A DNA stretch of 64,000 nt, taken from a virus (lineage: Duplodnaviria; Caudoviricetes). Location: IMG/VR virus record IMGVR_UViG_3300021400_000128, positions 64,001 to 128,000 of that record; one strand, written 5' to 3'. This document shows, one piece after another, positions 1 through 64,000 of this stretch. The translations under genes were made by a program, and so were the position numbers. Below the pieces are notes generated by a model, which was not told where the DNA came from, made no database searches, and was given only the letters and a program-made list of their open reading frames with translations. Position 1 is the stretch's first letter; each line of letters begins with the position of its first letter.

Positions 1-612
1 ACCGCCTTTTTGTAATGGTGTAGGTAATCTCGTAATATCGCCTTTTGTTCCCATGGATGTGATTATTGCTGATGCTTTTTCGTCATCTGTCATATTCATA
101 AATTTATTATATTGAGAATTATTATTGGAATTAGACCTTTGTTGTCTCAAAGTTTTCTTGTATTCAGAAAAACTTTGAGTCAGCATCTTACGAGCAGCAT
201 CAGATAATGTTCCGTCTTCACTATGTAAAGATCCATCAGTTAAATCAATATATGTTTTCTTTCCATATAAATCATCAGAAGCATTCAATGAAGATGCATT
301 AATATATAGCCTGTCTTTTCCGTGTTTTGTCCAACGCTTAAATCCGGCACGTTCTAATTGACTGATAAGATTAGTATCCTTGTTTGTTAACAAACCTGTA
401 ATTTCTTTGTTACGTTGATCTACCAATCTTTGTGCTCCGCGTCCCCTTGCGTTTTGCTGCGCAGTCGCTTGTGCCTTCAATTTCCGTTTATAGTTGGTTA
501 TTCTGATATATTTTCTTTTCATTGATGGCTTGCCATTATCACGTAATATTGGATTGCCGTTTTCGTCTTTTCTGATTACCATTACTGTTTTATAATCTCG
601 TCCTCCACCCAT
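1..612 (-). CDS. MGG-leader protein (MGGGRDYK...), runs off the window edge
   Basis: Translated by hand. ATG at 612 follows SD GAGGTGA just after the portal stop, and the frame is open to position 1. Contains GFKRWTKHGKDRLYIN. Confidence 0.8.
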   Translation of the reverse strand, partial: MGGGRDYKTVMVIRKDENGNPILRDNGKPSMKRKYIRITNYKRKLKAQATAQQNARGRGAQRLVDQRNKEITGLLTNKDTNLISQLERAGFKRWTKHGKDRLYINASSLNASDDLYGKKTYIDLTDGSLHSEDGTLSDAARKMLTQSFSEYKKTLRQQRSNSNNNSQYNKFMNMTDDEKASAIITSMGTKGDITRLPTPLQKGG

Positions 613-624
613 ATTTCACCTCAC

Positions 625-2331
625 TTAAAATGGAACATTATTAATATCAATCTCTGAATTTTCGTCCGGTTCTAATTCGTCAGGTGTTTCATCTTCCTGT
701 TGATTACTTTCCCGATCAAATCCGAACTGAGCATTTTTCATTTGCTCATTCTGTGACATCTGCTTTTCAAACGCTTCGTCTGACATAGCATCATTCTGTT
801 CTTTGATCTCAGCGATCCGCTCTTTGGATTCCTCTACCGTCTCATACGGGAACAGATATTGCCGTATCTCTTCCTGACCGACCACCCCGGCTTCAAGTCC
901 TTTCATTAGTTCATCCAGTGTCGGAGTTACGTGCTTCTTTGCTTCTTTTTCGGATTCGCCGTAAAAGTGCATACGGAATTCTGTCTTTGAACGGATACCC
1001 ATTTGTAAATCAGACAGCCACTGTGCGCGCTCTGTATCAGCATCGATGATATAACTGTCATCAGCAATGATGGTAATTTGAGCATCCGGATTCACTTTTT
1101 CATGAAGAATATTTTTGCCGATCCATAGGATTGCCCTGGTTACTTCCTTCAATGCTTTTTCAATGCAAATCATTTCTTTATTTGCATTCTGGATCATTTC
1201 TTGACGTTCACCGATCCACTGTGTAGCCGTTGTACTTGTTATCTGACTTCCTTCCAGAACGTATCGCTTTGCTCCAAGTCCTATACGCATTGAAAACATA
1301 TCAAGCATCTTTTGTACACCGGCTGCATTTTCTGTAACACGAAGCGACGGGTTATATTCCTGATACATTCCGCCATCAAGTATCTTGTCTCCTGCATTAA
1401 TAAACAACTGCTCCCCGGCTTCCTGTGGAGCTTTGATCTTGCCATCTTCATCTGTATTAAACATTGAAGATGACATCAGTACCATTTTTCTGCCGAGTTT
1501 AAAATCTGTGATGAAGTTATCGAATGCGCAGTCAAGACCCTTTAGCACATCTTCTGCACCTGAAATGATAGACACCCCGAAAGGTGAATCGTAATCAAAA
1601 ATGTTGACACCGGATTTTCGGATCAATGAGAACCAGGGAAAGGGGCTTCCGGTATGAACTAACTGTCCGTAGCCTTCCTGTTCGATATTGACACCGTACT
1701 TATCCAGATAAAAAGATTCAATATCATACGTTCCTTTGTCATTCAGCAAATGGATTGATACAAGAGAAACTTCCTCACCGTTCATGATTCTGTCTGAAAC
1801 AAAAGCTGCTTCTCGCATAATGGAATTGTCATAGCTGATAGGAATAATTTGTTCGGCGGATAAGTAATTTATCCCGATACTGGCTCCGTCCACAAGGTTT
1901 TCACTCTTCTCAGTGATTTTCATTTTTCGGACATAAACCTCAAACGCCCCTGTTCCGCTCCATCTGGATGTAGTAACAAGCTCGTTTGCATTACGCCAGA
2001 AGTCATTTTCACCGAACACGCCGCTGATTTCATCTTTACCCATGACAAATTCATTTGAAGCTTCATCATCGATAACGATACGGGTTTTTTCATTCAGGAG
2101 GATGGATGCCCAATCTTCGGCACCTTTCAGGAGCATATTGGTTCTGTGTCGTTTTACTTTTTGATAACTATCATTATCATTCAGATCCATTTTCTTTTCA
2201 TATTCATGGAATCCTCTAACATTACCTTCCAACCAGTTCCGCCATTCCGCAACTTTATCGTACATCACGGATTTTTTAACATCCTTGTTGTACTTTCTGT
2301 TAATATAGTCAATTACGTTCTGATAGTTCAT
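625..2331 (-). CDS. Phage portal protein (SPP1 gp6/A118-like)
   Basis: 568 aa with WASILLNEK, SPFGVSI, F.LG.K, YNPSLR and TAT motifs and an acidic tail; lies near terL. Confidence 0.8.
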   Translation of the reverse strand: MNYQNVIDYINRKYNKDVKKSVMYDKVAEWRNWLEGNVRGFHEYEKKMDLNDNDSYQKVKRHRTNMLLKGAEDWASILLNEKTRIVIDDEASNEFVMGKDEISGVFGENDFWRNANELVTTSRWSGTGAFEVYVRKMKITEKSENLVDGASIGINYLSAEQIIPISYDNSIMREAAFVSDRIMNGEEVSLVSIHLLNDKGTYDIESFYLDKYGVNIEQEGYGQLVHTGSPFPWFSLIRKSGVNIFDYDSPFGVSIISGAEDVLKGLDCAFDNFITDFKLGRKMVLMSSSMFNTDEDGKIKAPQEAGEQLFINAGDKILDGGMYQEYNPSLRVTENAAGVQKMLDMFSMRIGLGAKRYVLEGSQITSTTATQWIGERQEMIQNANKEMICIEKALKEVTRAILWIGKNILHEKVNPDAQITIIADDSYIIDADTERAQWLSDLQMGIRSKTEFRMHFYGESEKEAKKHVTPTLDELMKGLEAGVVGQEEIRQYLFPYETVEESKERIAEIKEQNDAMSDEAFEKQMSQNEQMKNAQFGFDRESNQQEDETPDELEPDENSEIDINNVPF

Positions 2332-2344
2332 TTATCCTCTTTGG

Positions 2345-3055
2345 TCAGGGTTGAATATCTCCCGCTGAAATCCATTTTGTACTCCCATCTTTCCATTGCA
2401 TGAGAAAATTATAGGAAACAACTTTCATCATATTTCCGTCAAGATCAGGTATTTCATATACGTTTCCATTGACTTTTAATACTGTTCCTTCCTCTCCTTT
2501 CGGATAGTAGACAGGATTCATTGTGTCATACCAACCGGCTTTAACATCATTCTTTAGCTTCACTTGTTTGCCTGCAAACTTCTTTTGTAATTCTTTCAAT
2601 TTTTCATTTACGGTAATCATTTTTGATGCTTTTAGAAATGAGGCGTTTCGGATTTTCGTTACCTTTTCAGGTGAATTTTTTGCTATTTCGAGAAGTATTT
2701 TTCGAATTCTCGATAATTGTTGCTGATTTTCACCCGTTCCAAAGTCTCCGTTTTTTAATTTTTTATCTAACCCGATAACGGCATTTTTATCTCTTTTATC
2801 AATAGCACGTAAATATTGCAGAACAGCTCTTTGCATTAAAGGTCTCTCATTTACGATCACAGCATCTTTATCATTACTGCCATGAATATTATCGAAATAT
2901 GTCATAACAGAATCAGGATTTATAGGTTGATTAATAATTTCAGAAATCAGTCTGTTGGCTTCTTTTTCATTGTCTTTATACGATCCGACACGTACATATT
3001 TACCATTCACTCGCTTATAAAGTGCCGCACCTGCATTATCACGTCCGCCGCCCAT
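2345..3055 (-). CDS. MGG-leader protein (MGGGRDNAG...), unknown C-terminal domain
   Basis: Start placed at the MGGGRD Met after SD GGGGTGGTGA. Leader shared with 1-612 and 32473-33231. Confidence 0.75.
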   Translation of the reverse strand: MGGGRDNAGAALYKRVNGKYVRVGSYKDNEKEANRLISEIINQPINPDSVMTYFDNIHGSNDKDAVIVNERPLMQRAVLQYLRAIDKRDKNAVIGLDKKLKNGDFGTGENQQQLSRIRKILLEIAKNSPEKVTKIRNASFLKASKMITVNEKLKELQKKFAGKQVKLKNDVKAGWYDTMNPVYYPKGEEGTVLKVNGNVYEIPDLDGNMMKVVSYNFLMQWKDGSTKWISAGDIQP

Positions 3056-3056
3056 G

Positions 3057-3533
3057 TCACCACCCCACATCTAATCCTGGAAATCTGCTCATTTCTGAAT
3101 CAAATCTTGTTGACTGCGTTATCGTGTTTCCGTTTTTGTCTTTAAATGAAAAAGTCAAATCCATAGCTCCATTGTTGATGGTGGAGCTTTGAATCGTTAT
3201 TCCATATTCTGAAAGAAGCTTTCTTAACATTTGCGGGTGTTCAAACAGTTGAGATAATGCTATTCTCATATCGTTGTATTTCGGTTGTATTTGTGAATTA
3301 TTCTGCTGATCGATTCCCGTGTATTCGTTTCGGGCAGTCTTGTTTATTGTTACAACCATGTTTTTGTCTCTTGCTTGTGTAGCCGCTGCGATTCCTGCAA
3401 TATACTCATACGCAGTTCCTTCGTAAACTCCACCACGACCTTGGAATGAGTGCTCCGCGAGAAATTCATCGATTGCGTTCCTTGCGGTCTGTTGTGTCTT
3501 TTTACCGTCTCTATATTCTGCACTTCCGCCCAT
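3057..3533 (-). CDS. MGG-leader protein (MGGSAEYR...)
   Basis: ORF track; SD AAGGCGGTGA; directly downstream of CTAAGAA element 1. Confidence 0.8.
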   Translation of the reverse strand: MGGSAEYRDGKKTQQTARNAIDEFLAEHSFQGRGGVYEGTAYEYIAGIAAATQARDKNMVVTINKTARNEYTGIDQQNNSQIQPKYNDMRIALSQLFEHPQMLRKLLSEYGITIQSSTINNGAMDLTFSFKDKNGNTITQSTRFDSEMSRFPGLDVGW

Positions 3534-3546
3534 ATGTCACCGCCTT

Positions 3547-3606
3547 AAATAAAAAAAGGCACCTGTATGTACAAAGTGCCTTCTTAGGGTCTGTTTTTAT
3601 TATAAT
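3547..3606 (-). promoter_or_regulatory. CTAAGAA-box leader element 1 (terminator type)
   Basis: TATAAT, then CAGACCCTAAGAAGGCAC, loop, GTGCC and a T-tract. Confidence 0.8.
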
Positions 3607-3648
3607 TGATTTTGTTGTTATATGACTATTTATATTTACCGGAGCATT

Positions 3649-4320
3649 TTATGATTTTTTCGTCCATTGGCCGAGAATATATCGTTGATAGTCAGCTCCG
3701 ATATACATTGATTTGTATGATTCTTTTATGGTGTCTGGAATGTATTGATTGTCATCTATTGAAAAGTTGAGATATAGTGCATTCTTTTCAGAAGATTTTG
3801 TGATCCATTCTCTGAAAAACCAATTCGATTTATCAAGTGGGGTTGTGTTGAACCAGTATCGAGAATTCTTTATTGAGCTGCACCCAATAATATTTTCAAC
3901 AAATGATTTTGGTGTCAAGGGTGCTTGATCGAAAAAGGCCCCTGCAAAATTGAAATATTGTGCTTTTTTCACTGAATCATCATCGTGTGAATTGAACAGG
4001 TAGAATTGATTTGCAGTTTTATGTTTCTTGATTAGAACGTATCTCTGTTCTCTGTTGAAATCCATATTGTATTGAGTTTTTAATTCAGCATTCGATATGA
4101 TTTGTGACACAATATTTTTACTGCACGTTTGATAACTTAATCCACATAATGCAAAATCGTTATTATCAAAATTTTTCATTGCCCATTTGATAAATGTTTC
4201 GAGGATGATGGTGCTTTTTCCCGAATGAACCGCTCCGTCACATATCAGGGTTTTGAATTTTGTGTTCGGAAAATCAAGGATCTTTTTCTGTTTTTCACTT
4301 AGCTGCATTGTTTTCTCCAT
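3649..4320 (-). CDS. Stand-alone terminase large subunit ATPase-domain paralogue
   Basis: Colinear with the N-half of 6209-7489 (LSEKQ, ICDGAVHSGKS, YWFN, NALYL, YQRYILG.W). Walker B is FDQ instead of FDE, and there is no nuclease domain. Confidence 0.8.
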   Translation of the reverse strand: MEKTMQLSEKQKKILDFPNTKFKTLICDGAVHSGKSTIILETFIKWAMKNFDNNDFALCGLSYQTCSKNIVSQIISNAELKTQYNMDFNREQRYVLIKKHKTANQFYLFNSHDDDSVKKAQYFNFAGAFFDQAPLTPKSFVENIIGCSSIKNSRYWFNTTPLDKSNWFFREWITKSSEKNALYLNFSIDDNQYIPDTIKESYKSMYIGADYQRYILGQWTKKS

Positions 4321-4345
4321 TATTGTATTTCGCGCCAGGAGTGAA

Positions 4346-5584
4346 CTACTCGGCCATAAATGACCGAGCTTCTTGCTTCATCGCTGCGTCTTGCTGTTGA
4401 AAACGTATTTTCGAACAGTAGAGGGCGCGGGCTCCACAAGCGTTATTGGTTTGGCCAGTTCCTGACCTACCATTATTCAAAAGGAATTGTCTAATTCCTT
4501 CGTTTCTAATATTGACAGCAGCATTGATATCACGGTCATGATGTGTTCGGCAGTTATTACAAACCCATTGACGGATACGTAGATCTTTCACTTCTGGATG
4601 TAATGAGCCGCAAACTGAACAGGTTTGTGAGGATGGGTACCATTTATTGATCCGTATAAGGACTTTTCCCCTGTCTTGTAACTTATAATCTAAAAAGTTC
4701 AGAAACATTCCATAACCATTATCAAGTGTCACTTTTCCGTTACCAAAGCCTTTATTAGACATTGCTTTCATATTCAGATCTTCAACACAGACCATGTCAT
4801 ACTGATTGGCTATCTCAGCAGATTTCTTGTGAAGAAAATCGCTTCTTTGGTTTGCTATATGTCTATGTACTTTTGCAATTTTTAATTTTGTTTTTTTATA
4901 ATTATTGCTTCCTTTCGTTTTATGCCGTAATTTCCTTTGTGCGTGAGTTAGCCGCTTTTGCCCTTTTCGGAAGTATTTCGGTGATCCACAAGTATTTCCA
5001 TTGGAATCAGTATATAAACCATCCGATTTATAATCGAGACCAATTGCATTCAATTCTGGCTCGGTAACAGACCTTTTATCAGAATCATACTCAAACAAAA
5101 CTGAACAGAAATATTTTCCATCATTTGTCATAGAGACGGTTGCAGATTTTAGTTTCCATCCGTCATCAGGATATCTATGAAGAATAGCTTTTACCTTTCC
5201 GATTTTTGGTAATCGTATCTTTTTATTTTCAAAATCAAGGGATACTGTTCCATTTTGATTATTAGTTGTATATGAATCCCGAGATTTCTTTTTTGATTTG
5301 AATTTTGGGCGTCCGGTTCCTTTTGCAGTGAAAAATCGTTTGTACGCATCCTGTAAATTAAGCTGAACATTTGCCAATGCTAATGAATCCACTTCACGAA
5401 GATATGGGTATTCATCTTTATACATAGCAGGGGTTGGTTTTACAATGGATTTATCCTTTTTATAAGCATTTTCCCGTGTTGCAAGCATCAAATTCCAGAT
5501 TTTCCGACAACATCCAAAGGTCTTTGCAAATAAGACTTTCTGTTCATCGTTTGGATATATTTGATATTTGATAGCTCTGTTCAT
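4346..5584 (-). CDS. tnpB: TnpB RNA-guided endonuclease
   Basis: OrfB HTH, RuvC D (IGLDY), E (VEDL), D (DRDINAA) and CxxC..CxxC zinc finger. Confidence 0.95.
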   Translation of the reverse strand: MNRAIKYQIYPNDEQKVLFAKTFGCCRKIWNLMLATRENAYKKDKSIVKPTPAMYKDEYPYLREVDSLALANVQLNLQDAYKRFFTAKGTGRPKFKSKKKSRDSYTTNNQNGTVSLDFENKKIRLPKIGKVKAILHRYPDDGWKLKSATVSMTNDGKYFCSVLFEYDSDKRSVTEPELNAIGLDYKSDGLYTDSNGNTCGSPKYFRKGQKRLTHAQRKLRHKTKGSNNYKKTKLKIAKVHRHIANQRSDFLHKKSAEIANQYDMVCVEDLNMKAMSNKGFGNGKVTLDNGYGMFLNFLDYKLQDRGKVLIRINKWYPSSQTCSVCGSLHPEVKDLRIRQWVCNNCRTHHDRDINAAVNIRNEGIRQFLLNNGRSGTGQTNNACGARALYCSKIRFQQQDAAMKQEARSFMAE

Positions 5585-5994
5585 ATTTGTACGTTGTTCT
5601 GTCTTTCGATATATTTGAGTATATTTTCTTCACTGGTAGAGCCAATTGTCTCCACAAAATAGCTACCATTCCAAAGGTGTCCTTTCCAGAGTTTGTTCTT
5701 TATTTCGGGAAATTCAAGCAATAGATGACGACCAGATATCCCTTTTAACCATCGGACAATATCTGTCACGGATAATTTGGGAGGCGAAGATACAAAACAG
5801 TGGACATGATCCATCTCCCCAACTTTCGCTTCAATGACACTAAATCCTTTTTCGTTTCCTATTTCTGCAAGTAGATCATATAATCTTTCGGAAATATTTT
5901 CATTCAATACTTTTCGACGATATTTTGTACACCAAATAATATGATAGTTGATGTTATAAACACATGTTCGTCCGTGAGTGTATTTGTTTGACAT
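5581..5994 (-). CDS. tnpA: IS200-family Y1 (HUH) transposase
   Basis: YHIIWCTKYRR, DHVH, LKG.S, LW..SYF and YIE.Q motifs. Confidence 0.97.
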   Translation of the reverse strand: MSNKYTHGRTCVYNINYHIIWCTKYRRKVLNENISERLYDLLAEIGNEKGFSVIEAKVGEMDHVHCFVSSPPKLSVTDIVRWLKGISGRHLLLEFPEIKNKLWKGHLWNGSYFVETIGSTSEENILKYIERQNNVQI

Positions 5995-6164
5995 ACATAT
6001 AGTATATCATACTATATGAGATAATTCAAATATAAGCAGGCTCAAAAATAGACTACACATAGTCAACGCTTTCATCTCCCACATGAATGAGGGAGAATTC
6101 CCGCGTCACCCTCAATTAAAAATTTTAGACTTTTCTATATTAAGCGAACATCTTTACATCTTGT

Positions 6165-6198
6165 AAGAAAAAAGCCCTCAGTTTAACGCTGTGAGCTT
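6165..6198 (-). terminator. Intrinsic terminator after terL
   Basis: AAGCTCACAG-loop-CTGAGGGCTT plus T-tract; near-identical copy at 46317-46349. Confidence 0.7.
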
Positions 6199-6208
6199 AA
6201 TTTCGATA

Positions 6209-7489
6209 TCATGCCGTTCCTCTTACGCCCATATTGTCAATAAACTTTTCCCACGCGTATTCTTCTGCATCGGCAACATCATTGACCTTTGGTTCGTTAT
6301 CTAAACGAACATCTTTATTTGGCTTGCTTTCATCCCAAACCTGATTCTGCGTGGAGAATATCACCATCTCACACCATTTCATGACGTGCCATTTCCCCTG
6401 GTTCAGCATCCTTTGTTTAGCGTATATCCGTGTATTAATTGATTCTTTTCTTGCAATCGTTACACCAATCGGCACGCCTGCTCGTTTGATTGCTGCATAA
6501 ATCCCGTGTGTCAGTGTTTCAGGTTGATCTGTCCAACAATATGTAGGTTTTATTTCTCTGTCCTTATAAATCCATTGGTATTTCTTGATACACTTCTTTG
6601 CAAAGTCAACGAAATCGGTTTCAATTCCATCCGGAGCAACACCTGTGCTGTCTCGCATGAATTCTTCAAGAACAACCACGCCATTTCCTTTATCCATGAT
6701 CCCGCAGCAGATAAATACCGTATTAGAATGATTTACACCGAAATCAATACCAAAAGTCAGATATTTAATTCCTCTTGGGACTGCATCCAGTATCCAGTTT
6801 TTCGGATTGTTGGCAAACTGAGTAAAGATGACACCTTCAGCTCTCACCCACATTCCGAGAATGTACCGCTGATAGAAGACACCGCTGTACATAGACTTGT
6901 AACGTGCGATAATGTGTTCACTCAAACTTGGGTTATCTTCAAGAAGAAAGTGTAGGTATAAGGCGTTCTTTTCTTCTTTACCAAGTATCCATTCCTGATA
7001 AAACCAGTGATCAGGTTTGTCAGGGTTGCAGTTGAACCAATATTTAGAACCTTCCACGGAGCATCGAGCACAGCCTTGATCCACAAATGATTTTGGCATC
7101 AGGGCAACTTCATCAAACATGATCCCTGCCATCGTAATACCCTGGATCAACTGATAACTTGCTGCATCTCGTCCGCCGTACAAGTAGAAATTATTGACAA
7201 CATCACCTTTGCTGATCTGGAGAAGGTTTTCTGTCCGTCTGAAATGGATGTTGTATCGTTTCTGGGCATAGCGGAGATTAATATATGGCTGTACAATATT
7301 TCGGTTGCATGTAGAAAAGGTTTTCCCGCACAATCCGAAATTGCGTCCATTGAAATTTCGCATTGCCCAATCAACAAAAGCGACGGTCATGATACTTGTC
7401 TTTCCGGAGCGGATGGCTCCATCACAAATCAATGCATCGTAATTTGTGAATGGAAATGCCCGGATCATGTTTTGCTTTTCGCTTAACAA
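6209..7489 (-). CDS. terL: Terminase large subunit (PBSX-like)
   Basis: Walker A GAIRSGKT, Walker B IMFDE, CNP coupling motif, nuclease GIDFG and D..DA..Y. Start moved to a TTG after SD AAAGGAG because the upstream ORF extension overlaps element 2. Confidence 0.93.
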   Translation of the reverse strand: MLSEKQNMIRAFPFTNYDALICDGAIRSGKTSIMTVAFVDWAMRNFNGRNFGLCGKTFSTCNRNIVQPYINLRYAQKRYNIHFRRTENLLQISKGDVVNNFYLYGGRDAASYQLIQGITMAGIMFDEVALMPKSFVDQGCARCSVEGSKYWFNCNPDKPDHWFYQEWILGKEEKNALYLHFLLEDNPSLSEHIIARYKSMYSGVFYQRYILGMWVRAEGVIFTQFANNPKNWILDAVPRGIKYLTFGIDFGVNHSNTVFICCGIMDKGNGVVVLEEFMRDSTGVAPDGIETDFVDFAKKCIKKYQWIYKDREIKPTYCWTDQPETLTHGIYAAIKRAGVPIGVTIARKESINTRIYAKQRMLNQGKWHVMKWCEMVIFSTQNQVWDESKPNKDVRLDNEPKVNDVADAEEYAWEKFIDNMGVRGTA

Positions 7490-7510
7490 TATATACGCAA
7501 GCTCCTTTAA

Positions 7511-7567
7511 CAAAAAAAAAGAAGGCACACGATCAAATGTGCCTTCTTAGGGTCTGTTTTTATTATA
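7511..7567 (-). promoter_or_regulatory. CTAAGAA-box leader element 2 (terminator type), upstream of terL
   Basis: TATAAT..CAGACCCTAAGAAGGCACA-loop-TGTGCCTTC-T9. Confidence 0.85.
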
Positions 7568-7574
7568 TCTGATT

Positions 7575-7775
7575 TTAGATATCAGTTGTTAATTCCTCGA
7601 ACAATTGTAGGAATCTCTCGTAGTCTTTTTTGATTTCTTCCGGGGCATCTGGTTTGAGCTTTTTCGTCTTTGAATCCCAATAGGGTTCAAGTTTTTCACC
7701 GAGCTGCTCTATTTCTTTTTCCTTTGCCTGATTTTTTTTCTGATGTTCTTTATATTCTTTTTCAGACTTTATCAT
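7575..7775 (-). CDS. Small partner/immunity-like protein
   Basis: Directly follows the MGG peptidase. Shares PY(W/Y)D..T.KL..DAPE..K..YE with 11041-11259. Confidence 0.7.
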   Translation of the reverse strand: MIKSEKEYKEHQKKNQAKEKEIEQLGEKLEPYWDSKTKKLKPDAPEEIKKDYERFLQLFEELTTDI

Positions 7776-7788
7776 AATAATCTCCTCA

Positions 7789-8622
7789 CTATGCTTTTAT
7801 TCCATATTGGCTTTCTAAAGTTTCAAACATGGCTTCCACATAAGCCTTTGAGTTGTTACTTGCATTATCGCCATTTGAATATACATCCGCGAAAGCTTCC
7901 GCAAATCCTTCCATCACATTTGTTTTCGCATATCGGGATATTCCTGATAATAATGCGTCTTTTGATTTTACATGAGCTTTCTTCTTTGCAAGCTTCCAAA
8001 CATCATTCAGAAATTCGCCAGATAATCTTTTTTTATATAATTTACTTAATTCTAAAAAAGTCAAATTGCCTTCTTGCATCCAATTGAAATAATAATTATG
8101 TATAGCATGACCAAATTCATGAGCGATCGTTGCTTCAGGTGTTGAATTTGGTGTATTGTAAGACGATTCATACAAAACAGGATTATCCTTCATCTCCCAA
8201 AACACAGGATTCAATGTCAATTTTCCGCTTTGGCTCATAGCGGCAATTGCATCATTTCGGATATCAAATTCTTTAATAAATCCTTCCATAAAAGGATAAC
8301 GTGCTTCCAAGTCAGATATAACGCCCATAACACGCTTTGCCATTGACAATTCAGTTCTGTTTATAAAATCATCCGATACTGCTTTATTACCGTACCTTTC
8401 ACGCATGACAGAAGCAAATTCTTCTTTTGTCTGCGTGTCGTTTATCCTATCTTTGAAAGTTTTTTCTGTCGGCGGCTGCTTTGCGGCTAACCGTTTTTGC
8501 CGTTCCGCTTCTCTGGCTTCCTGTCGCCTCCGCTCAAGTTCATCGATCTCGCTCTGCGGAGCTCCGTCTTGTATTGCCCTTGCTATCTTTTTCGCTAATC
8601 TGTAACTTGCCGATCCGCCCAT
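7789..8622 (-). CDS. MGG-leader protein with zincin-like metallopeptidase domain
   Basis: MGGSASYRLAKKIA leader; HEFGH, S.YA and EGFAEAF motifs. Confidence 0.8.
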   Translation of the reverse strand: MGGSASYRLAKKIARAIQDGAPQSEIDELERRRQEAREAERQKRLAAKQPPTEKTFKDRINDTQTKEEFASVMRERYGNKAVSDDFINRTELSMAKRVMGVISDLEARYPFMEGFIKEFDIRNDAIAAMSQSGKLTLNPVFWEMKDNPVLYESSYNTPNSTPEATIAHEFGHAIHNYYFNWMQEGNLTFLELSKLYKKRLSGEFLNDVWKLAKKKAHVKSKDALLSGISRYAKTNVMEGFAEAFADVYSNGDNASNNSKAYVEAMFETLESQYGIKA

Positions 8623-8687
8623 AAGGGTATCCTCCTCTCTGATTTAGATACCCTTTCTTAGAGCGCATATCTTTTCTAATATTTTAA
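8623..8687 (-). promoter_or_regulatory. CTAAGAA-box leader element 3 (SD-sequestering type)
   Basis: CTCTAAGAAAGGGTATC...GAGGAGGATACCCTT-ATG; the stem closes at the start codon. Confidence 0.75.
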
Positions 8688-8688
8688 T

Positions 8689-9201
8689 TTATTTTTGATT
8701 GAGATACATCATCATGTTCTGTTGGAGCTTCACATATCTGCTCCGTGCGCTTCCGCTTTGGCATGTCCGGTTCCGTGGAATTGTTCGGTTCGGTTCTTCT
8801 TTGTAATTATCGCGATACAGAGAAAACTGCTCAAAGGTCAGGTCAACCCATTGATCGTTGATCTTGTTGAAATAATGCGTTCCACCACCCTTCAGTGATA
8901 TTCTGTGAATCGATCCACCAAACATATCATTCACTAAGGCAGCGGTGATGGCGCATTGTCCGTAGGTCGGATCGCTTGCTTCCCAATCCTTCTGACAGTC
9001 AGGGTAAGCCGTATTTGCTCTCCAACATTTGCGAAGCACAGCATATAGTTCATTCAGATTTGTGATTCCTGGAAATTGTGGAATTTCCTTGCATTTCAGT
9101 TCGCCGAGTTGTTCACCCTTGTAATGACCTCTGCGATCTTTGGATGTTTCACGAATATACTGCATATCTTCTAATGCTTTTGTTACGTTTGGGTTATTCA
9201 T
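8689..9201 (-). CDS. YunG-like protein
   Basis: CW..T..W..P..GQCAITA...FGG...HYFN...DLT..QF. True start MNNPNV has SD AAAGGAG; the longer ORF reads through the mini-IS. Confidence 0.7.
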   Translation of the reverse strand: MNNPNVTKALEDMQYIRETSKDRRGHYKGEQLGELKCKEIPQFPGITNLNELYAVLRKCWRANTAYPDCQKDWEASDPTYGQCAITAALVNDMFGGSIHRISLKGGGTHYFNKINDQWVDLTFEQFSLYRDNYKEEPNRTIPRNRTCQSGSARSRYVKLQQNMMMYLNQK

Positions 9202-9214
9202 AATACTCTCCTTT

Positions 9215-9358
9215 TTGACACTCCCCATGCCTAAAGGCAGGGGATTCTCTCTCGATGACGGTAACCCGCCAAGCATAAAAGAGCTATCTCCGTGTGCCCC
9301 ACGGTTAGTTCGTCTTTGACCCCATAGCTAAAGCAAGGGGATTGCAGACGGTTTTTTG
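9215..9358 (-). mobile_element. 144-bp non-autonomous IS605 derivative: LE + omegaRNA scaffold + RE, no protein
   Basis: LE hairpin and RE identical to those of 61062-62851; interior matches that element's reRNA; 5' flank is TTGAA. Confidence 0.9.
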
Positions 9359-9365
9359 TTCAAGT

Positions 9366-9824
9366 TTAATTCCACGGGCTATCCAGTTTACCGCCGGGAG
9401 TCCACTGTTGTCTGATCGGGTTTCGTCTCATCCACGCATCAGCTCGTTTTTGTGCATCTGCGTGAATTTTCGCAAGAGCCTGCAATTTTTTCTGTCCTGC
9501 ATCATCAAATACGCAGGATGAAACATCATCCGGGAAAGTGGTGTGCCAGCTTACCGGGCCATCAGTCCAGATTTTAGCTCCGACAAAATTGCAATTGATA
9601 AGATCAGCACCAAAGAAGCTAACACCCATCAAATCGCATCCCGTAAAATTACAGTCGGTAATTTTTGCATTCACAAAATTACTGTTGCGAATATCAAATT
9701 GACTAAAATCAATACCATTGATATCACTGTCTTTGAAAGATGCCGGGAAATCATCCTGAGACAAACGTGTATCAGTCGTTATAGTTTCTCGCCAGAAATT
9801 TGCTTTGAAGTCTGCCATATTCAC
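9366..9824 (-). CDS. Pentapeptide-repeat protein
   Basis: Tandem xxFxx/ADL-type pentapeptides. Confidence 0.75.
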   Translation of the reverse strand: MNMADFKANFWRETITTDTRLSQDDFPASFKDSDINGIDFSQFDIRNSNFVNAKITDCNFTGCDLMGVSFFGADLINCNFVGAKIWTDGPVSWHTTFPDDVSSCVFDDAGQKKLQALAKIHADAQKRADAWMRRNPIRQQWTPGGKLDSPWN

Positions 9825-10108
9825 CTCTGAACTTTAGAAACCCGATAGGTATTCATCATAGCGCCAAAATCATCTAACTGCTGCGACGATAAATCAACAC
9901 CGCGAAGGTCAAATGGACAAATATAATCCACTGTGGTAATATCAATTGCCAAAGACGCAAGGCTCAAAGGCAGTACACCGATGACGTGCTTTCCACGAAC
10001 ATCATCAGGCGTTGCTTGAGAAATAACTTTTCCGGTAATTCCACGCATCGCGAGCCAATCAATAAGTCCAGAATGTCTGGTAACAATGATAGTGTTGTTG
10101 TCTGTCAT
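9821..10108 (-). CDS. Csx16-like protein (candidate ring nuclease)
   Basis: VTRHSG..DWL, VIGVLPL.LA, LRG.DLS...L...GA pattern typical of Csx16 (Cas_VVA1548). Confidence 0.7.
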   Translation of the reverse strand: MTDNNTIIVTRHSGLIDWLAMRGITGKVISQATPDDVRGKHVIGVLPLSLASLAIDITTVDYICPFDLRGVDLSSQQLDDFGAMMNTYRVSKVQR

Positions 10109-10128
10109 AGTATTCTTCTTACAGCTTC

Positions 10129-10392
10129 CTAATTAAATTTCACATCAAGTTGTGCAAAATTAGGTATGATACCATATTCGGCGAGAATTTCTTCTGCTTC
10201 ACGAACTATTGTATGCAGTTCGTTAGGATAGGTTTCCCACGCAAAATCAGATGCCGCAATGGCATCATACCAGTGATGCTCCGCTTCGAGAATGCTGTTA
10301 CTGACGTAATTCAGTTCAGCCTGTTCCCAATAAGTGGTCAAACCTTCAGTGCTGTCATTGGTGTTGGTATCGTAATCGAAATTGCCGTTCAT
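10129..10392 (-). CDS. Hypothetical acidic early protein
   Basis: First ORF after an early promoter; SD CGGAGG. Confidence 0.7.
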   Translation of the reverse strand: MNGNFDYDTNTNDSTEGLTTYWEQAELNYVSNSILEAEHHWYDAIAASDFAWETYPNELHTIVREAEEILAEYGIIPNFAQLDVKFN

Positions 10393-10493
10393 GATTGCCT
10401 CCGTGATTCAAAATTTATTATTTAATCAACTTACATCTATTATTATATGCGTTAATATATATTTGTCAATGTCTTTATTTATTTTTATTACAT
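10393..10493 (-). promoter_or_regulatory. Repeated early promoter module 1
   Basis: ATGTAAT box, TTGACA (10464-69), N16, TATAAT (10442-47), ATGTAAGTTGA, TGAATCACGGAGG. Confidence 0.85.
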
Positions 10494-10916
10494 TTACAAT
10501 TTTTTCGCAATTTCTTCAAGAGACTTCGTAAGTTCATCGTCTTCAACATCTTCAGCCTTATTGATGGAAATGCTCTGATTATCACGCCATCCTAACTGTT
10601 TCAAACTAAAAATTGCCGCTCCGTGCTTAATAGTTCCATACAGCATGCCCTGTTCAAGCAATACTTCTTTCCATCCTAAAAGCTCTTGTGCTTTTTCGCT
10701 CAAGTCTGCATTGTCCCGCTGCAATTGCATAACGTAATCATAATTCCATCCATTTTTCAGGCAGCATTCTTTGAATACAGGGATCCGCAGCGGTTTCCGT
10801 TGTCCGGTTTTTGTATATTGAGAACCGTCCACGTTGCACTCCTGCATGTATTTATCAATTTGGTTAATCATATATGGGATATCATATATTGGTTTTTTTG
10901 GTCTTCCTGCCGGCAT
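10494..10916 (-). CDS. terS: Probable terminase small subunit
   Basis: MPAGRP start, AIFSLKQLGWRD motif, acidic DDELTKSL tail; preceded by a CTAAGAA element as terL is. Confidence 0.65.
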   Translation of the reverse strand: MPAGRPKKPIYDIPYMINQIDKYMQECNVDGSQYTKTGQRKPLRIPVFKECCLKNGWNYDYVMQLQRDNADLSEKAQELLGWKEVLLEQGMLYGTIKHGAAIFSLKQLGWRDNQSISINKAEDVEDDELTKSLEEIAKKL

Positions 10917-10929
10917 AATATCACCTCTT

Positions 10930-10986
10930 TAAAAAAAATAAGAAAGTGCAATGAATACACTTTCTTAGAGTCTTTTGTTATTATAC
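10930..10986 (-). promoter_or_regulatory. CTAAGAA-box leader element 4 (terminator type), upstream of terS
   Basis: TATAAT..GACTCTAAGAAAGTG-loop-CACTTTCTTA-T8. Confidence 0.85.
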
Positions 10987-11040
10987 CAGTTTTTATTATT
11001 TGTCAATATTAGTATTTGATTATTACTTTGTCAAACAGCT

Positions 11041-11259
11041 CTAAAAACCGCTTGTAGTCTTTTTTTTATTTTTTATGACATAACCAGGATTATGAAACAA
11101 TTCAGGATTACTTAAAAGTTCATTCATTAGTTTGTCAAGCGTCTCATATGCTTCTTTCACATTTTCTGGTGCATCATTATTCAATTTTCCCGTCTCCTCA
11201 TCATAATAAGGCTTAATAATCTTTAACAATGCTTTTGCTGTTTTCATTTTATCTTCCAT
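11041..11259 (-). CDS. Small partner/immunity-like protein
   Basis: Paralogue of 7575-7775; follows the second MGG peptidase. Confidence 0.7.
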   Translation of the reverse strand: MEDKMKTAKALLKIIKPYYDEETGKLNNDAPENVKEAYETLDKLMNELLSNPELFHNPGYVIKNKKKTTSGF

Positions 11260-11261
11260 TT

Positions 11262-12164
11262 TTATCCTCCATATCCTAATCTGTCAATTTCATCTAATAA
11301 TACCTTGACATATGCCTTTGAAACTTCACTGGCATTGTCTTTATTAGTATATATATCTGCAAATGCTTCCGCAAATGCTTCTTTTGTTGGGCTGCCGCCA
11401 TATGACTTCGCATCACTGGCATACCCCGAGATTTCATGTCGGAAAGATGGTAAGGCTTTTTTATATCCTATTGATTTTTTTGCTTCCTTTTCCAGACGTT
11501 GTAAAGTTTTACTTTTTCTGATATCATCCATCATATTATAAGTATCAAAAAAACCTTTTTTCTTTGCATCTTTCAACATTCTGCCTAATAAGTAATTATG
11601 TATCGCATGACCGAATTCATGTGCAACCACAGATTCAGGTGTCATATTTGGGATATCAAATCCTCTTTCAGCTCCTGAAAACAATTTTGGATCATCTACC
11701 TTTGAAAAATGTACGCCTAACCCAAAGGTTTGACGTGTTTCACCAGTAGCCCCACTGAATGTAGATTTAATTTCTGCGGCAGTTGTACCACCAGGATCAA
11801 CGATGTAATGGAATCCATTTATAGCCCCCTGCATAAAGGGATATCTTTCTTCAAGTTCAGAAATGGTATTCAACGCCCGTTTTATCATTTGTAAATCATG
11901 GTTCTCCGTAAAACCCTTTGCAACATTTGTTTCGCCATATTTTTCAATCAACACAGAACGCAGATCTTCTTTTGTCTGCGCATCATTTATTTTATCCCAA
12001 AAAGACTTTTCTTTTGGCTGCTTTGCGGTTAACCGTTTTTGCCGCTCCACTTCTTTCGCTGCCTGTCTCTGCTGTTCAAGTTCATCGATTTCACTTTGAG
12101 GAGCCCCGTTCTGCAATGCTCTTGCTATCTTTTTTGCTAACCTGTAGCTTGCTGATCCACCCAT
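11262..12164 (-). CDS. MGG-leader protein with zincin-like metallopeptidase domain
   Basis: MGGSASYRLAKKIARA leader; HEFGH and EAFAEAF; paralogue of 7789-8622. Confidence 0.8.
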   Translation of the reverse strand: MGGSASYRLAKKIARALQNGAPQSEIDELEQQRQAAKEVERQKRLTAKQPKEKSFWDKINDAQTKEDLRSVLIEKYGETNVAKGFTENHDLQMIKRALNTISELEERYPFMQGAINGFHYIVDPGGTTAAEIKSTFSGATGETRQTFGLGVHFSKVDDPKLFSGAERGFDIPNMTPESVVAHEFGHAIHNYLLGRMLKDAKKKGFFDTYNMMDDIRKSKTLQRLEKEAKKSIGYKKALPSFRHEISGYASDAKSYGGSPTKEAFAEAFADIYTNKDNASEVSKAYVKVLLDEIDRLGYGG

Positions 12165-12182
12165 GTCAACCATCCTTTAAAG

Positions 12183-12238
12183 CAAAAGAAGACTGAACAT
12201 TGATCGCTCAGTCTTCTTAGGAATCTCGCTGATTATAA
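12183..12238 (-). promoter_or_regulatory. CTAAGAA-box leader element 5 (terminator type)
   Basis: TATAAT..TTCCTAAGAAGACTGA-loop-TCAGTCTTCTTTT. Confidence 0.8.
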
Positions 12239-12283
12239 TTATATCATGAGCGGTGATATATTTTACAGTTTATCTCATCATCC

Positions 12284-12682
12284 TCATCCTAATTCCCAGA
12301 CATCTTCATCTGAGTCTCGGTACTCGAACATATCATCCGTAGGTTGTGTTCTGAGCTCCGGATTTTCTTCGATCTGCTTTATCACACCCCAGGCAAGGTC
12401 ATCCAGAACGTCTTCATAGTCATACCATGCCCGTGACGTATCGAAAAGAGCATTAGCGATATAATTGACCGTCCTGTCACCCATCGCCATCAGATAGCGT
12501 GCAGCGGGATTGCACGTTTCCTTTCCATATTCGATTCCGACACGATCACCATCGTTGTTATAACGATAGATGATCCTGGAAGTAGCACGAACCATCTCCC
12601 CGGCAACGCTTTCCGCTTTTCCCTCGAAAGGAACCAATTCATCAAACAGTTGATTTAATTGATCCTCGTAAATGCTCATCAT
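12284..12682 (-). CDS. Conserved phage hypothetical protein
   Basis: ORF track; SD AAGGAAGG. Confidence 0.75.
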   Translation of the reverse strand: MMSIYEDQLNQLFDELVPFEGKAESVAGEMVRATSRIIYRYNNDGDRVGIEYGKETCNPAARYLMAMGDRTVNYIANALFDTSRAWYDYEDVLDDLAWGVIKQIEENPELRTQPTDDMFEYRDSDEDVWELG

Positions 12683-12974
12683 TTTTGACCTTCCTTTACA
12701 ATTTGCTGGCCTCGTTTTATTGCTTTGACACTCCCCATGCCTAAAGGCAGGGGATTCTTAAGAAGGTTGCTAAGATAGCCTTATTCTTAAAGGGCTTGCC
12801 AATAGCCCGCTATCCAGTCTTTCAAAATTGAAATTCTGTTTACATTTCCGTTACCGCCTTATATCCCCATAGTTGAAGCGAGGGGTTTTACGGCTGTTTT
12901 CTGATAAAATCACCGTACCAGTTTGTTTCGAATTGAAAATCAAAATTCTTCAGCATTTGCTGTCGAAGTGTCAT
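12679..12974 (-). pseudogene. 38-aa ORF split by a mini-IS
   Basis: Removing 12725-12903 restores MTLRQQMLKNFDFQFETNWYGDFIAIKRGQQIVKEGQK*, whose stop overlaps the next ATG. Confidence 0.75.
12725..12903 (-). mobile_element. 179-bp non-autonomous IS605 derivative (PATE-like)
   Basis: LE hairpin CCCC..GGGG after TTTAT; RE GAATCCCCTGCCTTTAGGCATGGGGAGTGTCAA. Confidence 0.9.
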
Positions 12975-12986
12975 GTCATTCTCCTC

Positions 12987-13154
12987 TCAGCAAACCGCCA
13001 TCATCTGCTGCCAAATGCACATTTTTTCGTTATCATCATAATCGGCAGCGTCCAAATCGTCATATACTTCGATCATGGCGTACTATTTTTCTTCTAAAGT
13101 GCTGATGGTGGACAACTTGTTAAGATAGTTGGCGAAAATTGTGTTTGCGTTCAT
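12987..13154 (-). pseudogene. Early ORF with in-frame TAG
   Basis: MNANTIF...LEEK*YAMIEV...MAVC, with TAG at 13083-13085. Confidence 0.55.
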
Positions 13155-13256
13155 AGGTAACCTCCGTGATTCAAAATTTATTATTTAATCAACTTACATT
13201 TATTATTATATGCGTTATTATATATTTGTCAATGTCTTCTTTTATTTTTATTACAA
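13155..13256 (-). promoter_or_regulatory. Repeated early promoter module 2
   Basis: TTGACA (13227-32), N16, TATAAT (13205-10); terminator AACCGG..CCGGTT immediately upstream. Confidence 0.85.
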
Positions 13257-13295
13257 TTAATCGTAAAGAAAAAACCGGGATATCCGGTTGTAATA

Positions 13296-14195
13296 TTATT
13301 TTGAATTATCGTATGTTACTTTAAATCCCGCTGATTCGATTTGTTGAATTGTCGCCGCATGTGATGGATTATTTTTCCATGTCTTTGGTACAGAGAAATG
13401 ATCTATATCATTGAGTGTTACATCACCGTGGAATTGTAATTCAGCGTATTGGTATCCATAGCTGCCGGTGTCATATAATTGTTTTGCTTGTTCGTAAAAA
13501 TAACGAGCTTCACCTTCAGTAATTCTATCCGGTTCACCCCATTCTGCACTATATTTTGAAATGATACGGGGATTTGACACCCAACTCGGATATAAAACAT
13601 CATACAACGAATCTCCAAGGGTCATTGTTGTACGGCTCACCATTGTATCTTTTTTGAAGACAATATCCAAATTACCGTAAGATGCAGCAGAAACAGAATC
13701 AGGACTTCCAAGATAGCCGTATTTTTCATAATCAGCGGGAGCTAAGACACCATCATATTCAAATGCTGTTCGCGAAAAATAATCTCTTGCGTCGAGATCT
13801 TCTGCACCCATTGATGTACCCGTCTCGAACTGATTCATAATTCTTCCACTGGATAAAATCTTTGCAACTGTACTTTCTTTTATTCTTCGGCGAAATTCAA
13901 GTTTCTCAACTGCTTTGCGTAAATATTCTTCTCCACGATCGATTAGTTTCTGTGCGTCTACGGGCGAGTTATCCCGTAAGTTCTTTGACTTCTCAATATG
14001 CCCTGTGAAATTCTTTAATAATTTTGGTAATTCTGTATTTACAGGATTATTCTTTTCTCGTAAATATTGCTCATATGCTTCTTTTGCTTGCTGCCGTACA
14101 TAATCTTCATCGAATTCAAAAATTTCATTTTCGTATTCTTTTCTTTTCTTTTCGATAAATCTTTTAACAAATCTGAATTTTGCACTTCCACCCAT
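13296..14195 (-). CDS. MGG-leader protein, C-terminal DUF3626/ART-like domain
   Basis: MGGSAKFR leader; NQFETGTS.G, YGYL, YG, T.T.GDS and Y.E.Q.HG motifs. Confidence 0.6.
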   Translation of the reverse strand: MGGSAKFRFVKRFIEKKRKEYENEIFEFDEDYVRQQAKEAYEQYLREKNNPVNTELPKLLKNFTGHIEKSKNLRDNSPVDAQKLIDRGEEYLRKAVEKLEFRRRIKESTVAKILSSGRIMNQFETGTSMGAEDLDARDYFSRTAFEYDGVLAPADYEKYGYLGSPDSVSAASYGNLDIVFKKDTMVSRTTMTLGDSLYDVLYPSWVSNPRIISKYSAEWGEPDRITEGEARYFYEQAKQLYDTGSYGYQYAELQFHGDVTLNDIDHFSVPKTWKNNPSHAATIQQIESAGFKVTYDNSK

Positions 14196-14209
14196 GTGTT
14201 ACCACCTTA

Positions 14210-14258
14210 AATAAAAAAAGAAGACTAAACTTTTTTAGCTTAGCCTTCTTAGGGTCCT
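14210..14258 (-). promoter_or_regulatory. CTAAGAA-box leader element 6 (terminator type)
   Basis: GGACCCTAAGAAGGCTAAGC-loop-GTTTAGTCTTC-T7; no clear -10 nearby. Confidence 0.8.
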
Positions 14259-14274
14259 GTAGCTGATGATTTAC

Positions 14275-14592
14275 TTATTTTCTTATTCTCTGCTCGTAAA
14301 TTTTCTCTTCACGATCAATTAATTTTTTGATATGCGACTTTACTTTATCCGGTACTGGAACATTTTTGTCACGGAGATCCTCTAATCCTTCCGTTTCCCA
14401 TCCATCATCATACACTCTGGCAATGTTAAGGAATGAATCTAAAACTCCACTCTCACCATTTCCGTAATAAGTAGTATGTTTATGTAATTTATCTTTATAA
14501 TCCGGGAATTGTACAAGGTAGAAGTCGGAATATTCTTCATCACCAACTTCTTTCTTTTCACGTCCAATTACTTTCATCTTGATTTCTGCCAT
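14275..14592 (-). CDS. Hypothetical protein
   Basis: ORF track; SD GAGGT. Confidence 0.7.
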   Translation of the reverse strand: MAEIKMKVIGREKKEVGDEEYSDFYLVQFPDYKDKLHKHTTYYGNGESGVLDSFLNIARVYDDGWETEGLEDLRDKNVPVPDKVKSHIKKLIDREEKIYEQRIRK

Positions 14593-14611
14593 ATTTACCT
14601 CGCTGATTTAA

Positions 14612-14989
14612 TTATACATCATCTGATTTACGATGGTTTGATAATTCTGTGGAAAAACCTTCTGGATATCGAGCTTTGAGCTTATCCACATTCATTTGCA
14701 TGATTTCGTCAAGCTTCCACCCAAAAGAATGTGCAATCATGGCACAATACCAAAGTGTGTCTCCAAGCTCTTTTTTTGCGTGTTCTCTGTCAAGTTTCGC
14801 GCTATGGAATATCCACTTTTTTATCATGTCATTGAGCTCTCCTACTTCACCGGAAAGACCAAGGCAGCCATTCAGAATACCACCAACGTCCAAAGTCGTG
14901 TCATTACAGTCCATTCAGAAGTTTAACCGTTCTGTAGCCTTGCCATCGTTAGTTCTCATTGCTAATTCTTGATATTCGTTTCCAGTCAT
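14612..14989 (-). pseudogene. MazG-like nucleotide pyrophosphohydrolase with in-frame TGA
   Basis: MTGNEYQELAMRTNDGKATERLNF*MDC...; colinear with the intact paralogue 59533-59904; TGA at 14915-14917. Confidence 0.8.
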
Positions 14990-14999
14990 ACATCTCTCC

Positions 15000-15674
15000 T
15001 CACATATGAATATTAACACAAGTCAAATAATAATCACCTGGAATGCTGTCAAGTATTTTGTTGTATTCATCATTCCATTGTGTATTAAATTTTCCTTCTT
15101 GTTCGATCCATTCTCCATCTGGTTTCAATACCGCCCACGGAGTCCATGTAAAAAGAAATTCTGCAAACGTCCGCTTTTCTGGTGACCAATTAGGATTCGA
15201 GGAGCAATCAAGAACATGCTGCACCCATCTGCGCCAAATCAAAGGGAACTGTTTTCTCAGCTTTTCTTCTGGTGCCGCAAGGTCAATTCGTGGAACATCT
15301 TTGATCTGAATATAATTGTTGGGCTGTTCGTACAGGCCACAACCTTCTTTAATTATGTAATAGTCCCATTTCGCATCGGGATTATTTGCAGAAATAGCAT
15401 TACCTTCTTTATCGATATCTTCATACAATTCCATTTTTAAACTGTAATAGCGAATCGTGCCGATATCATCTTTATCCAGTGCTTCAAAAAGCTCTCTTTT
15501 TCCTTGTTCCGATAATAAATCTGAATATTTTCTTAATCGTTTTTTTACCTCTGGATATTCAGCGCAAATATATGGATCCACTTCTAAATCCTGATCGAAT
15601 GGTTCCATGCACTCTGCTATCATCTTCAGGGTTGGTTTTTTCTCTGTGATAACCGCAACTTCTAAATGTCCCAT
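15000..15674 (-). CDS. Phage hypothetical protein (NP.AKWDYY family)
   Basis: ORF track; operon context. Confidence 0.7.
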   Translation of the reverse strand: MGHLEVAVITEKKPTLKMIAECMEPFDQDLEVDPYICAEYPEVKKRLRKYSDLLSEQGKRELFEALDKDDIGTIRYYSLKMELYEDIDKEGNAISANNPDAKWDYYIIKEGCGLYEQPNNYIQIKDVPRIDLAAPEEKLRKQFPLIWRRWVQHVLDCSSNPNWSPEKRTFAEFLFTWTPWAVLKPDGEWIEQEGKFNTQWNDEYNKILDSIPGDYYLTCVNIHM

Positions 15675-15677
15675 CTC

Positions 15678-16403
15678 TTAGCTTCCTTCCCTTATCTTTG
15701 GCTCATAGTTTTTTTCATTCTCGTCATATTCTTCACGATCAATGAACCTGGTTCCGCATCGTGGACACATCCGCCACTGCGAAGATTGAATGACTGCGCC
15801 GCAGTTGCAGAAACCATTATTTTCTTGAATTTCTTTTTCTGTCATTGTCTCAGAAAAACCGAAGCCTCTTTTTATGATTTGTTCACACCAATTAAAAGAT
15901 ATTGGTTGACCGTCATCAACTAACCAACTCGGATCTTCAAACATCTGATAATATGGTTCAGCATCCGTAATATTGTAGACATTATCATGACCTAATAAAA
16001 ACCAGTTCCCGGTTATACGAACGTTGATTTCCATGACCATTACTCGTTTCGCAAGTCTGCACAACCAGGTAATGAATGATTTCAGTCCTTCTTTAAATGA
16101 CCGATCACGCAGATCGCCTTCTACCACCAGAAAATAGTTACTCTGCATTCGCATCCAGCCATGATTCCTATCCCTATATCCATCCCTATCAAATAGATTG
16201 TTTGTACGATTACCGAATTCGTCATGAGAACAGGAATCTGTGTTACCGCTTCTTTGAATGATATGAACTGTCATATCTCCTTCACTGCCGGATACGATAG
16301 GCAGATGATTCAGTACGGTTTCTAAAACAAAGCGTTTTTCTGCTTGTGTTCTGCCAATCGGCGAAACGGTAATTAATCCGCGGATATGTGTCCAGTAACT
16401 CAT
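15678..16403 (-). CDS. Phage hypothetical protein with C-terminal zinc ribbon
   Basis: MS.WTH, GSEG, G.LRDR motifs; CNCG..CPRCG. Confidence 0.7.
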   Translation of the reverse strand: MSYWTHIRGLITVSPIGRTQAEKRFVLETVLNHLPIVSGSEGDMTVHIIQRSGNTDSCSHDEFGNRTNNLFDRDGYRDRNHGWMRMQSNYFLVVEGDLRDRSFKEGLKSFITWLCRLAKRVMVMEINVRITGNWFLLGHDNVYNITDAEPYYQMFEDPSWLVDDGQPISFNWCEQIIKRGFGFSETMTEKEIQENNGFCNCGAVIQSSQWRMCPRCGTRFIDREEYDENEKNYEPKIREGS

Positions 16404-19144
16404 AAGTTATCCCCACCAGTGACGATCTCTTTCATCAACTCGGCAATTTTCTCCAACTCACTTATTTGTTGCTGTTTCTTTTCGTACCGTGCGTACTTCT
16501 CAGGCTCAACAGCATCCCAATCAATCGCCTGACCGCATCGTGAACAGTAATTCGATTTCTGCTGATTGTGCCTTCGCGGTACGTACTGCTCTCCGACGAA
16601 CCATCCGCAAGTAGGGCAGCACCATTCAGCCCATTTGCTGATCCAGGTGTCTCCTGGTTTGTCAATATAATCAGTACCAATAAGTGATTCACCTGTCTTG
16701 AAAATAGGTTCTTTCGGTATCAATCTGTTATCATCTTGCAACACGTGATACTGATTATCTAATTTTGGCAAATCAACATAAATACAATCCATCTCATTGA
16801 CTTCAGGATATTTAATTGCTATTGCATTCGCGTCAATCAATCTGTAACTCATTACTTGTTTCCTTTTTTCTTACATAAAATAAAAATCCATTGCACTTGT
16901 CTTATTTTTCATTGTCAGCTCCGTTATAACTTCCGCAGTTCGGGCAGTACGAAAAATCTGTGAAGTAATACTGATACGGAGCGGTCATATACTTCCCACA
17001 CACAGAACATCTTGCTGACTGCCAGACTGGAATTTCATAATCCGCATTGTCAAAAGTTTCCTTTTCCATCCACTTTCCTTTCTTCCGCTCTGGCTCTACG
17101 GATGGCAATGTTTGCACCAGTTTTCTCACACCGCTGGCGGCACCCCCAAGGTCGCCATACAGGCCTCTTAATGTTTCTGCTCTCGAAGTCAATAAATTAA
17201 TTATCGTTTGCCTATCTATACAATCACTCATTCCAACTCCGATCTAACTTTGCACCGCAATGTGAACAATAAGAATCACAACTAAAAACTTTTTTCTTGC
17301 AATACTAAATTCTCTGGTATCTTCACTAATATATTCACCACACTCAAATAAATGTGTAAACATTATTTTTTTTTGCGCGTCTATTGCGTCCTGTCTGCCT
17401 ATAAGGTCACTCATAATTAGCTTTCTCTAAATCCATATATCCACATTTATCCATCATATCCGCTCCGCAGTGGTAACAATAGTAAAAATTGTGATTCCCG
17501 ATATCTGAGTTTTCTAAAACTGCATGACATTCAGAGCACTCCCAACAATCTTCATCTTTTCGGCGTTGCCACCTTCCCTTCTTTCGATCTGCGGAAGCTA
17601 AATTATTAATTGCTTTTATCGCATCGTCCAGCCCTTTGTTGTACTGTGTGAACGGATTACCTTCACTAACATAACCGTTACTATTTCCTTTGTAGGCAGT
17701 CATGTAAACCTTCTCAAATTCGATTGCTTCAACAGCATCATTTCTATCAATCAAATCACTCATCATTTACTTCTCCAAGGTTCTGGTAACGGCATCCATG
17801 CGAGTACATTCACATTATGTGCGTCACAGTCACCATCATGCGCACACCACCATGCACTCTGATTCCAACTAATATACCCGACAGAGATAAATGAATTCTG
17901 GTTATATTTTTTATCTAATCTACGGATTGTCAACAGTACAAACTCTCCATCTTTCGGCAATGCTTCAGTAACAGAAATCCACTTCCGCTCCGGCTCTGCG
18001 GATGGCAAGGCTTTCAATGCTTCTACTGCTGGTTTTGCATCAAAACCTTCCGGGATGGAACAGCCATATGTTTCAATGTCTTCCGTTTCCAACCGATACA
18101 TTGCATCTATCGCATCCTGTCTCCGAATCAAATCACCATTCATACTGCACATCCTCCTTGCAAATATCGTCTACTCTGACGATCCAGACAGGAAACCAAC
18201 CTTTACCATAATTCGGCTTTTCCTGACCGACTTCAGCCACATACCCTGAAGCTCTTTCGCCATCATACCACCCACAATAATATCGACACCAACCATCTTT
18301 GATTTCTGCTTTTGGATTTATGTCCACATTAGGTATATTATTCAGACAATCTTCGCCTACGATATAACCAATCACAGCTCTTTTTTCACGGCAAACATCT
18401 TTAGAAACGACGTAAATACTACCTTCATCAAAATCTACCAATACACCCCATGTGAATTTTCTGTTACTCATTACTCACTCCAATAAAACCAAAAATTTCA
18501 GCACAAATGCATTTCGATGATGGACAAATATATTGGTAATGATTTTCTAAATCACATGAACCTATATGAGTACCAATTTCACTTCTATCTATTGTGTTTT
18601 TCCCACTAAAATATGGACAATTACAAATATATTCATCAATTTTTTTGTTATCCATACAGTCTTCCATCTCAGCATTCCTCAACCAGCGTCTTCATCGTCA
18701 CTCCAATCCAGTTTTACTCCGCACACCGGGCAAAAATTGACTTGAGCACCATCATAAAATCGTCTGAGATAAAATCCGCATTCGCATTTATACACTTGAA
18801 ATCCAAGATAATTCGCTTTCACTGTTCGCTTTTCAGGGTCTATGGTAGGCGCGTTTTCAATCTCTCGCCATACGTCCTTATTAGAAAAATCTTGGTCATC
18901 GTGAACATTCCACAGTTCTTCCAATTCCTCTTTCAATGCGTCAGCGTCAATTAACCTCATCTGACAGCTCCTTACTCTCTATTATTTCTTCTGGATCAGG
19001 ATCCATAAGAGCGCCACAATTAGGACAATACAGTGACTTTTCTTCTGGCGTGTCGTACTCAAATCCGCATTCCGAGCAACGGTTGTAACCGTAATCGTCT
19101 TCTATCCATTCGCCAAATTGAATATCCATCTCAGCACTCCTCAA
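16400..19144 (-). other. Cluster of about 9 small related ORFs (LID/LISRQDAI start, zinc ribbon or DUF551-like ends)
   Basis: 16400-16852, 16902-17231, 17407-17766, 17763-18152, 18133-18471, 18464-18682, 18679-18960 and 18947-19144, with overlapping stop/start codons. Confidence 0.7.
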
Positions 19145-20617
19145 TCATCTCCGTCGTTTCGCTAAACTCGCCACCCGAATTTTCTATCTTTGCATAAATG
19201 TCGCAATAAGTACAATCAAAGTAATCGTCCACTTTTTCAAGAAACCATGGTTGTTTTTCTAATTCTGGGCCACCGTAATAATTCCAATTCAAGCCTCCGA
19301 TTCGTGCATGAATATACAGAACATCGTCGCGGCCACAGTATTTATTCCAAACATTCCACTGCGCTCTTACTCTTTTATCTGCTTTTTTAAAAGCATATCT
19401 AAACATTTTGCGTTTTCTGCCGTGAACAGATTTCCATTTAACGTCTACCGTTTCACCATCTCGGCGGAATAAATACTTTTTAATAATTCGATCAGTTCGA
19501 CCTGATAATTCAAAACCGTTAGGGTCCAGCGAAACAAAATCTGATTGACAAAAATCCTCACAAAACATTAAAGCACGATAGTTAATCAAATCTTGTATTT
19601 CTTTTTCTGTCAGAGGTTTTTCATTTGTCATAAGACGCAGACCGCGAAGTCTCGGAACATCAATATTGTTATTCGTCATTACTGGTTCGAGATCTTCAAT
19701 TTGAGCATAAGCACCTAAATCCATAATCATTCCTCTTTCGATTCTAATATTTTTAGTGCGGATTTTGGCCATCTTGTATCCTCATTCCAACCGTGATACC
19801 CTTTTGGTTGATAGCATTCGATTTCTTCACCATCAAAGTGAAGAACAGGTGTCGCCCAAGTGGAAGCAAGATAAGTGGCACTTTTTACTGGTCTACCATT
19901 TTCATAGATAGTTCCGCCAGTCCAAAACCAATCTTCAGCCAATCCGGCACTTGCCGTTTCCGGTTTTCTCTCTTTTATGATTTTCGCCGCTTTATCCCAA
20001 TCAAAGACTTTCCCATTTCCGTAAGGTGTTGATTGATTTATTTCAATCTCTTTTAATAAAGCCATTTTCCACTACCCTTTCTTTTTTATATGCAAGCCAC
20101 GTTTTCCCGTAATTAGCAGCATAAAACAATCTTGGATCAGTCAAAATTCCTTCAATAAAAGATTGTCTGATAACTACCCAGCCGCAATGTTTCTTTCCGA
20201 TACTTTGAGATTCTATCCAGATAGGTTTTCCGACCATCTGTTGAAGTTCTTCATATTCAAGTGGCTCGTTTTCAACATTTTCAAGCATTTCTCGATACTC
20301 TGTCAGATAGTGGATCGTATCTGACAGCTCATTTTCATGCAGCTTAATCATTTGGTCATCATCAGGCTGCAAATCAGACAACCATGTGATTATTTCAGTT
20401 AAAGATTTCATTCATGACCACCGTTCCGCTCTGCGTAATACTGTCGGAGCTCATTCGTTAGTCCCAATACCATGACGATCTCGTTCCATTCATTAGAGCG
20501 TTTTTTGAGTTTTCCATATTCAGCATCATCAGAAGCGTTCTCAATAGCATCATTCGCTTTGACGGCCATCTTGAAAAGGCGTTTCTTTGCACCATCGCTA
20601 ATCACTGCATAAGTCAT
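19131..20617 (-). other. Four hypothetical phage ORFs
   Basis: 19131-19772, 19727-20065, 20043-20411 and 20408-20617, in one operon. Confidence 0.65.
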
Positions 20618-20859
20618 TTATTTTTTTCCTCATCGTCCACTTTCATCACGATATCCTCACCGAAAACGACGTTCAAACCGGAGCCATTATCCCAATGAAC
20701 CAGGATTGAGCCGATATCGTCAACGCCATGTACCGTTCCTAATGTTCCCATCGGAGGAGCCTGTACATCATTCATGTGGATAAGCTTCACACGGCAGCCG
20801 ACCGGATAGATTTTGCGCAGTGTCGCGATTACGTCAGGGTGAATATTATTGAATTTCAT
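20614..20859 (-). CDS. DUF4314 protein
   Basis: YPVG.RV.L..M.D...P.GT.GTV..VDDIG...V.WDNGS.L. Confidence 0.85.
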   Translation of the reverse strand: MKFNNIHPDVIATLRKIYPVGCRVKLIHMNDVQAPPMGTLGTVHGVDDIGSILVHWDNGSGLNVVFGEDIVMKVDDEEKNK

Positions 20860-20925
20860 TTGAGATTCCTTTTTTTAAACAGGTCGGGCGGATTTTTTCA
20901 CCGCCCAGACCTTTATCAATCCTTA

Positions 20926-21849
20926 TTATGCTTCAGCGTTCACCATGGCATATACCTTATCCAGGAGCGGGTGACCGTTCGTTACCTTATCGAAAAGGTT
21001 TCCGAAGTAGGAATCTGTCATTCTCAATGGTTCTGTGTGGCTTACCATGTCACTGACCGCATTCACAACACCGAAAGCCGTACCCCTGAAGTTGGCAATA
21101 TCATCAGCGTTATAACAGCGTTTCAGCTGTTCCCGCTGATAAAAAGCGTTTCTCAGTTCTCGTTCACTTGCATCCTTACTGACCGGGAAAAGTTCTTCCC
21201 AGAATTTCTGGATCTTTTCGTTTGAGATTTTGATTCTGGCAAGGCGGACATAATCCTCATTTACTTCCGTGAAGTAATCCTCAGACAATTTCAGCGTTCT
21301 GTCAGCTTCTTTAATCTTTCCCTCAATATCACCGGTGTGACGAATCGAGAAGGAGCGATACGCATCCTTCACAGCAAGATTCAGTGTATTCTGACAAATT
21401 ACGCGGATCGGGGTCACGCAAACCTTTACCGCACCTTTTCCATCAAAGGAATTTTTGAAAATCAGGTAATGATGATACCAATCTCCCATCACCTGTTTCG
21501 GTTCCAGACTTGCCTGCAGCCAGATGGTTTTCCAGTCATTGCAGCTTCCGGCATTTTCGTATGTACATCCACGACCGATCAACCCGTCAGTGAATGCAAA
21601 CGCATCCGTATTTTGCACGATCTTGTACCGATCAGTGACCATTCCAAGAACTTTTCCATCATTGGATTTCCGATTAACCCGGTATCCTTTGATATGGTTC
21701 CCTTGAACATCAAACACAGGTTCCTGAAGCACCTCGAAATCAAGGTGAGCAGCTTTCAGCGCATCAGCAGAAGTCAGTGCGTCATTCACAATCGTCGCAT
21801 TGGTGCGGGCGAAAATACTCGGGCGGGTGGAATAAAAACTTGTAAACAT
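20926..21849 (-). CDS. DUF932 phage/plasmid protein
   Basis: LG.V.DRY..VQN..AF.F, NS.DG, TPIRV.C.NTL, RHT and GT.FG..NAV motifs. Confidence 0.9.
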   Translation of the reverse strand: MFTSFYSTRPSIFARTNATIVNDALTSADALKAAHLDFEVLQEPVFDVQGNHIKGYRVNRKSNDGKVLGMVTDRYKIVQNTDAFAFTDGLIGRGCTYENAGSCNDWKTIWLQASLEPKQVMGDWYHHYLIFKNSFDGKGAVKVCVTPIRVICQNTLNLAVKDAYRSFSIRHTGDIEGKIKEADRTLKLSEDYFTEVNEDYVRLARIKISNEKIQKFWEELFPVSKDASERELRNAFYQREQLKRCYNADDIANFRGTAFGVVNAVSDMVSHTEPLRMTDSYFGNLFDKVTNGHPLLDKVYAMVNAEA

Positions 21850-22060
21850 GTCATTCTCCTTATATTTTTACTTCAGATTATTTGATTACGATATCTTGTA
21901 CATGGATGGGAATAATATTATTCCTTTTAAAAAATCTCAACGCTTGCATAATCGGCGACATCAATATCGCCGTCAGGATATTTCACCACAACACAAGGAT
22001 CGCCGTTTTCGATAATGTATTCCAGGATTGAAACTTTTTCACCGTCAAGATAAGTGCTCA

Positions 22061-22162
22061 TTTGTTGCCTCCGTTATTTTTAGTCTTGCTTTTTTCAACT
22101 TACATTACTTATTATACGCGCTTTTATTTAATTGTCAATGTATTTAATCATTTTTATTACAT
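22061..22162 (-). promoter_or_regulatory. Repeated early promoter module 3
   Basis: TTGACA (22133-38), N16, TATAAT (22111-16); ATGTAA boxes. Confidence 0.85.
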
Positions 22163-22304
22163 TTCAACTTATTTTTTAACCGGGAATTTCACCCGGTTAT
22201 TATTACATATGACGAATTATGGTATCAATCACCAGATACAGAGCATACAAGGCAACCAGTGAAGCAATCGCACCGATAAATTCTGAAATAATCGTAAAAA
22301 ACAT

Positions 22305-22399
22305 TGTGACCTCCGTTGTTTTTTATTCAATCAACTTACATTATTTATTATATTCAGCATTATATATTTGTCAATGTTTATGTTTATTTTCATTACATT
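22305..22399 (-). promoter_or_regulatory. Repeated early promoter module 4
   Basis: TTGACA (22369-74), N16, TATAAT (22347-52); drives a tiny hydrophobic ORF at about 22200-22303. Confidence 0.85.
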
Positions 22400-22553
22400 T
22401 AATAATTGTTTCTATTTTACATTTAACAAAAAATGCGCCTTGAAAAATTAACATCAGGACGCATTTTGAAGGACATTTTGTGTTTGATATATTGTTTATT
22501 GGTTTTGATATTTCAATAGCTTTATTTTTAATCCTGTGCGCTCCAGTTGGGTC

Positions 22554-23147
22554 TTAACCGATTATGTGGATACGTCCACACTTTGGGCACTTGCTGTAAA
22601 CAGGCTGCTTAATCGGTGCCGATACATTCTCAGGATCGTTGGTCATCGGTTTGTTCATTTGTTGTGAAGTCTGCACAGTTCTTGCTTCATGTTCCTGGGC
22701 GGTTTCAGCTGGTGCATCGTCATAGACTTCCGTCAGATATCCGGTATTGGTTGGAGCTGTTGTCTGCGGTTTGAAGGATGGCGCGAATCCGAACATTGCC
22801 ATATCGAAGTTCATGCTTTCCAGTTCCCGTTTTTCTACTGCAAGTTTTTCGGCATCCCATGTAGCAAATTCTGCTGTCCGGTTATCAGCGATCCGGTATG
22901 CTCTGATCTGTTCATCTGTCAGGTCATCCGCACGAACACAGGGAACGGTCTTCATATGGAGCTTTATCGCTGCCTTCAGTCGTGTATGTCCAGCAACGAT
23001 CTCATTATTCGCGTCAATGACAATCGGCTGTTTGAATCCGAATTCTTTTATACTGTTTGCTACATAATTCACCGCAGCGTCATTTCTGCGTGGATTTTTG
23101 ATATATCCGAACAATTCATCTACCGGGATTTCTTCTATTTCCATCAT
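22554..23147 (-). CDS. ParB N-terminal domain protein
   Basis: Y..NPR.N, SIKEFGFKQPIVID, GHTR, AYRIADN; ends in CPKCG. Confidence 0.9.
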   Translation of the reverse strand: MMEIEEIPVDELFGYIKNPRRNDAAVNYVANSIKEFGFKQPIVIDANNEIVAGHTRLKAAIKLHMKTVPCVRADDLTDEQIRAYRIADNRTAEFATWDAEKLAVEKRELESMNFDMAMFGFAPSFKPQTTAPTNTGYLTEVYDDAPAETAQEHEARTVQTSQQMNKPMTNDPENVSAPIKQPVYSKCPKCGRIHIIG

Positions 23148-24184
23148 TTCAGCCTCCGGAGCCATTGATCATATACTTGAGAGGATATCTGTGCCATCAT
23201 GACAGGCGGAACGCTCATTCCGCAAATGTATTTTGGAGATTGGTTTAAGAAGTTATAATCTTCTGGAAATGTCTGCATGTGGATAATATCCGTATCACTG
23301 ATATTTTTACCATCATACATTCTCGCCATACTTCCTGAGGCTGCAAGTGTCGGAGCAACATCGTTATCCGCAATTACACCATATTGAAAGCTCGTTTCTT
23401 TTTGGTTATTGTTTTTCATAATAGAAGATATATCCTTATCGCCAGGTTTTCTAACCATCAGGCGCATTTTTGATATTGCGTTTTCATTAGCCCATTCTTT
23501 TCCCGATTCGCTCCGTATTTCTTTAAACAGGATCGGCGGTTCATTGAAGGATAATTTTAATTTCGGAAGGTCAATATCATTTCTATGAGCAATGAAGAAC
23601 ACTCTTTCACGTCTCTGCGGTACTCCCATTTTCGCGGCATTCAGTTTAAATAACTGCACTGTATATCCCGCTTCATGATAAGCTTTGATGATTTCATTTA
23701 CGTATCCTTTGGCGTTTCCTGCAAGTAATCCTGTGACGTTCTCCGCAATACTGACCTTTGGCTTCAGCTGGTCGATCAGTTTGATAAACCAGAAGAATAG
23801 ATCGTCTAACCGCTGCATTTTCTGACCTTCCCGGAATTGCTTTTCTACATTCCACCCTTCTTCACGTTTTCCCGCCTGACTGAAGACGCTGCAGGGCGGA
23901 GAACCGTCCAGAATGTCCAAATCATATAATTCAGCGGGCTTTTCTTTATCCAGAAAATCACGGATATCCATCAAAAACGGGTATTTTGGATGATGATTCA
24001 CCTGATATACTTTCATTACACTGGAATCGATCTCACAATTACCGAGTAATTCATATCCGGCTAATTTGTATCCCATAGAGCTCCCCCCCCCGCAAGAGAA
24101 ACATGAAAAGACAGTACAGCCGTTCTTTTTCACATTTGCAAGATCTGTAAGGTTCCATTTCCACGGAAATTTATGTTCAGTCAT
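23144..24184 (-). CDS. DNA cytosine-C5 methyltransferase
   Basis: FSCGGG, GSPPC, ENV.G, PQ.RERVF and GMSVPP motifs. Confidence 0.93.
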   Translation of the reverse strand: MTEHKFPWKWNLTDLANVKKNGCTVFSCFSCGGGSSMGYKLAGYELLGNCEIDSSVMKVYQVNHHPKYPFLMDIRDFLDKEKPAELYDLDILDGSPPCSVFSQAGKREEGWNVEKQFREGQKMQRLDDLFFWFIKLIDQLKPKVSIAENVTGLLAGNAKGYVNEIIKAYHEAGYTVQLFKLNAAKMGVPQRRERVFFIAHRNDIDLPKLKLSFNEPPILFKEIRSESGKEWANENAISKMRLMVRKPGDKDISSIMKNNNQKETSFQYGVIADNDVAPTLAASGSMARMYDGKNISDTDIIHMQTFPEDYNFLNQSPKYICGMSVPPVMMAQISSQVYDQWLRRLK

Positions 24185-24749
24185 TGTACCGGAATCCGCA
24201 GTAAGGGCATTGCCGTTCAAATTGTTCGTCTGCATAGTCATCTAAGTCAATCTCCTCATTGTCGTTTATTTTACTGATTGGTTCTGTTGGTCTTGTATGG
24301 ATCGGTATTTCTTCATTGCTATCATATTCTGAATCATCGGAATATGTCTGATCGATTGGCAATGGTTCCGGGTCCTGAGTGATAATACCGAACCCAAAAC
24401 TGTTCATATCAAAACCAACGTTTTGAAGCTCTTTCATTTCGATACTGAGCTTTTCAAAGTCCCAACCGGATTGTTCCTTCACCTTGTTATCCGCTAATCT
24501 GTATGCTTTGATCTGCTCATCGGTAAGGTCATCTGCCATCACACATGGCACTGTAGTCAGTCCGAGTTTCTTTGCGGCAAGAAGACGGGTATGTCCTGCG
24601 ACAATAACATAATCCTTATCTATTACGATAGGCTGCTTAAAACCAAATTCCTTGATTGACGCAGCAACATATTTCACCGCCGGAAGGTTGTTCCGTGGAT
24701 TGTTTTCATACATTTTCAGTTTCTCAACCGGTATCTCTATTATTTCCAT
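24177..24749 (-). CDS. ParB N-terminal domain protein
   Basis: Paralogue of 22554-23147; ends in CPYCG. Confidence 0.9.
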   Translation of the reverse strand: MEIIEIPVEKLKMYENNPRNNLPAVKYVAASIKEFGFKQPIVIDKDYVIVAGHTRLLAAKKLGLTTVPCVMADDLTDEQIKAYRLADNKVKEQSGWDFEKLSIEMKELQNVGFDMNSFGFGIITQDPEPLPIDQTYSDDSEYDSNEEIPIHTRPTEPISKINDNEEIDLDDYADEQFERQCPYCGFRYND

Positions 24750-25411
24750 CAGCTTTTTCTCTTTCCATAAATCCATGCAATAGGAATAAGCGTATAAGTG
24801 TCTTTTAGTGCTCTGATACAGTTAACCATCGTCATTCCACTTGTACAAACATCATCAATAAAGATACAAACTGGTTTATTAGAGTGTCCGATTACCTGTA
24901 TCACACCTCTGTCCTGTGTTACATCCGCGTATGTTGATCCTGATAAGTGTCTGTCTGCAAACATCTTGACGTATGGACAATTTAATTTCTCAGCAAGAAC
25001 TTTCCCGACTTCGGAAATGAAATGTTTTTTTGTTTTGCTATGTCCTTGCGGAGCATTATAGACAAAGCAGTTATCGGTTTTATGAATCAATTGCCGGATC
25101 GTGAGTTCGAACTCACTGGCAACCATATTCAGAGCTTCAGGTTCCTGTTCCGCTTTTACTCTCTTGAGCCATTTGACCTGTTCTTTTTCGCTGGTGTCCC
25201 AAGAGCGAATAGACAACCAACGATAATCACCTTTTCTGTTAAATTTCGGAGCTAATGTTCCGATATTAACAGGCATGATTTTCAATTCATGGTCAACAGT
25301 ATCAAATGCGCTGTATGTACTGATTTTTTTCTTTGTACTTTCCGGAGATAACAAGCCATTATCAAATGAAAACACATCGAAGCTGAACCCAGCTCCTAAA
25401 TCATTTCGCAT
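24749..25411 (-). CDS. Phosphoribosyltransferase-like protein
   Basis: PRPP-binding loop IFIDDVCTSGMT. Confidence 0.75.
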   Translation of the reverse strand: MRNDLGAGFSFDVFSFDNGLLSPESTKKKISTYSAFDTVDHELKIMPVNIGTLAPKFNRKGDYRWLSIRSWDTSEKEQVKWLKRVKAEQEPEALNMVASEFELTIRQLIHKTDNCFVYNAPQGHSKTKKHFISEVGKVLAEKLNCPYVKMFADRHLSGSTYADVTQDRGVIQVIGHSNKPVCIFIDDVCTSGMTMVNCIRALKDTYTLIPIAWIYGKRKS

Positions 25412-25935
25412 TCGATCCCCATGTTCGTTAACCGTTCGTAGGTTTCCCGCTGTTCATTTAGGCTCTTGCATTCAATCTGTACAATGAAGCGAGGATTACC
25501 TGATCCGGATGTTTCATTATCATCCTCATCCTCTTCTTCATCGTCAGTATCATAATTCGGGAAAAACCCGAAGTCGGCGATGTCGAATTCCAACGGATCG
25601 AGAAGCATGAATTCTTGTTCCAGACGGTCATAATCCCAGGTGGACATTTCCGCTACTTTGTTATCTGCAAGACGAAAAGCGCGGATCTGGTCTTCTGAAA
25701 GGTCATCTGCCATGATGCAAGGGACTTTTGCCATCTTTAACCGTCTGGCTGCCTTGTATCTGGTGTGCCCGCAGATGATCATGTTGTTCTTATCAATAAT
25801 AATGGGTACTTTAAAACCGAAATTCTGAATTGAATTTGCCACGTACTGGACTGCATCGGAGTTCTTTCGTGGGTTGTTTTCATACATTTGAAGGTCGTTG
25901 ATGTCTTTATATACTATCTGTAACTCATCTGCCAT
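25396..25935 (-). CDS. ParB N-terminal domain protein
   Basis: YENNPR.N, FGFKVPIIID, GHTR, AFRLADN. Confidence 0.9.
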   Translation of the reverse strand: MADELQIVYKDINDLQMYENNPRKNSDAVQYVANSIQNFGFKVPIIIDKNNMIICGHTRYKAARRLKMAKVPCIMADDLSEDQIRAFRLADNKVAEMSTWDYDRLEQEFMLLDPLEFDIADFGFFPNYDTDDEEEDEDDNETSGSGNPRFIVQIECKSLNEQRETYERLTNMGIECEMI

Positions 25936-25952
25936 ATTCTCTCCTTACGTTT

Positions 25953-26006
25953 AAATAAAAAGTAGACACTTGTATGTACAAAGTGCCTTCTTAGGGTCTG
26001 ATTATA
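25953..26006 (-). promoter_or_regulatory. CTAAGAA-box leader element 7 (terminator type)
   Basis: CAGACCCTAAGAAGGCACTTTGTACATACAAGTGTCT..T-tract; nearly identical to element 1. Confidence 0.85.
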
Positions 26007-26180
26007 TTTTACCTTATTTTATTATTCACATCGTTGTCATTTCATCCCATATATAGTGATATGGTATCCATCGTGTGGAAGTGTCGAATTCCGTCACAGG
26101 CTGAATCACGGGTATCCGGTACTCACCTGTTCCAACGAACATCGCTTTTTCAAGATTTAATAATGGGAGCTGACTTTTCT

Positions 26181-26894
26181 TCATTTCTTCTTACCGAGCT
26201 TTTCCCGCTGTTTTCTTATCCGCTCATCATGTTTTTCCATATCTTCAACGTTGTATGTCTTTCCACCAAACAATTGATATCCTCGTTCTAACGGTATCAC
26301 TTCATCCTTCAGCTCTTCTGGCACAATACCGTTAAACAATATCTGTGATGGGTTCAGTCGTTTCTTCATTTCTTCATAACCCATCCAGAAATTATCATAA
26401 TAATCCTTCGTCTGCATTGTCCCAACGGTTGACACACAGACCACCGAGTTTGTAGGTTCACCGTCGAAGCAGAATTGAAACGTCTGTGGCAATGCCCATG
26501 TGATCGTTGGGATAATGTTCACCCCGTTCATTTGAAGATAGGCAGCTACCCAGTGTTTTCGGTAGTGATTCCACACCTGCATCGCCTTCGGCATATTGGT
26601 ATATATCGAAAACTCAGGGGAACAGACATAGCGGTACTGTTTCAGACGATCAAGATACAGGTCAGGTGCACTCCAAAGACGTTCGAATTGATAATCATGA
26701 ACGTGAAAATGGATACCACGCTTAGATGGATCGTTCTTTTTGATATCACTTTGCATATAGTTGAATGGGATCCACTTTGTTGTTGTGTCGTATTCCTTCA
26801 CTCTGCCTGCTATCACAGGAATTCCATATTCACCGACACCATCAAACAGAGCTTTTTCCATATTTAGCAGTGGGACAATAAACTTTTTTGCCAT
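26181..26894 (-). CDS. DUF4417 protein
   Basis: IHF..HDYQFERLW, SP.FS.Y..MP...Q.WN.YR.HW, FCFDG.P. Confidence 0.85.
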   Translation of the reverse strand: MAKKFIVPLLNMEKALFDGVGEYGIPVIAGRVKEYDTTTKWIPFNYMQSDIKKNDPSKRGIHFHVHDYQFERLWSAPDLYLDRLKQYRYVCSPEFSIYTNMPKAMQVWNHYRKHWVAAYLQMNGVNIIPTITWALPQTFQFCFDGEPTNSVVCVSTVGTMQTKDYYDNFWMGYEEMKKRLNPSQILFNGIVPEELKDEVIPLERGYQLFGGKTYNVEDMEKHDERIRKQREKLGKKK

Positions 26895-26897
26895 GTG

Positions 26898-27464
26898 TCA
26901 CCCCACGGAAGATTCATAATCGTTCCTGACAGATGCGTCCCCCATCTCACATCTTGCCATTTTGTGAAATTCGTCTAATCCTTTGTCGCGGATACACTCC
27001 AGGAACTTGATAATCAGTGTATCAGTCTCCGGATGAAAATGTCTGCCTTTTCGCATTTTCTTATAGTGGATCATTGGTGATTCAGGTGTCCAGGCTTCTT
27101 TTTGATAGACCTTCCCGGCACCGATCCAGTCACAGATCATCTCTATGACATAGTGATATGGGATTTTGTTTGCAATCACACTTCCGTCTGCTTCAGTAAA
27201 ATCTGTCCAAAATTCCCAATGATGAGGATTCGCTCCTTTGTGATGGAGCCATGCATAGCTGTAGCCGATGTCTTCCTTCTCTGCTTCAATCGGGCTTCGG
27301 TTCCCTTGAAAGTATTTCGCCGAGGGTATGAACTCTGCAAAACTAAATTTTGAAAGATCATGTTTGATTCCCTGCCATGTGATACCACACGCTCTGCATT
27401 CCTTGAATACAACTTTTTTATGTCTGCAAACGGTTAGAAAATGTTTGATATAGGGATTGTTCAT
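26898..27464 (-). CDS. DUF5662 (HD-like) protein
   Basis: HDLSKFS, AWLHH...NPHHWE.W, EM.CDW.GA. Confidence 0.8.
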   Translation of the reverse strand: MNNPYIKHFLTVCRHKKVVFKECRACGITWQGIKHDLSKFSFAEFIPSAKYFQGNRSPIEAEKEDIGYSYAWLHHKGANPHHWEFWTDFTEADGSVIANKIPYHYVIEMICDWIGAGKVYQKEAWTPESPMIHYKKMRKGRHFHPETDTLIIKFLECIRDKGLDEFHKMARCEMGDASVRNDYESSVG

Positions 27465-27480
27465 ATTACTCCTAATGTGT

Positions 27481-27535
27481 AAATAAGAAGGCACCTGTTA
27501 ATTAAGGTGCCTTCTTAGGGTCTGTGTTTATTATA
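27481..27535 (-). promoter_or_regulatory. CTAAGAA-box leader element 8 (terminator type)
   Basis: TATAAT..CAGACCCTAAGAAGGCACCT-loop-AGGTGCCTTCTTATTT. Confidence 0.85.
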
Positions 27536-27543
27536 ACAGAATA

Positions 27544-29838
27544 TTATTTAGCAAACTCCCGAATCTGGTTCAGCCCTATGTATTTCTTTCCACCACTAAC
27601 CAAAACTGGAACGCTCTGGATATCGTATTTTTTGGCAAACTCAGTTGTAGCTTCATCCTTCACGACAATCTTTTGATAATCGATCCCAGCTTGCTTCAGT
27701 ACATTCTCAGCCATGTTGCAATTTGGGCATGTCTCTGTTGAGAAAAGCATATTAACATCCTTCTTTTCCTTGTGAAAGTTAGGATCATATTCTTTTCGCT
27801 CTTTGAATTCCTGCACCTTCCCATCATTCCAATTGCGCAGCGGACGATAATATCCCGTGATTCTGCTGTACACTTCGGTTTCTTTTCCACATTGTGGACA
27901 TTGAGCAACTTCACCTGTCAAATATCCATGGTCAGGACAAATTGAATACGTCGGGGATAGTGTGTAATACGGGAGATGATAATTTTCCGCTATTTTCCTT
28001 ACAAGCTGCGCCGCTGCTTTCCACCCGCTCAATCTCTCGCCGAGAAATACATGGAATACGGTTCCGGACGTGTAAAGCGTTTGCAGTTTATCCTGAATAT
28101 CCAGTGCTTCGAACACATCTTCAGTATAACCGACAGGAAGGTGAGATGAGTTTGTATAATAAGGTGTTCCGTCTGACGCTGTTATTATTTCCGGCCATCG
28201 TTCTTTATCATGCTTCGCAAGGCGATATGATGTTGATTCTGCTGGTGTCGCTTCAAGATTGAATAAATTTCCGTATTTTTCCTGATAATCTGAAAGACGT
28301 TCCCGCATATGATTTAGAACATTTTCTGCAAACTTCTGCGTTTCAGGATTTGTCAGATCTTTTTTCAACCACTTCGCATTCAGTCCCGCTTCATTCATAC
28401 CAACCAAACCAATTGTAGAAAAATGATTGTTAAACGTTCCGAGATAGCGTTTTGCGTAAGGATAGAACCCTGCATCAAGATATTTTGTGAGGACTTTTCT
28501 CTTAATATCTAAAGAACGGGCAGCAATATCCATCATTTTATCTAATCGCTTATAAAAGTCAGTTTCATCTTTCGCAAGAAAAGCGATGCGGGGAAGGTTG
28601 ATGGTAACAACGCCGATCGATCCAGTACTTTCTCCGGAGCCAAAGAATCCACCTGATTTTTTACGCAGTTCACGAAGATCAAGGCGCAACCGACAACACA
28701 TCGACCTCACGTCTGTTGGTTCCATATCGCTGTTGATGTAATTAGAAAAATAAGGTGTTCCGTACTTGGCGGCCATTTCAAAAAGCAGACGATTGTTTTC
28801 AGACTCCGACCAATCAAAATCTTTCGTGATAGAGTACGTCGGAATTGGGTACTGTAATCCACGACCATTTGCATCACCTTCAATCATCACTTCGATGAAT
28901 GCTTTGTTTACCATATCAGCTTCTTTTTGGCAGTCGCCATATGTGAAATCCATCGGTTCCCCTCCGACCAAAGCAGGCTGGTCTTTCAGGTCAGTAGGAA
29001 TTCTCCAGTCCAGCGTGATGTTAGTAAATGGAGCCTGTGAACCCCATCGGCTTGGCGTGTTTACCCCGAAGACAAAAGACTGAATGCAGTTTTTTACATC
29101 TTCATATTTCAGGTGATCCGCTTTTACAAAAGGAGCTAAATATGTATCAAAAGAGGAAAATGCCTGTGCACCAGCCCATTCGTTTTGCATTATTCCAATA
29201 AAATTCACCATCTGATTACATAGAGAGGATAGATGCCTCGCCGGAGCAGATGTGATTTTACCAGGAACACCGCCAAGTCCTTCCTGGATCAACTGTTTCA
29301 GCGACCATCCGGCACAGTATGGAGCTAACATGGCAAGGTCGTGAATGTGAATATCAGCATTTCGGTGTGCATCACCGATTTCCTGATCGTAAATTTCACT
29401 CAGCCAGTAATTTGCCGTAATAGCTCCACTGTTGGAAAGAATCAGTCCGCCAATAGAATAAGTTATGGTCGAATTTTCTTTAACTCTCCAATCAGAACTA
29501 TCAACATAACTGTTGACCAATTCTTTGTAGTCAAGGAAAGTGCTTTTTAGATTTCGGATATTTTCTCGCTGTTTGCGATAAAGGATATAGGATTTCGCAA
29601 CATCTGAATATCCGGCTTGACTAAGAATTGTTTCCACACTATCCTGAATATCTTCAACGTTAATCGTATTATTCTTCACCTTTGATTGGAAATCTGCCGT
29701 AACCTGTATTGCAAGCATTTCTAAAACATCTGGAAATACAGTTTTTTCTTCCGCAAGAAAGGCTTTTTCCATAGCGTGAATAACTTTTTGAATATCGAAC
29801 TTAGCATGACTGCCATTTCTCTTTATCACATCACACAT
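27544..29838 (-). CDS. nrdD: Anaerobic (class III) ribonucleoside-triphosphate reductase with ATP cone and C-terminal glutaredoxin-like domain
   Basis: HIHDL..YCAGW, SMCCRL, EATPAES, glycyl-radical YSRITGY and terminal TCPNC..SVP. Confidence 0.95.
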   Translation of the reverse strand: MCDVIKRNGSHAKFDIQKVIHAMEKAFLAEEKTVFPDVLEMLAIQVTADFQSKVKNNTINVEDIQDSVETILSQAGYSDVAKSYILYRKQRENIRNLKSTFLDYKELVNSYVDSSDWRVKENSTITYSIGGLILSNSGAITANYWLSEIYDQEIGDAHRNADIHIHDLAMLAPYCAGWSLKQLIQEGLGGVPGKITSAPARHLSSLCNQMVNFIGIMQNEWAGAQAFSSFDTYLAPFVKADHLKYEDVKNCIQSFVFGVNTPSRWGSQAPFTNITLDWRIPTDLKDQPALVGGEPMDFTYGDCQKEADMVNKAFIEVMIEGDANGRGLQYPIPTYSITKDFDWSESENNRLLFEMAAKYGTPYFSNYINSDMEPTDVRSMCCRLRLDLRELRKKSGGFFGSGESTGSIGVVTINLPRIAFLAKDETDFYKRLDKMMDIAARSLDIKRKVLTKYLDAGFYPYAKRYLGTFNNHFSTIGLVGMNEAGLNAKWLKKDLTNPETQKFAENVLNHMRERLSDYQEKYGNLFNLEATPAESTSYRLAKHDKERWPEIITASDGTPYYTNSSHLPVGYTEDVFEALDIQDKLQTLYTSGTVFHVFLGERLSGWKAAAQLVRKIAENYHLPYYTLSPTYSICPDHGYLTGEVAQCPQCGKETEVYSRITGYYRPLRNWNDGKVQEFKERKEYDPNFHKEKKDVNMLFSTETCPNCNMAENVLKQAGIDYQKIVVKDEATTEFAKKYDIQSVPVLVSGGKKYIGLNQIREFAK

Positions 29839-29854
29839 TTCTCTCTCCTCTTAT

Positions 29855-30529
29855 TTAACGCACCATTGTTTTTACATATTTATTTCCAATGGAACGATAT
29901 TCTTTCATTTCCTCTGATGTCGGTGAATGCAGACCGCGTTGAAACACCTCCGTTGTATCCATGAAAGGCTGTAAATACCAGATAGTGGATCCTTGTAAAT
30001 ACCTTCCGGTTTCTTCGATATCCCTTTGGGAATGAAATTCTCTGACAACGGTCGTGCGAAATTCATAAGGAACACCACTACTACGGATAATTTCTATCGA
30101 TTGCTGAATAAGATCGGTTTTCAGATTTTGGATTCCGGATGTTTTAGCGTATTTTTCAAAAGAGTTTTTTACATCCATTGCAATGTAATCAATGATATTT
30201 TGTGTTAGTATCTTTTGTAAAGTTTCAGGATTGCTTCCGTTCGTATCAAGTTTGATGGAATATCCAATCTGCTTGATTTCCTGCAAAAAAGGAATAATAT
30301 CTTGATGTATTAAAGGTTCTCCACCTGTTACACATACACCATCTATTATTCCTTTGCGCTTTTGCAGATATTGAAAAACAGTTTCCGGATCAATTGATTC
30401 ATCACCATTCACAATCCCACTGTTATAACAAAATGGGCAGTGAAAATTACAACCTGTCGTAAATATTACGCAGGCTGTTTTATCCGGATAATTTAGCAAA
30501 CTGAGCTTTTGGAATCCGCCAATCTTCAT
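29855..30529 (-). CDS. nrdG: Class III RNR activating radical SAM enzyme
   Basis: GCNFHCPFCYN, TGGEP, KLDTNG; adjacent to nrdD. Confidence 0.93.
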   Translation of the reverse strand: MKIGGFQKLSLLNYPDKTACVIFTTGCNFHCPFCYNSGIVNGDESIDPETVFQYLQKRKGIIDGVCVTGGEPLIHQDIIPFLQEIKQIGYSIKLDTNGSNPETLQKILTQNIIDYIAMDVKNSFEKYAKTSGIQNLKTDLIQQSIEIIRSSGVPYEFRTTVVREFHSQRDIEETGRYLQGSTIWYLQPFMDTTEVFQRGLHSPTSEEMKEYRSIGNKYVKTMVR

Positions 30530-30544
30530 TCTTTCGTCCTATAG

Positions 30545-30609
30545 CAAAAATAAAAGAAAGCACAATTCAATTACGAAATGTGCCTTCTTAGGGTCTGAGG
30601 TAATTATAA
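30545..30609 (-). promoter_or_regulatory. CTAAGAA-box leader element 9 (terminator type), upstream of nrdG
   Basis: TATAAT..CAGACCCTAAGAAGGCACA-loop-TGTGCTTTCTTTTATTTTT. Confidence 0.85.
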
Positions 30610-30715
30610 CTGATTTTCTTTATGTGTTTTTTTTATTTTAATTGGCGATATCCTTGATGGAATATACTTATCATCTGTTTACTGAATTATCGCCGGATAT
30701 ATGAGCTTCGACATA

Positions 30716-31039
30716 TTACCTTTCCTGGTACTTCGGACATTTCTCATTATCGAAATATACCCCAGTGGGTTTTGTTTCATACTTTTCACATGATCCGGCA
30801 GTGTAGTCTGTTGTCTTACGACCGCTGAACATCTTTCCTGCAAATTTACACGTTCTGCAAGCCATGTTCTTTTGCTTTTCACGCTGACGCTCTGCTGATG
30901 CCGCCATAGCTTCATCTTCTGAATAATAACGGAGCCATACGCTTTTCCTGCTGTCTGAAAGACTGTTAAATTCCTTCTTTTCTTCATCTGAAAGGTCATT
31001 CCAGATTTCATCCAAATATTTTTTCTCACTATCTGTCAT
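30716..31039 (-). CDS. Small Cys-rich partner protein downstream of the ART
   Basis: C..C..., C..Y..KP..V......C..Y pattern; SD GAAGGTGA. Confidence 0.7.
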   Translation of the reverse strand: MTDSEKKYLDEIWNDLSDEEKKEFNSLSDSRKSVWLRYYSEDEAMAASAERQREKQKNMACRTCKFAGKMFSGRKTTDYTAGSCEKYETKPTGVYFDNEKCPKYQER

Positions 31040-31051
31040 TTTTCACCTTCT

Positions 31052-31948
31052 TTAAATTTTACTCCAATCAATTTCAGGGCGTTCAATAGTTTTTGCATCT
31101 TGTCCAACTATAGTAAACACGACTTGTGGAGTTCCATATCTACCACCAGTTCTGTTGATCGCAATCGGTTTCAGTTTATAACCTCTCTGTAAGATGATTT
31201 CAAATTCAGTTCCATAATCAGATTGTTTTGAAACACCATCCCATCCTAAACCGCTTCCCATCCCATGAATACTAAAAGGTTCTGCGTAAATACCTTTTGA
31301 TCCTTTCGGTACAAAAATCTTCATTTCCACGCCACTAAATCCACTTTCAGAAGTCGCACCTGTTGACATAAAGTTATTAACATCTATGATTTTACCTTGA
31401 TCGATGGCTTCCTGAACACCATCCAACATTGCTGGTATAGGCTGAGCAAGCATTAAACCAAACATTCTGTTCATATGTCGTGTTGATACTCCGCGCCGCA
31501 CCCAGATATCTTCTGGAATCTCGGTTTTATCCAAAGCAGCTGTCAGCTGATTCACACGTTCCATTGTTCCATCGTAAAGGTATTCTGTAGGATCCAGTCT
31601 TCCACCTAATAATTTATTCATTGAATCATAAGCACCACCGGTAAATTCATAAGCAGCATCTCTTTCATCATCTGTAAAGCTATTCCATGCTTTACCGGAG
31701 CTTTCCCGGAATTTATCATCAACTTCTTGTTTGTCTTTAGTCCATATCGCATTATCTAATCGTTTTTGATCGTATGATTCACGGTATGGGCTTTGATTTT
31801 CTGAATTCTGCTGTCTTCTTTTTTCTCGTTCCGCTTCTTTTGCTGCTTGTCTCTTGCGTTCAAGATCATCAATTTCAGTCTGCGGAGCTCCATTCAGCCT
31901 TGCATTGGCTATTTTCTTTGCTAATCGATAACTTGCTGATCCACCCAT
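31052..31948 (-). CDS. MGG-leader protein with VIP2/C3-like ADP-ribosyltransferase domain
   Basis: Y..MN..L, VRRG, FMST and E.EIIL.RG motifs. Confidence 0.85.
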   Translation of the reverse strand: MGGSASYRLAKKIANARLNGAPQTEIDDLERKRQAAKEAEREKRRQQNSENQSPYRESYDQKRLDNAIWTKDKQEVDDKFRESSGKAWNSFTDDERDAAYEFTGGAYDSMNKLLGGRLDPTEYLYDGTMERVNQLTAALDKTEIPEDIWVRRGVSTRHMNRMFGLMLAQPIPAMLDGVQEAIDQGKIIDVNNFMSTGATSESGFSGVEMKIFVPKGSKGIYAEPFSIHGMGSGLGWDGVSKQSDYGTEFEIILQRGYKLKPIAINRTGGRYGTPQVVFTIVGQDAKTIERPEIDWSKI

Positions 31949-31994
31949 AGAAAAGACACCTCCTAATCAAGATGCCCTTTCTTAGAGCGCACAT
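31949..31994 (-). promoter_or_regulatory. CTAAGAA-box leader element 10 (SD-sequestering type)
   Basis: CTCTAAGAAAGGGCATCT pairs with AGGTGTCTTTTCT-ATG, covering part of SD GGAGGT. Confidence 0.8.
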
Positions 31995-32033
31995 CTTTTT
32001 ATTTGTTTACTATTATTTTAACTCCGTACAATT

Positions 32034-32468
32034 TTATTTAGTTGTTTTTTTATATCCGGGCCATTCAGGAAGGTTTCCTAATTTCCTAATAAATCGTTCA
32101 GTTTTTTCATTCTGAACTTTTAGATTATTTTCAATATCTTCATATTCTTTTTCATTGTAGCTAATACCATTATCACGAAGCAATTGAACAAATTCATTTA
32201 CAGTCATGTTGTTTTCCTCTCGAACAGCTTTAATCTGTTCACCTGTCAGTAATCCGTGAAACAAGCGATTAGCAACAGTATATTTTCTATCTAAATCGCT
32301 ACTGTCCACATTATATCCGTCACCACATTCAGGACATTTCCAATAAATAACGGTTCCTGTTATAACATCGTTACCGATATAACCTTCTTGAATTTCAGAA
32401 ACAAGTGTATGCATTGTGTATTCTTGACAATCTGAACAAAACATTTTTTTCTGTTCACCAATATTCAT
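32034..32468 (-). CDS. MqsA-like antitoxin (zinc ribbon + HTH)
   Basis: CSDC...CPEC, then LLTGEQIKAVRE..MT..EF and YE.....QN. Confidence 0.65.
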   Translation of the reverse strand: MNIGEQKKMFCSDCQEYTMHTLVSEIQEGYIGNDVITGTVIYWKCPECGDGYNVDSSDLDRKYTVANRLFHGLLTGEQIKAVREENNMTVNEFVQLLRDNGISYNEKEYEDIENNLKVQNEKTERFIRKLGNLPEWPGYKKTTK

Positions 32469-32472
32469 CGTC

Positions 32473-33231
32473 TTATCCTCTCTGTTCATCTGTAGCACTG
32501 TTTCTCATCGGTGCTGTCCTGTGGAGACCGACTAAAACAGCATATGGCTTTCCATCGTTACTATGAAAAGGGTGCACTTTCACATAAGTCCTGATACTTT
32601 CACCGCTGTTATTTGTAACGAACGTCTCAAACTCCCATAAATAATCATTTTCTGGTATTCCATCTATTATAGGTGTCTGTCTTGCATCTAACACTCTCCT
32701 TAAATTTTCTGGAGTGAGTTGTGGCATTACCTGTTCTAATATTGCTTTATAATCTGGCATATCATTGTATTGTAAATAATTACGATTTTTTACTTTACCA
32801 TCAAAAAACAAGAATCCACCCTTTTCTGTTTCTATGTCTCCTGTAATTAGTCTGTTAACCGCATTGGTTTCAGGTGAGCCATTTCTATCTTCTGGAGACA
32901 CTTTATCGTCATCATTTAAATTATCAATTGCTAACATTCTTTGTAAGAATCCGACGACTTCCCTTCCGGTCTGTGGCAATGGAGTCATCGCTGCCCTGCC
33001 TGTAGCCGTCGGATTCTCGAATTTGTCTAATACACGGTTTTCCAGTGTCCGTAATATGTTTGTTCGCTGTTCTGCTATCGGCTCTGCCATATTTGCAAGA
33101 GCCATATGATCTTCAATCGTTATATTGATATTATGAAAGCGATGATTGACAGGCTTCCCGTCTTTTCTGAAATAAATTCCGTTTCTTCTGTAATATCGTA
33201 CCGCACCTGAATTGTCTCTGCCACCGCCCAT
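32473..33231 (-). CDS. MGG-leader protein, C-terminal possible MqsR/RelE-fold RNase
   Basis: MGGGRDNSG leader; LWEF...TYVKV...LVGLH ending; followed by an MqsA-like gene. Confidence 0.55.
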   Translation of the reverse strand: MGGGRDNSGAVRYYRRNGIYFRKDGKPVNHRFHNINITIEDHMALANMAEPIAEQRTNILRTLENRVLDKFENPTATGRAAMTPLPQTGREVVGFLQRMLAIDNLNDDDKVSPEDRNGSPETNAVNRLITGDIETEKGGFLFFDGKVKNRNYLQYNDMPDYKAILEQVMPQLTPENLRRVLDARQTPIIDGIPENDYLWEFETFVTNNSGESIRTYVKVHPFHSNDGKPYAVLVGLHRTAPMRNSATDEQRG

Positions 33232-33298
33232 AGGGATGCCCTCCTTTTTCGATTAGGACACCCCTTCTTAGGGCGCATGTCACTCGATTTAATTATAC
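33232..33298 (-). promoter_or_regulatory. CTAAGAA-box leader element 11 (SD-sequestering type)
   Basis: TATAAT..GCCCTAAGAAGGGGTGTCCT pairs with AGGGCATCCCT-ATG. Confidence 0.8.
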
Positions 33299-33301
33299 AA
33301 C

Positions 33302-34593
33302 TTGACACTCCCCATGCCTAAAGGCAGGGGATTCTTGCTTCACCCACCACAGCATGATTTTCATCACGTCTTACACGATGTCCACAAGCGTTGATTCCCG
33401 TGTGTCCCACGGTATTTTCTTTTAAAATTTCCAATCCTTTATTCAGAATGTTGATCGCTGCATTAGCATCACGATTATGATGAGTTCCACATTTTGGACA
33501 GTCCCATTCTCGGATCGATAAATCCTTTACTTCAGGATTTTTATATCCGCATTGGTTACATGTCTGACTGCTTTCATAGAAGCGTGGTATTTTAACTAAT
33601 ATTCCTTTCCTGTCACTCATCTTGTATTGCAGCATTCTGAAAAATTCACTCCAACTTACATCTGCGATTGATCGTGCTAATTTATGATTTTTCATCATTC
33701 CTTTGATGTTCAGATCTTCAACACATACAACTTGATTCTCGTTTGCAAGTGTTGTTGTCACTTTATGAAGGAAATCTGTTCTGATATTAGTCACTTTTTC
33801 GTAAGCAATCGCAACTTTTATTCTCTGCTTTTCTCTGTTGTTGCTCCCCTTTACTTTTTTTGACATTCTTCTTTGTGTTCTTGCAAGTTTTTTTGCGTAT
33901 TTTTTATATGTTTTCGGATTCGGGATACTATTTTCATTACTGTCAACAAGAAAATCTTTGATCCCAACATCTATTCCAATAATGCCTCCGTTATTTGTCA
34001 ATTCAGGTTCATCTGTCTCAACACAAAGCGAAACATAATACTTTCCACTCATCGATTTACTTATTGTTGCATTCAGGATTCGTCCATCGAAGTGTTTCAG
34101 TCCTTTATATCTGACATAACCGATTTTAGGTAGCTTGATTGTATTTGCGACAAGCCTAATTCCGTTACTCTGATTTCTTGTTCTGAAAGATTGTTTTCTT
34201 TTCTTTGAATGGAACTTTGGGAATCCGGCATTCCTTTTGAAGAAATTTTGATAAGCCTTATCTAAATCCTTCAAAGTCTCTTGATATGCCATGCTGTCGG
34301 TCAGGTTTAGCCATTCTTGAGTTCCGTCTTTTTTTAGCTCCGTCAACAACCGCATCGTTTCATACATTGACACTGATTTCTTTTCTTCTTTGTATGACTT
34401 AATCCGAAGATCAAGAAAATGATTATATACATAGCGAACATTTCCAAATGTCTGCTCAATTTGGCTCTTTTGTTCTCTCGTTGGATATAATCTCGCCTTG
34501 TATCCTTTGTTCATACAACACTCACTCGAATAATATTAATATTACCGTCTTTCATCCCCATAGCTAAAGCAAGGGGCTTTTCGGCGATTTTTG
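33302..34593 (-). mobile_element. IS605/IS1341-type element (tnpB only)
   Basis: LE AAAG+CCCCTTGCTTTAGCTATGGGG after ATTAC; RE ends in TCAA at 33302. Confidence 0.9.
33318..34514 (-). CDS. tnpB: TnpB RNA-guided endonuclease
   Basis: IGIDVG, VEDL, NRDANAA and zinc finger. Confidence 0.95.
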   Translation of the reverse strand: MNKGYKARLYPTREQKSQIEQTFGNVRYVYNHFLDLRIKSYKEEKKSVSMYETMRLLTELKKDGTQEWLNLTDSMAYQETLKDLDKAYQNFFKRNAGFPKFHSKKRKQSFRTRNQSNGIRLVANTIKLPKIGYVRYKGLKHFDGRILNATISKSMSGKYYVSLCVETDEPELTNNGGIIGIDVGIKDFLVDSNENSIPNPKTYKKYAKKLARTQRRMSKKVKGSNNREKQRIKVAIAYEKVTNIRTDFLHKVTTTLANENQVVCVEDLNIKGMMKNHKLARSIADVSWSEFFRMLQYKMSDRKGILVKIPRFYESSQTCNQCGYKNPEVKDLSIREWDCPKCGTHHNRDANAAINILNKGLEILKENTVGHTGINACGHRVRRDENHAVVGEARIPCL

Positions 34594-34638
34594 GTAATCG
34601 CCCAACTGTCCGCTCAGTTCCATTTGAAAACGTGTCAT

Positions 34639-34731
34639 TGCCAACCTCCGTTCAAAATTCATTCAACTTACATTTATTATTATATTTATTATTATATATT
34701 TGTCAATGCGTTTACTTATTTTTATTACATT
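34639..34731 (-). promoter_or_regulatory. Repeated early promoter module 5
   Basis: TTGACA (34701-06), N16, TATAAT (34679-84); reads through a 15-codon ORF stub into tnpB. Confidence 0.85.
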
Positions 34732-35264
34732 GATTCACAAAAAGAAAACCGGATCAACTCCGGCTTTCGACAATTCAAAAAGTTTTCTTCGTTTATATTA
34801 ATTAGTTTCATAATATTTGCACGCTTTCAGATAATATTTAGAATTATCAGATTCATCATAATGTTTTAATCGTAAACGATCCAATTCTTTTTGTGCTGTT
34901 TCTTTGTTATCATAAATGCCAACAATTTCATAACATAATTCTGTATTCAAAAAAGCCCAGAAAGAATAATACTTATGGACGATCGCATAACATTCTTTAC
35001 TATTCATCATTTCATGTCCCTCTCAAACCAGCAATTATAATAATTTATTACTTTGAATAGATGGGAGTCATTAACCGTTTTTCCGATATTTTCAACATCG
35101 TAATAATGTTTATGATTCATGCAGATTCTATTGACACTGTGAAGATCAACTTTAGTTTTTGAACTTAACTTCACTTCAAAATATAAAGCATCCGCATCAG
35201 AATCATAATAAGAACAATAATATGATACTCTGTCTGCGAATGAGTTAATCACATATCTCATGAT

Positions 35265-36053
35265 TTAACTGCCCTGGTACTTTGTTTCAAATCTCTTCAC
35301 AATATCTAATAGACGACTGTCAAGATATTTCTCGGCAAGTTCTCTTATTTCGTCAGGTACACCGTAATACGCCTCCGCCATGCCACCTGCCATACAGGCA
35401 ATCGTGTCACTGTCTCCGCCGATGGATATTGCTGTCCGGATCGTGTCTTCAAATGAAATGGATTCAAGAAATGCTTCTATTGCCTGAGGTACGCTGTCCA
35501 TACACGTTTCCACATGTTTATACGTCGGACGGATTTCATCACAGGTGAAATTCAGCTTGTAGTATTTCCGGTTCACCATTTCCCGTATATCTGCCAGCGG
35601 AGCTTTTTCTTTTGCCATCATCATGACCTCAGTGACGGCCAACGCACCTTTAATCCCTTCAGGGTGATTGTGCGATACCTCTGTCACTGCTTTAGCTGTC
35701 TCCAGTGCTTCTGTAAGGTCATTACAGGCAAAAGCAACAGGGCTAATCCGCATCCCTGCACCATTACCCAGGCTGTTATAAGGTTCTGTCAGTCCATTCA
35801 TGATCCAGGTATAGAAGAATCTGCCATATCCACAGTTTGGGTAATGTTTCCCGATTTCGTGCATGGTTCGTATCGCTGCCTGCTGCATGGTCTCATTTTC
35901 GCCTTTTGTCAGCAGTGCTTCCGCAATAGCACAAGTCATCACAGTATCATCTGTAAAGGTACATTCCGGAGCAATTAGCATAAATTTCTTTGATTTATGG
36001 TTGTGAAACTCGAATCTGCTCCCGGCAATATCTCCAACAATAGCTCCAATCAT
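35265..36053 (-). CDS. ADP-ribosylglycohydrolase (DraG/ARH family)
   Basis: GAIVGDI.GS, TDDT, S.GNG..MR, H.HPE and GGDSDT motifs. Confidence 0.92.
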   Translation of the reverse strand: MIGAIVGDIAGSRFEFHNHKSKKFMLIAPECTFTDDTVMTCAIAEALLTKGENETMQQAAIRTMHEIGKHYPNCGYGRFFYTWIMNGLTEPYNSLGNGAGMRISPVAFACNDLTEALETAKAVTEVSHNHPEGIKGALAVTEVMMMAKEKAPLADIREMVNRKYYKLNFTCDEIRPTYKHVETCMDSVPQAIEAFLESISFEDTIRTAISIGGDSDTIACMAGGMAEAYYGVPDEIRELAEKYLDSRLLDIVKRFETKYQGS

Positions 36054-36068
36054 TTTTTTATTCCTTGC

Positions 36069-36587
36069 TTAGTTTTTGGTTACACTGTAACTTATGATTT
36101 CATTTAGATATTCATTCTTTGCTTGCCATTCAGCACTGTCTTCATCAAGATCGATCATTTCATTCATCATGGCGATTCCTGCTTCTGTCTCATAGCGGTA
36201 AATGGGTTTTAGCGTATATTCTGCATCGCCATCGAGCATTTTTGTTTTTGTCAGGCATTCCCAGCAATGGCCATAGCTTTCACCATTCCATCCATTTAGA
36301 ACATAATACTTTTTACCGAGCTGAATGATTTCGTGTGCACCGTCATTCATCCAATAGCCCCGGTGATGATACTCAGGAAATTCACATTCACCACGAAGTT
36401 CATAAGCGTTCATTTCATTGTCTGCTAATGGTTCTGCATATTCTATCTCACCCCATGCCCAGAGCTTGCGACCGTCCGCAGTGGAGATCTGCTTTTTTCC
36501 TTCGGGATAATTCTCGATCCTTGTAGGCTTCCCCGGATATGTGCCGATACCAACCGGGCGCATTATTGAATAATATCTGTACGTCAT
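36069..36587 (-). CDS. Protein with polyvalent-protein (DarA_C-like) N-terminal domain
   Basis: YRYYS..RP...GTYP...WG.IEY..PL.....YEL. Confidence 0.5.
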   Translation of the reverse strand: MTYRYYSIMRPVGIGTYPGKPTRIENYPEGKKQISTADGRKLWAWGEIEYAEPLADNEMNAYELRGECEFPEYHHRGYWMNDGAHEIIQLGKKYYVLNGWNGESYGHCWECLTKTKMLDGDAEYTLKPIYRYETEAGIAMMNEMIDLDEDSAEWQAKNEYLNEIISYSVTKN

Positions 36588-37525
36588 TCTGTCTCCTTTA
36601 CTCTTGGATGATTTCACAATCTGTCACCTGTCTCCACCCGAATTTTCCTTTCCGCTTAATTTTGTATTCGTGCATATTATGCCTCCGTGACAGGCTCCCA
36701 TTCGGTTACATCACGCTGCACAATGCGATATTTTTCAGGGTCTTGACCTTTAATACTGTTCTGAGCTTTCTCTAAATGGATATAGTAGCAATAATAAGGG
36801 TCGTCCATCACCCAATATCCATCCTGCTTCCGTTGAACCCTATACTCCTTCATAATCTACTCCTTAGTATTCAAAAATCGGATTGTACAGATCCAGGTCG
36901 ATACCTTTTTCTTCTGCCTGTCTGGCGATTTCTGCACTCAGGATTTCCCGTTCCTTATCCTCATCATCTAAAGGTGTTGTTTCTGCATACAGTTCAATAC
37001 CTTTGATGTTAACAAACATATAAGCAACACCGTAATCGCCATAGCGAGACTGTCCGTTTTCATATACCGCTTTTACGTCTTTGTCTTTGTTGCCTTTCCA
37101 GATTTTCATCACGACCTCCTTACATTTCGTTGTACCAAAATTGATTCAGGCAAAAATTTCTCTCAGTATCGATTTCTGCGATCAATCCGTGTCCCTGGTT
37201 CAGAAGCATTTCCTTTGCTGTCTCAAAGTCGTTAGAGCCATAATCCCACGCATCCTCAGATGATTCCTGAACTGCGTACCAAATTCGATTTTCCATTTCA
37301 ACCTCCTTTACGCAATGATCCAAAGAATATCGGTGATAGCACGGGCATAGCCATCTTTCCAGTCCTGGTTATCCGTTTTCGGATATCCGCCGTTACCGTT
37401 TTTCTGCTGATAGCTTTCCAGCCGCTTTGCAAGTTCCTCGATTGTCATGCTGTATTTGGAATTTTCGTTATTCATAAATTAACCTTTCTTACCACAGTTT
37501 TTTTCTGGCGGGAAACCCCGAAGCT

Positions 37526-38782
37526 TTAGCTTCGTGGGAGGAACGCCGAATTTCTTTTTTCAACAATGTAACTATTATTAGGTTGTATCAGTTTTAATTT
37601 CTTGTAACTGACTGAACCATTATTTACCTTTGTTCCGTCCAAAGAACGGATGTCAAAATATCCACTATCTCGACGTCCAAATACAATATATGGCTTATCT
37701 TGATACACAACCATATCGAACAACCGAAATCCCCTTACTTCGTGTGGAGCTTGATTTCTCTTTTTTGCCCCACCTTTCAAAAAATTACATTTGTGTATCT
37801 GCCTGTTGTGACAGCGAACTTTTCTGTAGAAAAAGACTTCACCGTTACTCTTCGCTGTAGGATTCCCGCTGATACACCGTGCATCGATGTAATGATCCTT
37901 TGGTAACCCATTCTCAATACGAGTATGTTTTGTGATATACCCATAAGTAAGATTCACGTTAAGATATGTCTGCTTCAGTTTTCCGTAAAATGCCCATCGC
38001 ATGATTCCCATAAAAGCAGCATCTTTGAAACTCATACCGCGTTTAATTCTTTTCGGGAGATCAACTGTTCCGTTATGATATCCTTTATGACAGGTCTCAC
38101 ACAGCGTAATAAGATTGTTCGGAGCATCTCCACCGGTTTTCCTTGATTCAATATGATGCACATTCAGAATCTTATCTTTTGACTTTCCTTTACAGCATTG
38201 ACACTTATGACCATCCCTGTATAAAACATATTCACGCACATTCCAAAATCCTAACTGTTCACCCTGCTGATACTCTGCACCACTGATTTCAGGATTCTTG
38301 ATTTTCTGAATATCAAATGAAGCAACCTCCACCATTATTTTTGAAACGGGTAGTATATTATGGATTCTCCGAATAAATGAAAGATGCGTGTCAACCTTCT
38401 GCTGTACTGAAGGTGCTAACCAGCCGTCTTTCCGCTTGCGGTTATCAAATCTTGCTTTGCGATAACGTAGTTTACGGTTCCGGCGAGAGCTTCTTTGTTC
38501 TCTCCGGGATGAAAGCAATTTCACGATATCGTTTCTTACTTCAACATTTGCTTCAAATAAGACTTTTTCTTTTGTTGTAGTAGAGATACCAATCACCTTT
38601 GATCCGGCATCGACGCCTAAAGTAACCTCCTGCGTATAATTTGTTGTTTCATACGCTAACTGTATTGTGAACGGACATTTCTTGATTACCTTTGCCTTAT
38701 GCGACTTTAGGAGAATACGCACTTTTGCATGGTTCTCTGTGGGCATTAAGGGCTGTCCGTTTGCGCTTATAACATAAACCAT
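37526..38782 (-). CDS. iscB: IscB RNA-guided endonuclease
   Basis: PLMP, RuvC-I LGVDAG, RRxRR bridge helix, RuvC-II VE...FD, HNH (VHHI..NLITLC..CH) and RuvC-III H..DA. Confidence 0.97.
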   Translation of the reverse strand: MVYVISANGQPLMPTENHAKVRILLKSHKAKVIKKCPFTIQLAYETTNYTQEVTLGVDAGSKVIGISTTTKEKVLFEANVEVRNDIVKLLSSRREQRSSRRNRKLRYRKARFDNRKRKDGWLAPSVQQKVDTHLSFIRRIHNILPVSKIMVEVASFDIQKIKNPEISGAEYQQGEQLGFWNVREYVLYRDGHKCQCCKGKSKDKILNVHHIESRKTGGDAPNNLITLCETCHKGYHNGTVDLPKRIKRGMSFKDAAFMGIMRWAFYGKLKQTYLNVNLTYGYITKHTRIENGLPKDHYIDARCISGNPTAKSNGEVFFYRKVRCHNRQIHKCNFLKGGAKKRNQAPHEVRGFRLFDMVVYQDKPYIVFGRRDSGYFDIRSLDGTKVNNGSVSYKKLKLIQPNNSYIVEKRNSAFLPRS

Positions 38783-38799
38783 ATTATCGTTTTCTCCTT

Positions 38800-39074
38800 T
38801 CCTAACTCTTTTCGAGTTAATAACTCACTCCGAAGAGCGGTAAGCATACCTTCGCCAATGTTATCCCAAGGTTTTGTATGTCTGCATCACTGTTCCTTCC
38901 TCACAGAACTGTTTAAACACAGACCGTAGTGTTCGGAATTAGGTATTACGTCCCGAAGTACCTATATATTCTCAGGTAACGTAGTGCTCATGGCACTTAG
39001 GCTATTCAATGTGAATTGCTTTTCGGTTTTTGCCATCAGCAATCCCCGAAGCTTTAGCTTCGTGGGTCATTGAA
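38800..39074 (-). ncRNA. IscB omegaRNA (HEARO-like) scaffold
   Basis: TCAAT..ATTGA.TAGCCTAAG..CTACGTT..ATAGGTAC..AACATTGGCGAAG hallmark blocks upstream of iscB. Confidence 0.85.
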
Positions 39075-39149
39075 GATCCACTGTTCGTGACCGTTGGCGC
39101 AAGGTTCGCTGTTGATGAATTCGATACCGATTTTTTTGAAGAAGTTCAT

Positions 39150-39251
39150 GAGTTGCCTCCGTTATTCAAATTGTTTGTTTAATCAACTTACATTATTTAT
39201 TATATACGCTTTTATATATTTGTCAATGTATTTAATCATTTTTATTACATT
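39150..39251 (-). promoter_or_regulatory. Repeated early promoter module 6
   Basis: TTGACA (39221-26), N16, TATAAT (39199-204); upstream terminator AACCGG..CCGGTT. Confidence 0.85.
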
Positions 39252-39867
39252 GAATTATAAAGAAAAAACCGGGATATCCGGTTCTTCTTATTTTTTATGG
39301 ACAATTATTTAAATCAAATCTATTCTGTATTACATCACCGCTGTAAAATCAGCGATCCGCTTTCCTTCTGGTGAAAACAAAGCTCCTTTCGTCTCATCCA
39401 GGAAGTAACCTTGCCGTGTCAGTTTTTCTACTGCGTTTCCCTGAAAGTTTTTCGGCAGCAGCGCATCGATCCTTTTTTCATCACCGCTGCAGCTTGCCAT
39501 CATGCCATTCATAACGTAATATCGACCTCTCATTTTACACTCCTCTCGTTAGCCTTCATCTTCCGGCGGTTCCGGCACTTCGATCTTCATCCAATGCGTT
39601 ATCTGTCCAGGCATCCCGTTATAGTACCAACCTGTAGACTTATATTCAACTTTGTCCCGATGAACTCTCGTACCATTATCATCAGTAAAATTGATTTCAG
39701 GTTCGATCATGACTTTCCCTATGTCATCTTTATTGTAAGAATCGACATCCACCTTTGTTGGATTATCAACAAGTATCACCCATACATCTTCACTTGTTTC
39801 CGGCAAATCAGCCGGATTTTTCCGTAAATCATGCCATTTCTCTGTTATCATTTTTTACTCCTTTTAA

Positions 39868-40653
39868 TTATGCGACTTTATTGTCAAGACGGTATTCTTC
39901 ATAAAAATACAGCCTTGTTTCCCGACGACGTTTGTTATAGTTGTATGCGTTCTGAACAGATTCCAGTAAGCGATCAAAGCTTTGTGAATAGACAGTGTGC
40001 GGATCTGTGTTTTCCAGTGCTTCAATGATTTTGTCATGGTCGATTCCGTCATGTGTTTCACCGTATCGAATCAGATAGAAGATGACCTTGTTCTGAACAC
40101 GAGCATGACCGCCGAACTTTTTGAACACATTAATATATTTCTTGTGAATATTTAAACGAGCACAAACACGGATATAGTCTGCTTCCGTAAACTCCAGTTC
40201 ACCATCACGGATTTTTTCGTATCCATCACCGGATGCCCCTTTTCCTTTGGCTGCCATGACAGTATCAAAGGTTACACCGAAATGTTTAATGATTTCCTGA
40301 ACTCGCTGATAATCTTTTACTTTGGATTCTGCGTAGGATTTTACATAATCCATCGTGCTCCATCCCTTCAGGTTGCTGTTCATGGTTCGGCAGTCATTTA
40401 ACCCTGCTGTATCAACAATATGATATTCAACAGGTAGCCCGAGCCGTTTCAGTGCCTCCAAGCGTCCCTGACCGTCGATGACCTCAAATTGTTTATTAAC
40501 GATGATAGGATTGGAAATCCATCCGATTTTTTCAATGGATTTAACAATATTCCTTACCCGTCTCTCTTCAACATCACGATTACCACGCATTTTATGAAAT
40601 TTGTTATAGTCGTATGTCTTGAAGATTTGATTATTTTCGACAACTGTATCCAT
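39868..40653 (-). CDS. ParB/Srx-like (DGQ.R) protein
   Basis: T.DY..F....GNR, PIIVN...VIDGQGR; paralogue of 42844-43695. Confidence 0.75.
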   Translation of the reverse strand: MDTVVENNQIFKTYDYNKFHKMRGNRDVEERRVRNIVKSIEKIGWISNPIIVNKQFEVIDGQGRLEALKRLGLPVEYHIVDTAGLNDCRTMNSNLKGWSTMDYVKSYAESKVKDYQRVQEIIKHFGVTFDTVMAAKGKGASGDGYEKIRDGELEFTEADYIRVCARLNIHKKYINVFKKFGGHARVQNKVIFYLIRYGETHDGIDHDKIIEALENTDPHTVYSQSFDRLLESVQNAYNYNKRRRETRLYFYEEYRLDNKVA

Positions 40654-42031
40654 CTGGTTTTCCTTTACTTTAAAATTGCTTTAAATTGGGCATTTTCAGG
40701 CGTTTTTCTTTTATACCCTTATAACTTTACACTTGAACTATAAAACGCTCATATTTTTAATTCTGAGCTTAAATTTAGGCTTCTGTGATATATTTGAGCT
40801 TCCAGGATTGAAAATGGTCTTCTTTGATATCATGCAAGAATCCATCTGAATCTAACAAGGTGATATATTCTTCTTTCATCTTGTCAAAACTGTAACCGTA
40901 CACCAGGAACCAGCGATCATCGTCAACGCCTTTTCCATAAACAGGTTTTCCAACCATTTCCTTCATTTCTTCAAAGGAGCCGATTTTCTTGAGCATTATT
41001 TTCCTTCCTTGTACGCGCCCCAACTGAATTTAACAAATCCATCTTTGAAGGCGATGTGCTTTCCGTATATACCCCATCCGTCTTTGTGATAGTGTGTTGG
41101 TTCTGTGTATCCTGCTGCAAGTGCATCCATTTGGCTGTTGAATACTTTATCAATAGTTACGCCCAAAAAACGTGGAGTTTTGACATAATCACCGACTTTC
41201 ATAATCACCTCTCAATTCCGATTGCATCCATGATTTCGCCAAGAATACCGAGCATCTCTGATGCTCTCTTGTGCTCATATTCCCAATAATGGGAATCATT
41301 CAAATCATCTTTATATGAGCTGTATTTGTCTAATAACCATTGTTTTGTTTTTGCACTGATTTCGGTCATAATTCGATCTCCATTCCGAACACTGCCTTGT
41401 AGCCTTCTTCACTCATTGGATAAACACGACCATCACGATGAAGCATTACAACACCTGGAAGCAATTCACCTTCGATGAAAATATCGCAAGCAAGGGCAAT
41501 GGATTCGACTGCTTTACAATGGTCAAAAGCTCTCATCGCCGTATCAAAATAACGCCAAGCTTTCCAGTTATAACCATTGATCCGGATATCTTTTTGCGCA
41601 ATGCGCTCACAATTCTCAAGAAGTAATTCAAAATTGGTATCGTCCATGTCATTCTCCTTCTGCCGGGTACGAAGCCCCCGGCTTGGCTTTGGAAAAATGG
41701 TTATAATGCAGCAAGATTTTTAGTCAACGAAGCACACGCTTCGGTAACACCGGCACCATCAGCAACCCATTGCCGATATTCAGCAGTCCATCCATAGGCA
41801 TCCAGAATGCCATACAGGATTTTGAGTTGAAGATTCAGCATGGAATCTTCTTCAGTGAAGTCCGCTGACACAAAAGTGTCATATACATAGTCGAAAAATT
41901 CGACCTTGCTCATCTTTTTTCCAAACATCGAAATCTGATTCATGACAACCTCCTAAACAGAAAAGAAAAGATTTGACAACTGACCATGCCCGTCGTTGGG
42001 CATTTTTCAAATTCAGTTGTCAAGGTTCACG

Positions 42032-42469
42032 TCAGGCAGTCACTTTGCGAAAGCTGACCGTCGGATTCCCGATCTTCTTGGCGATCCCGATTTCAGGGAA
42101 TTGCTTTTCCAGCACTTTAAGCGTTTTCCCGTCCCATGTCGTCTTACCGGACACCCAGCACGCCATCAGGGATTCACCCTTGACCGTCGCACCGCATTCA
42201 AGAACATCGTTCTTGATTTCTGCTTCGAGCAGTCCGATCTGTTCGATCAGGTCGGCGTTCTTAGCTTCAAACTGTGCCATCAGTTCGTTATAGACGTTCC
42301 GAAGGTTGTTCAGGACATCCAGCTTTTCTTCTGTTGTTACCTTTGTCGTTACGATTTGACATTCCTCATAATGGGGATTCTCTCTCGACAATGGCAATCC
42401 ATTGAGCATAAAAGAGCTATCTCCGTGTGTCCCACGGTTCGTTTTTGTTACGATTTCGATGTTTTCCAT
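42032..42469 (-). CDS. Early protein carrying an in-frame 33-codon omegaRNA insertion
   Basis: Codons 6-38 are the TnpB reRNA scaffold; the remainder is coiled-coil plus a small C-terminal domain. Confidence 0.75.
   Translation of the reverse strand: MENIEIVTKTNRGTHGDSSFMLNGLPLSRENPHYEECQIVTTKVTTEEKLDVLNNLRNVYNELMAQFEAKNADLIEQIGLLEAEIKNDVLECGATVKGESLMACWVSGKTTWDGKTLKVLEKQFPEIGIAKKIGNPTVSFRKVTA
42356..42454 (-). ncRNA. Immobilised TnpB omegaRNA scaffold
   Basis: About 65 nt nearly identical to 61088-61153. RE hairpin collapsed to CCCCATTATGAGG, tail AATGTCAA kept, no LE hairpin. Confidence 0.85.
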
Positions 42470-42567
42470 TGTTGCCTCCGTTATTCAAAATTCATCATTC
42501 AACTTACATTTATTATTATACGAGTTTTTATATATTTGTCAATGTTTTTAATTATTTTTATTACATC
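42470..42567 (-). promoter_or_regulatory. Repeated early promoter module 7
   Basis: TTGACA (42537-42), N16, TATAAT (42515-20). Confidence 0.85.
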
Positions 42568-42843
42568 TTTTTATTTATCGAAGTTATGACATTCCAGTTG
42601 AAAAATTAACCGGATTATCTCCGGTTAATTCAATTTTCCTGATTTATGCGTTGTATTCAGCGTATTCGTTCATCAAGTCCAGATCGAGAATGGTTTCAAA
42701 CACCCCGCAAAATTTGGTTTTGCATTCATTACCGATACTCGTATCTTCATTGATGATCCAGTTCCTGATAAAATAATCAGCCTTGTTGAAGAGAACGCTT
42801 TTTTCTGCTTCACTCATAGAAATCAGCTCCATTCATTTTGAGA

Positions 42844-43695
42844 TTAGACACCTAACGCCATTTGTGCTGCCGTCATCGGGCTTAAATAGCTCTTATATCG
42901 TCCGAAACGTGTTTCTACCGCCTGGTTCCTGGGTGTCAGTTTGTAATCAGACCCGAATAGGATTTTCTCATTTCTTGCTCTGCCTTTGTTATAGATCCGT
43001 TCAAACGAATCCAGCAGGGATTGTGTATTCATCGTCGACAGATAGGTCGGTGTAGCTCGTTTGATAGCCGAACACAGCTTATTAACCACATCTTCATCGT
43101 AATGCTGCACAACAAACAAGGATGCGGTTTCTTTTACGCTCTTATCACCCCTGAATCCGATTTCCGACATAGCGTCCCAGACTTCATAGACCATCGGGAG
43201 ACGCTTATCTGCGCGATCCTTGTGCTCTTTGGTGTAAATCAGTGTTCCATTCTGCATTGATGCTTTTGTGATGTCATTGGTGCTGATATTTGACGCACGC
43301 AGCACCAATTTATAAGAGGCAGAATATTTCTGCATGATTTCGTAAAGGCGGATGTAATTTTCATTTCCCCGCTCGATGTATGATAAGATGTAATCTGTCA
43401 TCTTCCATTTCATGCTGTCATTCGCGTCTTGAACGTCATCAATTCCGCCTTTGATAACAAGGTAACGAACAGGAATGCCGACTGTCTGTGCTGCCTGAAT
43501 CCGGTGTTGTCCATTGAGCACTTCAAGGTTCTCGTTGACAAATATCGGTCCAAGCCTCCAACCGTTTTTTGTCATATCTGCAACCAGTTCCTTCACACGG
43601 TTCGGGTTTACCTTCCGGTTTCCAACGATCCGCTTGAAGATCCCATAATTGTTAGTCTCATAAACTTCACCAACTTTTACATTCAAATTATCCAT
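42844..43695 (-). CDS. ParB/Srx-like (NGQHR) protein
   Basis: T.NY..F....GNR, PIFVN...VLNGQHR. Confidence 0.75.
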   Translation of the reverse strand: MDNLNVKVGEVYETNNYGIFKRIVGNRKVNPNRVKELVADMTKNGWRLGPIFVNENLEVLNGQHRIQAAQTVGIPVRYLVIKGGIDDVQDANDSMKWKMTDYILSYIERGNENYIRLYEIMQKYSASYKLVLRASNISTNDITKASMQNGTLIYTKEHKDRADKRLPMVYEVWDAMSEIGFRGDKSVKETASLFVVQHYDEDVVNKLCSAIKRATPTYLSTMNTQSLLDSFERIYNKGRARNEKILFGSDYKLTPRNQAVETRFGRYKSYLSPMTAAQMALGV

Positions 43696-45352
43696 TATTC
43701 AAAATCCTTTCATTTTTTTCCGGGTTTATTCCCTCCGGATGGGAAAATTCACCTTATGCTGTTTTGCTGTTTGCTTTGATACTCAACAGCTCTTTTGCCC
43801 ATTGCTCGCATTCTTTGCGGACACCATCGCGGTTCAGACCTTTTTCCCAGGAACAACCATCTGCGGAGTAGATGTTGTAGGTCTTCATCTGCTTGTTGGT
43901 CAGCGGATTCCACCATTTTTCTTCAATTACGGTGATACCGTATTTTTCTTCAAGACCTTTGAATCCGTACATAATATCCTCCTTAAAACATCTCACAATC
44001 TGCAAACGAATCGTCTTGATCCGGTTCTGTATCTTGTTCGTCTTCTTCCGGTATCTCATCGAGCATATCCCAAATATCGCTTATCCTATTGAAGTAATAG
44101 TCATAGCTGATATCACCGTTCATATATTCGTGTTTCAGTTCCGTCAATTCATCAAACCATTTCTGCTTATTGTCCATTATTTCAGCTCCAAGAAGTCAAA
44201 ATCTTTTTTCTCAACAAGACCAAGGATCTCCAAGGCGTTTTTCATTCCAAGGTAATATGACAGTTCACCGTCAAAATCGCTGAATGTACCGCCCTTTTCT
44301 TTGATGTCTCTGACACGCTTCAAACTTTCATCTGCCAGGAAAAGGATTCTTTCCAGTGATTCAGTGTTGACCGTTGTGTTTCCGGTTGTTTCCATTTCCA
44401 GCTCCTTTCCTTTACGCGTTCAGTCCGACACTGTAAGCGTTATTCTGAGCGAAGCGCAGACCCAGGTTATAAACTTTTCGCTGTGCACCGATTGTGCAGG
44501 GCATTTCTGACGTAATCTGACGATCACCGTCATTGATGATGAAGTAATTATCGAAAACATCCGCACTGATGGATTTTTCGCCATCGGTAATCAGGAAATT
44601 CGCCATATAGCGATCAAAATTCTTGTTCGCAATCATCTGAGCATCGGTCATGCTTTTCAGAATTTCCTTTGCGGTTTTGAGCATATCTTCAAATGTCATC
44701 GTGTGCCTCCTCAAAATAACTATCGCTGATTCAAAATGGTTGTTCGTTTTACCATCCGAGCCAGTCTTCAAATGCTCCGGCTGCTTCAATTTCTGCGTAT
44801 TTCGCTTCGATGTATTTTTCATATTCGTTATCAAATTCGTTATTCATTGTTGCCTCCGTGATTCAAATTAGCTCAAAAATGGTTCCCGGTGTTTTGCCCC
44901 ACCGGGTAGGGCTGTCATTCTCAAATGAGCTTTCGCTCCGTGTGAATTAGGCGATGCCCATGTATTCACGATCCCAACCAAGGGAAACAAGCTGCTTCAA
45001 GAGCTCACCGAATTTCCATTCGTATTCCTGAGCTTCTTCACGCCAACCTTCTGCAAGGCTGTTGTGTTCGGCTTCCAAGGTTTCAGCCATTTCATAGCAT
45101 TCGCGGGCAGAGACCTGATAGAAATCAGCGTCCTGGAAAAGTTCGTTTTTGTTGATGGTGATGGTGTTGGTGTTGGTATTCATAAGTGACCTCCGTGATT
45201 CAAAATGTTTGTTGTTTGTTTTCTTAACTATAATTATTTTATCACATGTACGGATACTTGCAATATGATAACATTCAAATTATGACATGACAAATACCAT
45301 GTTTCCGTACTTGTATTAATCATGTATAATTTTCTAAAAGGAATTAAGTGAT

Positions 45353-45691
45353 ATGAAAAAAAGAATTGGCTCCAAATTGTATGATACCGACACTGCGATA
45401 CTTATCATTCCAGAGCAGAATTTATATCGCACTCAAAAAAATCAAACTTACTTTTTATTCGATGGTAATATCATCACTCCCTTAGATTTTGAAGAAGCTG
45501 AAAATATCATCAAAAAATATGGTTCAGCAGATTTGATAAATATGCTTAAGCGAAAACCTAATAAAAAAGGTCAGATTAGTGTTATGATTTCACCGTCATC
45601 CGCAGATCGCCTTTCCGCTTACTGCCGCCGTCACAAAACTTCCCAGAAAAAGGTAGTTGAAGAACTGATCGACACGCTGCCGGATGATTAA
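45353..45691 (+). CDS. Putative regulator (KKRIG.KLYDT.T N-domain + RHH-like C-terminus)
   Basis: Paralogue of 49399-49722; C-terminal ISVMIS...L..YC.....SQ..VVE.LI. Confidence 0.6.
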   Translation: MKKRIGSKLYDTDTAILIIPEQNLYRTQKNQTYFLFDGNIITPLDFEEAENIIKKYGSADLINMLKRKPNKKGQISVMISPSSADRLSAYCRRHKTSQKKVVEELIDTLPDD

Positions 45692-45747
45692 ATAGTCATT
45701 TGCAGCTAATTATTCTTATCAATAACAATTTATAATTATGGATAAAC

Positions 45748-46251
45748 ATGAATACACCATTATCAGGAATCGACATAGCAAGATATTTTCTTTTAAAAGA
45801 CCCGACAAGAAAAGTATTCAATAAAAGTGGGATCGAACACAGAGAGAATCGAATTTTCTATGCAGGAAATACGAGATTGAATGAATATCTGCATCTTGCT
45901 CAAAATTTATGGATCGCAAAAACCGGGCAAAAATTATTTTTTGATGATTTATACGCATTCGATAACGGAGCTATTGTGTACCCTGTCATGAATAAGTATT
46001 CGTTGATTCTTGAACAAAATATTAAGCCTGAATTACCGGATAATGTTATTTCATTTCTCGATAAATTTTATGTAGCTTTTCAAAATGCTTCTTTAGATGA
46101 ATTGATTGAATTATCTCATGAAGATAATGAATGGCAGATAAAACATCAAGGTCAAAAAATTCCGGATCAAAGAATGGATTCTTTAGCTCACATGGAAGAA
46201 TATAAACAACAGTATGCAGGTATTCTTGAAGTCTTGGAGCGTATGCCTTAA
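45748..46251 (+). CDS. Panacea/SocA-like (DUF4065) antitoxin
   Basis: IA.YF, L..YL..AQ, LF.D...AF..G.V, EL.ELSH...W. Confidence 0.75.
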   Translation: MNTPLSGIDIARYFLLKDPTRKVFNKSGIEHRENRIFYAGNTRLNEYLHLAQNLWIAKTGQKLFFDDLYAFDNGAIVYPVMNKYSLILEQNIKPELPDNVISFLDKFYVAFQNASLDELIELSHEDNEWQIKHQGQKIPDQRMDSLAHMEEYKQQYAGILEVLERMP

Positions 46252-46316
46252 ATTTTGCGTCAGAACGTTCAAATTTGAAGGGTTTTCCATCAGTATGTAA
46301 GTTTGTTCGCCCAGAT

Positions 46317-46349
46317 AAGAAAAAGCCCACAGTTTAACGCTGTGGGCTT
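46317..46349. terminator. Terminator between convergent genes
   Basis: AAGCCCACAG-loop-CTGTGGGCTT. Confidence 0.75.
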
Positions 46350-46369
46350 AATTTTGATATTCTCGTGAA

Positions 46370-47527
46370 TTATCCAAGGAACATTTTGCAGCGGGTTAGA
46401 ACGGTCTGCTTTTCACCGTTGTATTCCTTATGATCCTTTACGATTCCGGTGATTTTCTTAGGAGCACCTTCGTAGTATTTACTTGCGAACCAAACAAGTG
46501 TGTTGTTATCGGTGGTGATGAATTTATATAATCTGCCAACACCAAAACGTGTCACAAATTCAGTTACAAGCTTTGCTTCCTTTATGTTTGCGGTGATTTT
46601 TTCACCGATATTGCCGATATAGCTGCTGTTTGCCTTTGCTTCATCCTGGAGCTGTTCTTGGAGCTGCTTTTCCTTCATTTGCTGATAAGCAATTGGCGCG
46701 AAAGCGATATAACCAAAAGCACGGCTCCTGATATATCCGCTCTGGATCATTGTCTTGACGTTACACAAGAAATCCGAAAGCTCATCATATTCCATAGCGG
46801 TCAGAACATCTTTCATTTCGTTGGCCAGTTTCACGGATTCTTCTGACGGTTCGGATTTCCCGATTTCAATAAACAGCCGTGTTTTCGTACTGTTATCTTC
46901 ACTTGACTTCACATAGCCATGTTCTTTGATAATATCATTAGCTGTTGCAATTGCTTTCAGTACATCGAAAGCGTATTCACCGCTGCCTTTGAAGTCATAC
47001 TCGTCAATGTTGTAATCATTTTCAATCAGGTCATGGATCTCCTGTGCTGCAACAATCATTTTCGGATCGATACCGCAGTAATCCTTCAGACAGGTTTTTC
47101 CCACCTGTTTGTACTGTCCTGATTCATCCTTCACAATGAAAGAAAAACGCTTTACATGGCGGCCATGGCAATGTTCGCAATACAGAGGCATTGTATACCA
47201 GGCAAGCTCGGCGGGGGATTCACCATCGAGCATCTTGACAATATTCTGCTCATGTCCAACTGCTTCGATCTGAGCAACAACCGTGTATCCTTCTTTACGG
47301 ATGACATCGGATTCAATATTGACTTCAATACCGAAAACCTTATCCTCACCGGTTTTCACCAGTGTATGAGTATCAGGGTTTACAGAGTAAAGGTTACGGG
47401 AAACCGTCACTTCTTCACCGAAGCTCCAACTGATCTGGTTGCCATAGGTCTTTGCCTTCTTGCTGAGTTTTTCGAGCTTCTTCTGAAGCTCATTCTTAAC
47501 GATTGCGGGAATAATGAATTTTGCCAT
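46370..47527 (-). CDS. Conserved phage early protein (Zn site + C-terminal OB-like fold)
   Basis: CEHC, QVG..CL.DY.G, G.VK.H.EY.G.KQT.L.R. Confidence 0.65.
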   Translation of the reverse strand: MAKFIIPAIVKNELQKKLEKLSKKAKTYGNQISWSFGEEVTVSRNLYSVNPDTHTLVKTGEDKVFGIEVNIESDVIRKEGYTVVAQIEAVGHEQNIVKMLDGESPAELAWYTMPLYCEHCHGRHVKRFSFIVKDESGQYKQVGKTCLKDYCGIDPKMIVAAQEIHDLIENDYNIDEYDFKGSGEYAFDVLKAIATANDIIKEHGYVKSSEDNSTKTRLFIEIGKSEPSEESVKLANEMKDVLTAMEYDELSDFLCNVKTMIQSGYIRSRAFGYIAFAPIAYQQMKEKQLQEQLQDEAKANSSYIGNIGEKITANIKEAKLVTEFVTRFGVGRLYKFITTDNNTLVWFASKYYEGAPKKITGIVKDHKEYNGEKQTVLTRCKMFLG

Positions 47528-47623
47528 GATTGCCTCCGTGATTCAAACTCAATTTCAACTTACATTTATTATTATATGCGTTATTTAATAATTGTCAATG
47601 TGTATCATTATTTTTATTACATT
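47528..47623 (-). promoter_or_regulatory. Repeated early promoter module 8
   Basis: TTGACA (47593-98), N16, TATAAT (47571-76); terminator at 47636-47664 upstream. Confidence 0.85.
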
Positions 47624-47684
47624 TAATAATAATTAAAAAAGCCCGGTAAAAAAGTCGGGCTTTTCACGTAAGGAGACTGATCTA

Positions 47685-48440
47685 TCAATCTGTTATTTTT
47701 CTGAGAATTTCTGTACCAAAGCTGTCATATTCGGCAATGAGCAGATAATCGTCAGCAAATTTATGGTAAGGTAATCCGTTATATCGCACGATATCAGCGG
47801 ATACAACGATCTTAGCTCCATAACTTAGCTGTCCGCAAATTCGCATTGTGTCCGCATCTCGGATGTTCGCCGCATCACAGACAACCATACACACTCCACC
47901 ATCAATTTTCTGTTCGTAAGATACCGGATTTGTATAGATTTGTTGAGATGGCACAAACACCGGGTTCATGGGCGGCTGCTGCATCACTGGCATTTGCTGA
48001 GTGTCAGGTATGTAGTCGATCACGGATTGCATGACGGTTTTCGGATCAAAGACCGTGCTGATTTTTCCTGCGTCCCGTCTTGCTTCAAAATGCAGATGTG
48101 GGCCGCTCGAGTTTCCTGTGCTTCCGGAATATGCAATCAAGTCACCTTTTTTAACTGGTTGTCCTTTGATACAATTGACCTTGCTTAAATGAGCATACAC
48201 CGTACCAGAGCCGTCTCCGTGCAGCAGGACAACGTAATTACCATATCCGCCGGGTTCATATCCAACAGTTTGCACCCAACCATCCGCAGCCGCAAGAATG
48301 GACGTTTCCATCGGGCATCCGTAATCAATTCCTTTGTGAGGATTGGATTTTGTGTAATACGGTTCCCAAATTGCGCCATAATCTAACGTAATGGGATATT
48401 CACCGCTGAAAGGCTGTCTCAGTTGAATCATATGCGCCAC
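47685..48440 (-). CDS. M23 peptidase endolysin
   Basis: HKGID, YAHL, STG.SSGPHLHFE; follows the holin. Confidence 0.88.
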   Translation of the reverse strand: MAHMIQLRQPFSGEYPITLDYGAIWEPYYTKSNPHKGIDYGCPMETSILAAADGWVQTVGYEPGGYGNYVVLLHGDGSGTVYAHLSKVNCIKGQPVKKGDLIAYSGSTGNSSGPHLHFEARRDAGKISTVFDPKTVMQSVIDYIPDTQQMPVMQQPPMNPVFVPSQQIYTNPVSYEQKIDGGVCMVVCDAANIRDADTMRICGQLSYGAKIVVSADIVRYNGLPYHKFADDYLLIAEYDSFGTEILRKITD

Positions 48441-48442
48441 CT

Positions 48443-48823
48443 TTAACTATCGATCTTTAAATTCCACTTACTGGCTTTGTTCAAAAGGTTTTCATTTGAC
48501 AGTTTTCGGAATTCATCCAGGTTCTTATTTGCAGTTTCAAGACCGCCGTTATGAGTGCCATTCATCACGCAATACACAAGTTCATGATCCAGTTCTGACA
48601 TAACCTGCATACCCCGAAGGAGGATGTAGTTATCGTATTCCCGTTCCTTCCGACCTTCTAAATTCTCTCTCCGGATTTCTTCCTGTTGAATTCTGAAAGC
48701 CTGTTTCATTTGGTCATTAACGTTATTTGAAAACATTTTGAAAAGCCAGATAACCACAACGATCGCTATCGCACCAATAGCGACCAAAACAGATGCGGGT
48801 ACGACCTCAATGATCTTGTTCAT
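48443..48823 (-). CDS. Membrane protein of the lysis module
   Basis: One N-terminal TM helix; lies between holin and lysin. Confidence 0.65.
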   Translation of the reverse strand: MNKIIEVVPASVLVAIGAIAIVVVIWLFKMFSNNVNDQMKQAFRIQQEEIRRENLEGRKEREYDNYILLRGMQVMSELDHELVYCVMNGTHNGGLETANKNLDEFRKLSNENLLNKASKWNLKIDS

Positions 48824-49299
48824 GATTTTGCTTTTCCTTTTACTGCTTTTTTCACAGGCTCCTGGATAACAATTGGCTCCTCGATAACCGGAACTTCTTC
48901 CGTTTTATCATCATCGCCATTATCATTATTGAGCATTTCGATCTGATATTCATACGGATTTCCGTAATCGTTCATATCCTTTACAGCAGCTTCGATGTAA
49001 GCAACAATGATTTCGATATCGAGCTTAATTCCCTTGGCTGCAAGATACTTTTCCACGACATTGATAGCGTAATTGAGTTTTTCGTGTCCGTGTTCGCCTC
49101 CGTACACCTGTTCAGCAGCAGTTACTGCTTCGCGACAGACAACCTTCAGGATTTCATACAGCTCCGGATTCTTATCCTTGAGCTTTTTGAAGATCTCAAT
49201 TGCTTTACCGATTGCCCAGCTTGCCAGTGCAGCAGCAAGAATAGGAAGAGCCGCTTCTAATACCGCTTGTAAAACTTTACTTAAGAGTTCCATATTCAC
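48820..49299 (-). CDS. LL-H-like holin
   Basis: TM segment, AV.AAEQ, G.EKL..A, IEAAV. Confidence 0.8.
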   Translation of the reverse strand: MNMELLSKVLQAVLEAALPILAAALASWAIGKAIEIFKKLKDKNPELYEILKVVCREAVTAAEQVYGGEHGHEKLNYAINVVEKYLAAKGIKLDIEIIVAYIEAAVKDMNDYGNPYEYQIEMLNNDNGDDDKTEEVPVIEEPIVIQEPVKKAVKGKAKS

Positions 49300-49307
49300 C
49301 TCCGCTT

Positions 49308-49372
49308 AAAATAAAAAAGCGCATCTTTTGTAGACACGCTTTCTTAGAGACTTTATCTAATTTTTATTATAA
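49308..49372 (-). promoter_or_regulatory. CTAAGAA-box leader element 12 (terminator type), upstream of the holin
   Basis: TATAAT..GTCTCTAAGAAAGCGTGTCT-loop-AGATGCGCTTTTTT. Confidence 0.8.
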
Positions 49373-49398
49373 CAGTTGTTTTCTATGTAAATAATTTT

Positions 49399-49722
49399 TC
49401 AATGCAATGTTTCATTAGCCCATTTTTTTACAAACTGAGAAATCGGTAATCCTTCTGCATCTGCTTTATCTGCTATCTTTTTATGCGTTTCCCGATCCAC
49501 CCAGATTGTTGTCTTGTCGGATTCAGGTTCTTTGTCAACCCGTACATCTTCGCCGAGCAGTGCTTTTGCTTGTTTGTCATCTATCGGATCTATATAATCA
49601 CCAATCAGCAAAAACCATTCTCGTTTCCGTGTGCGCTTTCTGTAAAGGATTCCAACACCAACATCAGCAACCTTTTCACTGGTTTCCGTGTCGTACAATT
49701 TCGTTCCGATGCGTTTTTTCAT
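49399..49722 (-). CDS. Putative regulator, paralogue of 45353-45691
   Basis: MKKRIGTKLYDTET; RHH-like C-terminus. Confidence 0.6.
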   Translation of the reverse strand: MKKRIGTKLYDTETSEKVADVGVGILYRKRTRKREWFLLIGDYIDPIDDKQAKALLGEDVRVDKEPESDKTTIWVDRETHKKIADKADAEGLPISQFVKKWANETLH

Positions 49723-51059
49723 AAGCCTCTTTCTTTGCGGTAATTTTGCCATGCTCTTTCAGCCAGCAAATGTAATTTAACGTTATTATCAGTGCGAAAT
49801 GGTCAATCTGGATTATTGCAATCAGGCGGTACCACACTTGCTTGCATCGGATAGTTGAGCCTTGTACATTTATCAGTATTCGAGACTGATAATATCGTTG
49901 GAACGGACATTACAGCTTCGATTGCATCTTCTTCTGTATAATTTTCCATTCCCATGAAGTAATTGTATTTTTCAGTGCTCTTTCTAATAGCTTCGATCGC
50001 ATCCTGACGACTAATCAAATCATCGTTCATGCGGGAACCTCCTTATAGTATGCTGATGGTGGCCAGAAGCTCATGATAACGACATGAGCTTTGGTTTTGG
50101 CATCGTCGGCATCGTCCGCCCAGACATATACATCAGTGGAACGGCTTCCGCCGTTGTCGCGGAGGCAGTCAACATAACCGCCCCAGCGACCAACAAAGCC
50201 ATTGTCGATTTTGCAGTCAAAGTCACGGTCACGAACCGTGAACCGTGCCACGTTGCCGTCAATGGTGCAGGGATAGACGGAGCCGACATTCCATCCGCCA
50301 TCCCAGCCGTAGGACATTGAATAGTGACCACTCAAGGTCACGCAGAAAAGTTTTTTGTTGTCAATCATATTTCCTTCTATGCTTCACCGTGATACGGCTT
50401 ACCATCCTTAGAAACGCCACACCAAACGGTCTTGCCCATGTTGGTTGCACGGAAGCTGAACATCTTGACGGCATCGGAATACCGTTCCGCCTCGAAAGTC
50501 ATCAGGACTTCAAGACCGCGGGCATTGTCACGAACGTTGACGGTATAACCGCCGTTGACAATATCTTTTTCTGCTACGAGATAGTAAGTTTTCATCATAG
50601 TTATCCTTTCTATTTCCAAGATTTCGGCTTTACTGCATCAGCCATTGCTTTCAAAACAGATGACGTATCATCAGTTTTTTCAATGCGATCATACACATCA
50701 TTCAAAGGTGTCCGCTTGTAGGCAATCAGAGTAATGTCATTGTCTGATTTTTTCACGATCTGAATCAAAGATTCAATTGCGTTGATATAACGCACTTTTA
50801 TAGTATCAATCAAATTGAAATCTTTATCAAAGATCTCATACCAAACTTGTTGAATGGTTCGCGTTGTGAAAATCTTTTGATAGCAATAAACGGCACCTTC
50901 CGGTAATTCATCTGCGGTTTTAATGCTCCGCATATTTTCATAGTCTTTTTTGTTCATGTCATTATTCCTTTCTGAAAGTGATATTCGTCGTTGTTGTTTA
51001 CATTATAATATAAGTTGTCAAGGCACATGACTTGTAGTTCCCAGAATTTCTGGAATGGT

Positions 51060-51123
51060 ATTTTCCCCGCGTAAGCGGGGGCTCCCGAGCGGAGCATTTT
51101 CCCCGCCCACGCGGGGGTGACTC
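51060..51123 (+). repeat. Two type I-E-like CRISPR repeat mimics with no normal spacer
   Basis: ATTTTCCCCGCGTAAGCGGGGG and ATTTTCCCCGCCCACGCGGGGGTGACTC, separated by 14 nt. Confidence 0.7.
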
Positions 51124-52339
51124 GAATCAAGTGCCTTGTGGATTGAAATGCAATCAAAACCTGATATGAGCCTGATTTTCAGGCTCGTATCATTTAATCA
51201 CAAACTCCGAAAAACCCAGATTGTGGTACAAGCCCATCTTCCGACTGCGTTTCTATAATAGAAAAAGGTGTGTACAACCTAAACATTTTTTCATTGTCGA
51301 AAATATCATTTAACGCTTCGGCCTTCCAATAACCATCCAAGAAAAATCTTGCTTCGCTCTTAGTAATTTCAATAGGTTTTGAATTTTCACTTTTCAGCGT
51401 TTTTATGTATTTCATCTCACCCTCCTTATGCTTTTTCAGTGATACTAACCATCACACCGTTGACAACATCCTCGATTGTGTAACGGGGATTCGAATTATT
51501 CCACTTGTAACCTGTTTCGACATCAGTGAGCCATGTACCGAGTGCTGAAACACCGTAAGTGATGCGGTGGATTTCCGCCGGACCGGTTTGCTTGAAAAGC
51601 ATCTTCTGTCCTGGTTCCTCTCCTACCCATTCGTGAGGGACAATTAAACCGATACCTTTGACTGTCTGGCCGAGGTCATTGCGATCATTATCAAAAAGCC
51701 AAGGCAGAACTTCGATATACTGCTCTGCGGTTACTCCGTATTGCTTCCAGTTCTCAAATGCGCTGTAAGCACGGTGCTGTTTGTTACCTGTCTTTATTGC
51801 GTTGGTTACACTCTGAAAAGTTTTTTCGCTATAACTGTTCATCTCATTCTCCTTTCGCGAATCTTTTATCTAAAGGTTCAATATCGCATTTTGAAAATGC
51901 TATGTACTCATCAAGATCATCATTGTACAAAGCATACGTATCAATATGTACTGCACCGCCATATTCTCTAATATCTGCTTCAGCGTAATTATCAACAAAT
52001 GTCTGCACTGCATCTGACAGACTTGATGTTTCGTACTGAATATCTGACAGATACAGTTCATTGTTTTCAAATTCTTCTTCTACCCAAATTCTTTTGAATC
52101 CATCGGTTGCAATCGATTCAGTCGGCTCAGTGTAATTTCTAACGATAATTTTGTACATCTCATTATCCTTTCACAATTGTCCAATCTTTCGGGTCAAATT
52201 CACTCACCGCCCACATATCATGCTTTCCTGCAAGATATTTTTCTCCACGCCATTCGATGACCTCAAGTGTATCATCTCCGCATTTTACAACATCACCTTG
52301 TTTGATTTCAGACCAATCTTTCATCTCATCCTCCTTTTT

Positions 52340-52909
52340 TTATTCACCAAGCAAAGCATTGATTTCTGCAAGTCGCGCAAGAAGTTTTTCTTTTTCTTCT
52401 TCCAGTGCTTTGCGATCAATCTGCTCTCCGACAATTTCCATTGTTACTTCGTCAGGAAGTTCGCATTCATCAAGAGCGGTTTTCGGAAGGCTCATCAGCT
52501 TCACAACACAACCTTCAGGAACAATTGTGTGCCAGTTCTTCACAGAACCGCCGCTTTTTGGAGCACCTTCCAGAAACATAACATCTTCACCGATACGAGC
52601 ACCGCTGTCACGTCCTGATGCTGATGCAATCGTGCGTCCAAGTATTGTTACCGGACCATGCCAGATTGAAATTTCTTTGTCGAATTTCAGAATTACTTCT
52701 ACTGTTTCCGAAACAGGATTGTCATCCTGTCCGTAGATGTTGCGCATTGCAGAACGCACATCTTCAACAGCATTTTCATTCACTGTCCAGCATTTCTGTG
52801 TTGGATTCCAACGCCCGCCGAGAAGTTTAATCCTCGCCACGAAGTCTGCATTATAAGGTGTGTACACTTGTGCCTTACCATTTTCTATTTTGATTTCAAA
52901 GTTTGCCAT
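52340..52909 (-). CDS. Conserved phage hypothetical protein
   Basis: TPYN.DFV...K..GG.W.....W N-domain. Confidence 0.65.
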   Translation of the reverse strand: MANFEIKIENGKAQVYTPYNADFVARIKLLGGRWNPTQKCWTVNENAVEDVRSAMRNIYGQDDNPVSETVEVILKFDKEISIWHGPVTILGRTIASASGRDSGARIGEDVMFLEGAPKSGGSVKNWHTIVPEGCVVKLMSLPKTALDECELPDEVTMEIVGEQIDRKALEEEKEKLLARLAEINALLGE

Positions 52910-53366
52910 CTCGTTCTCCTTTCAATTACCGTCGTAACCTCCGTGGCAGGTTTGGGTTGATTTACTTTAAGTAAACTCTCATCGCCTGTAATTCTTGTTC
53001 GTATTTCCAATGACCTTCAAGTTTTGCTCTCCGTGCAACGTCGGCGTGCATCAAACAAAGTGATAATGATTTGTATGAATCAAATGTCGCTCCCACGAAT
53101 TCATCTCTGAACATTCCCGGGATTCCAATCATGATATCGTCAACGCTTTCTGTTTTGCCTTCAACTGTAAATGTTCTTTCGATTGCGATTGAGTTTTCCA
53201 TCTTTGTCATCCCCTTTTTTGCCTTTCTTGATTATAATTATATGCAAATCTATAGATTTGTAAAGAGAATTTTTTATTTTTGTTACATGGTTTCTGAAAT
53301 TAATACAACAGCTTTAATAAAAAAAATCGGTATGTCTTCTACCGATTTTTTAAATATATTTGTGTT

Positions 53367-55409
53367 TCATTCCATGTGAAGTATATTTATTATTTTATTG
53401 ATTGGCATTTTAAATAGCCAATCTCGTATATCAAACTCATCATCTTTTCGTTTCAAGAACAAATATGCACGGAGCGGATGGTTCTTTACTGCTTCAGCGA
53501 AATCCTTTTGAGTGGCATACTCATTTTCGCAAAATGTTTTCCACTCATTTTCTGCATAATCGCAAAATGTTTGTATTTTATTCAGCACTGCATCGACTTT
53601 TTCTTTTTGTTCCGGGGCATATGCAAGGAAATCATCCAATTGATCGCTGCGAATCAGTTTGAGGATACGCTTTTCGGTCACAGCTCCGTTCATTCTGATA
53701 TGAGCAGCAAGCAGATATTCCGGAGACTTGACTTTAATCCGGTTTCCGAATAAGTCATTGACCACAAAGCCCTCCTCATCTTTACTCATCATCTGCGCAG
53801 CAGTTACCACGTCATGCAAATTGCTGATATGATACACTTTTGGATATTGGATCCTTGCTTCCGGTACAAATTCAGGGGTATCAAAATATTCGGTTCCTGT
53901 TGTGGTTTCCTTTCGTGAAAGATAATAAATTCCGTCCTGATACGGAATGACGACCTGTGTCTCCGGTGATGTCAGTTCAAACATGTACGTCAGGTTCTTA
54001 TCGAGCGTGCTGCCGAATGTCTGAATATCCGTTCCTAATGCTCTGACAAAAATATCGCCGAAGAATAATTCATCATCCTCACCGACCGGGGCTTCAAAGG
54101 CATCGATCGTCCCGTTTGTAGACAGATGCCATTGTCCGTTGTCATACCAGACTTTACACAACGATCCATCGACTTTTTCAGTCACTCTTGCGGTTTTCCA
54201 GTCAATATCAGCAGCATACTCTTCACCATAATTGAAAAACTTATCAAAAGGACGGCAGACATAAATATATTTACCGTTATCATTTTTCAGGATACAGCCG
54301 CGAGCTTCCCGTGATGCCACATAGCTCATATCTGTTGCGAATTGGTTGTACTTTAAAAGAATATAATGATATTTTTCATTAATTGTTTCACGAATTGTCA
54401 ATGAGAATGGTGGATTCTTTAGCCGTTCACGCCAATCAGCAAATGTATTCATCAGATCAATTAAGTGCATTGATTTGTATTTCGTCATTGATATCTGTCC
54501 TGTTTCATCTGCTTTTCTGAGCATCACGAGTTTATCATATAGTTCCGCTCCGTAATACTCAATAAAATCCACCTTTTTAAAAAAATCTCTGTACACAGCA
54601 TCGTGATAATGGATTAACCTTGCAATATTCTTTGTGCGCTCTGATATGTCATAGCCATGAACCTTATCGCATAAATACAGATATGCGCTCACGTTTTCAT
54701 GCTGATTAAAATGGGCTCCTTTTTCGTCTTCTGACCGTGTATAGTTTTTTCCAAGGTCATGATACCAGGCAGCTTCTTTCACATCGTCAGGTGCATTCAT
54801 TGCATCCGCAGCTTTGAATACTAAATCCGTATGATGACCGACATTTTCAACGTGCCATTTTCCGGTCTGATCGATACCGTATAATTTTGGATACAGCTCA
54901 TCAAAAATCTGCGTGTCAGTATGATTGTATGGATTATAAAAGACGATTTTGTTAAAACCTTCATGAAGTTCCGGCATAAAGAACGCTGACATTTGACGAT
55001 ATATCACATCCTGTGGTGTTTGCCTTTCACGGCTTCGCTGATTCTCAATCGCCATATTTGGCGGAGCCAGTATCGCATAACATTCCTTGTTAATTACAAC
55101 GCCACGAACACGGCACTGATTCAGTACGTTCCTTCTTGCTTTCCGGGATAGGTTTGTAGCATCCAGGATCACATCTTTTCCTTCTGTCAGAAATCCTTTC
55201 ACTCTGCGATACGCTTCCTGAAATACTTTTTCCGGGTCTCTCTGGATACTTTCGTCACCAAACATTTCTTCACGGATTGAATCGGAGGATACGACACGAA
55301 CATCGGATTTAGCATGGACATCAAGATATTGATTGAGTAATGTATGTTTTACAAAGGTGGATTTTCCGCTGCCGGATATTCCAACCATAATAATCAATTT
55401 TGGCATCAC
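53367..55409 (-). CDS. Polynucleotide kinase-HD-RNA ligase (Rnl1-like) fusion
   Basis: G.SGSGKST and DATN kinase motifs; H..HD.GK HD domain; KFFN, EKVDGS, FEL, EGFVV and KVK ligase motifs. Confidence 0.88.
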   Translation of the reverse strand: MMPKLIIMVGISGSGKSTFVKHTLLNQYLDVHAKSDVRVVSSDSIREEMFGDESIQRDPEKVFQEAYRRVKGFLTEGKDVILDATNLSRKARRNVLNQCRVRGVVINKECYAILAPPNMAIENQRSRERQTPQDVIYRQMSAFFMPELHEGFNKIVFYNPYNHTDTQIFDELYPKLYGIDQTGKWHVENVGHHTDLVFKAADAMNAPDDVKEAAWYHDLGKNYTRSEDEKGAHFNQHENVSAYLYLCDKVHGYDISERTKNIARLIHYHDAVYRDFFKKVDFIEYYGAELYDKLVMLRKADETGQISMTKYKSMHLIDLMNTFADWRERLKNPPFSLTIRETINEKYHYILLKYNQFATDMSYVASREARGCILKNDNGKYIYVCRPFDKFFNYGEEYAADIDWKTARVTEKVDGSLCKVWYDNGQWHLSTNGTIDAFEAPVGEDDELFFGDIFVRALGTDIQTFGSTLDKNLTYMFELTSPETQVVIPYQDGIYYLSRKETTTGTEYFDTPEFVPEARIQYPKVYHISNLHDVVTAAQMMSKDEEGFVVNDLFGNRIKVKSPEYLLAAHIRMNGAVTEKRILKLIRSDQLDDFLAYAPEQKEKVDAVLNKIQTFCDYAENEWKTFCENEYATQKDFAEAVKNHPLRAYLFLKRKDDEFDIRDWLFKMPINKIINILHME

Positions 55410-57091
55410 TCTTCCTCCTCTTCAAAATCGTCATCGTCCAGTTCAGAATCATCGTCTATATGAATTGCGTCGTGAACGATATCATAAATCATTGCGATGG
55501 TTTCACTGCGCTCTGCGTTATCTCTGTCCCTAATGATATCAGCGACCAGATTCCTGAGTGTGGAAAATTGAACCTCATCGATAATTTCATCATTCTCATC
55601 GTCATGTACAAAGGTGTCTGTGCGAATGATATCATAATTATCACTTTCCATATAAACATAGACCCGGAGCTGATACTGGTCAACAATTTCCTCGATCAAC
55701 GAAGAAACTGTAGCATACTCGAATTGACCGTCTCCATATTCTTCATCATCATCCATTCTTATCCTCCGCAGGGTAATATACAGCCTTCTTTTTAACAAGG
55801 TCGATATACTGGTTTAGTTCTGACATGGCAAAAGCGAATTTCTGAACATCCTCACTAACATTAGCCATTGCTTGAATGAATTGCCGTAATGTTTTGTTTT
55901 CGTTTACTGTTCGTTTTGCCTGACGGTTTTCAAGTTCAAGCTGATAAACCGTTCTTTGCAAATCTTGTACTTGTTCTTCCAGTTCGTTAACCCGATCCCG
56001 CAATTGCTTTTTGGTCATTTCCGGCTGGCTTGCATCAAGAATTTTGATCGTTATGACTGGCTTATTAGGAAGATTGATTTCCAACCGATTTTCATAATCG
56101 ACCACAAAGCCGTCATTATAAGATTCTCCGCTTGAAAAATAATCATGACCAACATATTCATCGTAGGCATATGATAGGTAGCTGTCAAATTTTAACGGTT
56201 TACCGTAAATCGCTTTCGCTATTTTCCATGCCTGGAGACTATCTTTTGCCTGAATTTCCATTTTTTCTGTTTGTTCGTTTGTGTTCATTTTTTATCGCAT
56301 TCCATTTCTCAAAATCATGTCCAAGTCTGGCTCCGCAAGAAGAACAATAATGTTCATCCCTGGAATCAATTCTGTGACCGCAACATTGACCGTCATGATA
56401 TTCTTCATCATTTTCCATTCTCAACCTCCACCAGCATATTGAAGTGTTGTTCTTCCTGAATTTGACATTTTAGAAGCTCACGATAATCCTTTAAATATAA
56501 AATAGCCTGCTCTGCTGCTTCTGTTGCCCATCTTGGGCCGCCTAAAGATATATCAAATAATCGGTCAATCACGTCATTAAGTTCCATCGTATGCTCTTGA
56601 CGATTACTGAATTTATTTAGATAATATAGGACATTTGATAGAGTGCCAGAATCGTCATCTTCAGCCTTTACTGAGACCCGACTAATCACATCTGTTAGTG
56701 TGAGTGTTGGTTGACCTAACATACCTTTTTTACCTTTATCACCATTCTCTCTCATTTATTTTCTCTTTCCTGCAATGCTCGTTCCACAAATCGATAAATT
56801 TTTTATCCTTCTCTGCGTCCCATTTTATCTTCCTACCACATTTCGGGCAGAAATTTTCTAATCCGTCCAACGTGTTTCCGCAATTCTGACAGTATGTTAC
56901 AAAATTATCGTAATCATATTGGGCGGGTATCTTTTCTTTACTTTGTCTTAATTCCTTCAGATATTCGAGAGCATCATCGTTCCGGTGAACATTGCATATC
57001 ATTGAATCTTTGTATTCATACGGGCAATCTTTGCACTTTGAAAAATCGCCTGTTCTGCATATATAAAATGCTTCAATTACTTCGTCAAGAC

Positions 57092-57907
57092 TTAGTTCTG
57101 CCATGGAAACTCCTGCTTGAAATCATCTCCCATCTGCTTTTGTAAGCTGTCTTTCATAAACAGAGGAATGTTGGCATTCTCGCACACTTCAGCAATCTTT
57201 AAAATCCATTCCTTCTTTGGTCTGACCTTGCCGACACGGTTACCGGTCTCTGCACCGACAATGATCCACTCAATGGAATTACCGACCAGGTCTCTGTGTT
57301 CCCATCCGGTGAATATGTTTTCCTGGATCGGTTCGATGGACAGGAAGCAGTGATAACCGTCTTTGAAATACGGAGCAAAAAATTCACCTGTTTTATTCGT
57401 GATCGTTGTCCCATACCAGAAATTATCACGTTTCGGTAGTTTTCCGCTTTCCTTCAGATATGTGTATCGCATCGGATTCTTTGTCAGGAAGAAATATCTG
57501 TGCTGCGGAGCTTTGTCACAAGCGTCAAAAACTTTCTGGATCCATTCGTCAGGTGTCCAATTTCCGAACAAATCAGCCATTGAACAGACAAATATATCCT
57601 TCGGCTCCTTCCATAACTGCGGTTCACTTAGTTTGTAGGGATAGAAGGTCGGCTCAAATCCGAATGGATAAACAGCAGTCTGAATCTCACCGCTCTTTGT
57701 CTGTTTGGTCATCGGTGATTCAACCGTATAGATGTTTGTTCCTTTATACCCTGTGATAGAATATCTATGAAGATTTACTTCATCCTGGACATATCCGGCA
57801 AATCGATCCGCTATCCGTTTAGCATAACAAAATACACATTCGTGTCGGCAGCCTGTAACCGGATTCCAGCTTGAATCAAATGTCTCGATGGTTGTTGTCT
57901 TTCCCAT
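57092..57907 (-). CDS. Gp37/Gp68 (DUF5131) radical SAM-like protein
   Basis: WNPVTGC...C..CYA, FVCSMADLF, LTK.P, SIEP, WIIVG.ETG, FMK. Confidence 0.9.
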   Translation of the reverse strand: MGKTTTIETFDSSWNPVTGCRHECVFCYAKRIADRFAGYVQDEVNLHRYSITGYKGTNIYTVESPMTKQTKSGEIQTAVYPFGFEPTFYPYKLSEPQLWKEPKDIFVCSMADLFGNWTPDEWIQKVFDACDKAPQHRYFFLTKNPMRYTYLKESGKLPKRDNFWYGTTITNKTGEFFAPYFKDGYHCFLSIEPIQENIFTGWEHRDLVGNSIEWIIVGAETGNRVGKVRPKKEWILKIAEVCENANIPLFMKDSLQKQMGDDFKQEFPWQN

Positions 57908-59532
57908 TTTTATCTTTCCTCTTACAAAATTCTTTCTTTGTCAATTACGTAATCTTTTCCGTTAGCACTATACCTTTTGTCAATAGGGTACATTCTGACT
58001 TTTGGTATCTTATTATTAATTTTACTTAATTGATCGATCGGAGCAACGTTACCTTGTGAGAGAATGGATGCAAGTCCGATGATAAAAGCAGTATTGTCGT
58101 ATTTTGTATCAACTTCAACAGAATTGACATACATCTGCGCCGTTCTTAGTGCATCCCGTGCTTCAGGTGTCTCACAATCGTTAATAGCCTTATAGAAGGA
58201 TTGAATATATTGAATCGTATCAGAATAATATTGATCTGCCTTCTTATTGACGGTTTCAAGGATTTCATTCATTTCCGCTTTATAAGCAGCTGCTTTTCCA
58301 CTGTATTCAATGTACATTTGTTCCATTTTTGTCTTTCGGTCTTTCAAATCTTCAATTTCCTTTAAAATTTTGTCCATGTCGCTGTATTTTCCATCTGAGT
58401 TACTGAAGATTTCAAGGACACCGATAACGACTTTACTGTCAGCTTGCTGTTTTGTGTAGCCTCTTTGAATTAATTCTTCTTTTAAACATTCAAGTCCGGT
58501 CATTCTCTCTCCTTCAAGCCATGTGTCATTTGTATATATAGTCGTCTCTGATTCTCGATCAGCGTTTCGATGTTCTTTTCAACCCAATCCTGACAAGAAG
58601 CATCATCCTGTTTTATCGGGCATTCATCACATTTATTGTTCAAACACGCAAGTGCAGCTTGTTTCAGCAAATCAAATGCGGCCATTGTCTGCTGGTTCGT
58701 CTCATCGATTAGCTGTTGCCATGCTTTCTGGTCGGTTTCCACTTTGCAATGGAATTCGCAGATGTCGCCCGGTTTGATTGCAATTTTTTTGTCATCTGGG
58801 CTTGGCTCACAAATTGGTTCTGTTACTCGTTTAATACCATCCCATTTGACAGGCTTCCCGTCTTTCGTCATAAGATACAGATCCATCATACCCGCTCCTG
58901 TTTGTAGGCTTTCCATATCGTGCCATACTCAGCCATTTCATACCTCATTTCGCTTTTTGTATAAACAATTTTCTCGTCACCGTAATCTACAGCATCAGAA
59001 ACAACGTCCCAAAAACCGTACCATCTTGAGCCATCCCTTAACTCTTCCAACCATACGGGCTTTCCGACCATTTGTCTGAGTTCCTCCCAAGATAACGGTT
59101 TGTTTTCCGTTTCTGAAAGGCTATCTGATTTGTTTATCGTTTTCTGCGATTTTTGGTAATTTAGATATTCTCTCAGATAAGAATACGCATCATCTTTGAC
59201 AGGGCTGTATCTTTGAATGTATCCGGTACAGCATTTCCAATGTTTTGTATCGAAGTACGGACACAGTGAAGGATCGACTTTTCCGCAGATTTCAAGAGCT
59301 TTGACGACTTTTTCGAGCGGTTTCATTTAACCTCCCATTATTGTTTCTATAATATCGACAAAAACAGCCGTTTCATACAATCCGCCGATTGGAATTCCAC
59401 GATTGATGTTGTCGTATTTTTCGAGAAATTCATCGACATATTCTGCTCCAAGGTTTTCTTTCACCCATTTTGCACCTTCAGTGCGCAAATCATACAAGCC
59501 TAACCATTTTTTGATTTTGCGTATTATCAGTC

Positions 59533-59904
59533 TCACACATCACCTTCTTTTCGGTGATTCGACAGCTCTGTTGAAAAACCTTCCGGGTACCGGGCTTTCA
59601 GCTTATCGACATTCATCCGCATGATTTCATCCAGATTCCAACCAAAGGAATGACAGATCATTGCGATATACCAGCAAACGTCTCCAGCCTCTTTCTTTGC
59701 GTGTTCTTCATCCAGCGGCTTATCATGGAATATCCATTTCTTTATCATGTCCAGAAATTCACCGGATTCCCCGGCCAGTCCAAGACAACCGTTCAAGATT
59801 CCGCCAATGTCAACTCGACCGTCATTTACGAATGCTTCCAATCGCTCTGTAGCCTTGCCGTCATTTGTTCTCATTGCATACTGCTGATATTCATTTCCTG
59901 TCAT
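59533..59904 (-). CDS. MazG-like nucleotide pyrophosphohydrolase
   Basis: GL.GE.GE..D..KK, E.GD..WY, N..KL..RYP.GF. Confidence 0.88.
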   Translation of the reverse strand: MTGNEYQQYAMRTNDGKATERLEAFVNDGRVDIGGILNGCLGLAGESGEFLDMIKKWIFHDKPLDEEHAKKEAGDVCWYIAMICHSFGWNLDEIMRMNVDKLKARYPEGFSTELSNHRKEGDV

Positions 59905-60071
59905 TTAACACCTTCCCATTTCTTCTAAGTCCCAGCCAAGCCGTTGTCCGCAATTTCCACAGTATTTCTGGCATCGTTTTACTGTTTGATGACAAACAGG
60001 ACATTCGTAATACGAATCTCTTTGGTCCTCATGGTAATTTACTGGTATTTTTGTATCGCGATTTACGTTCA

Positions 60072-60326
60072 TTATTCTCTCCATTCTGCTAATAACATTG
60101 GTATCGGCATCCACATATCTACGATTTCCTGACTGACAAATCCCCTGAACATTTCATCGGTTGTAGGCGAATCGGTATAAAACAGTTGCTGACTTTTTTC
60201 ATACCATGCCACTTTAACATTGCCGAATTGCGGATACATCCAACCGAAATGTATAATCACCGACTGATGATCTTCCGGGACTCTTTTCTTGATGTCGATC
60301 CATCCGACTTTTTCACTCTGCATCAC
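60072..60326 (-). CDS. DUF551-like protein
   Basis: WI....P...WMP.P; close paralogue of 60802-61053. Confidence 0.6.
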   Translation of the reverse strand: MMQSEKVGWIDIKKRVPEDHQSVIIHFGWMYPQFGNVKVAWYEKSQQLFYTDSPTTDEMFRGFVSQEIVDMWMPIPMLLAEWRE

Positions 60327-60801
60327 TTCTCCTTAGTCAATAGTTCTTTGAGATACTTTTTTCCTTCTTCCGTCTGAGCATAATTGCGAATGCCGAGGAT
60401 CCACTGAACATAATCTTTACGGTTTGCGCAGCACTTTACTACCAGATTTGCGATTGTTTTGGTGGCAATCTCATATTCTTTATTTGGAAAAGAAGAATAC
60501 ACTCCTTCAATACCGCTCTCGATCATCAGCAGATTTAATTCCAAATTCTCCTGTAAAGAATCATCATCTTTCTGCGCTGTCCATGAGAAATGTTTCCCGG
60601 AAACAGGCTCTTTTCTTATAACAACTGATCCGGTGTAGCCGTACCTTTCGCACAGTGCTTCAAATTCGTCAGCGAAGTTATATTTGTTTTCCATTTCTGA
60701 AATTCCTTTCATTGCTTGTTTTTTTATCTCTCTATACATGTAAATACAAAACAGGCTATATTTTTGCACAGGCAAATGTCATATTTCAGCTATGACATTA
60801 A

Positions 60802-61053
60802 TCACTCTCGCCACTCCACTAAGAACATCGGTATCGGCATCCAACGCCTGACAAGCTCTTGTGGAACAAATCCTCTGTCTATTTCATCCATTGTCGGCGA
60901 ATCTGTATAAAACAAATGCTGGCTCTTTTCGTACCATGCTACTTTGACATTCTCGAAATTCGGATATACCCACCCGATATGGATAATTATCGCCTGATGA
61001 TTTTCCGGCTGTTTATCTTTGATATCGATCCATCCGACTTGTTCACTACGCAT
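60802..61053 (-). CDS. DUF551-like protein
   Basis: Paralogue of 60072-60326; its 5' end forms the guide of the adjacent reRNA. Confidence 0.6.
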   Translation of the reverse strand: MRSEQVGWIDIKDKQPENHQAIIIHIGWVYPNFENVKVAWYEKSQHLFYTDSPTMDEIDRGFVPQELVRRWMPIPMFLVEWRE

Positions 61054-61061
61054 TTTCACGC

Positions 61062-61153
61062 TTGACACTCCCCATGCCTAAAGGCAGGGGATTCTCTCTC
61101 GACAATGGCAATCCATTGAGCATAAAAGAGCTATCCCCGTGTGTCCCACGGTT
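61062..61153 (-). ncRNA. TnpB reRNA/omegaRNA scaffold
   Basis: CCGTG-GGACA-CACGG stem-loop whose loop pairs with TGTC of the 3' tail; guide follows from 61061. Confidence 0.85.
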
Positions 61154-61163
61154 TTTATCAATG

Positions 61164-62294
61164 CTATTGTGCATATAATAACAACCCTTGTTTTCTGATA
61201 TTGATAGCAGCATTCAAGTCTCTGTTGTGAACTGTTCCGCACTCAGGACATATCCAACTCCTATCACCTAATTTCAATTCAGCATTTACATATCCGCACT
61301 GATTACACGTTTTTGAAGAAGGAAACCACTTGTCTATCGCGATGAGCTTCTTTCCACGCTCAATCAGTTTATAGGACAGAAATGTTCTAAATTGTCCGAA
61401 ACCGTTATCAGTCGTTGCTTTGGCAAGGTGTAAACCCTGTGACATTGCCTTATAGTCAATATCTTCCACGGCAATAATATCATATTGATCCGCAAGTTTG
61501 GTGCTCAACTTGTGCTGCCAATCTTGCCGACAATTGCGTACTTTTTCAAACGCACGAGCAACCTTGATTCTCTGCTTTTCCCAATTTGAGCTTCCTTTTT
61601 GTTTTCTGGATAATCTCCGTTGTTCACGTGCCAATTTTCGTTCCGCTTCACGGTAGAAATGGGGCATATCTGCTTTATTTCCTTCGCTATCCACATAAAA
61701 ATGTGGGGAACTGTAATCAAGCCCGATTGAATTTTCAGTATTCAGTTCACGTTCAGGAATATCAAGCTCATACTCAAACCCGATGGATACAAAATACTTT
61801 CCACTCGGTTCCTGGGACACTGTAGCATTCAGGATTCTTGCTCCTTCCGGTAATTTTCGGCACAGCTTTGTTTTCACTATTCCTAATTTTGGAAGGCGCA
61901 CATTCCCGTTCTCAATCCGCGTAACATTGTCGCATCCGACCGTTTGATAGGATTTTTGATTATCCTTCTTGCGCTTGAATTTCGGGAATCCAGGAGTACC
62001 ACCCTTTTTTACGTTCCTGAAGAAATTCTGATACGCAGTATTCAGGTTACGGAGCGCACATTGCAAGGCGTTTTTATCCGGTTCTTTCAGCCATTCGTAT
62101 TCATTCTTCAAGTCAGTAAGCATCTTGTTCTGCTGAAAAAATGATCTGCTTTCACCGTTTTCTTTATAAGCGGTGATTCTATCAAAAAGGAAGTGATTAT
62201 AAACAAAGCGAACACATCCGAAAGTCTTCTGAATCAGCTCTTCTTGCTGCTTATTTGGATAAATTCTGTATTTGTATGCTTTATTTGAAATCAT
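61164..62294 (-). CDS. tnpB: TnpB RNA-guided endonuclease, CRISPR-associated
   Basis: IGLDY, AVED, NRDLNAA and zinc finger all intact. Confidence 0.95.
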   Translation of the reverse strand: MISNKAYKYRIYPNKQQEELIQKTFGCVRFVYNHFLFDRITAYKENGESRSFFQQNKMLTDLKNEYEWLKEPDKNALQCALRNLNTAYQNFFRNVKKGGTPGFPKFKRKKDNQKSYQTVGCDNVTRIENGNVRLPKLGIVKTKLCRKLPEGARILNATVSQEPSGKYFVSIGFEYELDIPERELNTENSIGLDYSSPHFYVDSEGNKADMPHFYREAERKLAREQRRLSRKQKGSSNWEKQRIKVARAFEKVRNCRQDWQHKLSTKLADQYDIIAVEDIDYKAMSQGLHLAKATTDNGFGQFRTFLSYKLIERGKKLIAIDKWFPSSKTCNQCGYVNAELKLGDRSWICPECGTVHNRDLNAAINIRKQGLLLYAQ

Positions 62295-62310
62295 TTTTCT
62301 TCCTTTTTAC

Positions 62311-62461
62311 GAATTTTGCAGTCGTCTATACCCTCTTTTGGTAGGGGCTATCATCGGTTGGTATATACGTACCTAATTTAACAGGTGTCTATACCTTGGC
62401 TGCTATGTAGTAACCGGGGTTCTTTGGTATATACGTACCTAATTTAACAGGTGTCTATACC
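62311..62461 (-). CRISPR. Mini CRISPR array: two identical 36-nt repeats, one degenerate trailer repeat, two spacers
   Basis: GGTATAGACACCTGTTAAATTAGGTACGTATATACC at 62426-62461 and 62360-62395; 17/22 partial copy at 62311-62332; spacers of 30 and 27 nt. Confidence 0.85.
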
Positions 62462-62462
62462 T

Positions 62463-62560
62463 GGTATATTATCTTGTAAAATAAGGTACGAACTTCTTGC
62501 TTCACCGACCGCTCAGTGCAATCTCCACAAGCGTTATGTTCCCGCATACCCTGCGGTACA
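62463..62560 (-). ncRNA. tracrRNA-like RNA: omegaRNA scaffold + anti-repeat
   Basis: CCGCA-GGGTA-TGCGG, AACGCTTGTGGA and TGAAGCAAGAA blocks as in the reRNAs at 33302 and 4341; 62463-62490 is complementary to repeat nt 1-28 (21/28). Confidence 0.85.
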
Positions 62561-62667
62561 GTTTTAACAGTGTTTCACTGTGTTGCACTTATTATTATAC
62601 TCAATATCCTTGTTTTGTACAGGTATTAGTGTAAAATAGTGTTACACTAATTTGAAAGGCGGTTGCT

Positions 62668-62820
62668 ATGGTTTCCGATAACAATACCCGTGTCATGGTC
62701 ACTATCCCGAAAGAGTTGAAAGAACAGTTGTCTGTCATTGCAGAAAATGAAGGACGCTCCCTTTCTAACCTCATTGTCCAGATTCTAAAAAATTATGTAA
62801 ATGAATCCTTGACCCCATAG
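62668..62820 (+). CDS. Ribbon-helix-helix regulator (50 aa, below the ORF-track cutoff)
   Basis: MVSDNNTRVMVTIPKELKEQLSVIAENEGRSLSNLIVQILKNYVNESLTP; SD GAAAGGCGG. Confidence 0.85.
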   Translation: MVSDNNTRVMVTIPKELKEQLSVIAENEGRSLSNLIVQILKNYVNESLTP

Positions 62821-63031
62821 CTAAAGCAAGGGGATTGCAGACGCTTTCCCATTCAATGTTTTCCTCACGGCATTTGTTACATCCATCTTTTTCATTACAA
62901 TAATTATTTCTCGTGATAAAATAGCATAACGTCGCACCATTACATAACTGTTCTCTCTCAATTTCAGTACAAGTAATTTTCATCTCTAACTCCACATGTA
63001 ACACCGTCGAATGTAGCATTCAGTCAGCTTT

Positions 63032-63580
63032 TCACTTCTTATCATGCCAATTTCCTTTCAGATCATAATGTCCTAAATCTTCCCATCGTAACCATTTATG
63101 ACAACGTGGGCATGTTGGCTTCAAAAATTCCACTTCGACATGGCATTCTGAACATGAATACTGTATTCCTTCTTTTCCTTTACTCATGGCTATAGCAACT
63201 GATTGTCTATTTTTGTTTTCATCCTTTTCTAACTTTTCTAAAATTAGTTCCTGTTGTGATGATCTTTCACCCCATCCATATTTATCTTCATCAATGTTTT
63301 GCAAAACTGTACTAATAATTTCCTCGGCATCAATATAATTAAAAAAATCTTCATCCACGTATTGTAAGAAATATTCAATTAACTGTTTATTTAGTTCATC
63401 CCATACATCCATATTAGGATCTCCGCCAAAACCATCTTCTGATGCTAAATAGTACCATTTGTATGGGTCGGTTTCTTCACAATACCCTGGCATTTCTCTA
63501 TAGCGTATCCAATTTAAAACAGTACTTTCAACTAATTCTGCTACCGCTTTTCTTTCAGTTAATAATTCTGTAAATTTCAC
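63032..63580 (-). CDS. Hypothetical protein with C-terminal zinc ribbon
   Basis: ORF track; CSEC..CPRC. Confidence 0.65.
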   Translation of the reverse strand: MKFTELLTERKAVAELVESTVLNWIRYREMPGYCEETDPYKWYYLASEDGFGGDPNMDVWDELNKQLIEYFLQYVDEDFFNYIDAEEIISTVLQNIDEDKYGWGERSSQQELILEKLEKDENKNRQSVAIAMSKGKEGIQYSCSECHVEVEFLKPTCPRCHKWLRWEDLGHYDLKGNWHDKK

Positions 63581-63659
63581 TTTTTAACTCCTTTCACCTT
63601 TTAGAATTCTGGCTTCATCTTCTGTTTCTTTTCATTTTCTGTACACGTAATTTTCATCT

Positions 63660-63998
63660 TCAACTCCAAATCATGTAACATTTTCGGTTGTAGCATTCAG
63701 TCAGCAACGCTTTAAAATCTGCCCCGGTCATCTGTTGCCCCTTTTCCCAACCGCCGTAACCATATTGAACAGTGTCATCCATGTTTTGGATCGTCTCCAG
63801 TAACACCTTGCATTTGTAAGGCGAATATTTTCCGGAACAGTCTGATAGGTAAAGGAATTCCACTGCCCACTTCTTAGGCTTCAGCTTTCCTAACATTTCC
63901 ATTTCTAACAAATACTGCGTGTTGTCATCGACAACGCTTGTGTAACCCTGGGCATACAATTCGCCGAATTCCGGTGATATCTGTTTTGCAATATCCAT
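63660..63998 (-). CDS. Hypothetical protein (5' end probably outside the window)
   Basis: ORF track; FL..SDC.G motif. Confidence 0.6.
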   Translation of the reverse strand: MDIAKQISPEFGELYAQGYTSVVDDNTQYLLEMEMLGKLKPKKWAVEFLYLSDCSGKYSPYKCKVLLETIQNMDDTVQYGYGGWEKGQQMTGADFKALLTECYNRKCYMIWS

Positions 63999-64000
63999 CC

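Follow-up and report, generated by a model that had tools for sequence, protein, structure and literature searches.

The internal proteins of phage T4 (IPI–III and Alt; PMC3012670) are a diverse, fast-evolving set that includes an ADP-ribosyltransferase (ART), is made late and is delivered with the DNA against the host. Their sole common feature is a short N-terminal capsid-targeting sequence (CTS) of about ten residues, which directs them to the scaffolding core and is removed by gp21, the prohead protease. MuF toxins (PMC5576092) and polyvalent proteins (PMC5512222) of temperate Firmicutes phages carry ART, metallopeptidase, RelA/SpoT-like and DUF3626-like domains, with a small ORF downstream of the effector and head genes in the neighbourhood. 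DpdA/DpdB, which inserts 7-deazaguanines into DNA (PMC10164549), combines a TGT-like TIM barrel with a ParB-fold NTPase and is found in phages and mobile elements, and in 80α the host protease Prp processes capsid and scaffold proteins (PMC5744158) at an L27-type propeptide with an NLQ[FY]F-type motif (PMC9405229), exposing Ala on these structural proteins.

The proteins described here resemble each of these systems in part. As in T4, with which they show no sequence similarity, a short N-terminal sequence is all that joins a diverse set, an ART included, which may likewise be made late and delivered; in contrast to the CTS, only a free Gly-Gly is invariant, no prohead protease for CTS processing was found on searching, and the gene of a predicted TGT-like enzyme is linked to the tags. 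The cargo types, the setting in temperate Firmicutes phages, the small downstream ORFs and the head-gene setting recur from MuF and polyvalent systems, but MuF is a structural domain of ~110 residues borne by one fusion protein, whereas the carrier module here measures from a few to 45 residues and serves many small single-cargo genes.

Nine Gly-Gly-tagged proteins in a gut phage

We analysed a 64,000-nucleotide window (positions 64,001 to 128,000 of IMG/VR record IMGVR_UViG_3300021400_000128) of a complete 136.9 kb gut phage genome, for which no cultured close relative was found. Nine of its proteins start with MGG. Eight lie in the window, all on the minus strand and at the starts given by the initial annotation; the ninth (MGGSRDYK, 283 aa) is 1.9 kb ahead of the window start. 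Genes are named below by the position of their first codon.

1..612, minus: MGGGRDYK protein, first 204 codons of 365 aa, running off the window directly after the portal gene; full gene at genome 63515-64612, minus (L004:13515-14612:-)
625..2331, minus: portal, SPP1 gp6-like (phrog_533, 2.5e-71)
2345..3055, minus: MGGGRDNAGA protein, 236 aa, no assigned function
3057..3533, minus: MGGSAEYR protein, 158 aa
7575..7775, minus: 66-aa partner of peptidase A, DAPE motif (phrog_20195)
7789..8622, minus: Gly-Gly tag, 45-aa helical leader and HEFGH metallopeptidase type A, 277 aa
11041..11259, minus: 72-aa partner of peptidase B (phrog_20195)
11262..12164, minus: Gly-Gly tag, 45-aa leader and HEFGH metallopeptidase type B, 300 aa
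13296..14195, minus: MGGSAKFR protein with DUF3626-like domain, 299 aa (phrog_8314; Atlas structure)
25396..25935, minus: ParB N-terminal domain protein adjoining DUF4417 (PF02195, 1.8e-08)
26026..26184, minus: 52-codon remnant of a second DUF4417 copy, its N-terminus matching the second DUF4417 of L006 and L016
26181..26894, minus: DUF4417 protein, 237 aa (PF14386, 1.3e-51)
30716..31039, minus: 107-aa Cys-rich partner of the ART
31052..31948, minus: Gly-Gly tag, 45-aa leader and R-S-ExE ADP-ribosyltransferase, 298 aa (PF03496)
32034..32468, minus: Zn-ribbon and HTH protein of MqsA-like architecture, partner of the 33231 protein
32473..33231, minus: MGGGRDNSGA protein, 252 aa, weak RNase-toxin-like fold lead
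35265..36053, minus: ADP-ribosylglycohydrolase (PF03747, 1.2e-34)
36069..36617, minus: DarA_C domain protein (PF18789, 1.2e-17; phrog_1926)

ORFs 3533, 8622, 12164, 14195 and 31948 begin MGGSA(S/E/K)(Y/F)R, and 612, 3055 and 33231 begin MGGGRD. ORF callers place the starts of 3055 and 12164 five and three codons further upstream, respectively; in both, the MGG methionine is the start common to relatives. Because the Gly codons (GGT/GGC/GGA) and Ser codons (AGC/AGT/TCG/TCA) differ among the nine genes, the motif is neither chance nor a nucleotide repeat and is selected at the protein level. Third codon positions across 105 MGGRG genes are evenly A, T and C.

Beyond the tag, 8622, 12164 and 31948 share about 45 residues (initially counted as about 50) that form a basic, ER/K-like helix. 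Searched against 1.84 billion representatives, a profile of this leader matched 34 protein clusters, all of 300 aa or less and none a fusion to MuF, bearing ~35 unrelated C-termini. The match begins at residue 1 in 33 of the 34, and the exception, at residue 14, is likely a miscalled start. A set of 61 MGG proteins likewise falls into 35 C-terminal clusters, and one C-terminus can follow different leader classes: P0030 carries that of 3055 on a long MGGSASYR leader, P0034 shares that of the ninth gene and in L019 the peptidase domain rides a class-2 leader. These data support the leader as a real, N-terminal, protein-level module swapped among many unrelated C-termini. They do not bear out the initial view that the short basic leader is the defining tag: at least five leader or spacer classes follow the Gly-Gly, all different, and, judged from sequence, the only unifying feature is a free Gly-Gly N-terminus.

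The MGG genes sit around terL, portal and scaffold, with 612 and 3055 flanking the portal gene as initially described. Related phages keep the 3533 protein (68-69% identity) in the terL–portal interval, making it a core member of the clade; where portal relatives of 62% identity occur, a MuF-like gene follows and MGG genes are absent. This genome has no MuF domain, as first proposed, but Gly-Gly tag and MuF occur together in other phages, so that 'MuF-independent' fits this genome and not the system. The CTAAGAA element that had drawn attention ahead of MGG genes precedes seven of the nine; since it also stands before lysis, nrdG, terL, scaffold, tail and tape-measure operons, it is a general late leader rather than one specific to them. 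The cassettes of 8622, 31948 and 33231 additionally have upstream DNA in common, the GCGCYCTAAGAARGGG variant, so promoter and 5′ end may move together.

Cargo domains and their small partners

The predicted R-S-E ADP-ribosyltransferase (31948) was recovered by Pfam (ADPrib_exo_Tox, PF03496, 1.6e-21) with R152, S195-T196 and E248xE250 all present, and matches phrog_16625 (Bxa ART), Alt-like PHROGs and PDB 8za7 (1.6e-10). Both peptidases possess HEFGH and EAFAE motifs, with a Pfam match to ATLF that is sub-threshold only. For 14195, the DUF3626-like assignment draws on structure (Atlas model TM 0.72 to MuF+DUF3626 proteins, 0.62 to RHS C-termini), and a Pfam search gave no DUF3626 support; elsewhere this domain is fused to MuF in phages and to RHS toxins in bacteria. 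The proposed MqsR-like fold of 33231 (TM 0.32/0.64, on a model with pLDDT 0.49) is at best a weak RNase-toxin-like lead; its neighbour does have a Zn-ribbon and HTH, with HTH_19 (9e-4) and MqsA (0.03) both sub-threshold. Matches of the ninth gene to PDB 8vx3 (SaSAS, 8.8e-12) and to the C-terminal region of phrog_7625 ('head morphogenesis') identify its C-terminus at the sequence level as a small-alarmone-synthetase-like domain; the second gene upstream encodes an HD hydrolase. Homologues of the 365-aa protein start with MGGRG, MAKGSRGG or a Prp-type propeptide; PF00644 is present in one. Its AF2 model (pLDDT 83) best matches a cyanophage pre-ejectosome chain, and PARP/DT-like matches (Z 4-5.5) hint weakly that the C-terminal ~140 aa may be ART/PARP-like. 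Choline-binding repeats on one leader protein suggest an extracellular role.

The initial description of interchangeable, toxin-like C-termini thus stands in part: they are swapped, and sequence matches support some as toxin-type domains of the kind fused to MuF or head proteins in other phages, but most have no recognisable domain. Two nearby genes are of related interest. The DarA_C protein has relatives among the P1-type antirestriction proteins, which are packaged in the head (phrog_1926, 'released from the phage upon host infection'). The ADP-ribosylglycohydrolase, judging by its family, could reverse ART activity, and its homologues stand among MGG genes in L008 and L017.

The pairing of effectors with small downstream genes holds for three effector types, whose cognate partners are kept across related phages and co-vary with effector subtype. 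The two DAPE partners are mutually homologous, as first noticed; that of peptidase A is 55% identical to the gene following the type-A peptidase in L018, and that of peptidase B is 58-62% identical to type-B partners in L006 and L018. The Cys-rich protein shows 55% identity over 75 aa to the gene following the orthologous ART in L016, and the Zn-ribbon/HTH partner 31-64% to genes following orthologues in L016 and L019.

Gly-Gly tags and DUF4417 across phages

The system is not peculiar to this phage but part of a widespread pairing with DUF4417, with or without ParB-N, both present in the window. Hundreds of phages of Clostridia and Streptococcus have free N-terminal Gly-Gly tags, mostly MGGRG, on no fewer than 20 unrelated cargo families; cultured carriers include Dorea phage DO134P1 (gene 18) and Streptococcus phage A1 (gene 27). 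DUF4417 is nearby in 41 of 43 loci collected by tag, and tagged genes are found in at least 66 of 80 collected by DUF4417, often with overlapping start and stop codons; such adjacency could also mean shared timing and not direct interaction. A phage keeps to a single tag variant in 103 of 110 loci, and tagged or DUF4417 genes stand directly before terS/terL in other phages. In mycobacteriophages DUF4417 is gene 1, with no Gly-Gly-tagged neighbour. Eight proteins have an L27/Prp-type propeptide (..NLQ[FY]F) exactly ahead of GGRG, some in one locus with direct MGGRG genes, which makes the free Gly-Gly end appear to be the functional form; cleavage here would expose Gly-Gly on accessory cargo, unlike the 80α case, and the nine proteins of the window phage lack a propeptide.

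Within this genome DUF4417 adjoins no tagged gene, the nearest being ~4 kb off, across nrdDG, and the local tags (MGGSA.YR, MGGGRD) are unlike MGGRG. They are tied to the wider system by the shared Gly-Gly, by the C-terminus of the 365-aa protein, orthologous to MGGRG proteins, and by synteny with L016 and L019.

The DUF4417 protein (AF2 pLDDT 86) models as a TGT/DpdA-like TIM barrel. The best PDB matches, 1iq8 (Z 9.7), DpdA 7ui4 (Z 9.0) and 6fv5 (Z 8.9), are moderate against a usual best of 7-8, and a second, independent search of BFVD returned phage DpdA-like proteins. At ~200 aa it has, unlike DpdA, no detectable sequence similarity to TGT, none being found by profile search. The family has 19 invariant residues, of which D67, S96, S155 and G189 lie just past predicted β-strands in the model. 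DUF4417 therefore looks like an enzyme and is a candidate partner of the tags. ParB-N is often fused to it, as in L021, L023, L025 and L027, and is encoded by the adjacent gene here, mirroring DpdA and its ParB-like ATPase DpdB (PMC10164549); the Dpd system itself has no Gly-Gly-tagged neighbours. Relatives have two full DUF4417 copies, the second reduced here to the 52-codon remnant, in which a Pfam search found no match.

Possible roles of the tag

A common start might have no targeting role, reflecting optimised initiation or stability (efficient methionine removal, an N-terminal Gly that stabilises the protein) or common ancestry in a single gene that was duplicated and whose 5′ end and promoter cassette recombine. 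The shared GCGCYCTAAGAARGGG upstream DNA is of this kind, but the tag persists in phages whose upstream DNA is unrelated and on 20-35 unrelated cargo families, its variants co-vary within genomes and a Prp propeptide precisely ahead of GG cannot stem from initiation effects, all of which makes this account highly improbable. A non-covalent capsid-targeting peptide, as initially proposed, binding scaffold, portal or capsid interior in the manner of the T4 CTS or of the cargo-loading peptides of encapsulins, would suit the position within the head module, the MuF gene that follows homologous portals where MGG genes are missing and the T4 precedent of diverse internal proteins with only the CTS in common (PMC3012670). 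With DUF4417 as an unrelated late neighbour, we nevertheless find it unlikely: it leaves unexplained both the two-way DUF4417 linkage of roughly 95% and the restriction to two invariant glycines across very different leaders, no processing protease was found and the tag coexists with MuF elsewhere.

Alternatively, DUF4417 and ParB-N could act as a DpdA/DpdB-like transglycosylase that removes a base, the Gly-Gly α-amine resolving the intermediate, so that DNA-bound cargo is packaged by terminase and enters the next cell. The predicted fold, the ParB-N partnership, an N-terminus made free and exact by methionine removal or a Prp-type cut right before GG, and gene positions directly ahead of terS/terL would all agree with this. 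In DNA glycosylases such as T4 endonuclease V and Fpg, and in HMCES/YedK, the N-terminal residue left by methionine removal bonds C1′ of DNA, a precedent in its favour. The scheme is, however, purely inferential; a glycosylamine from a primary amine would be labile, the equivalence of the DUF4417 Asp to that of TGT catalytic sites is only putative and DUF4417 could instead place an ordinary modified base in the DNA and have nothing to do with the tags. We regard covalent attachment as unlikely.

On balance, we consider it probable that MGG is an address label, read most probably by DUF4417 with ParB-N. Removal of the initiator methionine would free a Gly-Gly N-terminus. Small and basic residues usually come next, then a leader or spacer of one of five or more types and a freely exchangeable C-terminal cargo domain. 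Cargo genes would be transcribed with late packaging, head and lysis genes, and their products (ART, peptidases, alarmone-synthetase-like and DUF3626-like domains) would act on the host, with cognate inhibitor-like partners that may neutralise their effectors and so keep some cargo harmless in the producing cell. By analogy with T4 internal proteins and MuF-fused toxins, a dedicated phage function, most probably DUF4417 with its ParB-N partner, would recognise the tag, and the cargo may thereby be packaged and injected, carried within the capsid or linked to the DNA into the next host.

MGG genes and their late leader element

The phage genome is complete (136,915 bp, with terminal repeats; the window spans its bases 64001–128000) and carries nearly all of its genes on the minus strand. 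By its predicted genes it is a temperate, siphophage-type virus; an integrase gene is present (PF00589, 3.6e-26), the portal is SPP1-like (phrog_533) and the major head protein matches phrog_544. The large terminase (terL) was read from the sequence, with Terminase_6N annotated on orthologs in relatives, and a putative scaffold was assigned from position. The nearest relatives are uncultured contigs in public metagenome assemblies: GenBank phages gave no DNA-level match to the genome, and none for its core 158-aa protein or PARP-like family, and an IMG/VR search with the 158-aa protein found no relatives. Two terminase genes lie close together in the window:

3649–4320 (−), a second, partial large-terminase gene (223 aa), 44% identical to the ATPase half of full terL
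4346–5994 (−), IS200/IS605 tnpA–tnpB-looking genes (N-termini read by eye), adjoining the partial terminase
6209–7528, full terL

Duplication of a fragment or capture of foreign DNA could explain the partial gene, which does not resemble a disrupted one.

All eight genes starting Met-Gly-Gly (MGG) that the initial annotation had listed were found where it had placed them. One of these, gene 612 (genes are named by start coordinate), is truncated at the window edge and has a full product of 365 aa. A ninth MGG gene, with an MGGSRDYK start and 283 aa, lies 1.9 kb ahead of the window. The Gly and Ser codons vary among the copies, both serine codon families included, and it is therefore the peptide that is conserved, not the DNA. 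A nucleotide-level repeat or an internal Shine-Dalgarno (ATGGGNGG) is ruled out as the cause of the tag by freely varying third codon positions. We also reject a eukaryote-type N-myristoylation motif (MGxxxS), because it matches MGGSASYR alone and not the E, K or D variants and because bacteria, to our knowledge, have no N-myristoyltransferase.

The CTAAGAA element described upstream of the MGG genes does precede seven of the nine, but is not specific to them: it also lies ahead of the lysis, nrdG, terL, scaffold, tail and tape-measure operons, and therefore dates the MGG genes as late without setting them apart. It is a promoter-proximal hairpin leader in which a TATAAT box is followed after about 12 nt by AGACCCTAAGAAGGC, and this by a stem-loop, a U-run and the ribosome-binding site. 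Three MGG cassettes have a variant of this leader in common, GCGCYCTAAGAARGGG, found upstream of 8622, 31948 and 33231 (at 8661, 31985 and 33271). The variant has no U-run, and its hairpin, by eye, seems to enclose the ribosome-binding site and to end at the ATG. In these three genes the promoter, leader and gene 5′ end may travel as a single cassette, and the hairpin may gate translation.

Modularity of leader and C-terminus

Behind the tag, a stretch of about 45 residues (about 50 in the initial annotation) is common to three proteins, which diverge beyond it. A search with residues 1–60 of the ADP-ribosyltransferase (ART) protein, 31948, matched 18 proteins, all of which start with this leader and differ at their C-terminal ends. 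The HMM search of the first residues that had been proposed shows the leader to be strictly N-terminal: a profile built from the first 50 leader residues and scored on all 1.84 billion cluster representatives retrieved 34 clusters, with the match beginning at residue 1 in 33 of them and at residue 14 in the other, whose start is probably miscalled. Across the 1.84 billion representatives no match was longer than 300 aa and none was fused to MuF, and the idea that the leader is an internal linker of longer MuF fusions is rejected, this exhaustive search having given no such protein.

The sole non-terminal leader match (P0046, E 1e-4) is a repeat within an unrelated protein. In this metagenomic protein of 352 aa, which by eye looks membrane-anchored, the leader part A..GAS..EI..LE.QR forms an internal tandem repeat; because it is repeated inside an unrelated protein, the stretch may be an independent small helical module.

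Only M-G-G is invariant across leaders, and at least five leader types stand behind it:

Leader types behind the MGG start
Helical MGGSA.YR..KKIA
MGGGRD, then a Y.RRNG.Y.R.DGKPV motif
Post-portal ..DENG..
Conserved 158-aa core protein
MGGSAKYRY

With their first 45 residues removed, 61 MGG proteins fall into 35 unrelated C-terminal clusters, and one and the same C-terminus can be found on different leader types, which makes the proteins modular at either end. On related contigs, MGG genes number four to eight per 20 kb; they lie around terL, portal and scaffold, and also in a moron region.

Cargo domains and partner genes

Cargo of the MGG genes
31948 (−), R-S-ExE ART: PF03496, 1.6e-21, 77 bits against a cut-off of 23.4; PHROG Bxa/Alt-like; PDB 8za7
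8622 and 12164 (−), HEFGH...EAFAE metallopeptidases: similarity to the lethal-factor Pfam family, sub-threshold only
14195 (−), DUF3626-like domain: structural match to MuF+DUF3626 proteins in their C-terminal half (TM 0.72), and to the tips of RHS toxins
Ninth gene, small-alarmone-synthetase-like: PDB 8vx3 ‘SaSAS’, 8.8e-12, residues 106–263; Tas1 weakly
612 (−; 365 aa, after the portal), C-terminus with weak resemblance to ART/PARP: one homolog carries PF00644
33231 (−), no more than a weak lead to an RNase-toxin-like fold: MqsR structural match, TM 0.32/0.64, on a low-confidence model

The 31948 protein has the catalytic motifs of a C3/Alt-like R-S-E ART (R152, S195-T196 and E248-x-E250). 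Pfam RelA_SpoT gave nothing in a whole-genome search that included the ninth gene; an HD hydrolase (phrog_990, 2.9e-36) lies two genes upstream of it. Structure matches to 612 include many of PARP or diphtheria-toxin type, all weak, the top one being a cyanophage pre-ejectosome chain (Z 5.5). The partner (the small gene after an effector) of 33231, at 32034, has Pfam matches to MqsA (E 0.03) and HTH_19 (9e-4), both below cut-off. Pfam recognised almost nothing on 37 leader proteins and 10 MGGRG cargo proteins, and in most of the family's other C-termini no domain is recognisable.

The partners of three effector types are kept across phages and co-vary with the effector subtype, which, as far as sequence can tell, is what one would expect if effector and partner formed cognate inhibitor or immunity pairs. 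After 14195 no partner gene was found; the 613-bp gap contains only ORFs of at most 30 aa.

Partner identity across phages
Type-A peptidases with type-A partners, 55%
Type-B peptidases with type-B partners, 58–62%
ART with Cys-rich partner, 55%
33231 type with Zn-ribbon–HTH partner, 31–64%

Three further genes lie upstream of the ART block, the first of them inserted between it and the other two:

33318–34514, TnpB-like gene (by eye)
35265–36053 (−), ADP-ribosylglycohydrolase (PF03747, 1.2e-34)
36069–36617 (−), DarA_C protein (PF18789; phrog ‘released from the phage upon host infection’)

The ADP-ribosylglycohydrolase may be a second safeguard against the phage’s own ART.

Linkage of the tag to DUF4417

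In other phages, homologs of the C-terminus of the 365-aa protein start as MGGRGS.., as MAK(G/S)SRGG.. or with GGRG behind a ..LQLF propeptide. Their genes form groups of two to three tandem tagged genes just upstream of terL–portal–MuF, both in IMG/VR and within Clostridia-labelled MAGs as prophages (MAGs which include Oscillospiraceae, Christensenellales and Lachnospiraceae); tag and MuF therefore coexist in those phages. A local HMM finds a gene for DUF4417 (PF14386) directly upstream in nearly all tandem-tagged loci.

The linkage appears from either side. Among the best 80 of at least 547 IMG/VR DUF4417 loci, 47 are followed within 4.5 kb by an MGGRG gene, whose start often overlaps the stop codon of DUF4417, and at least 66 have a tag once immediately upstream genes, variant tags and propeptide forms are counted. 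Conversely, a DNA pattern for MGGRG..SG, counting only tag ORFs with enough flank, gives a same-strand DUF4417 within 3.5 kb in 41 of 43. The 133 distinct tagged proteins form 20 unrelated clusters, third positions in their tag codons vary freely, and one tag variant per phage is seen in 103 of 110 loci. Two cultured phages, Dorea phage DO134P1 (genes 19 and 18) and Streptococcus phage A1 (A1_26 and A1_27), are carriers, which makes the system directly testable.

In the window, a ParB_N gene adjoins DUF4417, and another enzyme-plus-ParB-N pair lies nearby:

26181–26894 (−), DUF4417 (PF14386, 1.3e-51)
26026–26184 (−), second DUF4417 copy, a 52-codon remnant
22554–24241 (−), C5 cytosine DNA methylase (PF00145, 4.4e-44), then a second ParB_N protein (PF02195, 7.4e-09)

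The relatives L006 and L016 carry two full tandem DUF4417 copies. In L016 the ART and its partner stand directly ahead of the two DUF4417 genes; in the window phage, nrdDG intervenes.

At least 547 IMG/VR contigs and 493 GenBank phages encode DUF4417, among them mycobacteriophage D29, where it is gene 1. In D29 (L155) and 385 other mycobacteriophages, this gene 1 marks the left end of cluster-A-type genomes. D29 gp2, which follows DUF4417, starts MDPAQ and has no Gly-Gly tag, and the DUF4417 match in Updawg overlaps with a gene whose annotation is VIP2-like toxin. A different tag may go with the same enzyme in actinophages.

Propeptides before the tag

Eight proteins have ..(D/N)LQ(F/Y)F directly before GGRG, six of them in four loci (L120, L121, L132 and L248) plus P0066 and P0067, and some of these propeptide-bearing genes share a locus with direct MGGRG genes. 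The sequence corresponds to the L27 propeptide motif of Firmicutes, MLxx(D/N)LQ(F/L)F′A, which is cut by the host protease Prp; in phage 80alpha, Prp likewise processes capsid and scaffold proteins (PMC9405229, PMC5744158). Whether by Met removal or by a cut with Prp, the mature end would be the same, Gly-Gly-Arg-Gly. Because both routes would give the same end and the leader is always at residue 1, the sequences argue that the free Gly-Gly N-terminus is the functional entity.

In Streptococcus phage IPP48 (L157), about 60 annotated residues of gp29 precede ..INFTL-GGGRGAN, downstream of a ParB-N–DUF4417 fusion; this extension is either a miscalled start or a longer, non-canonical propeptide.

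Predicted fold of DUF4417

An alignment of 22 DUF4417 sequences has 19 invariant residues, and in the strand map as we read it D67, S96, S155 and G189 fall just after predicted β-strands, where the active sites of TIM barrels usually sit. Besides the invariant D67, conserved acidic residues lie in the PDFS and DGEP motifs. With an AF2 model (pLDDT 86), a non-Foldseek search of 48,161 PDB representatives gave Z ≥ 8 for three chains only: archaeosine tRNA-guanine transglycosylase (ArcTGT, Z 9.7), the DNA preQ0 insertase DpdA (Z 9.0) and QTRT2 (Z 8.9). The first non-DUF4417 matches in BFVD are phage queuine tRNA-ribosyltransferases (prob 0.97–0.98, TM 0.41–0.49). Foldseek against the PDB returned weak triosephosphate isomerase matches only, and a sequence profile of DUF4417 gave no TGT match. 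These moderate scores make a TGT/DpdA-like TIM barrel a good lead, not proof.

DpdA requires a ParB-like ATPase, DpdB (PMC10164549). DUF4417 likewise has a ParB-fold partner, as the adjoining ParB_N gene in the window and as ParB-N–DUF4417 fusions elsewhere (L021, L023, L025 and L027), an arrangement noted in 10.1101/2025.10.10.680097; the resemblance to DpdA/DpdB is in fold and architecture only. In the searchable literature DUF4417 is mentioned only in annotations or for its fusion to ParB.

Discussion

Among known systems, the T4 internal proteins with a capsid-targeting sequence (CTS) and the MuF polymorphic toxins come closest. Like the latter, the MGG proteins have variable C-terminal domains (35 clusters), conserved small downstream partners and a temperate phage as carrier; unlike them, they have no N-terminal MuF, and the leader proteins are at most 300 aa with the leader at residue 1. 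Like the T4 CTS proteins, they have in common a short N-terminal sequence on otherwise unrelated proteins, but the tag has no similarity to CTS, and whole-genome Pfam searches for a hidden prohead protease of S78 or ClpP type found none. Membership in either family fails on the carrier that defines it, the MuF domain or the CTS. The initial proposal of MuF independence holds for this phage, whose complete genome gave no match to PF04233 (Phage_Mu_F) at E ≤ 1, but not beyond it, since tag and MuF coexist in other phages. In phages whose portal is 62% identical, a MuF-like gene directly follows it and MGG genes are absent.

From sequence, gene context and predicted structure we recover the tag, its residue-1 position, the modularity of its carriers, and the linkage and fold of DUF4417. 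We infer from these that DUF4417 would recognise the tag, that the cargo would be packaged and injected, and that the partners would neutralise it. On the most likely reading, the MGG start would be an address label on late-made, swappable cargo, which the DUF4417/ParB-N function would handle and which would exit the cell together with the virion or virion DNA. In the window-phage clade the set would have expanded to nine members, replacing the role that MuF fusions have elsewhere and drawing upon the same effector domains and inhibitor-like partners.

Three other readings are less likely. DUF4417 and ParB-N could form a DpdA/DpdB-like machine in which the free amine of the tag acts as nucleophile in DNA transglycosylation, so that the cargo is joined covalently to phage DNA, packaged and injected. 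Such a linkage would explain why the amine must be free, why the enzyme is TGT-like and partnered by ParB, and why the tagged genes stand before those of the terminase; it is reached purely by inference, and we think it improbable. If true, it would mean protein-to-DNA conjugation loading virion cargo in hundreds of Firmicute phages, and its expansion into a nine-member polymorphic arsenal in this 137-kb phage. A plain, non-covalent capsid-targeting peptide is possible, but leaves the linkage to DUF4417 unexplained. That the MGG start merely affects translation or stability is unlikely in view of the propeptide forms.

If the free Gly-Gly is a delivery label, two glycines at an N-terminus would be a very small, portable address, by which many gut and streptococcal phages would send interchangeable enzymes and anti-defence proteins into cells. 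It would also provide a first function for DUF4417, a simple sequence rule for spotting unknown injected effectors in metagenomes, and a way to load phage particles with foreign proteins.

Follow-up and report, generated by a model that had tools for sequence, protein, structure and literature searches.

One short leader, a box fused to a stop-signal hairpin, is shared by 17 late gene units of an uncultured gut phage

Why should the heptamer CTAAGAA recur between the genes of a phage, on one strand, each time against the 5' arm of a hairpin? In the window (the whole stretch of 64,000 nucleotides analysed here), the initial annotation listed 12 such copies on the minus strand as parts of a riboregulator of late genes; all 12 are present where it placed them, and all are intergenic (Table 1). 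The CTAAGAA core stands, although the unit as then described is too short: in full, the motif reads (A)GACC-CTAAGAA-GGC and runs straight into the hairpin 5' arm. Twelve is likewise the correct count for the window but not the total, as a scan of the rest of the complete 136.9 kb genome added five full copies (genome 46569, 55194, 56171, 60377, 62139). Hence, 17 late gene units of this uncultured, 137-kb gut phage share one short leader, which comprises a terminator-type hairpin in 14 copies and one sequestering the Shine-Dalgarno sequence (SD) and AUG in three; within the window, the proposed split of nine to three is correct.

Table 1. Box leaders of the window, in order of transcription.
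Position	Strand	Type	Downstream gene(s)	Score	Remarks
49307..49355	(-)	terminator	holin, 126-aa gene, M23 peptidase	R1 42.4 bits	box variant AGTCT-CTAAGAA-AGC; first copy in transcription order; TGTTATAAT 18 nt upstream of CTAAGAA; orthologous sister-phage copy shows compensatory stem changes
33213..33282	(-)	SD	252-aa MGG protein	MFE -29.2 kcal/mol, z -3.6	GCGCC-CTAAGAA-GGGG; GGAGG covered by inner helix, AUG and codons 2-3 by outer helix
31930..31996	(-)	SD	MGG ADP-ribosyltransferase-domain protein (298 aa)	MFE -25.6 kcal/mol, z -4.4	ADPrib_exo_Tox match 1.6e-21
30548..30599	(-)	terminator	nrdG-like radical-SAM activase	R1 50.8 bits	Radical_SAM and Fer4_12 matches
27479..27526	(-)	terminator	DUF5662 and DUF4417 genes	R1 52.9 bits	Pfam
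25954..26002	(-)	terminator	ParB_N-domain protein	R1 53.0 bits	ParB_N match; lower stem partly degraded
14212..14260	(-)	terminator	299-aa MGG protein	R1 51.2 bits	
12180..12221	(-)	terminator	300-aa MGG protein (weak ATLF-like match)	R1 25.4 bits	relaxed 5' flank, GATTC-CTAAGAA-GAC; hairpin -16.8 kcal/mol
10934..10976	(-)	terminator	140-aa putative terS	R1 43.1 bits	AGACT-CTAAGAA-AGT; lower stem compensated, A-U and U-A in pairs 16/43 and 18/41
8604..8672	(-)	SD	277-aa MGG protein (weak ATLF-like match)	MFE -21.2 kcal/mol, z -2.8	
7513..7558	(-)	terminator	terL (426 aa)	R1 62.3 bits (best match)	Terminase_6N
3547..3595	(-)	terminator	MGG-158, 241-aa, portal operon	R1 58.4 bits	portal, phrog_533 match 2.5e-71

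CTAAGAA itself matches the window 18 times, 16 of them on the minus strand, against an expected 8.4 ± 3.3, and one of 100 shuffles reached 18. The remaining matches, at 42258, 46455, 58143 and 63871 on the minus strand and at 29621 and 60819 on the plus strand, lie within coding sequence, are missing the flanks and are put down to chance. A covariance model of the terminator-type leader (R1), the check that the initial annotation had suggested, recovered the 14 copies at 25–62 bits with no intermediate scores; the box leaders are a discrete family. That the element was not recognised as a described system also remains true. A gathering-threshold Rfam scan of the window returned HEARO alone, located elsewhere; a permissive scan over six copies gave one chance match; megablast against phage records gave none; and a literature search found no paper describing a box-hairpin leader. 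The end hairpins of IS200/IS605 elements were ruled out because the stems differ among copies.

The gated genes encode lysis functions, TerS, TerL, portal, capsid, tail, MGG effectors, NrdG/D, ParB and DUF5662 proteins, and no copy occurs in the early genes or early replication block. The 764-aa protein after the nrdG-like gene is read as a putative NrdD. Control of the whole late regulon, as first claimed, is thus nearly right, in that mostly late functions are gated, but slightly too strong: nrdG/D, ParB and DUF5662 are gated yet are not classical late genes, and long late operons, such as tape measure plus tail genes, carry one gate, at the operon head.

The hairpin was assessed in an alignment of about 47 distinct leader copies. 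Its fixed lower stem is formed by AAGAAGGC and GCCUUCUU. Stem cells are paired in 95.7% of cases, compared to 42–64% in slid controls, and double-sided stem changes number 85 against 28.5 ± 4.4 in shuffles, bearing out the earlier remark that stems differ while pairing is kept. The upper stem covaries; upper stems and loops are distinct in all 47 copies, with box and lower stem fixed. Because the leader helix contains 41 G.U pairs and only 6 A.C, it is selected on the sense strand and acts in RNA. Lower-stem wobbles arise almost only from C-to-U changes on the 3' side (8, 2 and 9 G.U pairs) and the 5' arm is fixed, which suggests that the box is read as sequence, beyond being a mere pairing partner. 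The unpaired AGA at box positions -5 to -3, positions unused in selection, is conserved at 87–96%.

A diverged sister phage of 148 kb carries 17 more copies, all on one strand of its contig. The two phages have roughly 110 proteins in common and are alignable over only ~31 kb, at 64–82% identity. In orthologous leaders the box is 88% identical, compared to 60–65% for spacer, loop, upper stem and coding sequence, and is therefore conserved more strongly than coding sequence. At cassette borders the two phages differ in the order of their modules: here DUF5662 lies next to DUF4417, and in the sister ~5 kb separates them and a cassette directly precedes DUF4417. Phages with portals 33–64% identical had no R1 match and shared no alternative box, having only ordinary terminators. 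In a related contig, L119, the loop is inverted relative to the copy at genome 60377, a sign of within-stem recombination.

The promoter upstream of the box is of host type and consists of a -10 element only (TGnTATAAT, no -35); two copies lack any promoter. Since the -10 lies 6–28 nt upstream, and never fewer than 6, the box is always transcribed. It is registered to the hairpin and not to the promoter, as its distance to the -10 varies while its distance to the stem is fixed at 0, and its earlier assignment to the transcript stands. The variable distance to TATAAT is also real (11–33 nt to CTAAGAA), yet there is a sharp mode that coincides with the minimum, 11 nt. The hairpin always begins at least 13 nt downstream of the -10, and a PeSL-like promoter with -35 and -10 spanning the hairpin is excluded, as its spacing would be 28–43 bp and variable. 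Leader sequence 5' of the box is 0–22 nt long, variable and unconserved, and contains no alternative antiterminator hairpin. A short ATG/GTG/TTG-AGA-CCC-TAA frame was read by eye in a few long-spacer copies, but a leader peptide is impossible in the modal class because the box starts at about +1. One leader, 14212..14260, has no good -10 upstream (the best is GAGAAT, 32 nt away), and so is probably fed by read-through.

In the 14 terminator-type copies the hairpin is followed by UUCUUUU, and the T-tract begins 22–57 nt before the start codon (median 25; 22–39 nt in 13 of 14), consistent with the proximity to start codons noted initially. Ordinary, box-less intergenic terminators on the minus strand, of which there are ~21, lie 11–28 nt after stops and a median of 327 nt before the next start. 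Their existence shows that the box is dispensable for a promoter or a terminator as such. Twice, at 60512/60351 and 55269/55170, an ordinary terminator closes the preceding unit and a new cassette follows, which leaves the box terminator to serve the promoter of its own cassette; another ordinary terminator, at 111639, closes the lysis unit, which favours local rather than processive action. In the three SD-type leaders (z -2.8 to -4.4) the hairpin 3' strand lies over the SD and an outer helix over the AUG. The earlier claim that one box precedes two kinds of hairpin is upheld, for the box heads both forms and one gene family uses either: the 277-aa MGG protein has an SD-type leader here and its sister-phage homologue a terminator-type leader. 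SD-type copies are confined to this phage, where the three genes behind them are paralogous, and one event may have given rise to all three copies.

We think it most likely that these leaders keep the 17 late units off until a putative factor, bound to the box, opens the hairpin; that they are default-off gates opened locally by such a box-binding factor has, in our judgement, about an even chance of being correct. As cis-acting 5'-leader RNA gates, they would set the default state of the units to off. Transcripts from the -10-only promoter would begin with 0–22 nt followed by (A)GACC-CUAAGAA-GG(C), the 3' half of which, AAGAAGGC, would be the 5' strand of the hairpin's lower 8 bp. With UUCUUUU, the hairpin would be an intrinsic terminator 22–57 nt before the start codon in 14 copies; in three, its 3' strand would cover the SD and the outer helix the AUG. 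A sequence-specific factor, most likely a protein that binds RNA and is produced earlier in infection, less likely a host factor, would bind the box while still single-stranded and keep the lower stem open, abolishing termination or freeing the ribosome-binding site according to type. Its action would probably be local, unit by unit, and not a processive modification of RNA polymerase. Termination, its relief and the moment at which relief comes are inferred, as are the presence of a factor and what kind of factor it is; leaky terminators behind strong promoters could also allow adequate constitutive expression, factor-free. A more specific version, which we offer tentatively as possible rather than probable, is that one small RNA-binding factor with one specificity reads the 10–15-nt single-stranded box and melts the adjacent helix, lifting termination at 14 units and translational sequestration at three; it would then be a master switch for phage late genes of a new class.

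Among the ~95 proteins scanned, none could be identified as the trans-acting factor. Six-frame searches were negative for NusG (NGN domain, PF02357), sigma-70 r2/r4, the CAT RNA-binding domain (CAT_RBD, PF03123), ANTAR (PF03861), two Q families (PF06530 and PF03589, no match at E <= 1) and the Com zinc ribbon (Zn_ribbon_Com, PF10122, no match at E <= 10), and no N-like antiterminator was found in the phage. Scanning small ORFs for CxxC gave no convincing conserved candidate, and a single zinc-ribbon ORF, apparently Lar-like, is conserved in both phages. A 117-aa protein in the 'Q position' (window 49399–49752) had no Pfam or PHROG match and a weak HicB/RHH lead only; it was dropped, being non-syntenic, with no homologue beside the sister-phage holin gate. 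The initial annotation also allowed for an antisense RNA, which is disfavoured because the anti-box is absent elsewhere in the genome (at up to three mismatches, 0 sense-strand matches outside the cassettes against 0.6 expected).

Processive antitermination, as by lambda N/nut, put, LoaP or Q, in which the box (in RNA or in the non-template DNA strand) would recruit a factor to RNA polymerase and so let it pass this and later terminators, would suit the classical order of promoter, conserved leader element and terminator, the variable distance of the box below the promoter, as for nut, ops and LoaP leader elements, and the long tape measure and tail operons behind a single gate. We nevertheless consider it unlikely: the new promoter and gate that follow at once upon ordinary terminators of gated units (111639; 55269/55170; 60512/60351) would be pointless for a termination-resistant polymerase, the phage lacks NusG/NGN-domain, Q-family and sigma proteins, and the SD-type copies contain no terminator that would need bypassing. 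The variable -10-to-box distance excludes a DNA site of the Q type, which has a set place in the promoter. There may be no switch at all, the leaders being constitutive attenuators or insulators in mobile, PeSL-like cassettes whose box is kept for another reason, such as RNase processing, stabilisation of the 5' end, or homology through which recombination shuffles modules. This seems rather improbable to us, even though cassettes flank variable MGG effector genes, module order changes at their borders (DUF5662/DUF4417), the L119 inversion hints at within-stem recombination and no factor was found. Recombination would homogenise upper stems and loops too, and these are all distinct around a fixed box; the box is conserved between phages with coding sequence only ~65% identical; cleavage inside it would leave the SD covered in SD-type leaders; and a PeSL stem-loop lies outside its own transcript (PMC2839356), whereas this one is always transcribed.

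The terminated leaders could themselves be the product, as multi-copy 45–70-nt sRNAs with a shared, single-stranded 5' seed (AGACCCUAAG), hairpin and U-tail directed at a host target. Conserved seed, variable terminator hairpin and 14 promoters do recall trans-acting sRNAs, but we judge this very unlikely, as the tight, fixed placement of 13 of the 14, at 22–39 nt before the start, and the SD-type copies, which lack a terminator, indicate cis control, and there is no known target and no seed complement in the phage. Least credible is a DNA operator bound by a repressor, roadblock or late activator. The fixed 15-bp box lies near promoters and the phage does encode a repressor, a Cro-like protein and RHH-like proteins; against this, the box has no palindromic symmetry, it keeps an exact register with the RNA hairpin but not with the -10, from which its distance varies by 22 bp, the helix is under RNA-type G.U selection, and two copies have no promoter.

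Among known systems, the lambdoid PR'/tR' (6S RNA)/Q arrangement is similar in placing a terminator at once after a constitutive host-type promoter, followed by lysis, packaging, head and tail genes, and, as in lambda, the first gate precedes the holin. Unlike lambda, there are 17 dispersed gates instead of one PR'-tR', the element is registered to a hairpin and has no fixed promoter DNA site, Q families are lacking, ordinary terminators still end units, and some copies gate translation, not transcription. In passive antitermination by BglG, SacY or LicT at the RAT, and by HutP, the RNA site that the protein binds shares sequence with the 5' arm of the leader terminator, which cannot form once the site is occupied, and action is local. 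The candidate binding site described here overlaps the terminator 5' arm in the same way, with local action as proposed; unlike the RAT, it is a 15-nt linear box without an alternative hairpin, no CAT_RBD or ANTAR protein is encoded, as BglG and two-hairpin ANTAR systems would have, and the setting is a multi-copy phage late regulon and not a sugar or amino-acid operon. At the mom gene of phage Mu, a hairpin hides SD and start codon until Com binds a site just 5' and opens it. The three SD-type leaders likewise sequester SD and start codon with a candidate site just 5', but PF10122 is unmatched, and the box occurs in 17 copies and mostly heads terminators. Lambda N/nut, LoaP and RfaH/ops employ a short conserved leader element at variable distance below promoters and upstream of terminators, and the box resembles these in occurring in several leaders at variable promoter distance. 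Unlike RfaH/ops, LoaP and UpxY, no NusG paralogue is encoded; unlike boxB of lambda, loop sequences are unconserved; and the unit-end terminators argue against processivity.

The PeSL cassettes of T4-type phages are many, conserved and intergenic, pair a terminator stem-loop with a host-type promoter and occur preferentially near variable accessory genes (PMC2839356, PMC4122927), as conserved promoter-terminator cassettes are here. Their stem-loops lie within or upstream of the promoter, not in its own transcript (PMC2839356), and so terminate only upstream transcription; here the hairpin is downstream of the -10. Furthermore, PeSLs belong to early genes and lack an invariant extra box, compared to late genes and a fixed box in this phage.

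Late-gene activation in large phages of Gram-positive-type hosts is mostly unknown, phage K being an example, where late promoters consist of a -10 element only and have no known activator (PMC11598898). As a cis signal the box is clean, repeated many times and under strong constraint; it marks out the late regulon in a clade of uncultured phages and gives a direct handle for finding the regulator. If the reading of one box with two outputs is true, the element would offer a switch, small and portable, that controls termination as well as translation, and a distributed alternative to the single PR'-tR' gate of lambda.

The virus record is complete (136,915 bp, with direct terminal repeats and a GC content of 40%) and nearly all of its genes lie on the minus strand. 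In the window, CTAAGAA is present 18 times where 8.4 ± 3.3 are expected; 16 of the sites are minus-strand. The 12 sites claimed by the initial annotation are all present and intergenic, and their common sequence extends well beyond the heptamer; the remaining six matches are intragenic and lack the flanks of the box. Nine of the 12 copies read (A)GACC-CTAAGAA-GGC, followed by a variable stem and loop, GCCTTCTTTT..TTTAA, a Shine-Dalgarno (SD) sequence and ATG (terminator type), while three read RTGCGCY-CTAAGAA-RGGG and have the 3' hairpin arm over the SD sequence and no T-tract (SD type), as in the division first proposed. The recommended scan beyond the window added five full copies on the minus strand (those with genome coordinates among the gates in the table). 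Pattern scans of public collections recovered the unit from three IMG/VR fragments, a dozen metagenome contigs, a Bacillota MAG fragment and a 148-kb contig of a goat-jejunum MAG binned as Flexilinea, which represents a diverged sister phage. Forty-seven distinct terminator-type copies were aligned and a covariance model was built from the alignment. Applied to the whole genome, the model returned 14 minus-strand copies at 25–62 bits, all other matches being echoes on the reverse strand or bare hairpins that lack the box; adding the three SD-type leaders brings the total for the phage to 17. The sister contig has 17 model matches, all on a single strand, and no other contig of its MAG has any.

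Individual copies are predicted to fold into a hairpin, with energies of -12 to -27 kcal/mol. Stem sequences differ while pairing is kept, as had been described from the window: standard pairs occupy 95.7% of cells in the alignment, compared with 42–64% when partners are slid, and double-sided changes number 85, against 28.5 ± 4.4 in shuffles. Covariation is free at the four upper pairs, and the upper stem and loop differ in 47 of 47 copies, while there is almost no variation in the lower eight pairs (AAGAAGGC/GCCUUCUU); wobbles here arise by C-to-U change in the 3' arm only, the 5' arm being constant except in six fully compensated cases. Because G.U/U.G pairs in the helix number 41 and A.C/C.A pairs only 6, the helix is under selection on the sense strand, that is, as RNA. 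The unpaired AGA, located upstream of the pattern used to select copies, is 87–96% conserved. The three SD-type leaders have fold z-scores of -2.8 to -4.4, with GGAGG under an inner helix and AUG plus codons 2–3 under an outer GCGCY/GGGYG helix; in two of them CUAAGA is single-stranded in an internal loop. The gates at genome 60377 and at position 847 of contig L119 are identical except for an exactly inverted loop (AGAGAAT vs ATTCTCT), which points to recombination inside the stem and shows loop sequence to be irrelevant. Between its gate T-tract and the start codon, the leader of the capsid operon has another conserved block, CGGGTA.A.GCCGACGGGC....ACGGGAGA.

A perfect TATAAT lies within 50 nt upstream of 39 of 50 copies, with an extended TG in 25, and just four have a -35 match of at least 4/6, bearing out the initial description of a -10 at variable distance with no obvious -35; no credible -10 precedes two of the copies, the one at window 14246 and the equivalent copy of the sister phage. 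Measured from the -10 to the A of AGACC, the gap is 6 nt for 16 copies, both mode and minimum (maximum 28 nt), so that in the most frequent class the box starts at about +1, and the start site never cuts it. Since the distance from box to stem is zero in every copy whereas the -10 gap varies, the box is in register with the RNA hairpin and not with the promoter, which, with the pairing bias, upholds the original placing of the box at the RNA level. A terminator scan identified the 14 box terminators and approximately 21 ordinary, box-less intergenic terminators on the minus strand. The T-tract of a box terminator begins 22–57 nt (median 25) ahead of the following start codon; an ordinary terminator typically lies 11–28 nt past a stop codon and, at the median, 327 nt ahead of the following start. 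The upstream unit is closed by an ordinary terminator at 60512/60351 and at 55269/55170, with a complete cassette coming after it in both places, and the lysis unit, opened by the gate at window 49341, is closed by an ordinary terminator at genome 111639. As only about 20 nt, SD included, separate T-tract and ATG, transcription can reach the downstream gene only through its own hairpin and U-tract.

Gates, gated genes and other features of the phage (gate positions are CTAAGAA sites; window or genome coordinates)
Feature	Location	Strand	Description
Gate	window 49341	-	holin, 126-aa gene, M23 peptidase
Gates	window 33265, 31979, 14246, 12214, 8655, 3581; genome 62139	-	MGG-leader effector-like proteins, including ADP-ribosyltransferase domain and weak ATLF-like matches
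Gate	window 30585	-	nrdG-like activase, then 764-aa putative NrdD
Gate	window 27512	-	DUF5662 and DUF4417
Gate	window 25988	-	ParB_N protein
Gate	window 10962	-	putative terS
Gate	window 7544	-	terL
Gate	window 3581	-	operon with portal gene last (also MGG gene)
Gate	genome 60377	-	operon including major head protein
Gates	genome 56171, 55194	-	two tail-region genes
Gate	genome 46569	-	2711-aa tape measure protein
MGG family	window 3057-3533, 7789-8622, 11262-12164, 13296-14195, 31052-31948, 32473-33231; genome 61241-62092, 63515-64612		at least 8 proteins starting MGG(S/G)
Second conserved block	contig L141:3270-3350 = genome about 60270-60350	-	kept in 5 related contigs; weak predicted structure
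terL	window 6209-7489	-	426 aa
219-aa ORF	window 3649-4308	-	44% identical to terL ATPase domain
Kinase-ligase	window 53367-55406	-	679-aa kinase (AAA_33) fused to T4-type RNA ligase domain
Second RNA ligase	contig L138:3673-4737	-	with OB-fold
M(S)DLI(D/S)RQDAI(D/E)A family	window 16902-18143, 49803-50030; contig L142:3680-4069
Lysogeny module	genome 20458-22652		Cro-like HTH (-); 219-aa repressor-like (+); 317-aa integrase-like (+)

The early block, which holds genes for a Cro-like protein, ERF, SSB, methylases, replisome organiser, dCTP deaminase, antirepressor, RNA ligases and many small ORFans, has no box copy in the whole-genome model search. At least eight proteins starting MGG(S/G) have common N-terminal regions and differing C-termini, among them an ADP-ribosyltransferase domain, weak ATLF-like matches and a head-morphogenesis-like PHROG; since most have a gate upstream, they look like polymorphic effectors delivered by the virion. 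An ADP-ribosylglycohydrolase (1.2e-34) adjoins a DarA_C-domain protein (window 35265-36587, minus strand) in this phage, which also has an ADP-ribosyltransferase effector. Paralogous small proteins form the M(S)DLI(D/S)RQDAI(D/E)A family, one member having DUF551. Between terL and the 219-aa ORF, which its identity marks as a second, truncated terL-N copy, are inserted ORFs of 137 and 412 aa (window 4346-5994, minus strand) that, read by eye, we take to be a putative IS200/IS605-type tnpA/tnpB pair; in the sister phage full terL is matched at 94% and the insertion is absent. A 418-aa ORF (37526-38782) has a HEARO (IscB omega) RNA match of 130.7 bits immediately upstream (window 38840-39074, minus strand), and window 37526-39074 is apparently an intact IscB-type element. 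Both RNA ligase proteins are kept in the sister phage, and suggest RNA-repair counter-defence, perhaps against anticodon nucleases. Bidirectional terminators lacking the box flank the lysogeny module (about 20170-20200 and 22660-22800), and conservation of the module in the sister phage indicates that the phage is probably temperate.

The two phages align over just ~31 kb at 64–82% identity, the sister having a GC content of 45%, and homologues were found for only 113 of 251 ORFs. Identity across eight orthologous leader pairs is 88% for the 15-nt box, with CTAAGAA unchanged in seven, compared with 60% for the upstream spacer, 61% for the upper stem and loop and 65% for adjacent coding sequence. 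In the sister phage the homologue of the MGGSASY gene has a leader of the terminator type, not of the SD type as here, which makes the two outputs interchangeable within a gene family, in agreement with the earlier proposal that one box serves both terminator and SD/AUG hairpins. In phages with portals only 33–64% identical, this box is absent, and so is any alternative common box.

No Rfam family matches the element. PeSL cassettes of T4-type phages likewise combine promoter and terminator stem-loop in multiple copies, but these cassettes mark early genes, and their stem-loop is placed within the promoter or ahead of it (PMC2839356, PMC4122927). Lambda PR'-tR'/Q shares the order of promoter then terminator and the position ahead of lysis genes, but exists as a single copy whose DNA site has a set position in the promoter. 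Late activators of the RinA/ArpU type work on DNA. RAT-type antitermination and Mu Com/mom come closest in mechanism to the two outputs, although their defining proteins are absent from the phage. Late promoters with only a -10, common in large Firmicute phages, occur in phage K, where the activator is unknown (PMC11598898).

Antisense RNA, one of two readers of the box originally envisaged, is unlikely because the sole complements of the box are the opposite strands of the cassettes themselves. As to a protein, the phage encodes none of NusG NGN, sigma-70 r2/r4, CAT_RBD, ANTAR, two Q families or Com, and comparison of ~95 proteins with Pfam or PHROGs returned no regulator of such kind. A 117-aa protein directly upstream of the first gate is only weakly HicB/RHH-like, and was rejected because synteny is not kept in the sister phage. 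Conserved ORFans that are small and basic or Cys-rich still offer candidates, the first to consider being those at genome 13636-13908, 48944-49246 and 135050-135325 and at window 30679-31029; alternatively, a host factor may read the box.

A strong terminator directly after a promoter is a classical default-off design. Here the promoter is independent of the box, since the -10 lies upstream at variable distance, and so is termination, since ordinary terminators do without it. No other part of the unit is as conserved as the box, which is sequence-conserved on one arm only and includes the unpaired 5' flank, a pattern that, judged from sequence, fits the recognition site of a trans-acting reader competing with formation of the lower stem. 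Such a reader would bind the box and compete with the lower stem, so that the hairpin would be opened locally at each unit and termination relieved; at SD-type copies the same logic would open the hairpin covering SD and AUG. Because it accords with the conservation of the box and covers both types of leader, box-dependent hairpin opening, unit by unit, is the mechanism that we favour, with confidence that stands about evenly balanced.

Follow-up and report, generated by a model that had tools for sequence, protein, structure and literature searches.

The host gene and its insert

On the minus strand of the window, which is here the whole analysed stretch of 64,000 nucleotides (positions 64001-128000 within a phage record of 136,915 bp that has direct terminal repeats), lies a small early gene of a ruminant-gut phage with 99 additional nucleotides behind its fifth codon. 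Sequencing runs that contain this stretch come from ten studies of 2013-2025 and are gut metagenomes of ruminants and other animals. The locus comprises the following features:

42032..42469, minus strand: host gene with the insert, 145 aa versus 112 aa in relatives (ORF list, homologues and alignment)
42515..42542, minus strand: predicted sigma-70 promoter, TTGACA-16-TATAAT, matching the consensus at 12/12 positions
42356..42454 (equally 42348-42446), minus strand: in-frame insert of 99 nt, probable remnant of an omegaRNA-only mini IS200/IS605 element
42455..42459, minus strand: TCGAA at the TAM position, one change from the family TTGAA
42447..42454, minus strand: left copy of the 8-nt repeat ATCGTAAC, native gene sequence, equal to guide positions 1-8
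42348-42355, minus strand: right copy of the same repeat
42336..42355, minus strand: would-be 20-nt guide ATCGTAACGACAAAGGTAAC, equal to host codons I-V-T-T-K-V-T

With the insert the host protein begins as MENIE, continues as IVTKTNRGTHGDSSFMLNGLPLSRENPHYEECQ and proceeds as IVTTKV.... In its AlphaFold model residues 1-44 have pLDDT below 55 and are followed by a long helix and a small alpha/beta part; the insert region is thus predicted to be a disordered or poorly ordered N-terminal tail, and in the protein alignment the N-terminal region around it is also variable among homologues. Pfam gave no domain match for the host protein, Foldseek found no PDB fold for it below E 0.1, and megablast of positions 41000-44000 against phage GenBank returned zero matches. 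The consensus promoter is located 46 nt upstream of the start codon and serves both the gene and the embedded scaffold. The insert itself, described in the first-pass annotation as a stop-free stretch of 99 bp after codon 5 of an early gene, is confirmed by reading of the gene and by its insert-less relatives: it contains 33 codons and no stop, a single one of its three frames being open, and an in-frame 99-mer would be open by chance with a probability of about 0.04-0.07.

Since the 8-nt direct repeat ATCGTAAC flanks the insert on both sides, its two placements are equivalent. The 5' junction reads TCGAA followed by ATCGTAAC, i.e. by guide positions 1-8, just as it was first annotated (a near-TAM and a copy of the guide seed), and the native site is an imperfect tandem ATCGAA-ATCGTAA. 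Insertion of IS200/IS605 elements (peel-and-paste) makes no target duplication. Rfam has no family for the insert, the single match within the window being the HEARO RNA of IscB (38840-39074). A group I intron or IStron was rejected as too small a candidate, with no Rfam match and an RNA contig that keeps the insert; an assembly artefact was rejected because independent assemblies of two studies contain it.

Resident TnpB and its scaffold family

The phage encodes three TnpBs, one IscB and one TnpA in total, and its genome is rich in OMEGA-type elements, every one of them on the minus strand.

61164..62294, minus strand: cognate TnpB, 376 aa (Pfam), with about 50% identity to the TnpB of ISDra2 (8bf8 in the PDB, E 5e-85)
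61062..61153, minus strand: omegaRNA scaffold and right end of the full element, with complete stem 4 CCCCUGCC-UUUA-GGCAUGGGG
62813-62833, minus strand: left-end hairpin of the full element (within 62813..62856)
62852-62856, minus strand: TAM TTGAA of the full element, its left flank GAAAACATTGAA resembling that of the insert
9215..9358, minus strand: intact mini-element that encodes no protein, belongs to the same scaffold family, has both hairpins and stands after TTGAA
33302-34576, minus strand: second TnpB element
4346-5584, minus strand: TnpB, 412 aa, of an IS605 within 4346-6100
5581-5994, minus strand: TnpA (Y1 transposase, 137 aa) of the same IS605
37526-38782, minus strand: IscB (RRXRR and HNH, 418 aa), with a full-length HEARO omegaRNA upstream (38840-39074, 130.7 bits)

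In the TnpB at 61164-62294 the residues D, E and D align to D191, E278 and D361 of ISDra2, which leaves the RuvC triad intact. The segment 61087-61153 lies between the stop codon of this gene and the right end of its element. The scaffold of the phage is about 90 nt long and has the same layout as that of ISDra2: stem 1 is CCGUG/CACGG, stem 2 CUCUUUU/GAGAGAG and stem 3 CAAUGG/CCAUUG, the loop GACA pairs with UGUC at -6..-3 in a pseudoknot, and stem 4, CCCCUGCC-UUUA-GGCA(U)GGGG, occupies -29..-9. Across six members of the family, standard pairs make up 97.7% of pair cells; in stem 3 three pairs are compensatory, with both sides changed, and stem 4 varies through G-U pairs. Stem 4 is at the same time the right-end subterminal hairpin, to which a Y1 transposase would bind. 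An omegaRNA that accompanies an 87%-identical TnpB (L013:232-365, minus strand) keeps stem 4 via G-U pairs only (CCCC replaced by UCUU opposite GGGR), which argues for selection of the hairpin at the RNA level, not solely as a transposase site in DNA.

Three verified insertions of the scaffold family are flanked by TTGAA, and the mini-element at 9215-9358 is likely the kind of ancestor from which the insert came. With its guide (9195-9358, minus strand) this mini-element covers the ribosome-binding site and the start of a YunG-like gene, and an internal ATG in its scaffold is in frame with that gene (ORF 8689-9276). In the metagenomic copy L017:1000-1217 stem 4 is degenerate (CCAC…GAGG) and the left-end hairpin not recognisable; the copy adjoins an apparent tRNA 3' end and is the closest match to the 3' end of the insert. 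Two further mini-elements, at 12725-12885 (minus strand) of the window and 11194-11354 (minus strand) of the genome, differ in their internal scaffold but agree with both tnpB elements in the 29 nt of right-end hairpin and end (CCCCTGCCTTTAGGCATGGGGAGTGTCAA), so that one right end appears to serve several scaffolds.

The full element contains three direct repeats upstream of tnpB (62312-62479; about 21-56 nt long, spaced by 63-66 nt) and a divergent ribbon-helix-helix ORF of about 44 aa on the plus strand (~62690-62825), which fits the Arc repressor of IS605 elements (bioRxiv 10.64898/2026.09.24.754181). Its guide covers the start of the second gene in a tandem pair of DUF551-like paralogues (60080-60325 and 60802-61053, minus strand). 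The second TnpB element (33302-34700, minus strand) lies within a small early ORF and directly follows another copy of this early promoter with its 5'UTR (…AAATGTAAGTTGAATGA…); such promoter regions contain TTGAA and are recurrent insertion sites (also L018). It is doubtful that the IS605 at 4346-6100 can move the scaffold family studied here, because its end hairpins differ.

The 12-mer GAAAACAT[CT]GAA occurs only twice in the 137-kb genome, at 42455-42466 and 62852-62863 (both minus strand), and both sites are left junctions, one of the insert and one of the full TnpB element. This shared left flank amounts to 7-8 nt of identity beyond the TAM requirement; to our knowledge, no TnpA or TnpB step reads the left flank beyond the TAM. 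Outside the record, the exact TnpB is also present on one 20-50-kb metagenome contig. The genome collection contained no scaffold copy and a single TnpB match, 43% identical, from a Psychrobacter MAG. In scans of IMG/VR neither the hairpin-less 3' end, nor the full element's empty site, nor relatives of the ORF to its left gave a hit, and empty alleles were likewise absent.

Parts of the scaffold kept and lost

The insert retains most of this scaffold, arranged as follows:

42373..42439, minus strand: scaffold core, 67 nt, 66/67 identical to 61087-61153; no match in shuffles
42433-42437 with 42423-42427, minus strand: stem 1
42428-42431, minus strand: pseudoknot strand GACA (loop)
42410-42416 with 42380-42386, minus strand: stem 2
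42399-42404 with 42389-42394, minus strand: stem 3
42356..42372, minus strand: what is left of stem 4, plus the transposon end, ATTATGAGGAATGTCAA; upper stem deleted together with the UUUA loop
42358-42361, minus strand: pseudoknot strand TGTC, retained

The near-identity of the core with the resident guide scaffold at 61062 had been pointed out in the first-pass annotation and is borne out by the 66 identical positions of 67. Stem 1 (CCGUG/CACGG) and the pseudoknot GACA:UGUC are present, at positions where every family member pairs, stems 2 and 3 are identical to those of the full copy, and the terminal TCAA is retained within the family end motif (..TGTCAA), which reads GGAATGTCAA at 42356-42365. 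The earlier statement that the pseudoknot pair and the terminal CAA survive was therefore correct, both being found in the insert, while the companion statement that both hairpins are gone holds in part. The left-end hairpin CCCCTTGCTTTAGCTATGGGG, copies of which are found at 9320, 34556 and 62813, is absent from the insert, but the right-end hairpin is only trimmed, since its lower 3-4 pairs persist. The form with the bulged T is missing, as nine alignment columns (TGCC-TTTA-G...) are deleted. They correspond to one arm of the upper stem and the loop, and the remainder, CCCC-AUUAU-GAGG, can form at most 3-4 pairs. The predicted contribution of stem 4 drops from about -15 to about -2 kcal/mol in the insert, which lacks the complete guide-adjacent stem 4 (WED contact) of the ISDra2-type omegaRNA. 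In the literature we found no report of such an upper stem 4 deletion. In MFE folding the scaffold of the insert alone adopts stems 1-3, and together with the guide it has an alternative fold of equal energy. Because the TnpA-type hairpins are lost, the insert is immobile, in accordance with the initial proposal.

The 3' end of the insert, ATTATGAGGAATGTCAA, is nearer to metagenomic L017 (GGTATGAGGAATGTCAA) than to the resident copy, and its 3' stretch TATGAGGAATGTCAA is the same as in L017. The 5' end, CAAAAA-CGAAC, equals the left-end start and junction of the mini-element at 9215, which also shares CACGGAG with the insert. Judged by these sequence matches, a TnpB guide scaffold gave rise to the insert, which does not represent a copy of the resident element at 61062-62856.

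Filled and empty alleles

The insert is absent from all 22 homologous protein clusters (102-125 aa), none of which has residues 6-38. Its own 90% cluster comprises two 145-aa forms and seven 112-aa forms that lack the insert and are otherwise 93-98% identical; in the two long forms (P0023 and P0030) the protein sequence of the insert is identical. A search with the insert peptide (residues 1-42) in the protein collection found no other cluster, cluster representatives hiding variants within clusters. At the DNA level the empty allele reads ATGGAAAACATCGAA|ATCGTAAC..., the filled allele having 99 nt more, and a contig from an independent 2024 run (X9) omits exactly these 99 nt (42347 to 42447). 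The insert is identical in five independent contigs, with no variation inside it, and is contained in contigs from a 2013 run and from a 2025 run. It occurs on at least two upstream flank haplotypes and with different downstream modules, beside empty alleles.

The two allelic states were found together: assemblies of sample SAMN02144231 contain filled (L019, L022) and empty (L004, L029, L030) alleles, i.e. both coexist in one population. The insert is fixed in a sub-lineage which coexists with empty alleles. Uninserted alleles among sister phages, as presumed in the first-pass annotation, do exist in the same samples, and one of them (L025) matches the guide at 20/20 positions. Filled alleles have a near-identical tract from about -50 to +290, and it is common to the empty alleles of the same group; a co-conversion tract centred on the insert could not be told apart from such a generally conserved tract.

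One metatranscriptome contig (42328-42480) covers the insert with no differences and unspliced, and it comes from an animal whose DNA run carries the filled allele. The insert is therefore present in the RNA library, transcribed with the mRNA. The end of this contig at 42480 was rejected as an RNA 5' end, since DNA contigs, too, break at this point in the repeated promoter; RNA ends cannot be read from contigs, and parts of the host gene that have no RNA cover are evidence neither way.

Candidate guide, its targets and the TAM

The would-be guide ATCGTAACGACAAAGGTAAC has a sole match in the genome, itself. In the empty allele L025 the 20/20 match is preceded by TCGAA; other empty alleles have 1-2 guide mismatches, at positions 7, 9, 10 and 15. 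All close empty alleles have TCGAA, and so do P0002 and P0005, which are more distant; comparison of the alleles therefore points to TCGAA as the ancestral state of the MENIE group. TTGAA occurs only in the distant P0004 group (L006-8), whose target agrees with the guide for no more than 7 nt. The first-pass annotation had expected homologues without the insert to show TTGAA, and this did not come true: every guide-matching allele reads TCGAA. The latter differs from the TAM by one change, as was stated. Sparing of its own locus by the guide was anticipated correctly, because the guide copy follows GTCAA, the 5' junction shares just the 8-nt seed and no other match exists.

In ISDra2 the T at -4 is read through its methyl group by F77 and T123. 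In the TnpB at 61164-62294 the residues responsible for T-4 and T-5 (F77, T123 and N124 in ISDra2) are different, while those for G-3 and A-2, K76 and Q80, are kept. Tolerance of changes at -4 and -5 is documented for another TnpB (PMC11043419). Since the T-4-reading residues differ, K76 and Q80 are kept and such tolerance is on record, the use of TCGAA as a TAM is neither excluded nor supported. Nucleotide diversity in the target (4/20 variable sites versus 28/304) is not significantly raised (p=0.12). Among empty alleles, residues 8-10, which belong to the target, show a cluster of amino-acid replacements (Poisson p ~0.005, calculated post hoc and for a variable N-terminus). An escape signature in the target was rejected, with p=0.12 for nucleotides and an amino-acid clustering that is post hoc and falls in a variable tail.

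Origin and possible function of the insert

The observation of an in-frame scaffold insert is confirmed, and the functional interpretation first given to it is partly supported. We consider the insert to be an immobilised, in-frame, frame-restored remnant of a guide-RNA-only (PATE-like) mini-transposon from the family of ISDra2-type TnpB, with a probability of about 0.58; most likely it persists as something harmless and not excisable. An element of this family would have entered an early gene with strong transcription at ATCGAA-ATCGTAA, among the first codons, where a complete mini-element would cut the protein short. In the surviving version the region of the left-end hairpin and the tip of the right-end one would have disappeared and a 7-8-nt duplication would have been added, and these losses together with the duplication would bring the sole stop-free frame of the scaffold into register with the gene, within its N-terminal tail. 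Without hairpins no Y1 transposase could excise it, and the insert would then be inherited as a part of the gene, and the carrier would be protected from every nuclease whose guide addresses the empty site. We infer this order of events, and also that persistence can be explained with no TnpB function.

Direct reading of the sequences is in line with such a course. A complete mini-element of the L018 or 9215 kind placed after TCGAA meets a stop codon; with intact stem 4 in the open scaffold frame the gene downstream is out of frame and TAA appears within ATCGTAA, and the 8-nt deletion in stem 4 restores the frame of the host. On the left side, loss of the hairpin region plus an extra ATCGTAA(C) puts the start of the gene in the same open frame. 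The deletions fall in two palindromes, the most deletion-prone parts, and frame rescue together with palindrome loss is enough to explain the anatomy of the insert. Survivorship selection suffices, because the insert has just one open frame and an in-frame 99-mer would be open by chance as often as given above. Thus, in the notion of a domesticated immobile guide the immobility stands, but domestication is not needed, since deletions and duplication restore the host frame. The remnant reading is also favoured by the scaffold homology (66/67) with ends as in other members, by the lack of the insert in every relative, by TCGAA instead of the family TAM beside every matching empty allele, and by the nature of the deleted part, which is a TnpB contact in the closest solved homologue.

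Several facts speak against a remnant. The decay is strikingly selective, as stems 1-3, the pseudoknot, the lower stem 4 and TCAA survive with 1 substitution in 67 nt; the promoter is perfect (12/12), the genome holds an intact cognate TnpB, an empty allele matching at 20/20 (L025) circulates, the same insert is found on at least two flank backgrounds in studies of 2013 and 2025, and replacements among empty alleles cluster at residues 8-10 (post hoc p ~0.005). One can imagine, as a clearly less probable reading, that the resident TnpB processes the 5' part of the early mRNA and uses the insert as a trans-acting guide to cut the empty allele of sister phages at TCGAA+ATCGTAACGAC.... Cutting may exclude the sister, or the insert and flanking markers may be copied by recombination (TnpA-independent "non-restorative homing"); hairpin loss may make the guide-only cassette non-excisable, and the own locus may be safe with its target preceded by GTCAA. 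For such an activity the insert keeps stem 1 with the pseudoknot, stems 2-3 (contacts of ISDra2 TnpB) and the end motif, and the scaffold alone folds accordingly; the cognate TnpB with its D-E-D triad is 19 kb away, the gene has a consensus promoter and an unspliced metatranscriptome contig (42328-42480), assemblies of one animal sample contain both filled and empty alleles, and the remaining empty alleles deviate from the guide by no more than 1-2 mismatches. The residues reading T-4/T-5 differ, with K76 and Q80 kept and another TnpB tolerant at -4 and -5, and the concept has an experimental precedent on plasmids, as cited in a review (PMC13565253). On the other hand, no matching allele has the family TAM TTGAA, and in ISDra2 the WED domain contacts the upper stem 4, which is deleted here. 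The insert is invariant, hence no signal of purifying selection is measurable; target nucleotide diversity is not significantly raised (p=0.12) in an N-terminus that varies anyway, the low-diversity tract around the insert is common to empty alleles, and the upstream end of the RNA contig is a DNA-contig break, contigs giving no RNA ends. Besides, processing into a guide would destroy the mRNA. As a processed transcript is not translatable, the two functions compete, and the "dual function" proposed for this RNA would be a trade-off.

Still less probable is an action in cis, in which translation would be throttled or timed by a stable structure of the scaffold or by TnpB attached to it 8 codons behind the start, or in which the 33 residues would give the host protein a new property; even taken jointly, these two versions seem improbable to us. 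The structured 67-nt core directly behind the start codon and the identity of the insert protein sequence in P0023 and P0030 agree with them, as does the known processing by TnpB of its own transcript (PMC10278001). The insert region is, however, predicted to be disordered, and the peptide is found in no other protein cluster and in a single lineage. The 8-nt duplication and the 12-nt left-flank identity also speak against the remnant, not being explained by peel-and-paste followed by simple decay. A further reading is a copying origin: the omegaRNA (scaffold and first 8 guide nt) would have been copied into a break in the target or, in a less exotic version, templated-insertion repair would have involved ATCGAA-C and ATCGTAA-C, which are near-repeats. 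In exact order the product consists of TAM, guide nt 1-8, scaffold and guide, which would explain the 8-nt duplication that peel-and-paste does not yield, and the native site is an imperfect tandem repeat. An RNA copy would, however, retain stem 4, TnpB cuts 15-21 nt from the TAM and not at 8, and the 5' end of the insert resembles a left-end start (CAAAAA); both versions together appear to us very improbable. For the remnant of a mini-transposon, which we prefer, the imperfect tandem ATCGAA-ATCGTAA may have favoured a templated slip behind the duplication.

Relation to known systems

OmegaRNA-only mini-elements and TnpB homing are already known. What is unusual here is a guide scaffold translated as a part of a protein, the loss of transposase-binding parts with most nuclease-binding parts kept, and the co-circulation in ruminant-gut phages of filled alleles and perfectly matching empty ones. 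It is a tentative idea that the phage has fixed a hairpin-less, non-excisable guide with which its own TnpB, acting in trans, cuts and converts or excludes sisters having the uninterrupted allele. If the guide were live, the TnpA-binding upper stem 4 would be dispensable for TnpB and TCGAA would serve as a TAM. Use of the scaffold by TnpB would make the locus a natural case of RNA-guided phage-phage competition or homing without a transposase, and a natural experiment on the limits of omegaRNA trimming. If TnpB does not use it, the locus is a clean case of a gene surviving a guide-RNA transposon via frame-restoring deletions, with an allele immune to re-targeting.

Rickettsia palindromic elements, which Ogata et al. 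reportedly described in 2000, are selfish DNA lying in frame in protein genes. They resemble the insert in being short non-autonomous repeats tolerated in frame at a permissive site, and they have many copies in many genes with the palindrome kept. The insert, unlike them, is one copy in one gene, its palindromes are removed and it originates from a guide RNA.

Four stems (1-4) make up the omegaRNA of ISDra2, together with a pseudoknot that joins -5..-3 to the loop of stem 1; the hairpin next to the guide is stem 4, which bears a UUUA tetraloop at -20..-17 and touches the WED domain (PMC10097598). The phage system is similar to the ISDra2 TnpB-omegaRNA complex (PDB 8bf8/8exa/8h1j; PMC10097598) in a TnpB of about 50% identity, the layout of stems 1-4, the UUUA tetraloop and the TTGAx TAM. 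It differs in having a scaffold of about 90 nt wholly downstream of the tnpB stop codon, an insert without upper stem 4 and loop, and other residues at the TnpB positions reading TAM -4, -5 and -1.

TnpA-independent spread by cutting of the orthologous empty site (non-restorative homing) has been discussed on the basis of plasmid data and proposed for phages (PMC13565253). With it, and with phage marker exclusion by homing endonucleases, the present case would share a nuclease that cuts the insert-less co-infecting allele and an insertion that protects its carrier (PMC13565253). Unlike these systems, the insertion would carry the guide alone, with the nuclease 19 kb away.

Closest to the insert are the PATE-like omegaRNA-only mini IS200/IS605 elements of Geobacillus stearothermophilus (Meers et al., bioRxiv 10.1101/2023.03.14.532601). 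Both are protein-less derivatives of a TnpB element that keep the guide scaffold and would need TnpB in trans, and the insert has the homology to the ends or scaffold of a TnpB-bearing element (66/67) expected of a PATE-like element. PATEs have both subterminal hairpins, stand after a TAM without duplication and are mobile. The insert, in contrast, has lost the hairpins, is flanked by TCGAA and not TTGAA, has the 8-nt direct repeat ATCGTAAC and is translated within a protein. Since hairpins, canonical TAM and stem 4 are missing and a duplication is present, it is best described as a derivative of PATEs and omegaRNAs rather than as a member of either.

What the first reader, a model, noticed from the sequence alone, without database searches (positions are those of the whole stretch)
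61062..62851. TnpB caught becoming a CRISPR effector: omegaRNA-derived tracrRNA and mini-array inside an intact IS605 element on a phage
Seen, minus strand in order: LE, divergent RHH gene, TATAAT (62594-99), omegaRNA-like scaffold (62491-62560), 28-nt anti-repeat (62463-90), repeat, spacer, repeat, spacer, degenerate repeat, catalytically intact tnpB, ordinary reRNA, RE. The anti-repeat sits exactly where reRNAs have the RE hairpin and pairs with repeat nt 1-28, leaving the tail TATATACC. The scaffold loop has co-varied with that tail: GGGTA:TACC here, versus GGACA:TGTC (61062 and 33302 elements) and GGAAC:GTTC (4341 element). Both spacers start with AA, giving TACCAA in place of TGTCAA. Anti-repeat and repeat 1 are 1 nt apart, forming a natural single guide for spacer 1; spacer 2 needs the tracr in trans. 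No cas1/cas2 in the window. Known: Cas12 arose repeatedly from TnpB by splitting reRNA into tracrRNA and crRNA (TranC-type intermediates). Inference: an independent, still-mobile, dual-guided instance that probably borrows a host repeat and adaptation machinery. The tracr core resembles the 33318/4346 scaffolds more than the adjacent reRNA, so which TnpB uses it is open.
Basis: partly seen in the sequence, partly recalled or inferred. Interest (0 to 1): 0.95.

Follow-up and report, generated by a model that had tools for sequence, protein, structure and literature searches.

The report
Phage TnpB with upstream guide mini-array
A jumping-gene nuclease (TnpB) on a 137-kb phage carries, ahead of its gene, a second folded guide-RNA scaffold joined to a tiny CRISPR-like array whose guides differ between close relatives; this is a real and unusually arranged example of the already described step from transposon guide RNA to CRISPR, but its targets and activity are unproven.

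Summary
From left end to right end on the minus strand: a divergent RHH gene, a promoter, a 67-nt omegaRNA-type scaffold, a 28-nt anti-repeat, two identical 36-nt repeats, two spacers, a degenerate repeat, an intact ISDra2-like tnpB, and its ordinary reRNA.

Seven related loci with sequence (TnpB 82-90% identical) keep this upstream module or part of it. The five full scaffold copies are better conserved than tnpB itself and show compensatory base-pair changes. Every guide differs. Complete arrays hold one, two or three guides at a fixed 66-67-nt period. Relatives at 70-73% identity lack the module.

The repeat is the 3' strand of reRNA stem 4 plus the pseudoknot strand, so it is home-grown, not borrowed from a host. 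A long anti-repeat exists in only two lineages; the others keep 5-7 nt. Folding shows the scaffold can pair with either repeat in cis.

No Cas1 is present in the phage, and no protospacer was found.

The scaffold resembles the reRNA of another TnpB in the phage more than that of the adjacent gene, so its user is uncertain.

Verdict: a TranC-like proto-CRISPR and a new variant of a known kind. This scan has already noted similar phage TnpB cassettes on other DNA.

The parts
62852..62856 (-). Probable TAM (TTGAA) directly 5' of the left end
   Evidence: Sequence. LE flanks of the window, L009, L140 and L142 all carry TGAA(Y) 17-19 nt before the LE hairpin. This is inference.
62813..62851 (-). 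Left end (LE) with subterminal hairpin 62813-62833
   Evidence: Direct-repeat family D3 pairs it with the RE hairpin. The same hairpin is at the left end of element B and of the related loci.
62668..62820 (+). Divergent ribbon-helix-helix gene (50 aa), probable repressor of the guide/tnpB promoter
   Evidence: Pfam RHH_5, E 2.3e-11. It is present in L003, L009, L148, L149, the P0001, P0006 and P0007 contigs, and the module-less relative L142. It is absent in L140.
62594..62621 (-). Sigma-70-like promoter (TGTACA-16-TATAAT) for scaffold, array and tnpB
   Evidence: 10 of 12 positions. A divergent plus-strand promoter-like site at 62574-62601 faces the RHH gene.
62566..62584 (.). Perfect palindrome between the -10 box and the scaffold, candidate RHH operator
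   Evidence: Sequence. Different palindromes occupy the same place in the RHH-bearing loci read there (L003, L009, L148, L149), and none is present in L140, which lacks RHH. This is inference.
62494..62560 (-). Scaffold U: omegaRNA-type core (stem-loop 1 with the pseudoknot loop, P2, P3)
   Evidence: Alignment A1 has 15 pairs, 100% paired, 3 compensatory. Covariance model R1 scores 97.7 bits here and 43.2 bits on reRNA-B.
62463..62490 (-). 28-nt anti-repeat (5' strand of an extended stem 4)
   Evidence: Duplex with the repeat is -19.9 kcal/mol; 0 of 2000 shuffles are as good. A homologous 19-27-nt anti-repeat in L148 pairs with its repeat 2 at -20.8 kcal/mol.
62426..62461 (-). Repeat 1 (3' strand of stem 4 plus pseudoknot tail ending TACC)
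62396..62425 (-). Guide/spacer 1 (30 nt)
   Evidence: It is unique in the genome, and no match was found in any collection searched.
62360..62395 (-). Repeat 2, identical to repeat 1
62333..62359 (-). Guide/spacer 2 (27 nt)
   Evidence: No match was found elsewhere.
62307..62332 (-). Terminal degenerate repeat (5' two-thirds of a repeat, no tail), abutting the tnpB ribosome-binding site
   Evidence: D2. It is conserved at this place in every related locus, including the decayed L141.
61164..62294 (-). tnpB-C, 376 aa, catalytically intact ISDra2-type TnpB
   Evidence: Pfam. PDB 8EXA/8H1J, E 5e-85 over the full length, with D193/E277/D359 and the zinc-ribbon cysteines aligned.
61061..61153 (-). 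The element's own reRNA scaffold (C-type) with RE hairpin 61070-61093 and tail TGTCAA(G)
   Evidence: P3 co-varies among the related loci.
61040..61060 (-). Flanking DNA that serves as the native reRNA guide
   Evidence: By analogy with ISDra2 (PMC8612924). Inference.

Best explanation
A tnpB-only IS605-type element (LE, divergent RHH repressor gene, tnpB, reRNA, RE) has gained a second guide-RNA module in the 5' untranslated region of tnpB.

One RHH-controlled promoter would transcribe, in order: an omegaRNA-type scaffold, a stem-4 strand (the anti-repeat), a short array of repeat-guide units, tnpB, and the normal right-end RNA. Each repeat is the 3' strand of stem 4 plus the 4-nt pseudoknot strand that pairs with the loop of scaffold stem-loop 1. 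The single scaffold can therefore fold with any one repeat. It pairs in cis with the adjacent repeat as a natural single guide, or with a later repeat by looping out the earlier unit. Where the anti-repeat is long, it could also pair in trans after processing. Either way, the guide that follows the chosen repeat is presented to TnpB.

The nuclease, most likely the adjacent TnpB-C, would then cut TGAA-flanked DNA matching these internal guides. This is in addition to the empty donor site specified by its own reRNA. The element thus carries portable targeting that does not depend on where it is inserted, which is the TranC / proto-type V logic. The likely targets are rival phages or other co-resident DNA.

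Shown: the anatomy, conservation, covariation, guide turnover and variable unit number. Inferred: transcription, which protein binds the RNA, cleavage, the targets, and how new guides enter.
For: - The anatomy is confirmed.
- The module is kept or partly kept in seven related loci with sequence (L003/L008, L009, L139, L140, L148, L149, decayed L141; TnpB 82-90% identical). It is absent from relatives at 70-73% identity (L142, L143, L152, L154) and at 38-46% identity.
- Scaffold identity is 85-100%, against 77-86% for tnpB DNA. Guides are unrelated.
- All 15 scaffold pairs are kept in all sequences, and 3 pairs show changes on both sides.
- The pseudoknot loop and tail co-vary: GGGTA:TACC (window, L140), GGTTA:TAAC (L003, L009, L148, L149), GGACA:TGTC (reRNA B and C), GGAAC:GTTC (A), GCAAC:GTTG (L004). 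This matches the pseudoknot and stem 4 of the solved ISDra2 omegaRNA (PMC10097598).
- Units number one to three, with a period of 66-67 nt.
- A 96%-identical TnpB on a 138-kb contig has an intergenic gap exactly 66 nt shorter.
- The anti-repeat duplex is far better than chance. Folding pairs it with repeat 1 in the short transcript and with repeat 2 in the long one.
- In the decayed copy L141, which has lost LE and the RE hairpin, the scaffold and guide are also eroded.
- TnpB-C is catalytically intact.
Against: - No protospacer was found for any guide tested: W1, W2, L003 guide 1, the L139 guide, L009 guide 1, and the L149 array. Searches covered the phage's own genome, IMG/VR (exact 20-mers), GTDB genomes (one guide), INPHARED and PLSDB.
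- The scaffold is sequence-wise closer to the reRNA of TnpB-B than to that of the adjacent TnpB-C: 43 vs 13 bits.
- Most related loci lack a long anti-repeat.
- The arrays are tiny, and no adaptation gene is present.
Confidence: 0.6

Rival explanations
1. The upstream scaffold and array are functional guides but serve a different nuclease of the phage: the B-type TnpB at 33318-34514, or any TnpB that uses the common scaffold type. The cassette merely rides in the C element.
For: The covariance model of the scaffold scores reRNA-B at 43.2 bits (E 7.5e-9) and reRNA-A at 19.3 bits, but reRNA-C at only 12.7 bits (E 0.32). The two core motifs are shared with A and B and absent from C. Elements B and C share the same right end.
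Against: The module lies in the tnpB-C leader and is inherited with tnpB-C in every locus of that clade with sequence. Its overall size and short P3 match the 93-nt C-type scaffold, not the 115-nt B-type. A and B are only 41% identical yet share the motifs, so the motifs are an old common type, not a B signature. Co-occurrence with a B-type TnpB in the other phages could not be tested because those contigs are too short or have no DNA held.
Confidence: 0.17
2. Transposon debris: the scaffold and repeats are leftovers of a nested or tandem insertion of a related mini-element. The 'spacers' are captured flanks with no present function.
For: Such nesting is common for IS200/IS605 and was the outcome for a look-alike case elsewhere in this scan (e1-5444865). 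An orphan C-type scaffold scar exists in this same phage at 42378-42441. No targets were found.
Against: There is no second left end next to the scaffold; in L140 only about 30 nt separate the LE hairpin from the scaffold. The scaffold is more conserved than the protein gene and keeps pairing through compensatory changes. Guides are replaced at exact boundaries, with a constant period and variable copy number. The module decays only where the whole element has decayed.
Confidence: 0.08
3. The leader scaffold is mainly a cis-regulatory decoy. TnpB binds or cuts its own mRNA leader to limit its synthesis, and the repeats are structural rather than guide-presenting.
For: TnpB is known to process its own mRNA into omegaRNA (PMC10278001). 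The module is in the 5' UTR, directly before the ribosome-binding site, and sits under an RHH-controlled promoter.
Against: This does not explain why the sequences between repeats are all different while their length is fixed. It does not explain why unit number varies. It does not explain why the pseudoknot strand next to each guide co-varies with the scaffold loop.
Confidence: 0.07
4. A true CRISPR array that is fed by a host Cas1-Cas2 recognising this repeat.
For: The 36-nt repeat / 30-nt spacer geometry and the strict 66-nt period look like ruler-based integration. Guides differ between near relatives.
Against: No Cas1 is in the phage. The repeat is explained by reRNA stem 4 plus the pseudoknot strand and co-varies with the scaffold loop. 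The repeat itself was never searched in bacterial genomes, because both genome scans went to the scaffold pattern and one spacer. The exact repeat is absent from IMG/VR apart from this phage.
Confidence: 0.05

Closest known systems
TranC, transposon-CRISPR intermediates (Jin et al., Cell 2025, doi 10.1016/j.cell.2025.09.004). The paper is not held; it is known here through PMC13565253, PMC13639567 and bioRxiv 10.64898/2026.03.27.714800.
   Same: A TnpB-sized effector of the IS605 lineage next to a short CRISPR-like array without adaptation genes. The repeat and anti-repeat derive from the reRNA. The reRNA-type scaffold acts as the tracr part.
   Different: - The array and a second scaffold copy lie upstream of the gene, inside intact LE/RE, while the normal 3' reRNA is kept.
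- The first unit is still fused, as a natural single guide.
- A long anti-repeat is present in only some lineages.
- The scaffold is of a different sequence type from the gene's own reRNA.
- The protein is far from the solved LaTranC (E 8e-25 over the RuvC part only).
- Clade membership could not be tested.
ISDra2 TnpB with its right-end omegaRNA/reRNA (PMC8612924, PMC10097598; PDB 8EXA, 8H1J)
   Same: - The protein aligns full length (E 5e-85) with the same catalytic triad.
- The RNA layout is the same: stem 1, a pseudoknot formed by the nucleotides just 5' of the guide, and stem 4 closed by a UUUA loop.
- The TAM is of TTGAT/TGAA type.
- The element's own reRNA is of this ordinary kind.
   Different: ISDra2 has one guide fixed by its insertion site and no internal guide module. 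Here a second scaffold carries one to three portable guides. The protein lacks the ISDra2 C-terminal tail.
CauTranC9, a TnpB-sized TranC on a Caudoviricetes genome (bioRxiv 10.64898/2026.03.27.714800)
   Same: Phage-borne, no enlarged REC/WED domains, no ISDra2 C-terminal domain, short array. Its repeat is 38 nt; the repeat here is 36 nt, or 38 if the constant AA is counted.
   Different: Clade 9 averages 414 aa, against 376 aa here. It has five repeats and spacers matching phages, and a compact PAM was shown experimentally.
Cas12f (type V-F) tracrRNA:crRNA / sgRNA
   Same: The guide-pseudoknot-stem geometry, with repeat:anti-repeat 1 equal to the pseudoknot and repeat:anti-repeat 2 equal to stem 4 (PMC10097598).
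   Different: Cas12f is larger, dimeric, not flanked by IS ends, and has its array downstream. Similarity to TnpB-C is weak (E 7e-5 to 1e-8).
RHH/MazE-TnpB pairs (Altae-Tran et al. 2023, PMC10691335)
   Same: A small RHH protein encoded next to tnpB.
   Different: [quoted passage not shown] Here the RHH is divergent, sits beside palindromes at the promoter, and the TnpB has a canonical triad. That paper also reports that conserved Cas12-array associations almost always have the array downstream.

Membership tests
IS200/IS605 TnpB (OMEGA) element | TnpB protein with HTH, OrfB_IS605 and zinc-ribbon (TNB) domains and a RuvC D-E-D triad | tested here: met
   Pfam E 1e-21 to 1e-25. Full-length alignment to ISDra2 TnpB with D193/E277/D359.
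IS200/IS605 TnpB (OMEGA) element | reRNA scaffold overlapping the 3' end of tnpB and ending at the right end, with a pseudoknot next to the guide | tested here: met
   61061-61153. Loop GGACA pairs with tail TGTC. P3 co-varies in the related loci.
IS200/IS605 TnpB (OMEGA) element | Subterminal imperfect hairpins at LE and RE, and insertion 3' of a short target motif | tested here: met
   Hairpins at 62813-62833 and 61070-61093. TGAA(Y) is found at four left flanks. Related elements sit in different gene contexts.
IS200/IS605 TnpB (OMEGA) element | Cognate Y1 transposase TnpA able to move it | tested here: not met
   The only Y1 gene of the phage is in element A, whose end hairpins differ. The element is tnpB-only, so present mobility is inferred, not shown.
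TranC (transposon-CRISPR intermediate) | TnpB-like effector stably associated with a CRISPR-like array and no adaptation genes | tested here: met
   Two full repeats plus a degenerate one here. One to three guides in the related loci with complete arrays. No Cas1.
TranC (transposon-CRISPR intermediate) | [quoted passage not shown] | tested here: inconclusive
   Repeats are the stem-4 3' strand plus the pseudoknot strand, and a 28-nt anti-repeat exists. However, unit 1 is fused to the scaffold, cis pairing with repeat 2 is predicted, and there are no RNA data.
TranC (transposon-CRISPR intermediate) | Placement in one of the published TranC clades | not testable with these tools
   Clade sequences are not held. 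The only solved member, LaTranC, is distant.
TranC (transposon-CRISPR intermediate) | Guide-dependent DNA cleavage with CRISPR RNA and with reRNA | not testable with these tools
   Needs biochemistry.
Type V CRISPR-Cas (adaptive system) | Adaptation module (cas1/cas2) or evidence of spacer uptake from invaders | tested here: not met
   No Cas1 in 136,915 bp. No protospacer for any guide tested. Spacer turnover between relatives is seen, but its mechanism is unknown.

The most novel reading that the evidence does not exclude
A TnpB element that still has both transposon ends is caught in an ongoing, graded transition to a CRISPR-like system. Close relatives span several states: a fused single guide, a short or long anti-repeat, and one to three guides. 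New guides would enter at a fixed 30-nt length without any Cas1-Cas2, by a transposon-end or recombination-based route not yet described. The element would use a heterologous-type scaffold alongside its own reRNA, giving one nuclease two RNA classes, or letting two nucleases share one cassette.
Probability: 0.25. Interest if true: 0.85.

Novelty: new variant of a known kind. Interest (0 to 1): 0.6.

Why it matters
How CRISPR arrays first arose from transposon guide RNAs is usually inferred from distant comparisons. Here a set of elements 82-96% identical in their nuclease shows several steps side by side:
- a scaffold fused to one guide;
- the same scaffold with a stem-4 strand stretched into a 28-nt anti-repeat;
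- arrays of one, two and three guides.

All of these sit inside a unit that keeps its transposon ends and its ordinary homing guide. That makes three questions directly testable in a small, ISDra2-like and therefore tractable protein:
- Can one TnpB load two scaffold types?
- Does a long anti-repeat allow use in trans?
- How do 30-nt guides turn over without Cas1-Cas2?

The upstream position of the array is also atypical. Published surveys find arrays almost always downstream of TnpB/Cas12 genes (PMC10691335). The concept itself (TranC) is already published, and this scan has met several phage examples, so this refines known biology rather than adding a new kind.

Tried and rejected
- **Protospacer searches, all negative.**
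  - Own genome, up to 6 mismatches.
  - All fetched loci by blastn-short.
  - IMG/VR exact 20-mers for five guides.
  - GTDB species genomes for guide 1.
  - INPHARED phages for the window and L149 arrays (only chance-level hits at E 5-6).
  - PLSDB plasmids.
- **Other copies of the repeat or scaffold.**
  - The exact repeat is absent from IMG/VR apart from this phage.
  - The scaffold pattern is absent from GTDB genomes.
  - In IMG/VR the scaffold pattern occurs only in the L003 contig; 111 hits to a 15-mer were filtered to 1.
- **Rfam.** No family covers the region. The only hit in the window is the HEARO RNA of the IscB.
- **PADLOC.** All three TnpBs hit Cas12f/Cas12u models about equally, so this does not discriminate.
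- **Searches that could not run.** Whole-record searches of the related contigs were mostly not held. The TranC paper and the preprint's supplements are not held.
- **Nested mini-transposon reading.** Rejected as the main reading, for the reasons given under rivals.
- **Pfam hit to Cas_VVA1548.** This hit, on a small gene downstream in a related contig, has no counterpart signal in the window's neighbours.
- **Structure prediction and complex prediction.** Not used, because no claim here depends on them.
Full report
**What is there.** The window is bases 64001-128000 of a 136,915-bp IMG/VR phage record with terminal repeats. Reading the minus strand from 62856 to 61040 gives the following, in order:
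- a TTGAA motif;
- a left end whose hairpin (62813-62833) is the partner of the right-end hairpin at 61070-61093;
- a 50-aa ribbon-helix-helix gene on the opposite strand (62668-62820; Pfam RHH_5, E 2e-11);
- a promoter, TGTACA-16-TATAAT, at 62621-62594, followed by a perfect palindrome;
- a 67-nt structured RNA core (62494-62560);
- a 28-nt anti-repeat (62463-62490);
- two identical 36-nt repeats (62426-62461 and 62360-62395; chance expectation 0) separated by a 30-nt spacer;
- a 27-nt spacer;
- a degenerate repeat that runs into the ribosome-binding site;
- a 376-aa tnpB (61164-62294);
- the element's ordinary reRNA scaffold and right end (61061-61153).

**The protein.** TnpB-C has the three TnpB Pfam domains. 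It aligns over its full length to ISDra2 TnpB (PDB 8EXA/8H1J, E 5e-85), with D193, E277 and D359 at the catalytic positions and both CxxC pairs present. It lacks the dispensable ISDra2 C-terminal tail. The solved LaTranC matches only over the RuvC part (E 8e-25). The phage carries two more TnpBs: A at 4346-5584, with the only Y1 transposase of the genome, and B at 33318-34514. It also carries an IscB with its HEARO RNA. A, B and C are 41-46% identical to one another.

**The upstream RNA is an omegaRNA-type scaffold.** It folds into stem-loop 1, a closing helix P2 and an inner hairpin P3. It is followed by a long hairpin made of anti-repeat and repeat 1, and then by a short tail. The tail (TACC) is complementary to the loop of stem-loop 1 (GGGTA). 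The solved ISDra2 RNA has exactly this logic. The nucleotides just 5' of the guide pair with a distant loop to form a pseudoknot. Stem 4, closed by a UUUA loop, joins a 'crRNA-like' part and a 'tracrRNA-like' part (PMC10097598). The element's own reRNA and that of element B have loop GGACA with tail TGTC. Element A has GGAAC with GTTC. A distant relative (L004) has GCAAC with GTTG. The repeat is therefore the 3' strand of stem 4 plus the pseudoknot strand, and the anti-repeat is the 5' strand of stem 4.

**Related loci.** Protein-guided searches gave seven distinct related loci with DNA, carrying TnpBs 82-90% identical to TnpB-C: L003/L008, L009, L139, L140, L148, L149 and L141. They also gave three contigs known only by gene coordinates: P0001 (96% identical), P0006 and P0007. 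Every one of these loci read as sequence has the upstream module or a piece of it (L139 starts inside a repeat; L141 is decayed).

- The five full scaffold copies, together with the window's, are 85-100% identical to one another. tnpB DNA is 77-86% identical, and the elements' own reRNA 80-87%.
- All 15 base pairs are kept in every sequence. Three pairs change on both sides: two in stem-loop 1 (L140) and one in P2 (L009). Only 3 of 500 shuffles reach this.
- The loop and tail change together, from GGGTA:TACC (window, L140) to GGTTA:TAAC (L003, L009, L148, L149).
- The guides are all different; 12 were seen.
- Guide number is one (L009, L140), two (window, L003, L148) or three (L149). The unit period is 66-67 nt.
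- The 96%-identical TnpB on a 138-kb contig has an intergenic gap exactly 66 nt shorter than here, which suggests one unit fewer. This rests on gene coordinates only.
- Relatives at 70-73% identity lack the module. L142 has LE, RHH, promoter and tnpB, but no scaffold. L143, L152 and L154 have no room for one.
- Relatives at 38-46% identity have no upstream repeats.
- In L141, which has lost its left end and right-end hairpin, the scaffold has lost stem-loop 1 and the guide.

The module is therefore a recent, selected addition to an older RHH-tnpB element.

**The anti-repeat.** In the window it pairs with the repeat at -19.9 kcal/mol; 0 of 2000 shuffles do as well. L148 keeps a homologous anti-repeat. 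There it is the 5' part of repeat 1 that has been lost, and the anti-repeat pairs with repeat 2 at -20.8 kcal/mol. One A:U pair in the window corresponds to a G:C pair in L148 (noted by eye). L003, L009 and L149 keep only a 5-7-nt anti-repeat that closes a small hairpin before the tail (-8.5 to -10.8 kcal/mol), yet L003 and L149 have two and three guides. L140 lacks the anti-repeat but keeps a full first repeat.

Because the long form occurs in both loop-type subgroups, it is probably ancestral to this clade and was shortened several times. This is inference.

Folding the whole leader pairs the anti-repeat with repeat 2 and loops out unit 1 (z -2.9). Folding the shorter RNA pairs it with repeat 1. 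Use of later guides therefore does not require a separate tracrRNA.

**Whose scaffold is it?** A covariance model built from the six scaffolds was run over the window:

| Target | Score | E-value |
|---|---|---|
| The upstream scaffold itself | 97.7 bits | 1.7e-22 |
| reRNA-B | 43.2 bits | 7.5e-9 |
| reRNA-A | 19.3 bits | 0.007 |
| Orphan C-type scaffold at 42378-42441 | 16.4 bits | 0.037 |
| reRNA-C | 12.7 bits | 0.32 |

Against a B-specific reading, A and B are themselves only 41% identical and still share the core motifs, so this looks like an old common type. In length (93 nt in its short form) and in its short P3, the upstream RNA also matches the C-type scaffold rather than the 115-nt B-type. 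Most tellingly, it is always inherited in the tnpB-C leader. I put TnpB-C as the user at roughly three to one over another TnpB.

**What was not found.** There is no Cas1 anywhere in the phage and no other repeat cluster. No guide tested has a match in the phage itself, the fetched loci, IMG/VR, GTDB species genomes (guide 1 only), INPHARED or PLSDB. The scaffold is absent from GTDB genomes. Expression could not be examined. Function as a guide array is therefore inferred from anatomy and evolution only.

**Mobility.** The left flanks of four elements carry TGAA(Y) 17-19 nt before the LE hairpin, close to the ISDra2 TTGAT motif. Related elements sit among different neighbouring genes. Joining the window's flanks restores a short open frame (read). 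The element has no transposase of its own, and the phage's single TnpA belongs to an element with different end hairpins. 'Still mobile' is therefore likely but unproven.

**Comparison with what is known.** TranC systems are TnpB-derived effectors whose reRNA is split into tracrRNA and crRNA (Jin et al. 2025, as summarised in PMC13565253 and PMC13639567). One TnpB-sized member, CauTranC9, is phage-borne and has spacers against phages (bioRxiv 10.64898/2026.03.27.714800). About 40-50 independent TnpB-array associations have been inferred, with the array almost always downstream of the gene (PMC10691335, PMC12669027).

This locus works like a TranC. It differs in five ways:
- it has a second scaffold and array upstream of the gene;
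- it retains both transposon ends and the native reRNA;
- its first unit is still fused to the scaffold;
- its promoter is apparently controlled by the RHH protein;
- close relatives show a graded series of states.

Membership in a published TranC clade could not be tested. This scan has already recorded comparable phage TnpB guide cassettes on other genomes (e1-5466754, e1-5409076, e1-5657071, e1-5481667), as well as a look-alike that turned out to be nested transposons (e1-5444865). I tested that alternative here and it does not fit.

**Verdict.** It is a new variant of a known kind, of moderate to high interest.

Noticed in passing
window 42378-42441 (-), inside ORF 42032-42469 (-): An orphan C-type reRNA scaffold without a tnpB, flanked by short direct repeats and read through as part of a 145-aa ORF. 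It looks like a solo right-end scar of an element like the one studied.
   Followed up: partly
window 33301-34600 (element B) and 61061-62851 (element C): The two elements share an identical right end of about 33 nt and a near-identical LE hairpin. Yet their TnpBs are only 46% identical and their RNA scaffolds are of different types. This suggests end exchange, or a shared transposase that is absent from the phage.
   Followed up: partly
window 37526-39074 (-): An IscB (RRXRR + HNH, 418 aa) with its HEARO omegaRNA (Rfam 130.7 bits). The phage thus carries four OMEGA-type nucleases in 64 kb.
   Followed up: no
window 4341-6100 (-): A complete IS605-type element A (tnpA 5581-5994, tnpB 4346-5584). 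It holds the only Y1 transposase of the 137-kb genome, and its end hairpins differ from those of B and C.
   Followed up: partly
L141:2390-2500 and 3640-3720: An 82%-identical tnpB whose left end, right-end hairpin, scaffold stem-loop 1 and guide are all gone, while the gene stays open. It is an immobilised or decaying copy.
   Followed up: partly
L149:396-600: A three-guide array in which the pseudoknot tails of the three units differ (CAC, AAC, AGC) while the scaffold loop stays GGTTA. One tail mismatches and one pairs by wobble. The units may be unequally usable.
   Followed up: no
window 62566-62584, and the same place in L003, L009, L148, L149: Each RHH-bearing element has a different perfect palindrome between the -10 box and the scaffold, and further half-sites near the RHH start. 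The operator and repressor appear to diverge together.
   Followed up: no
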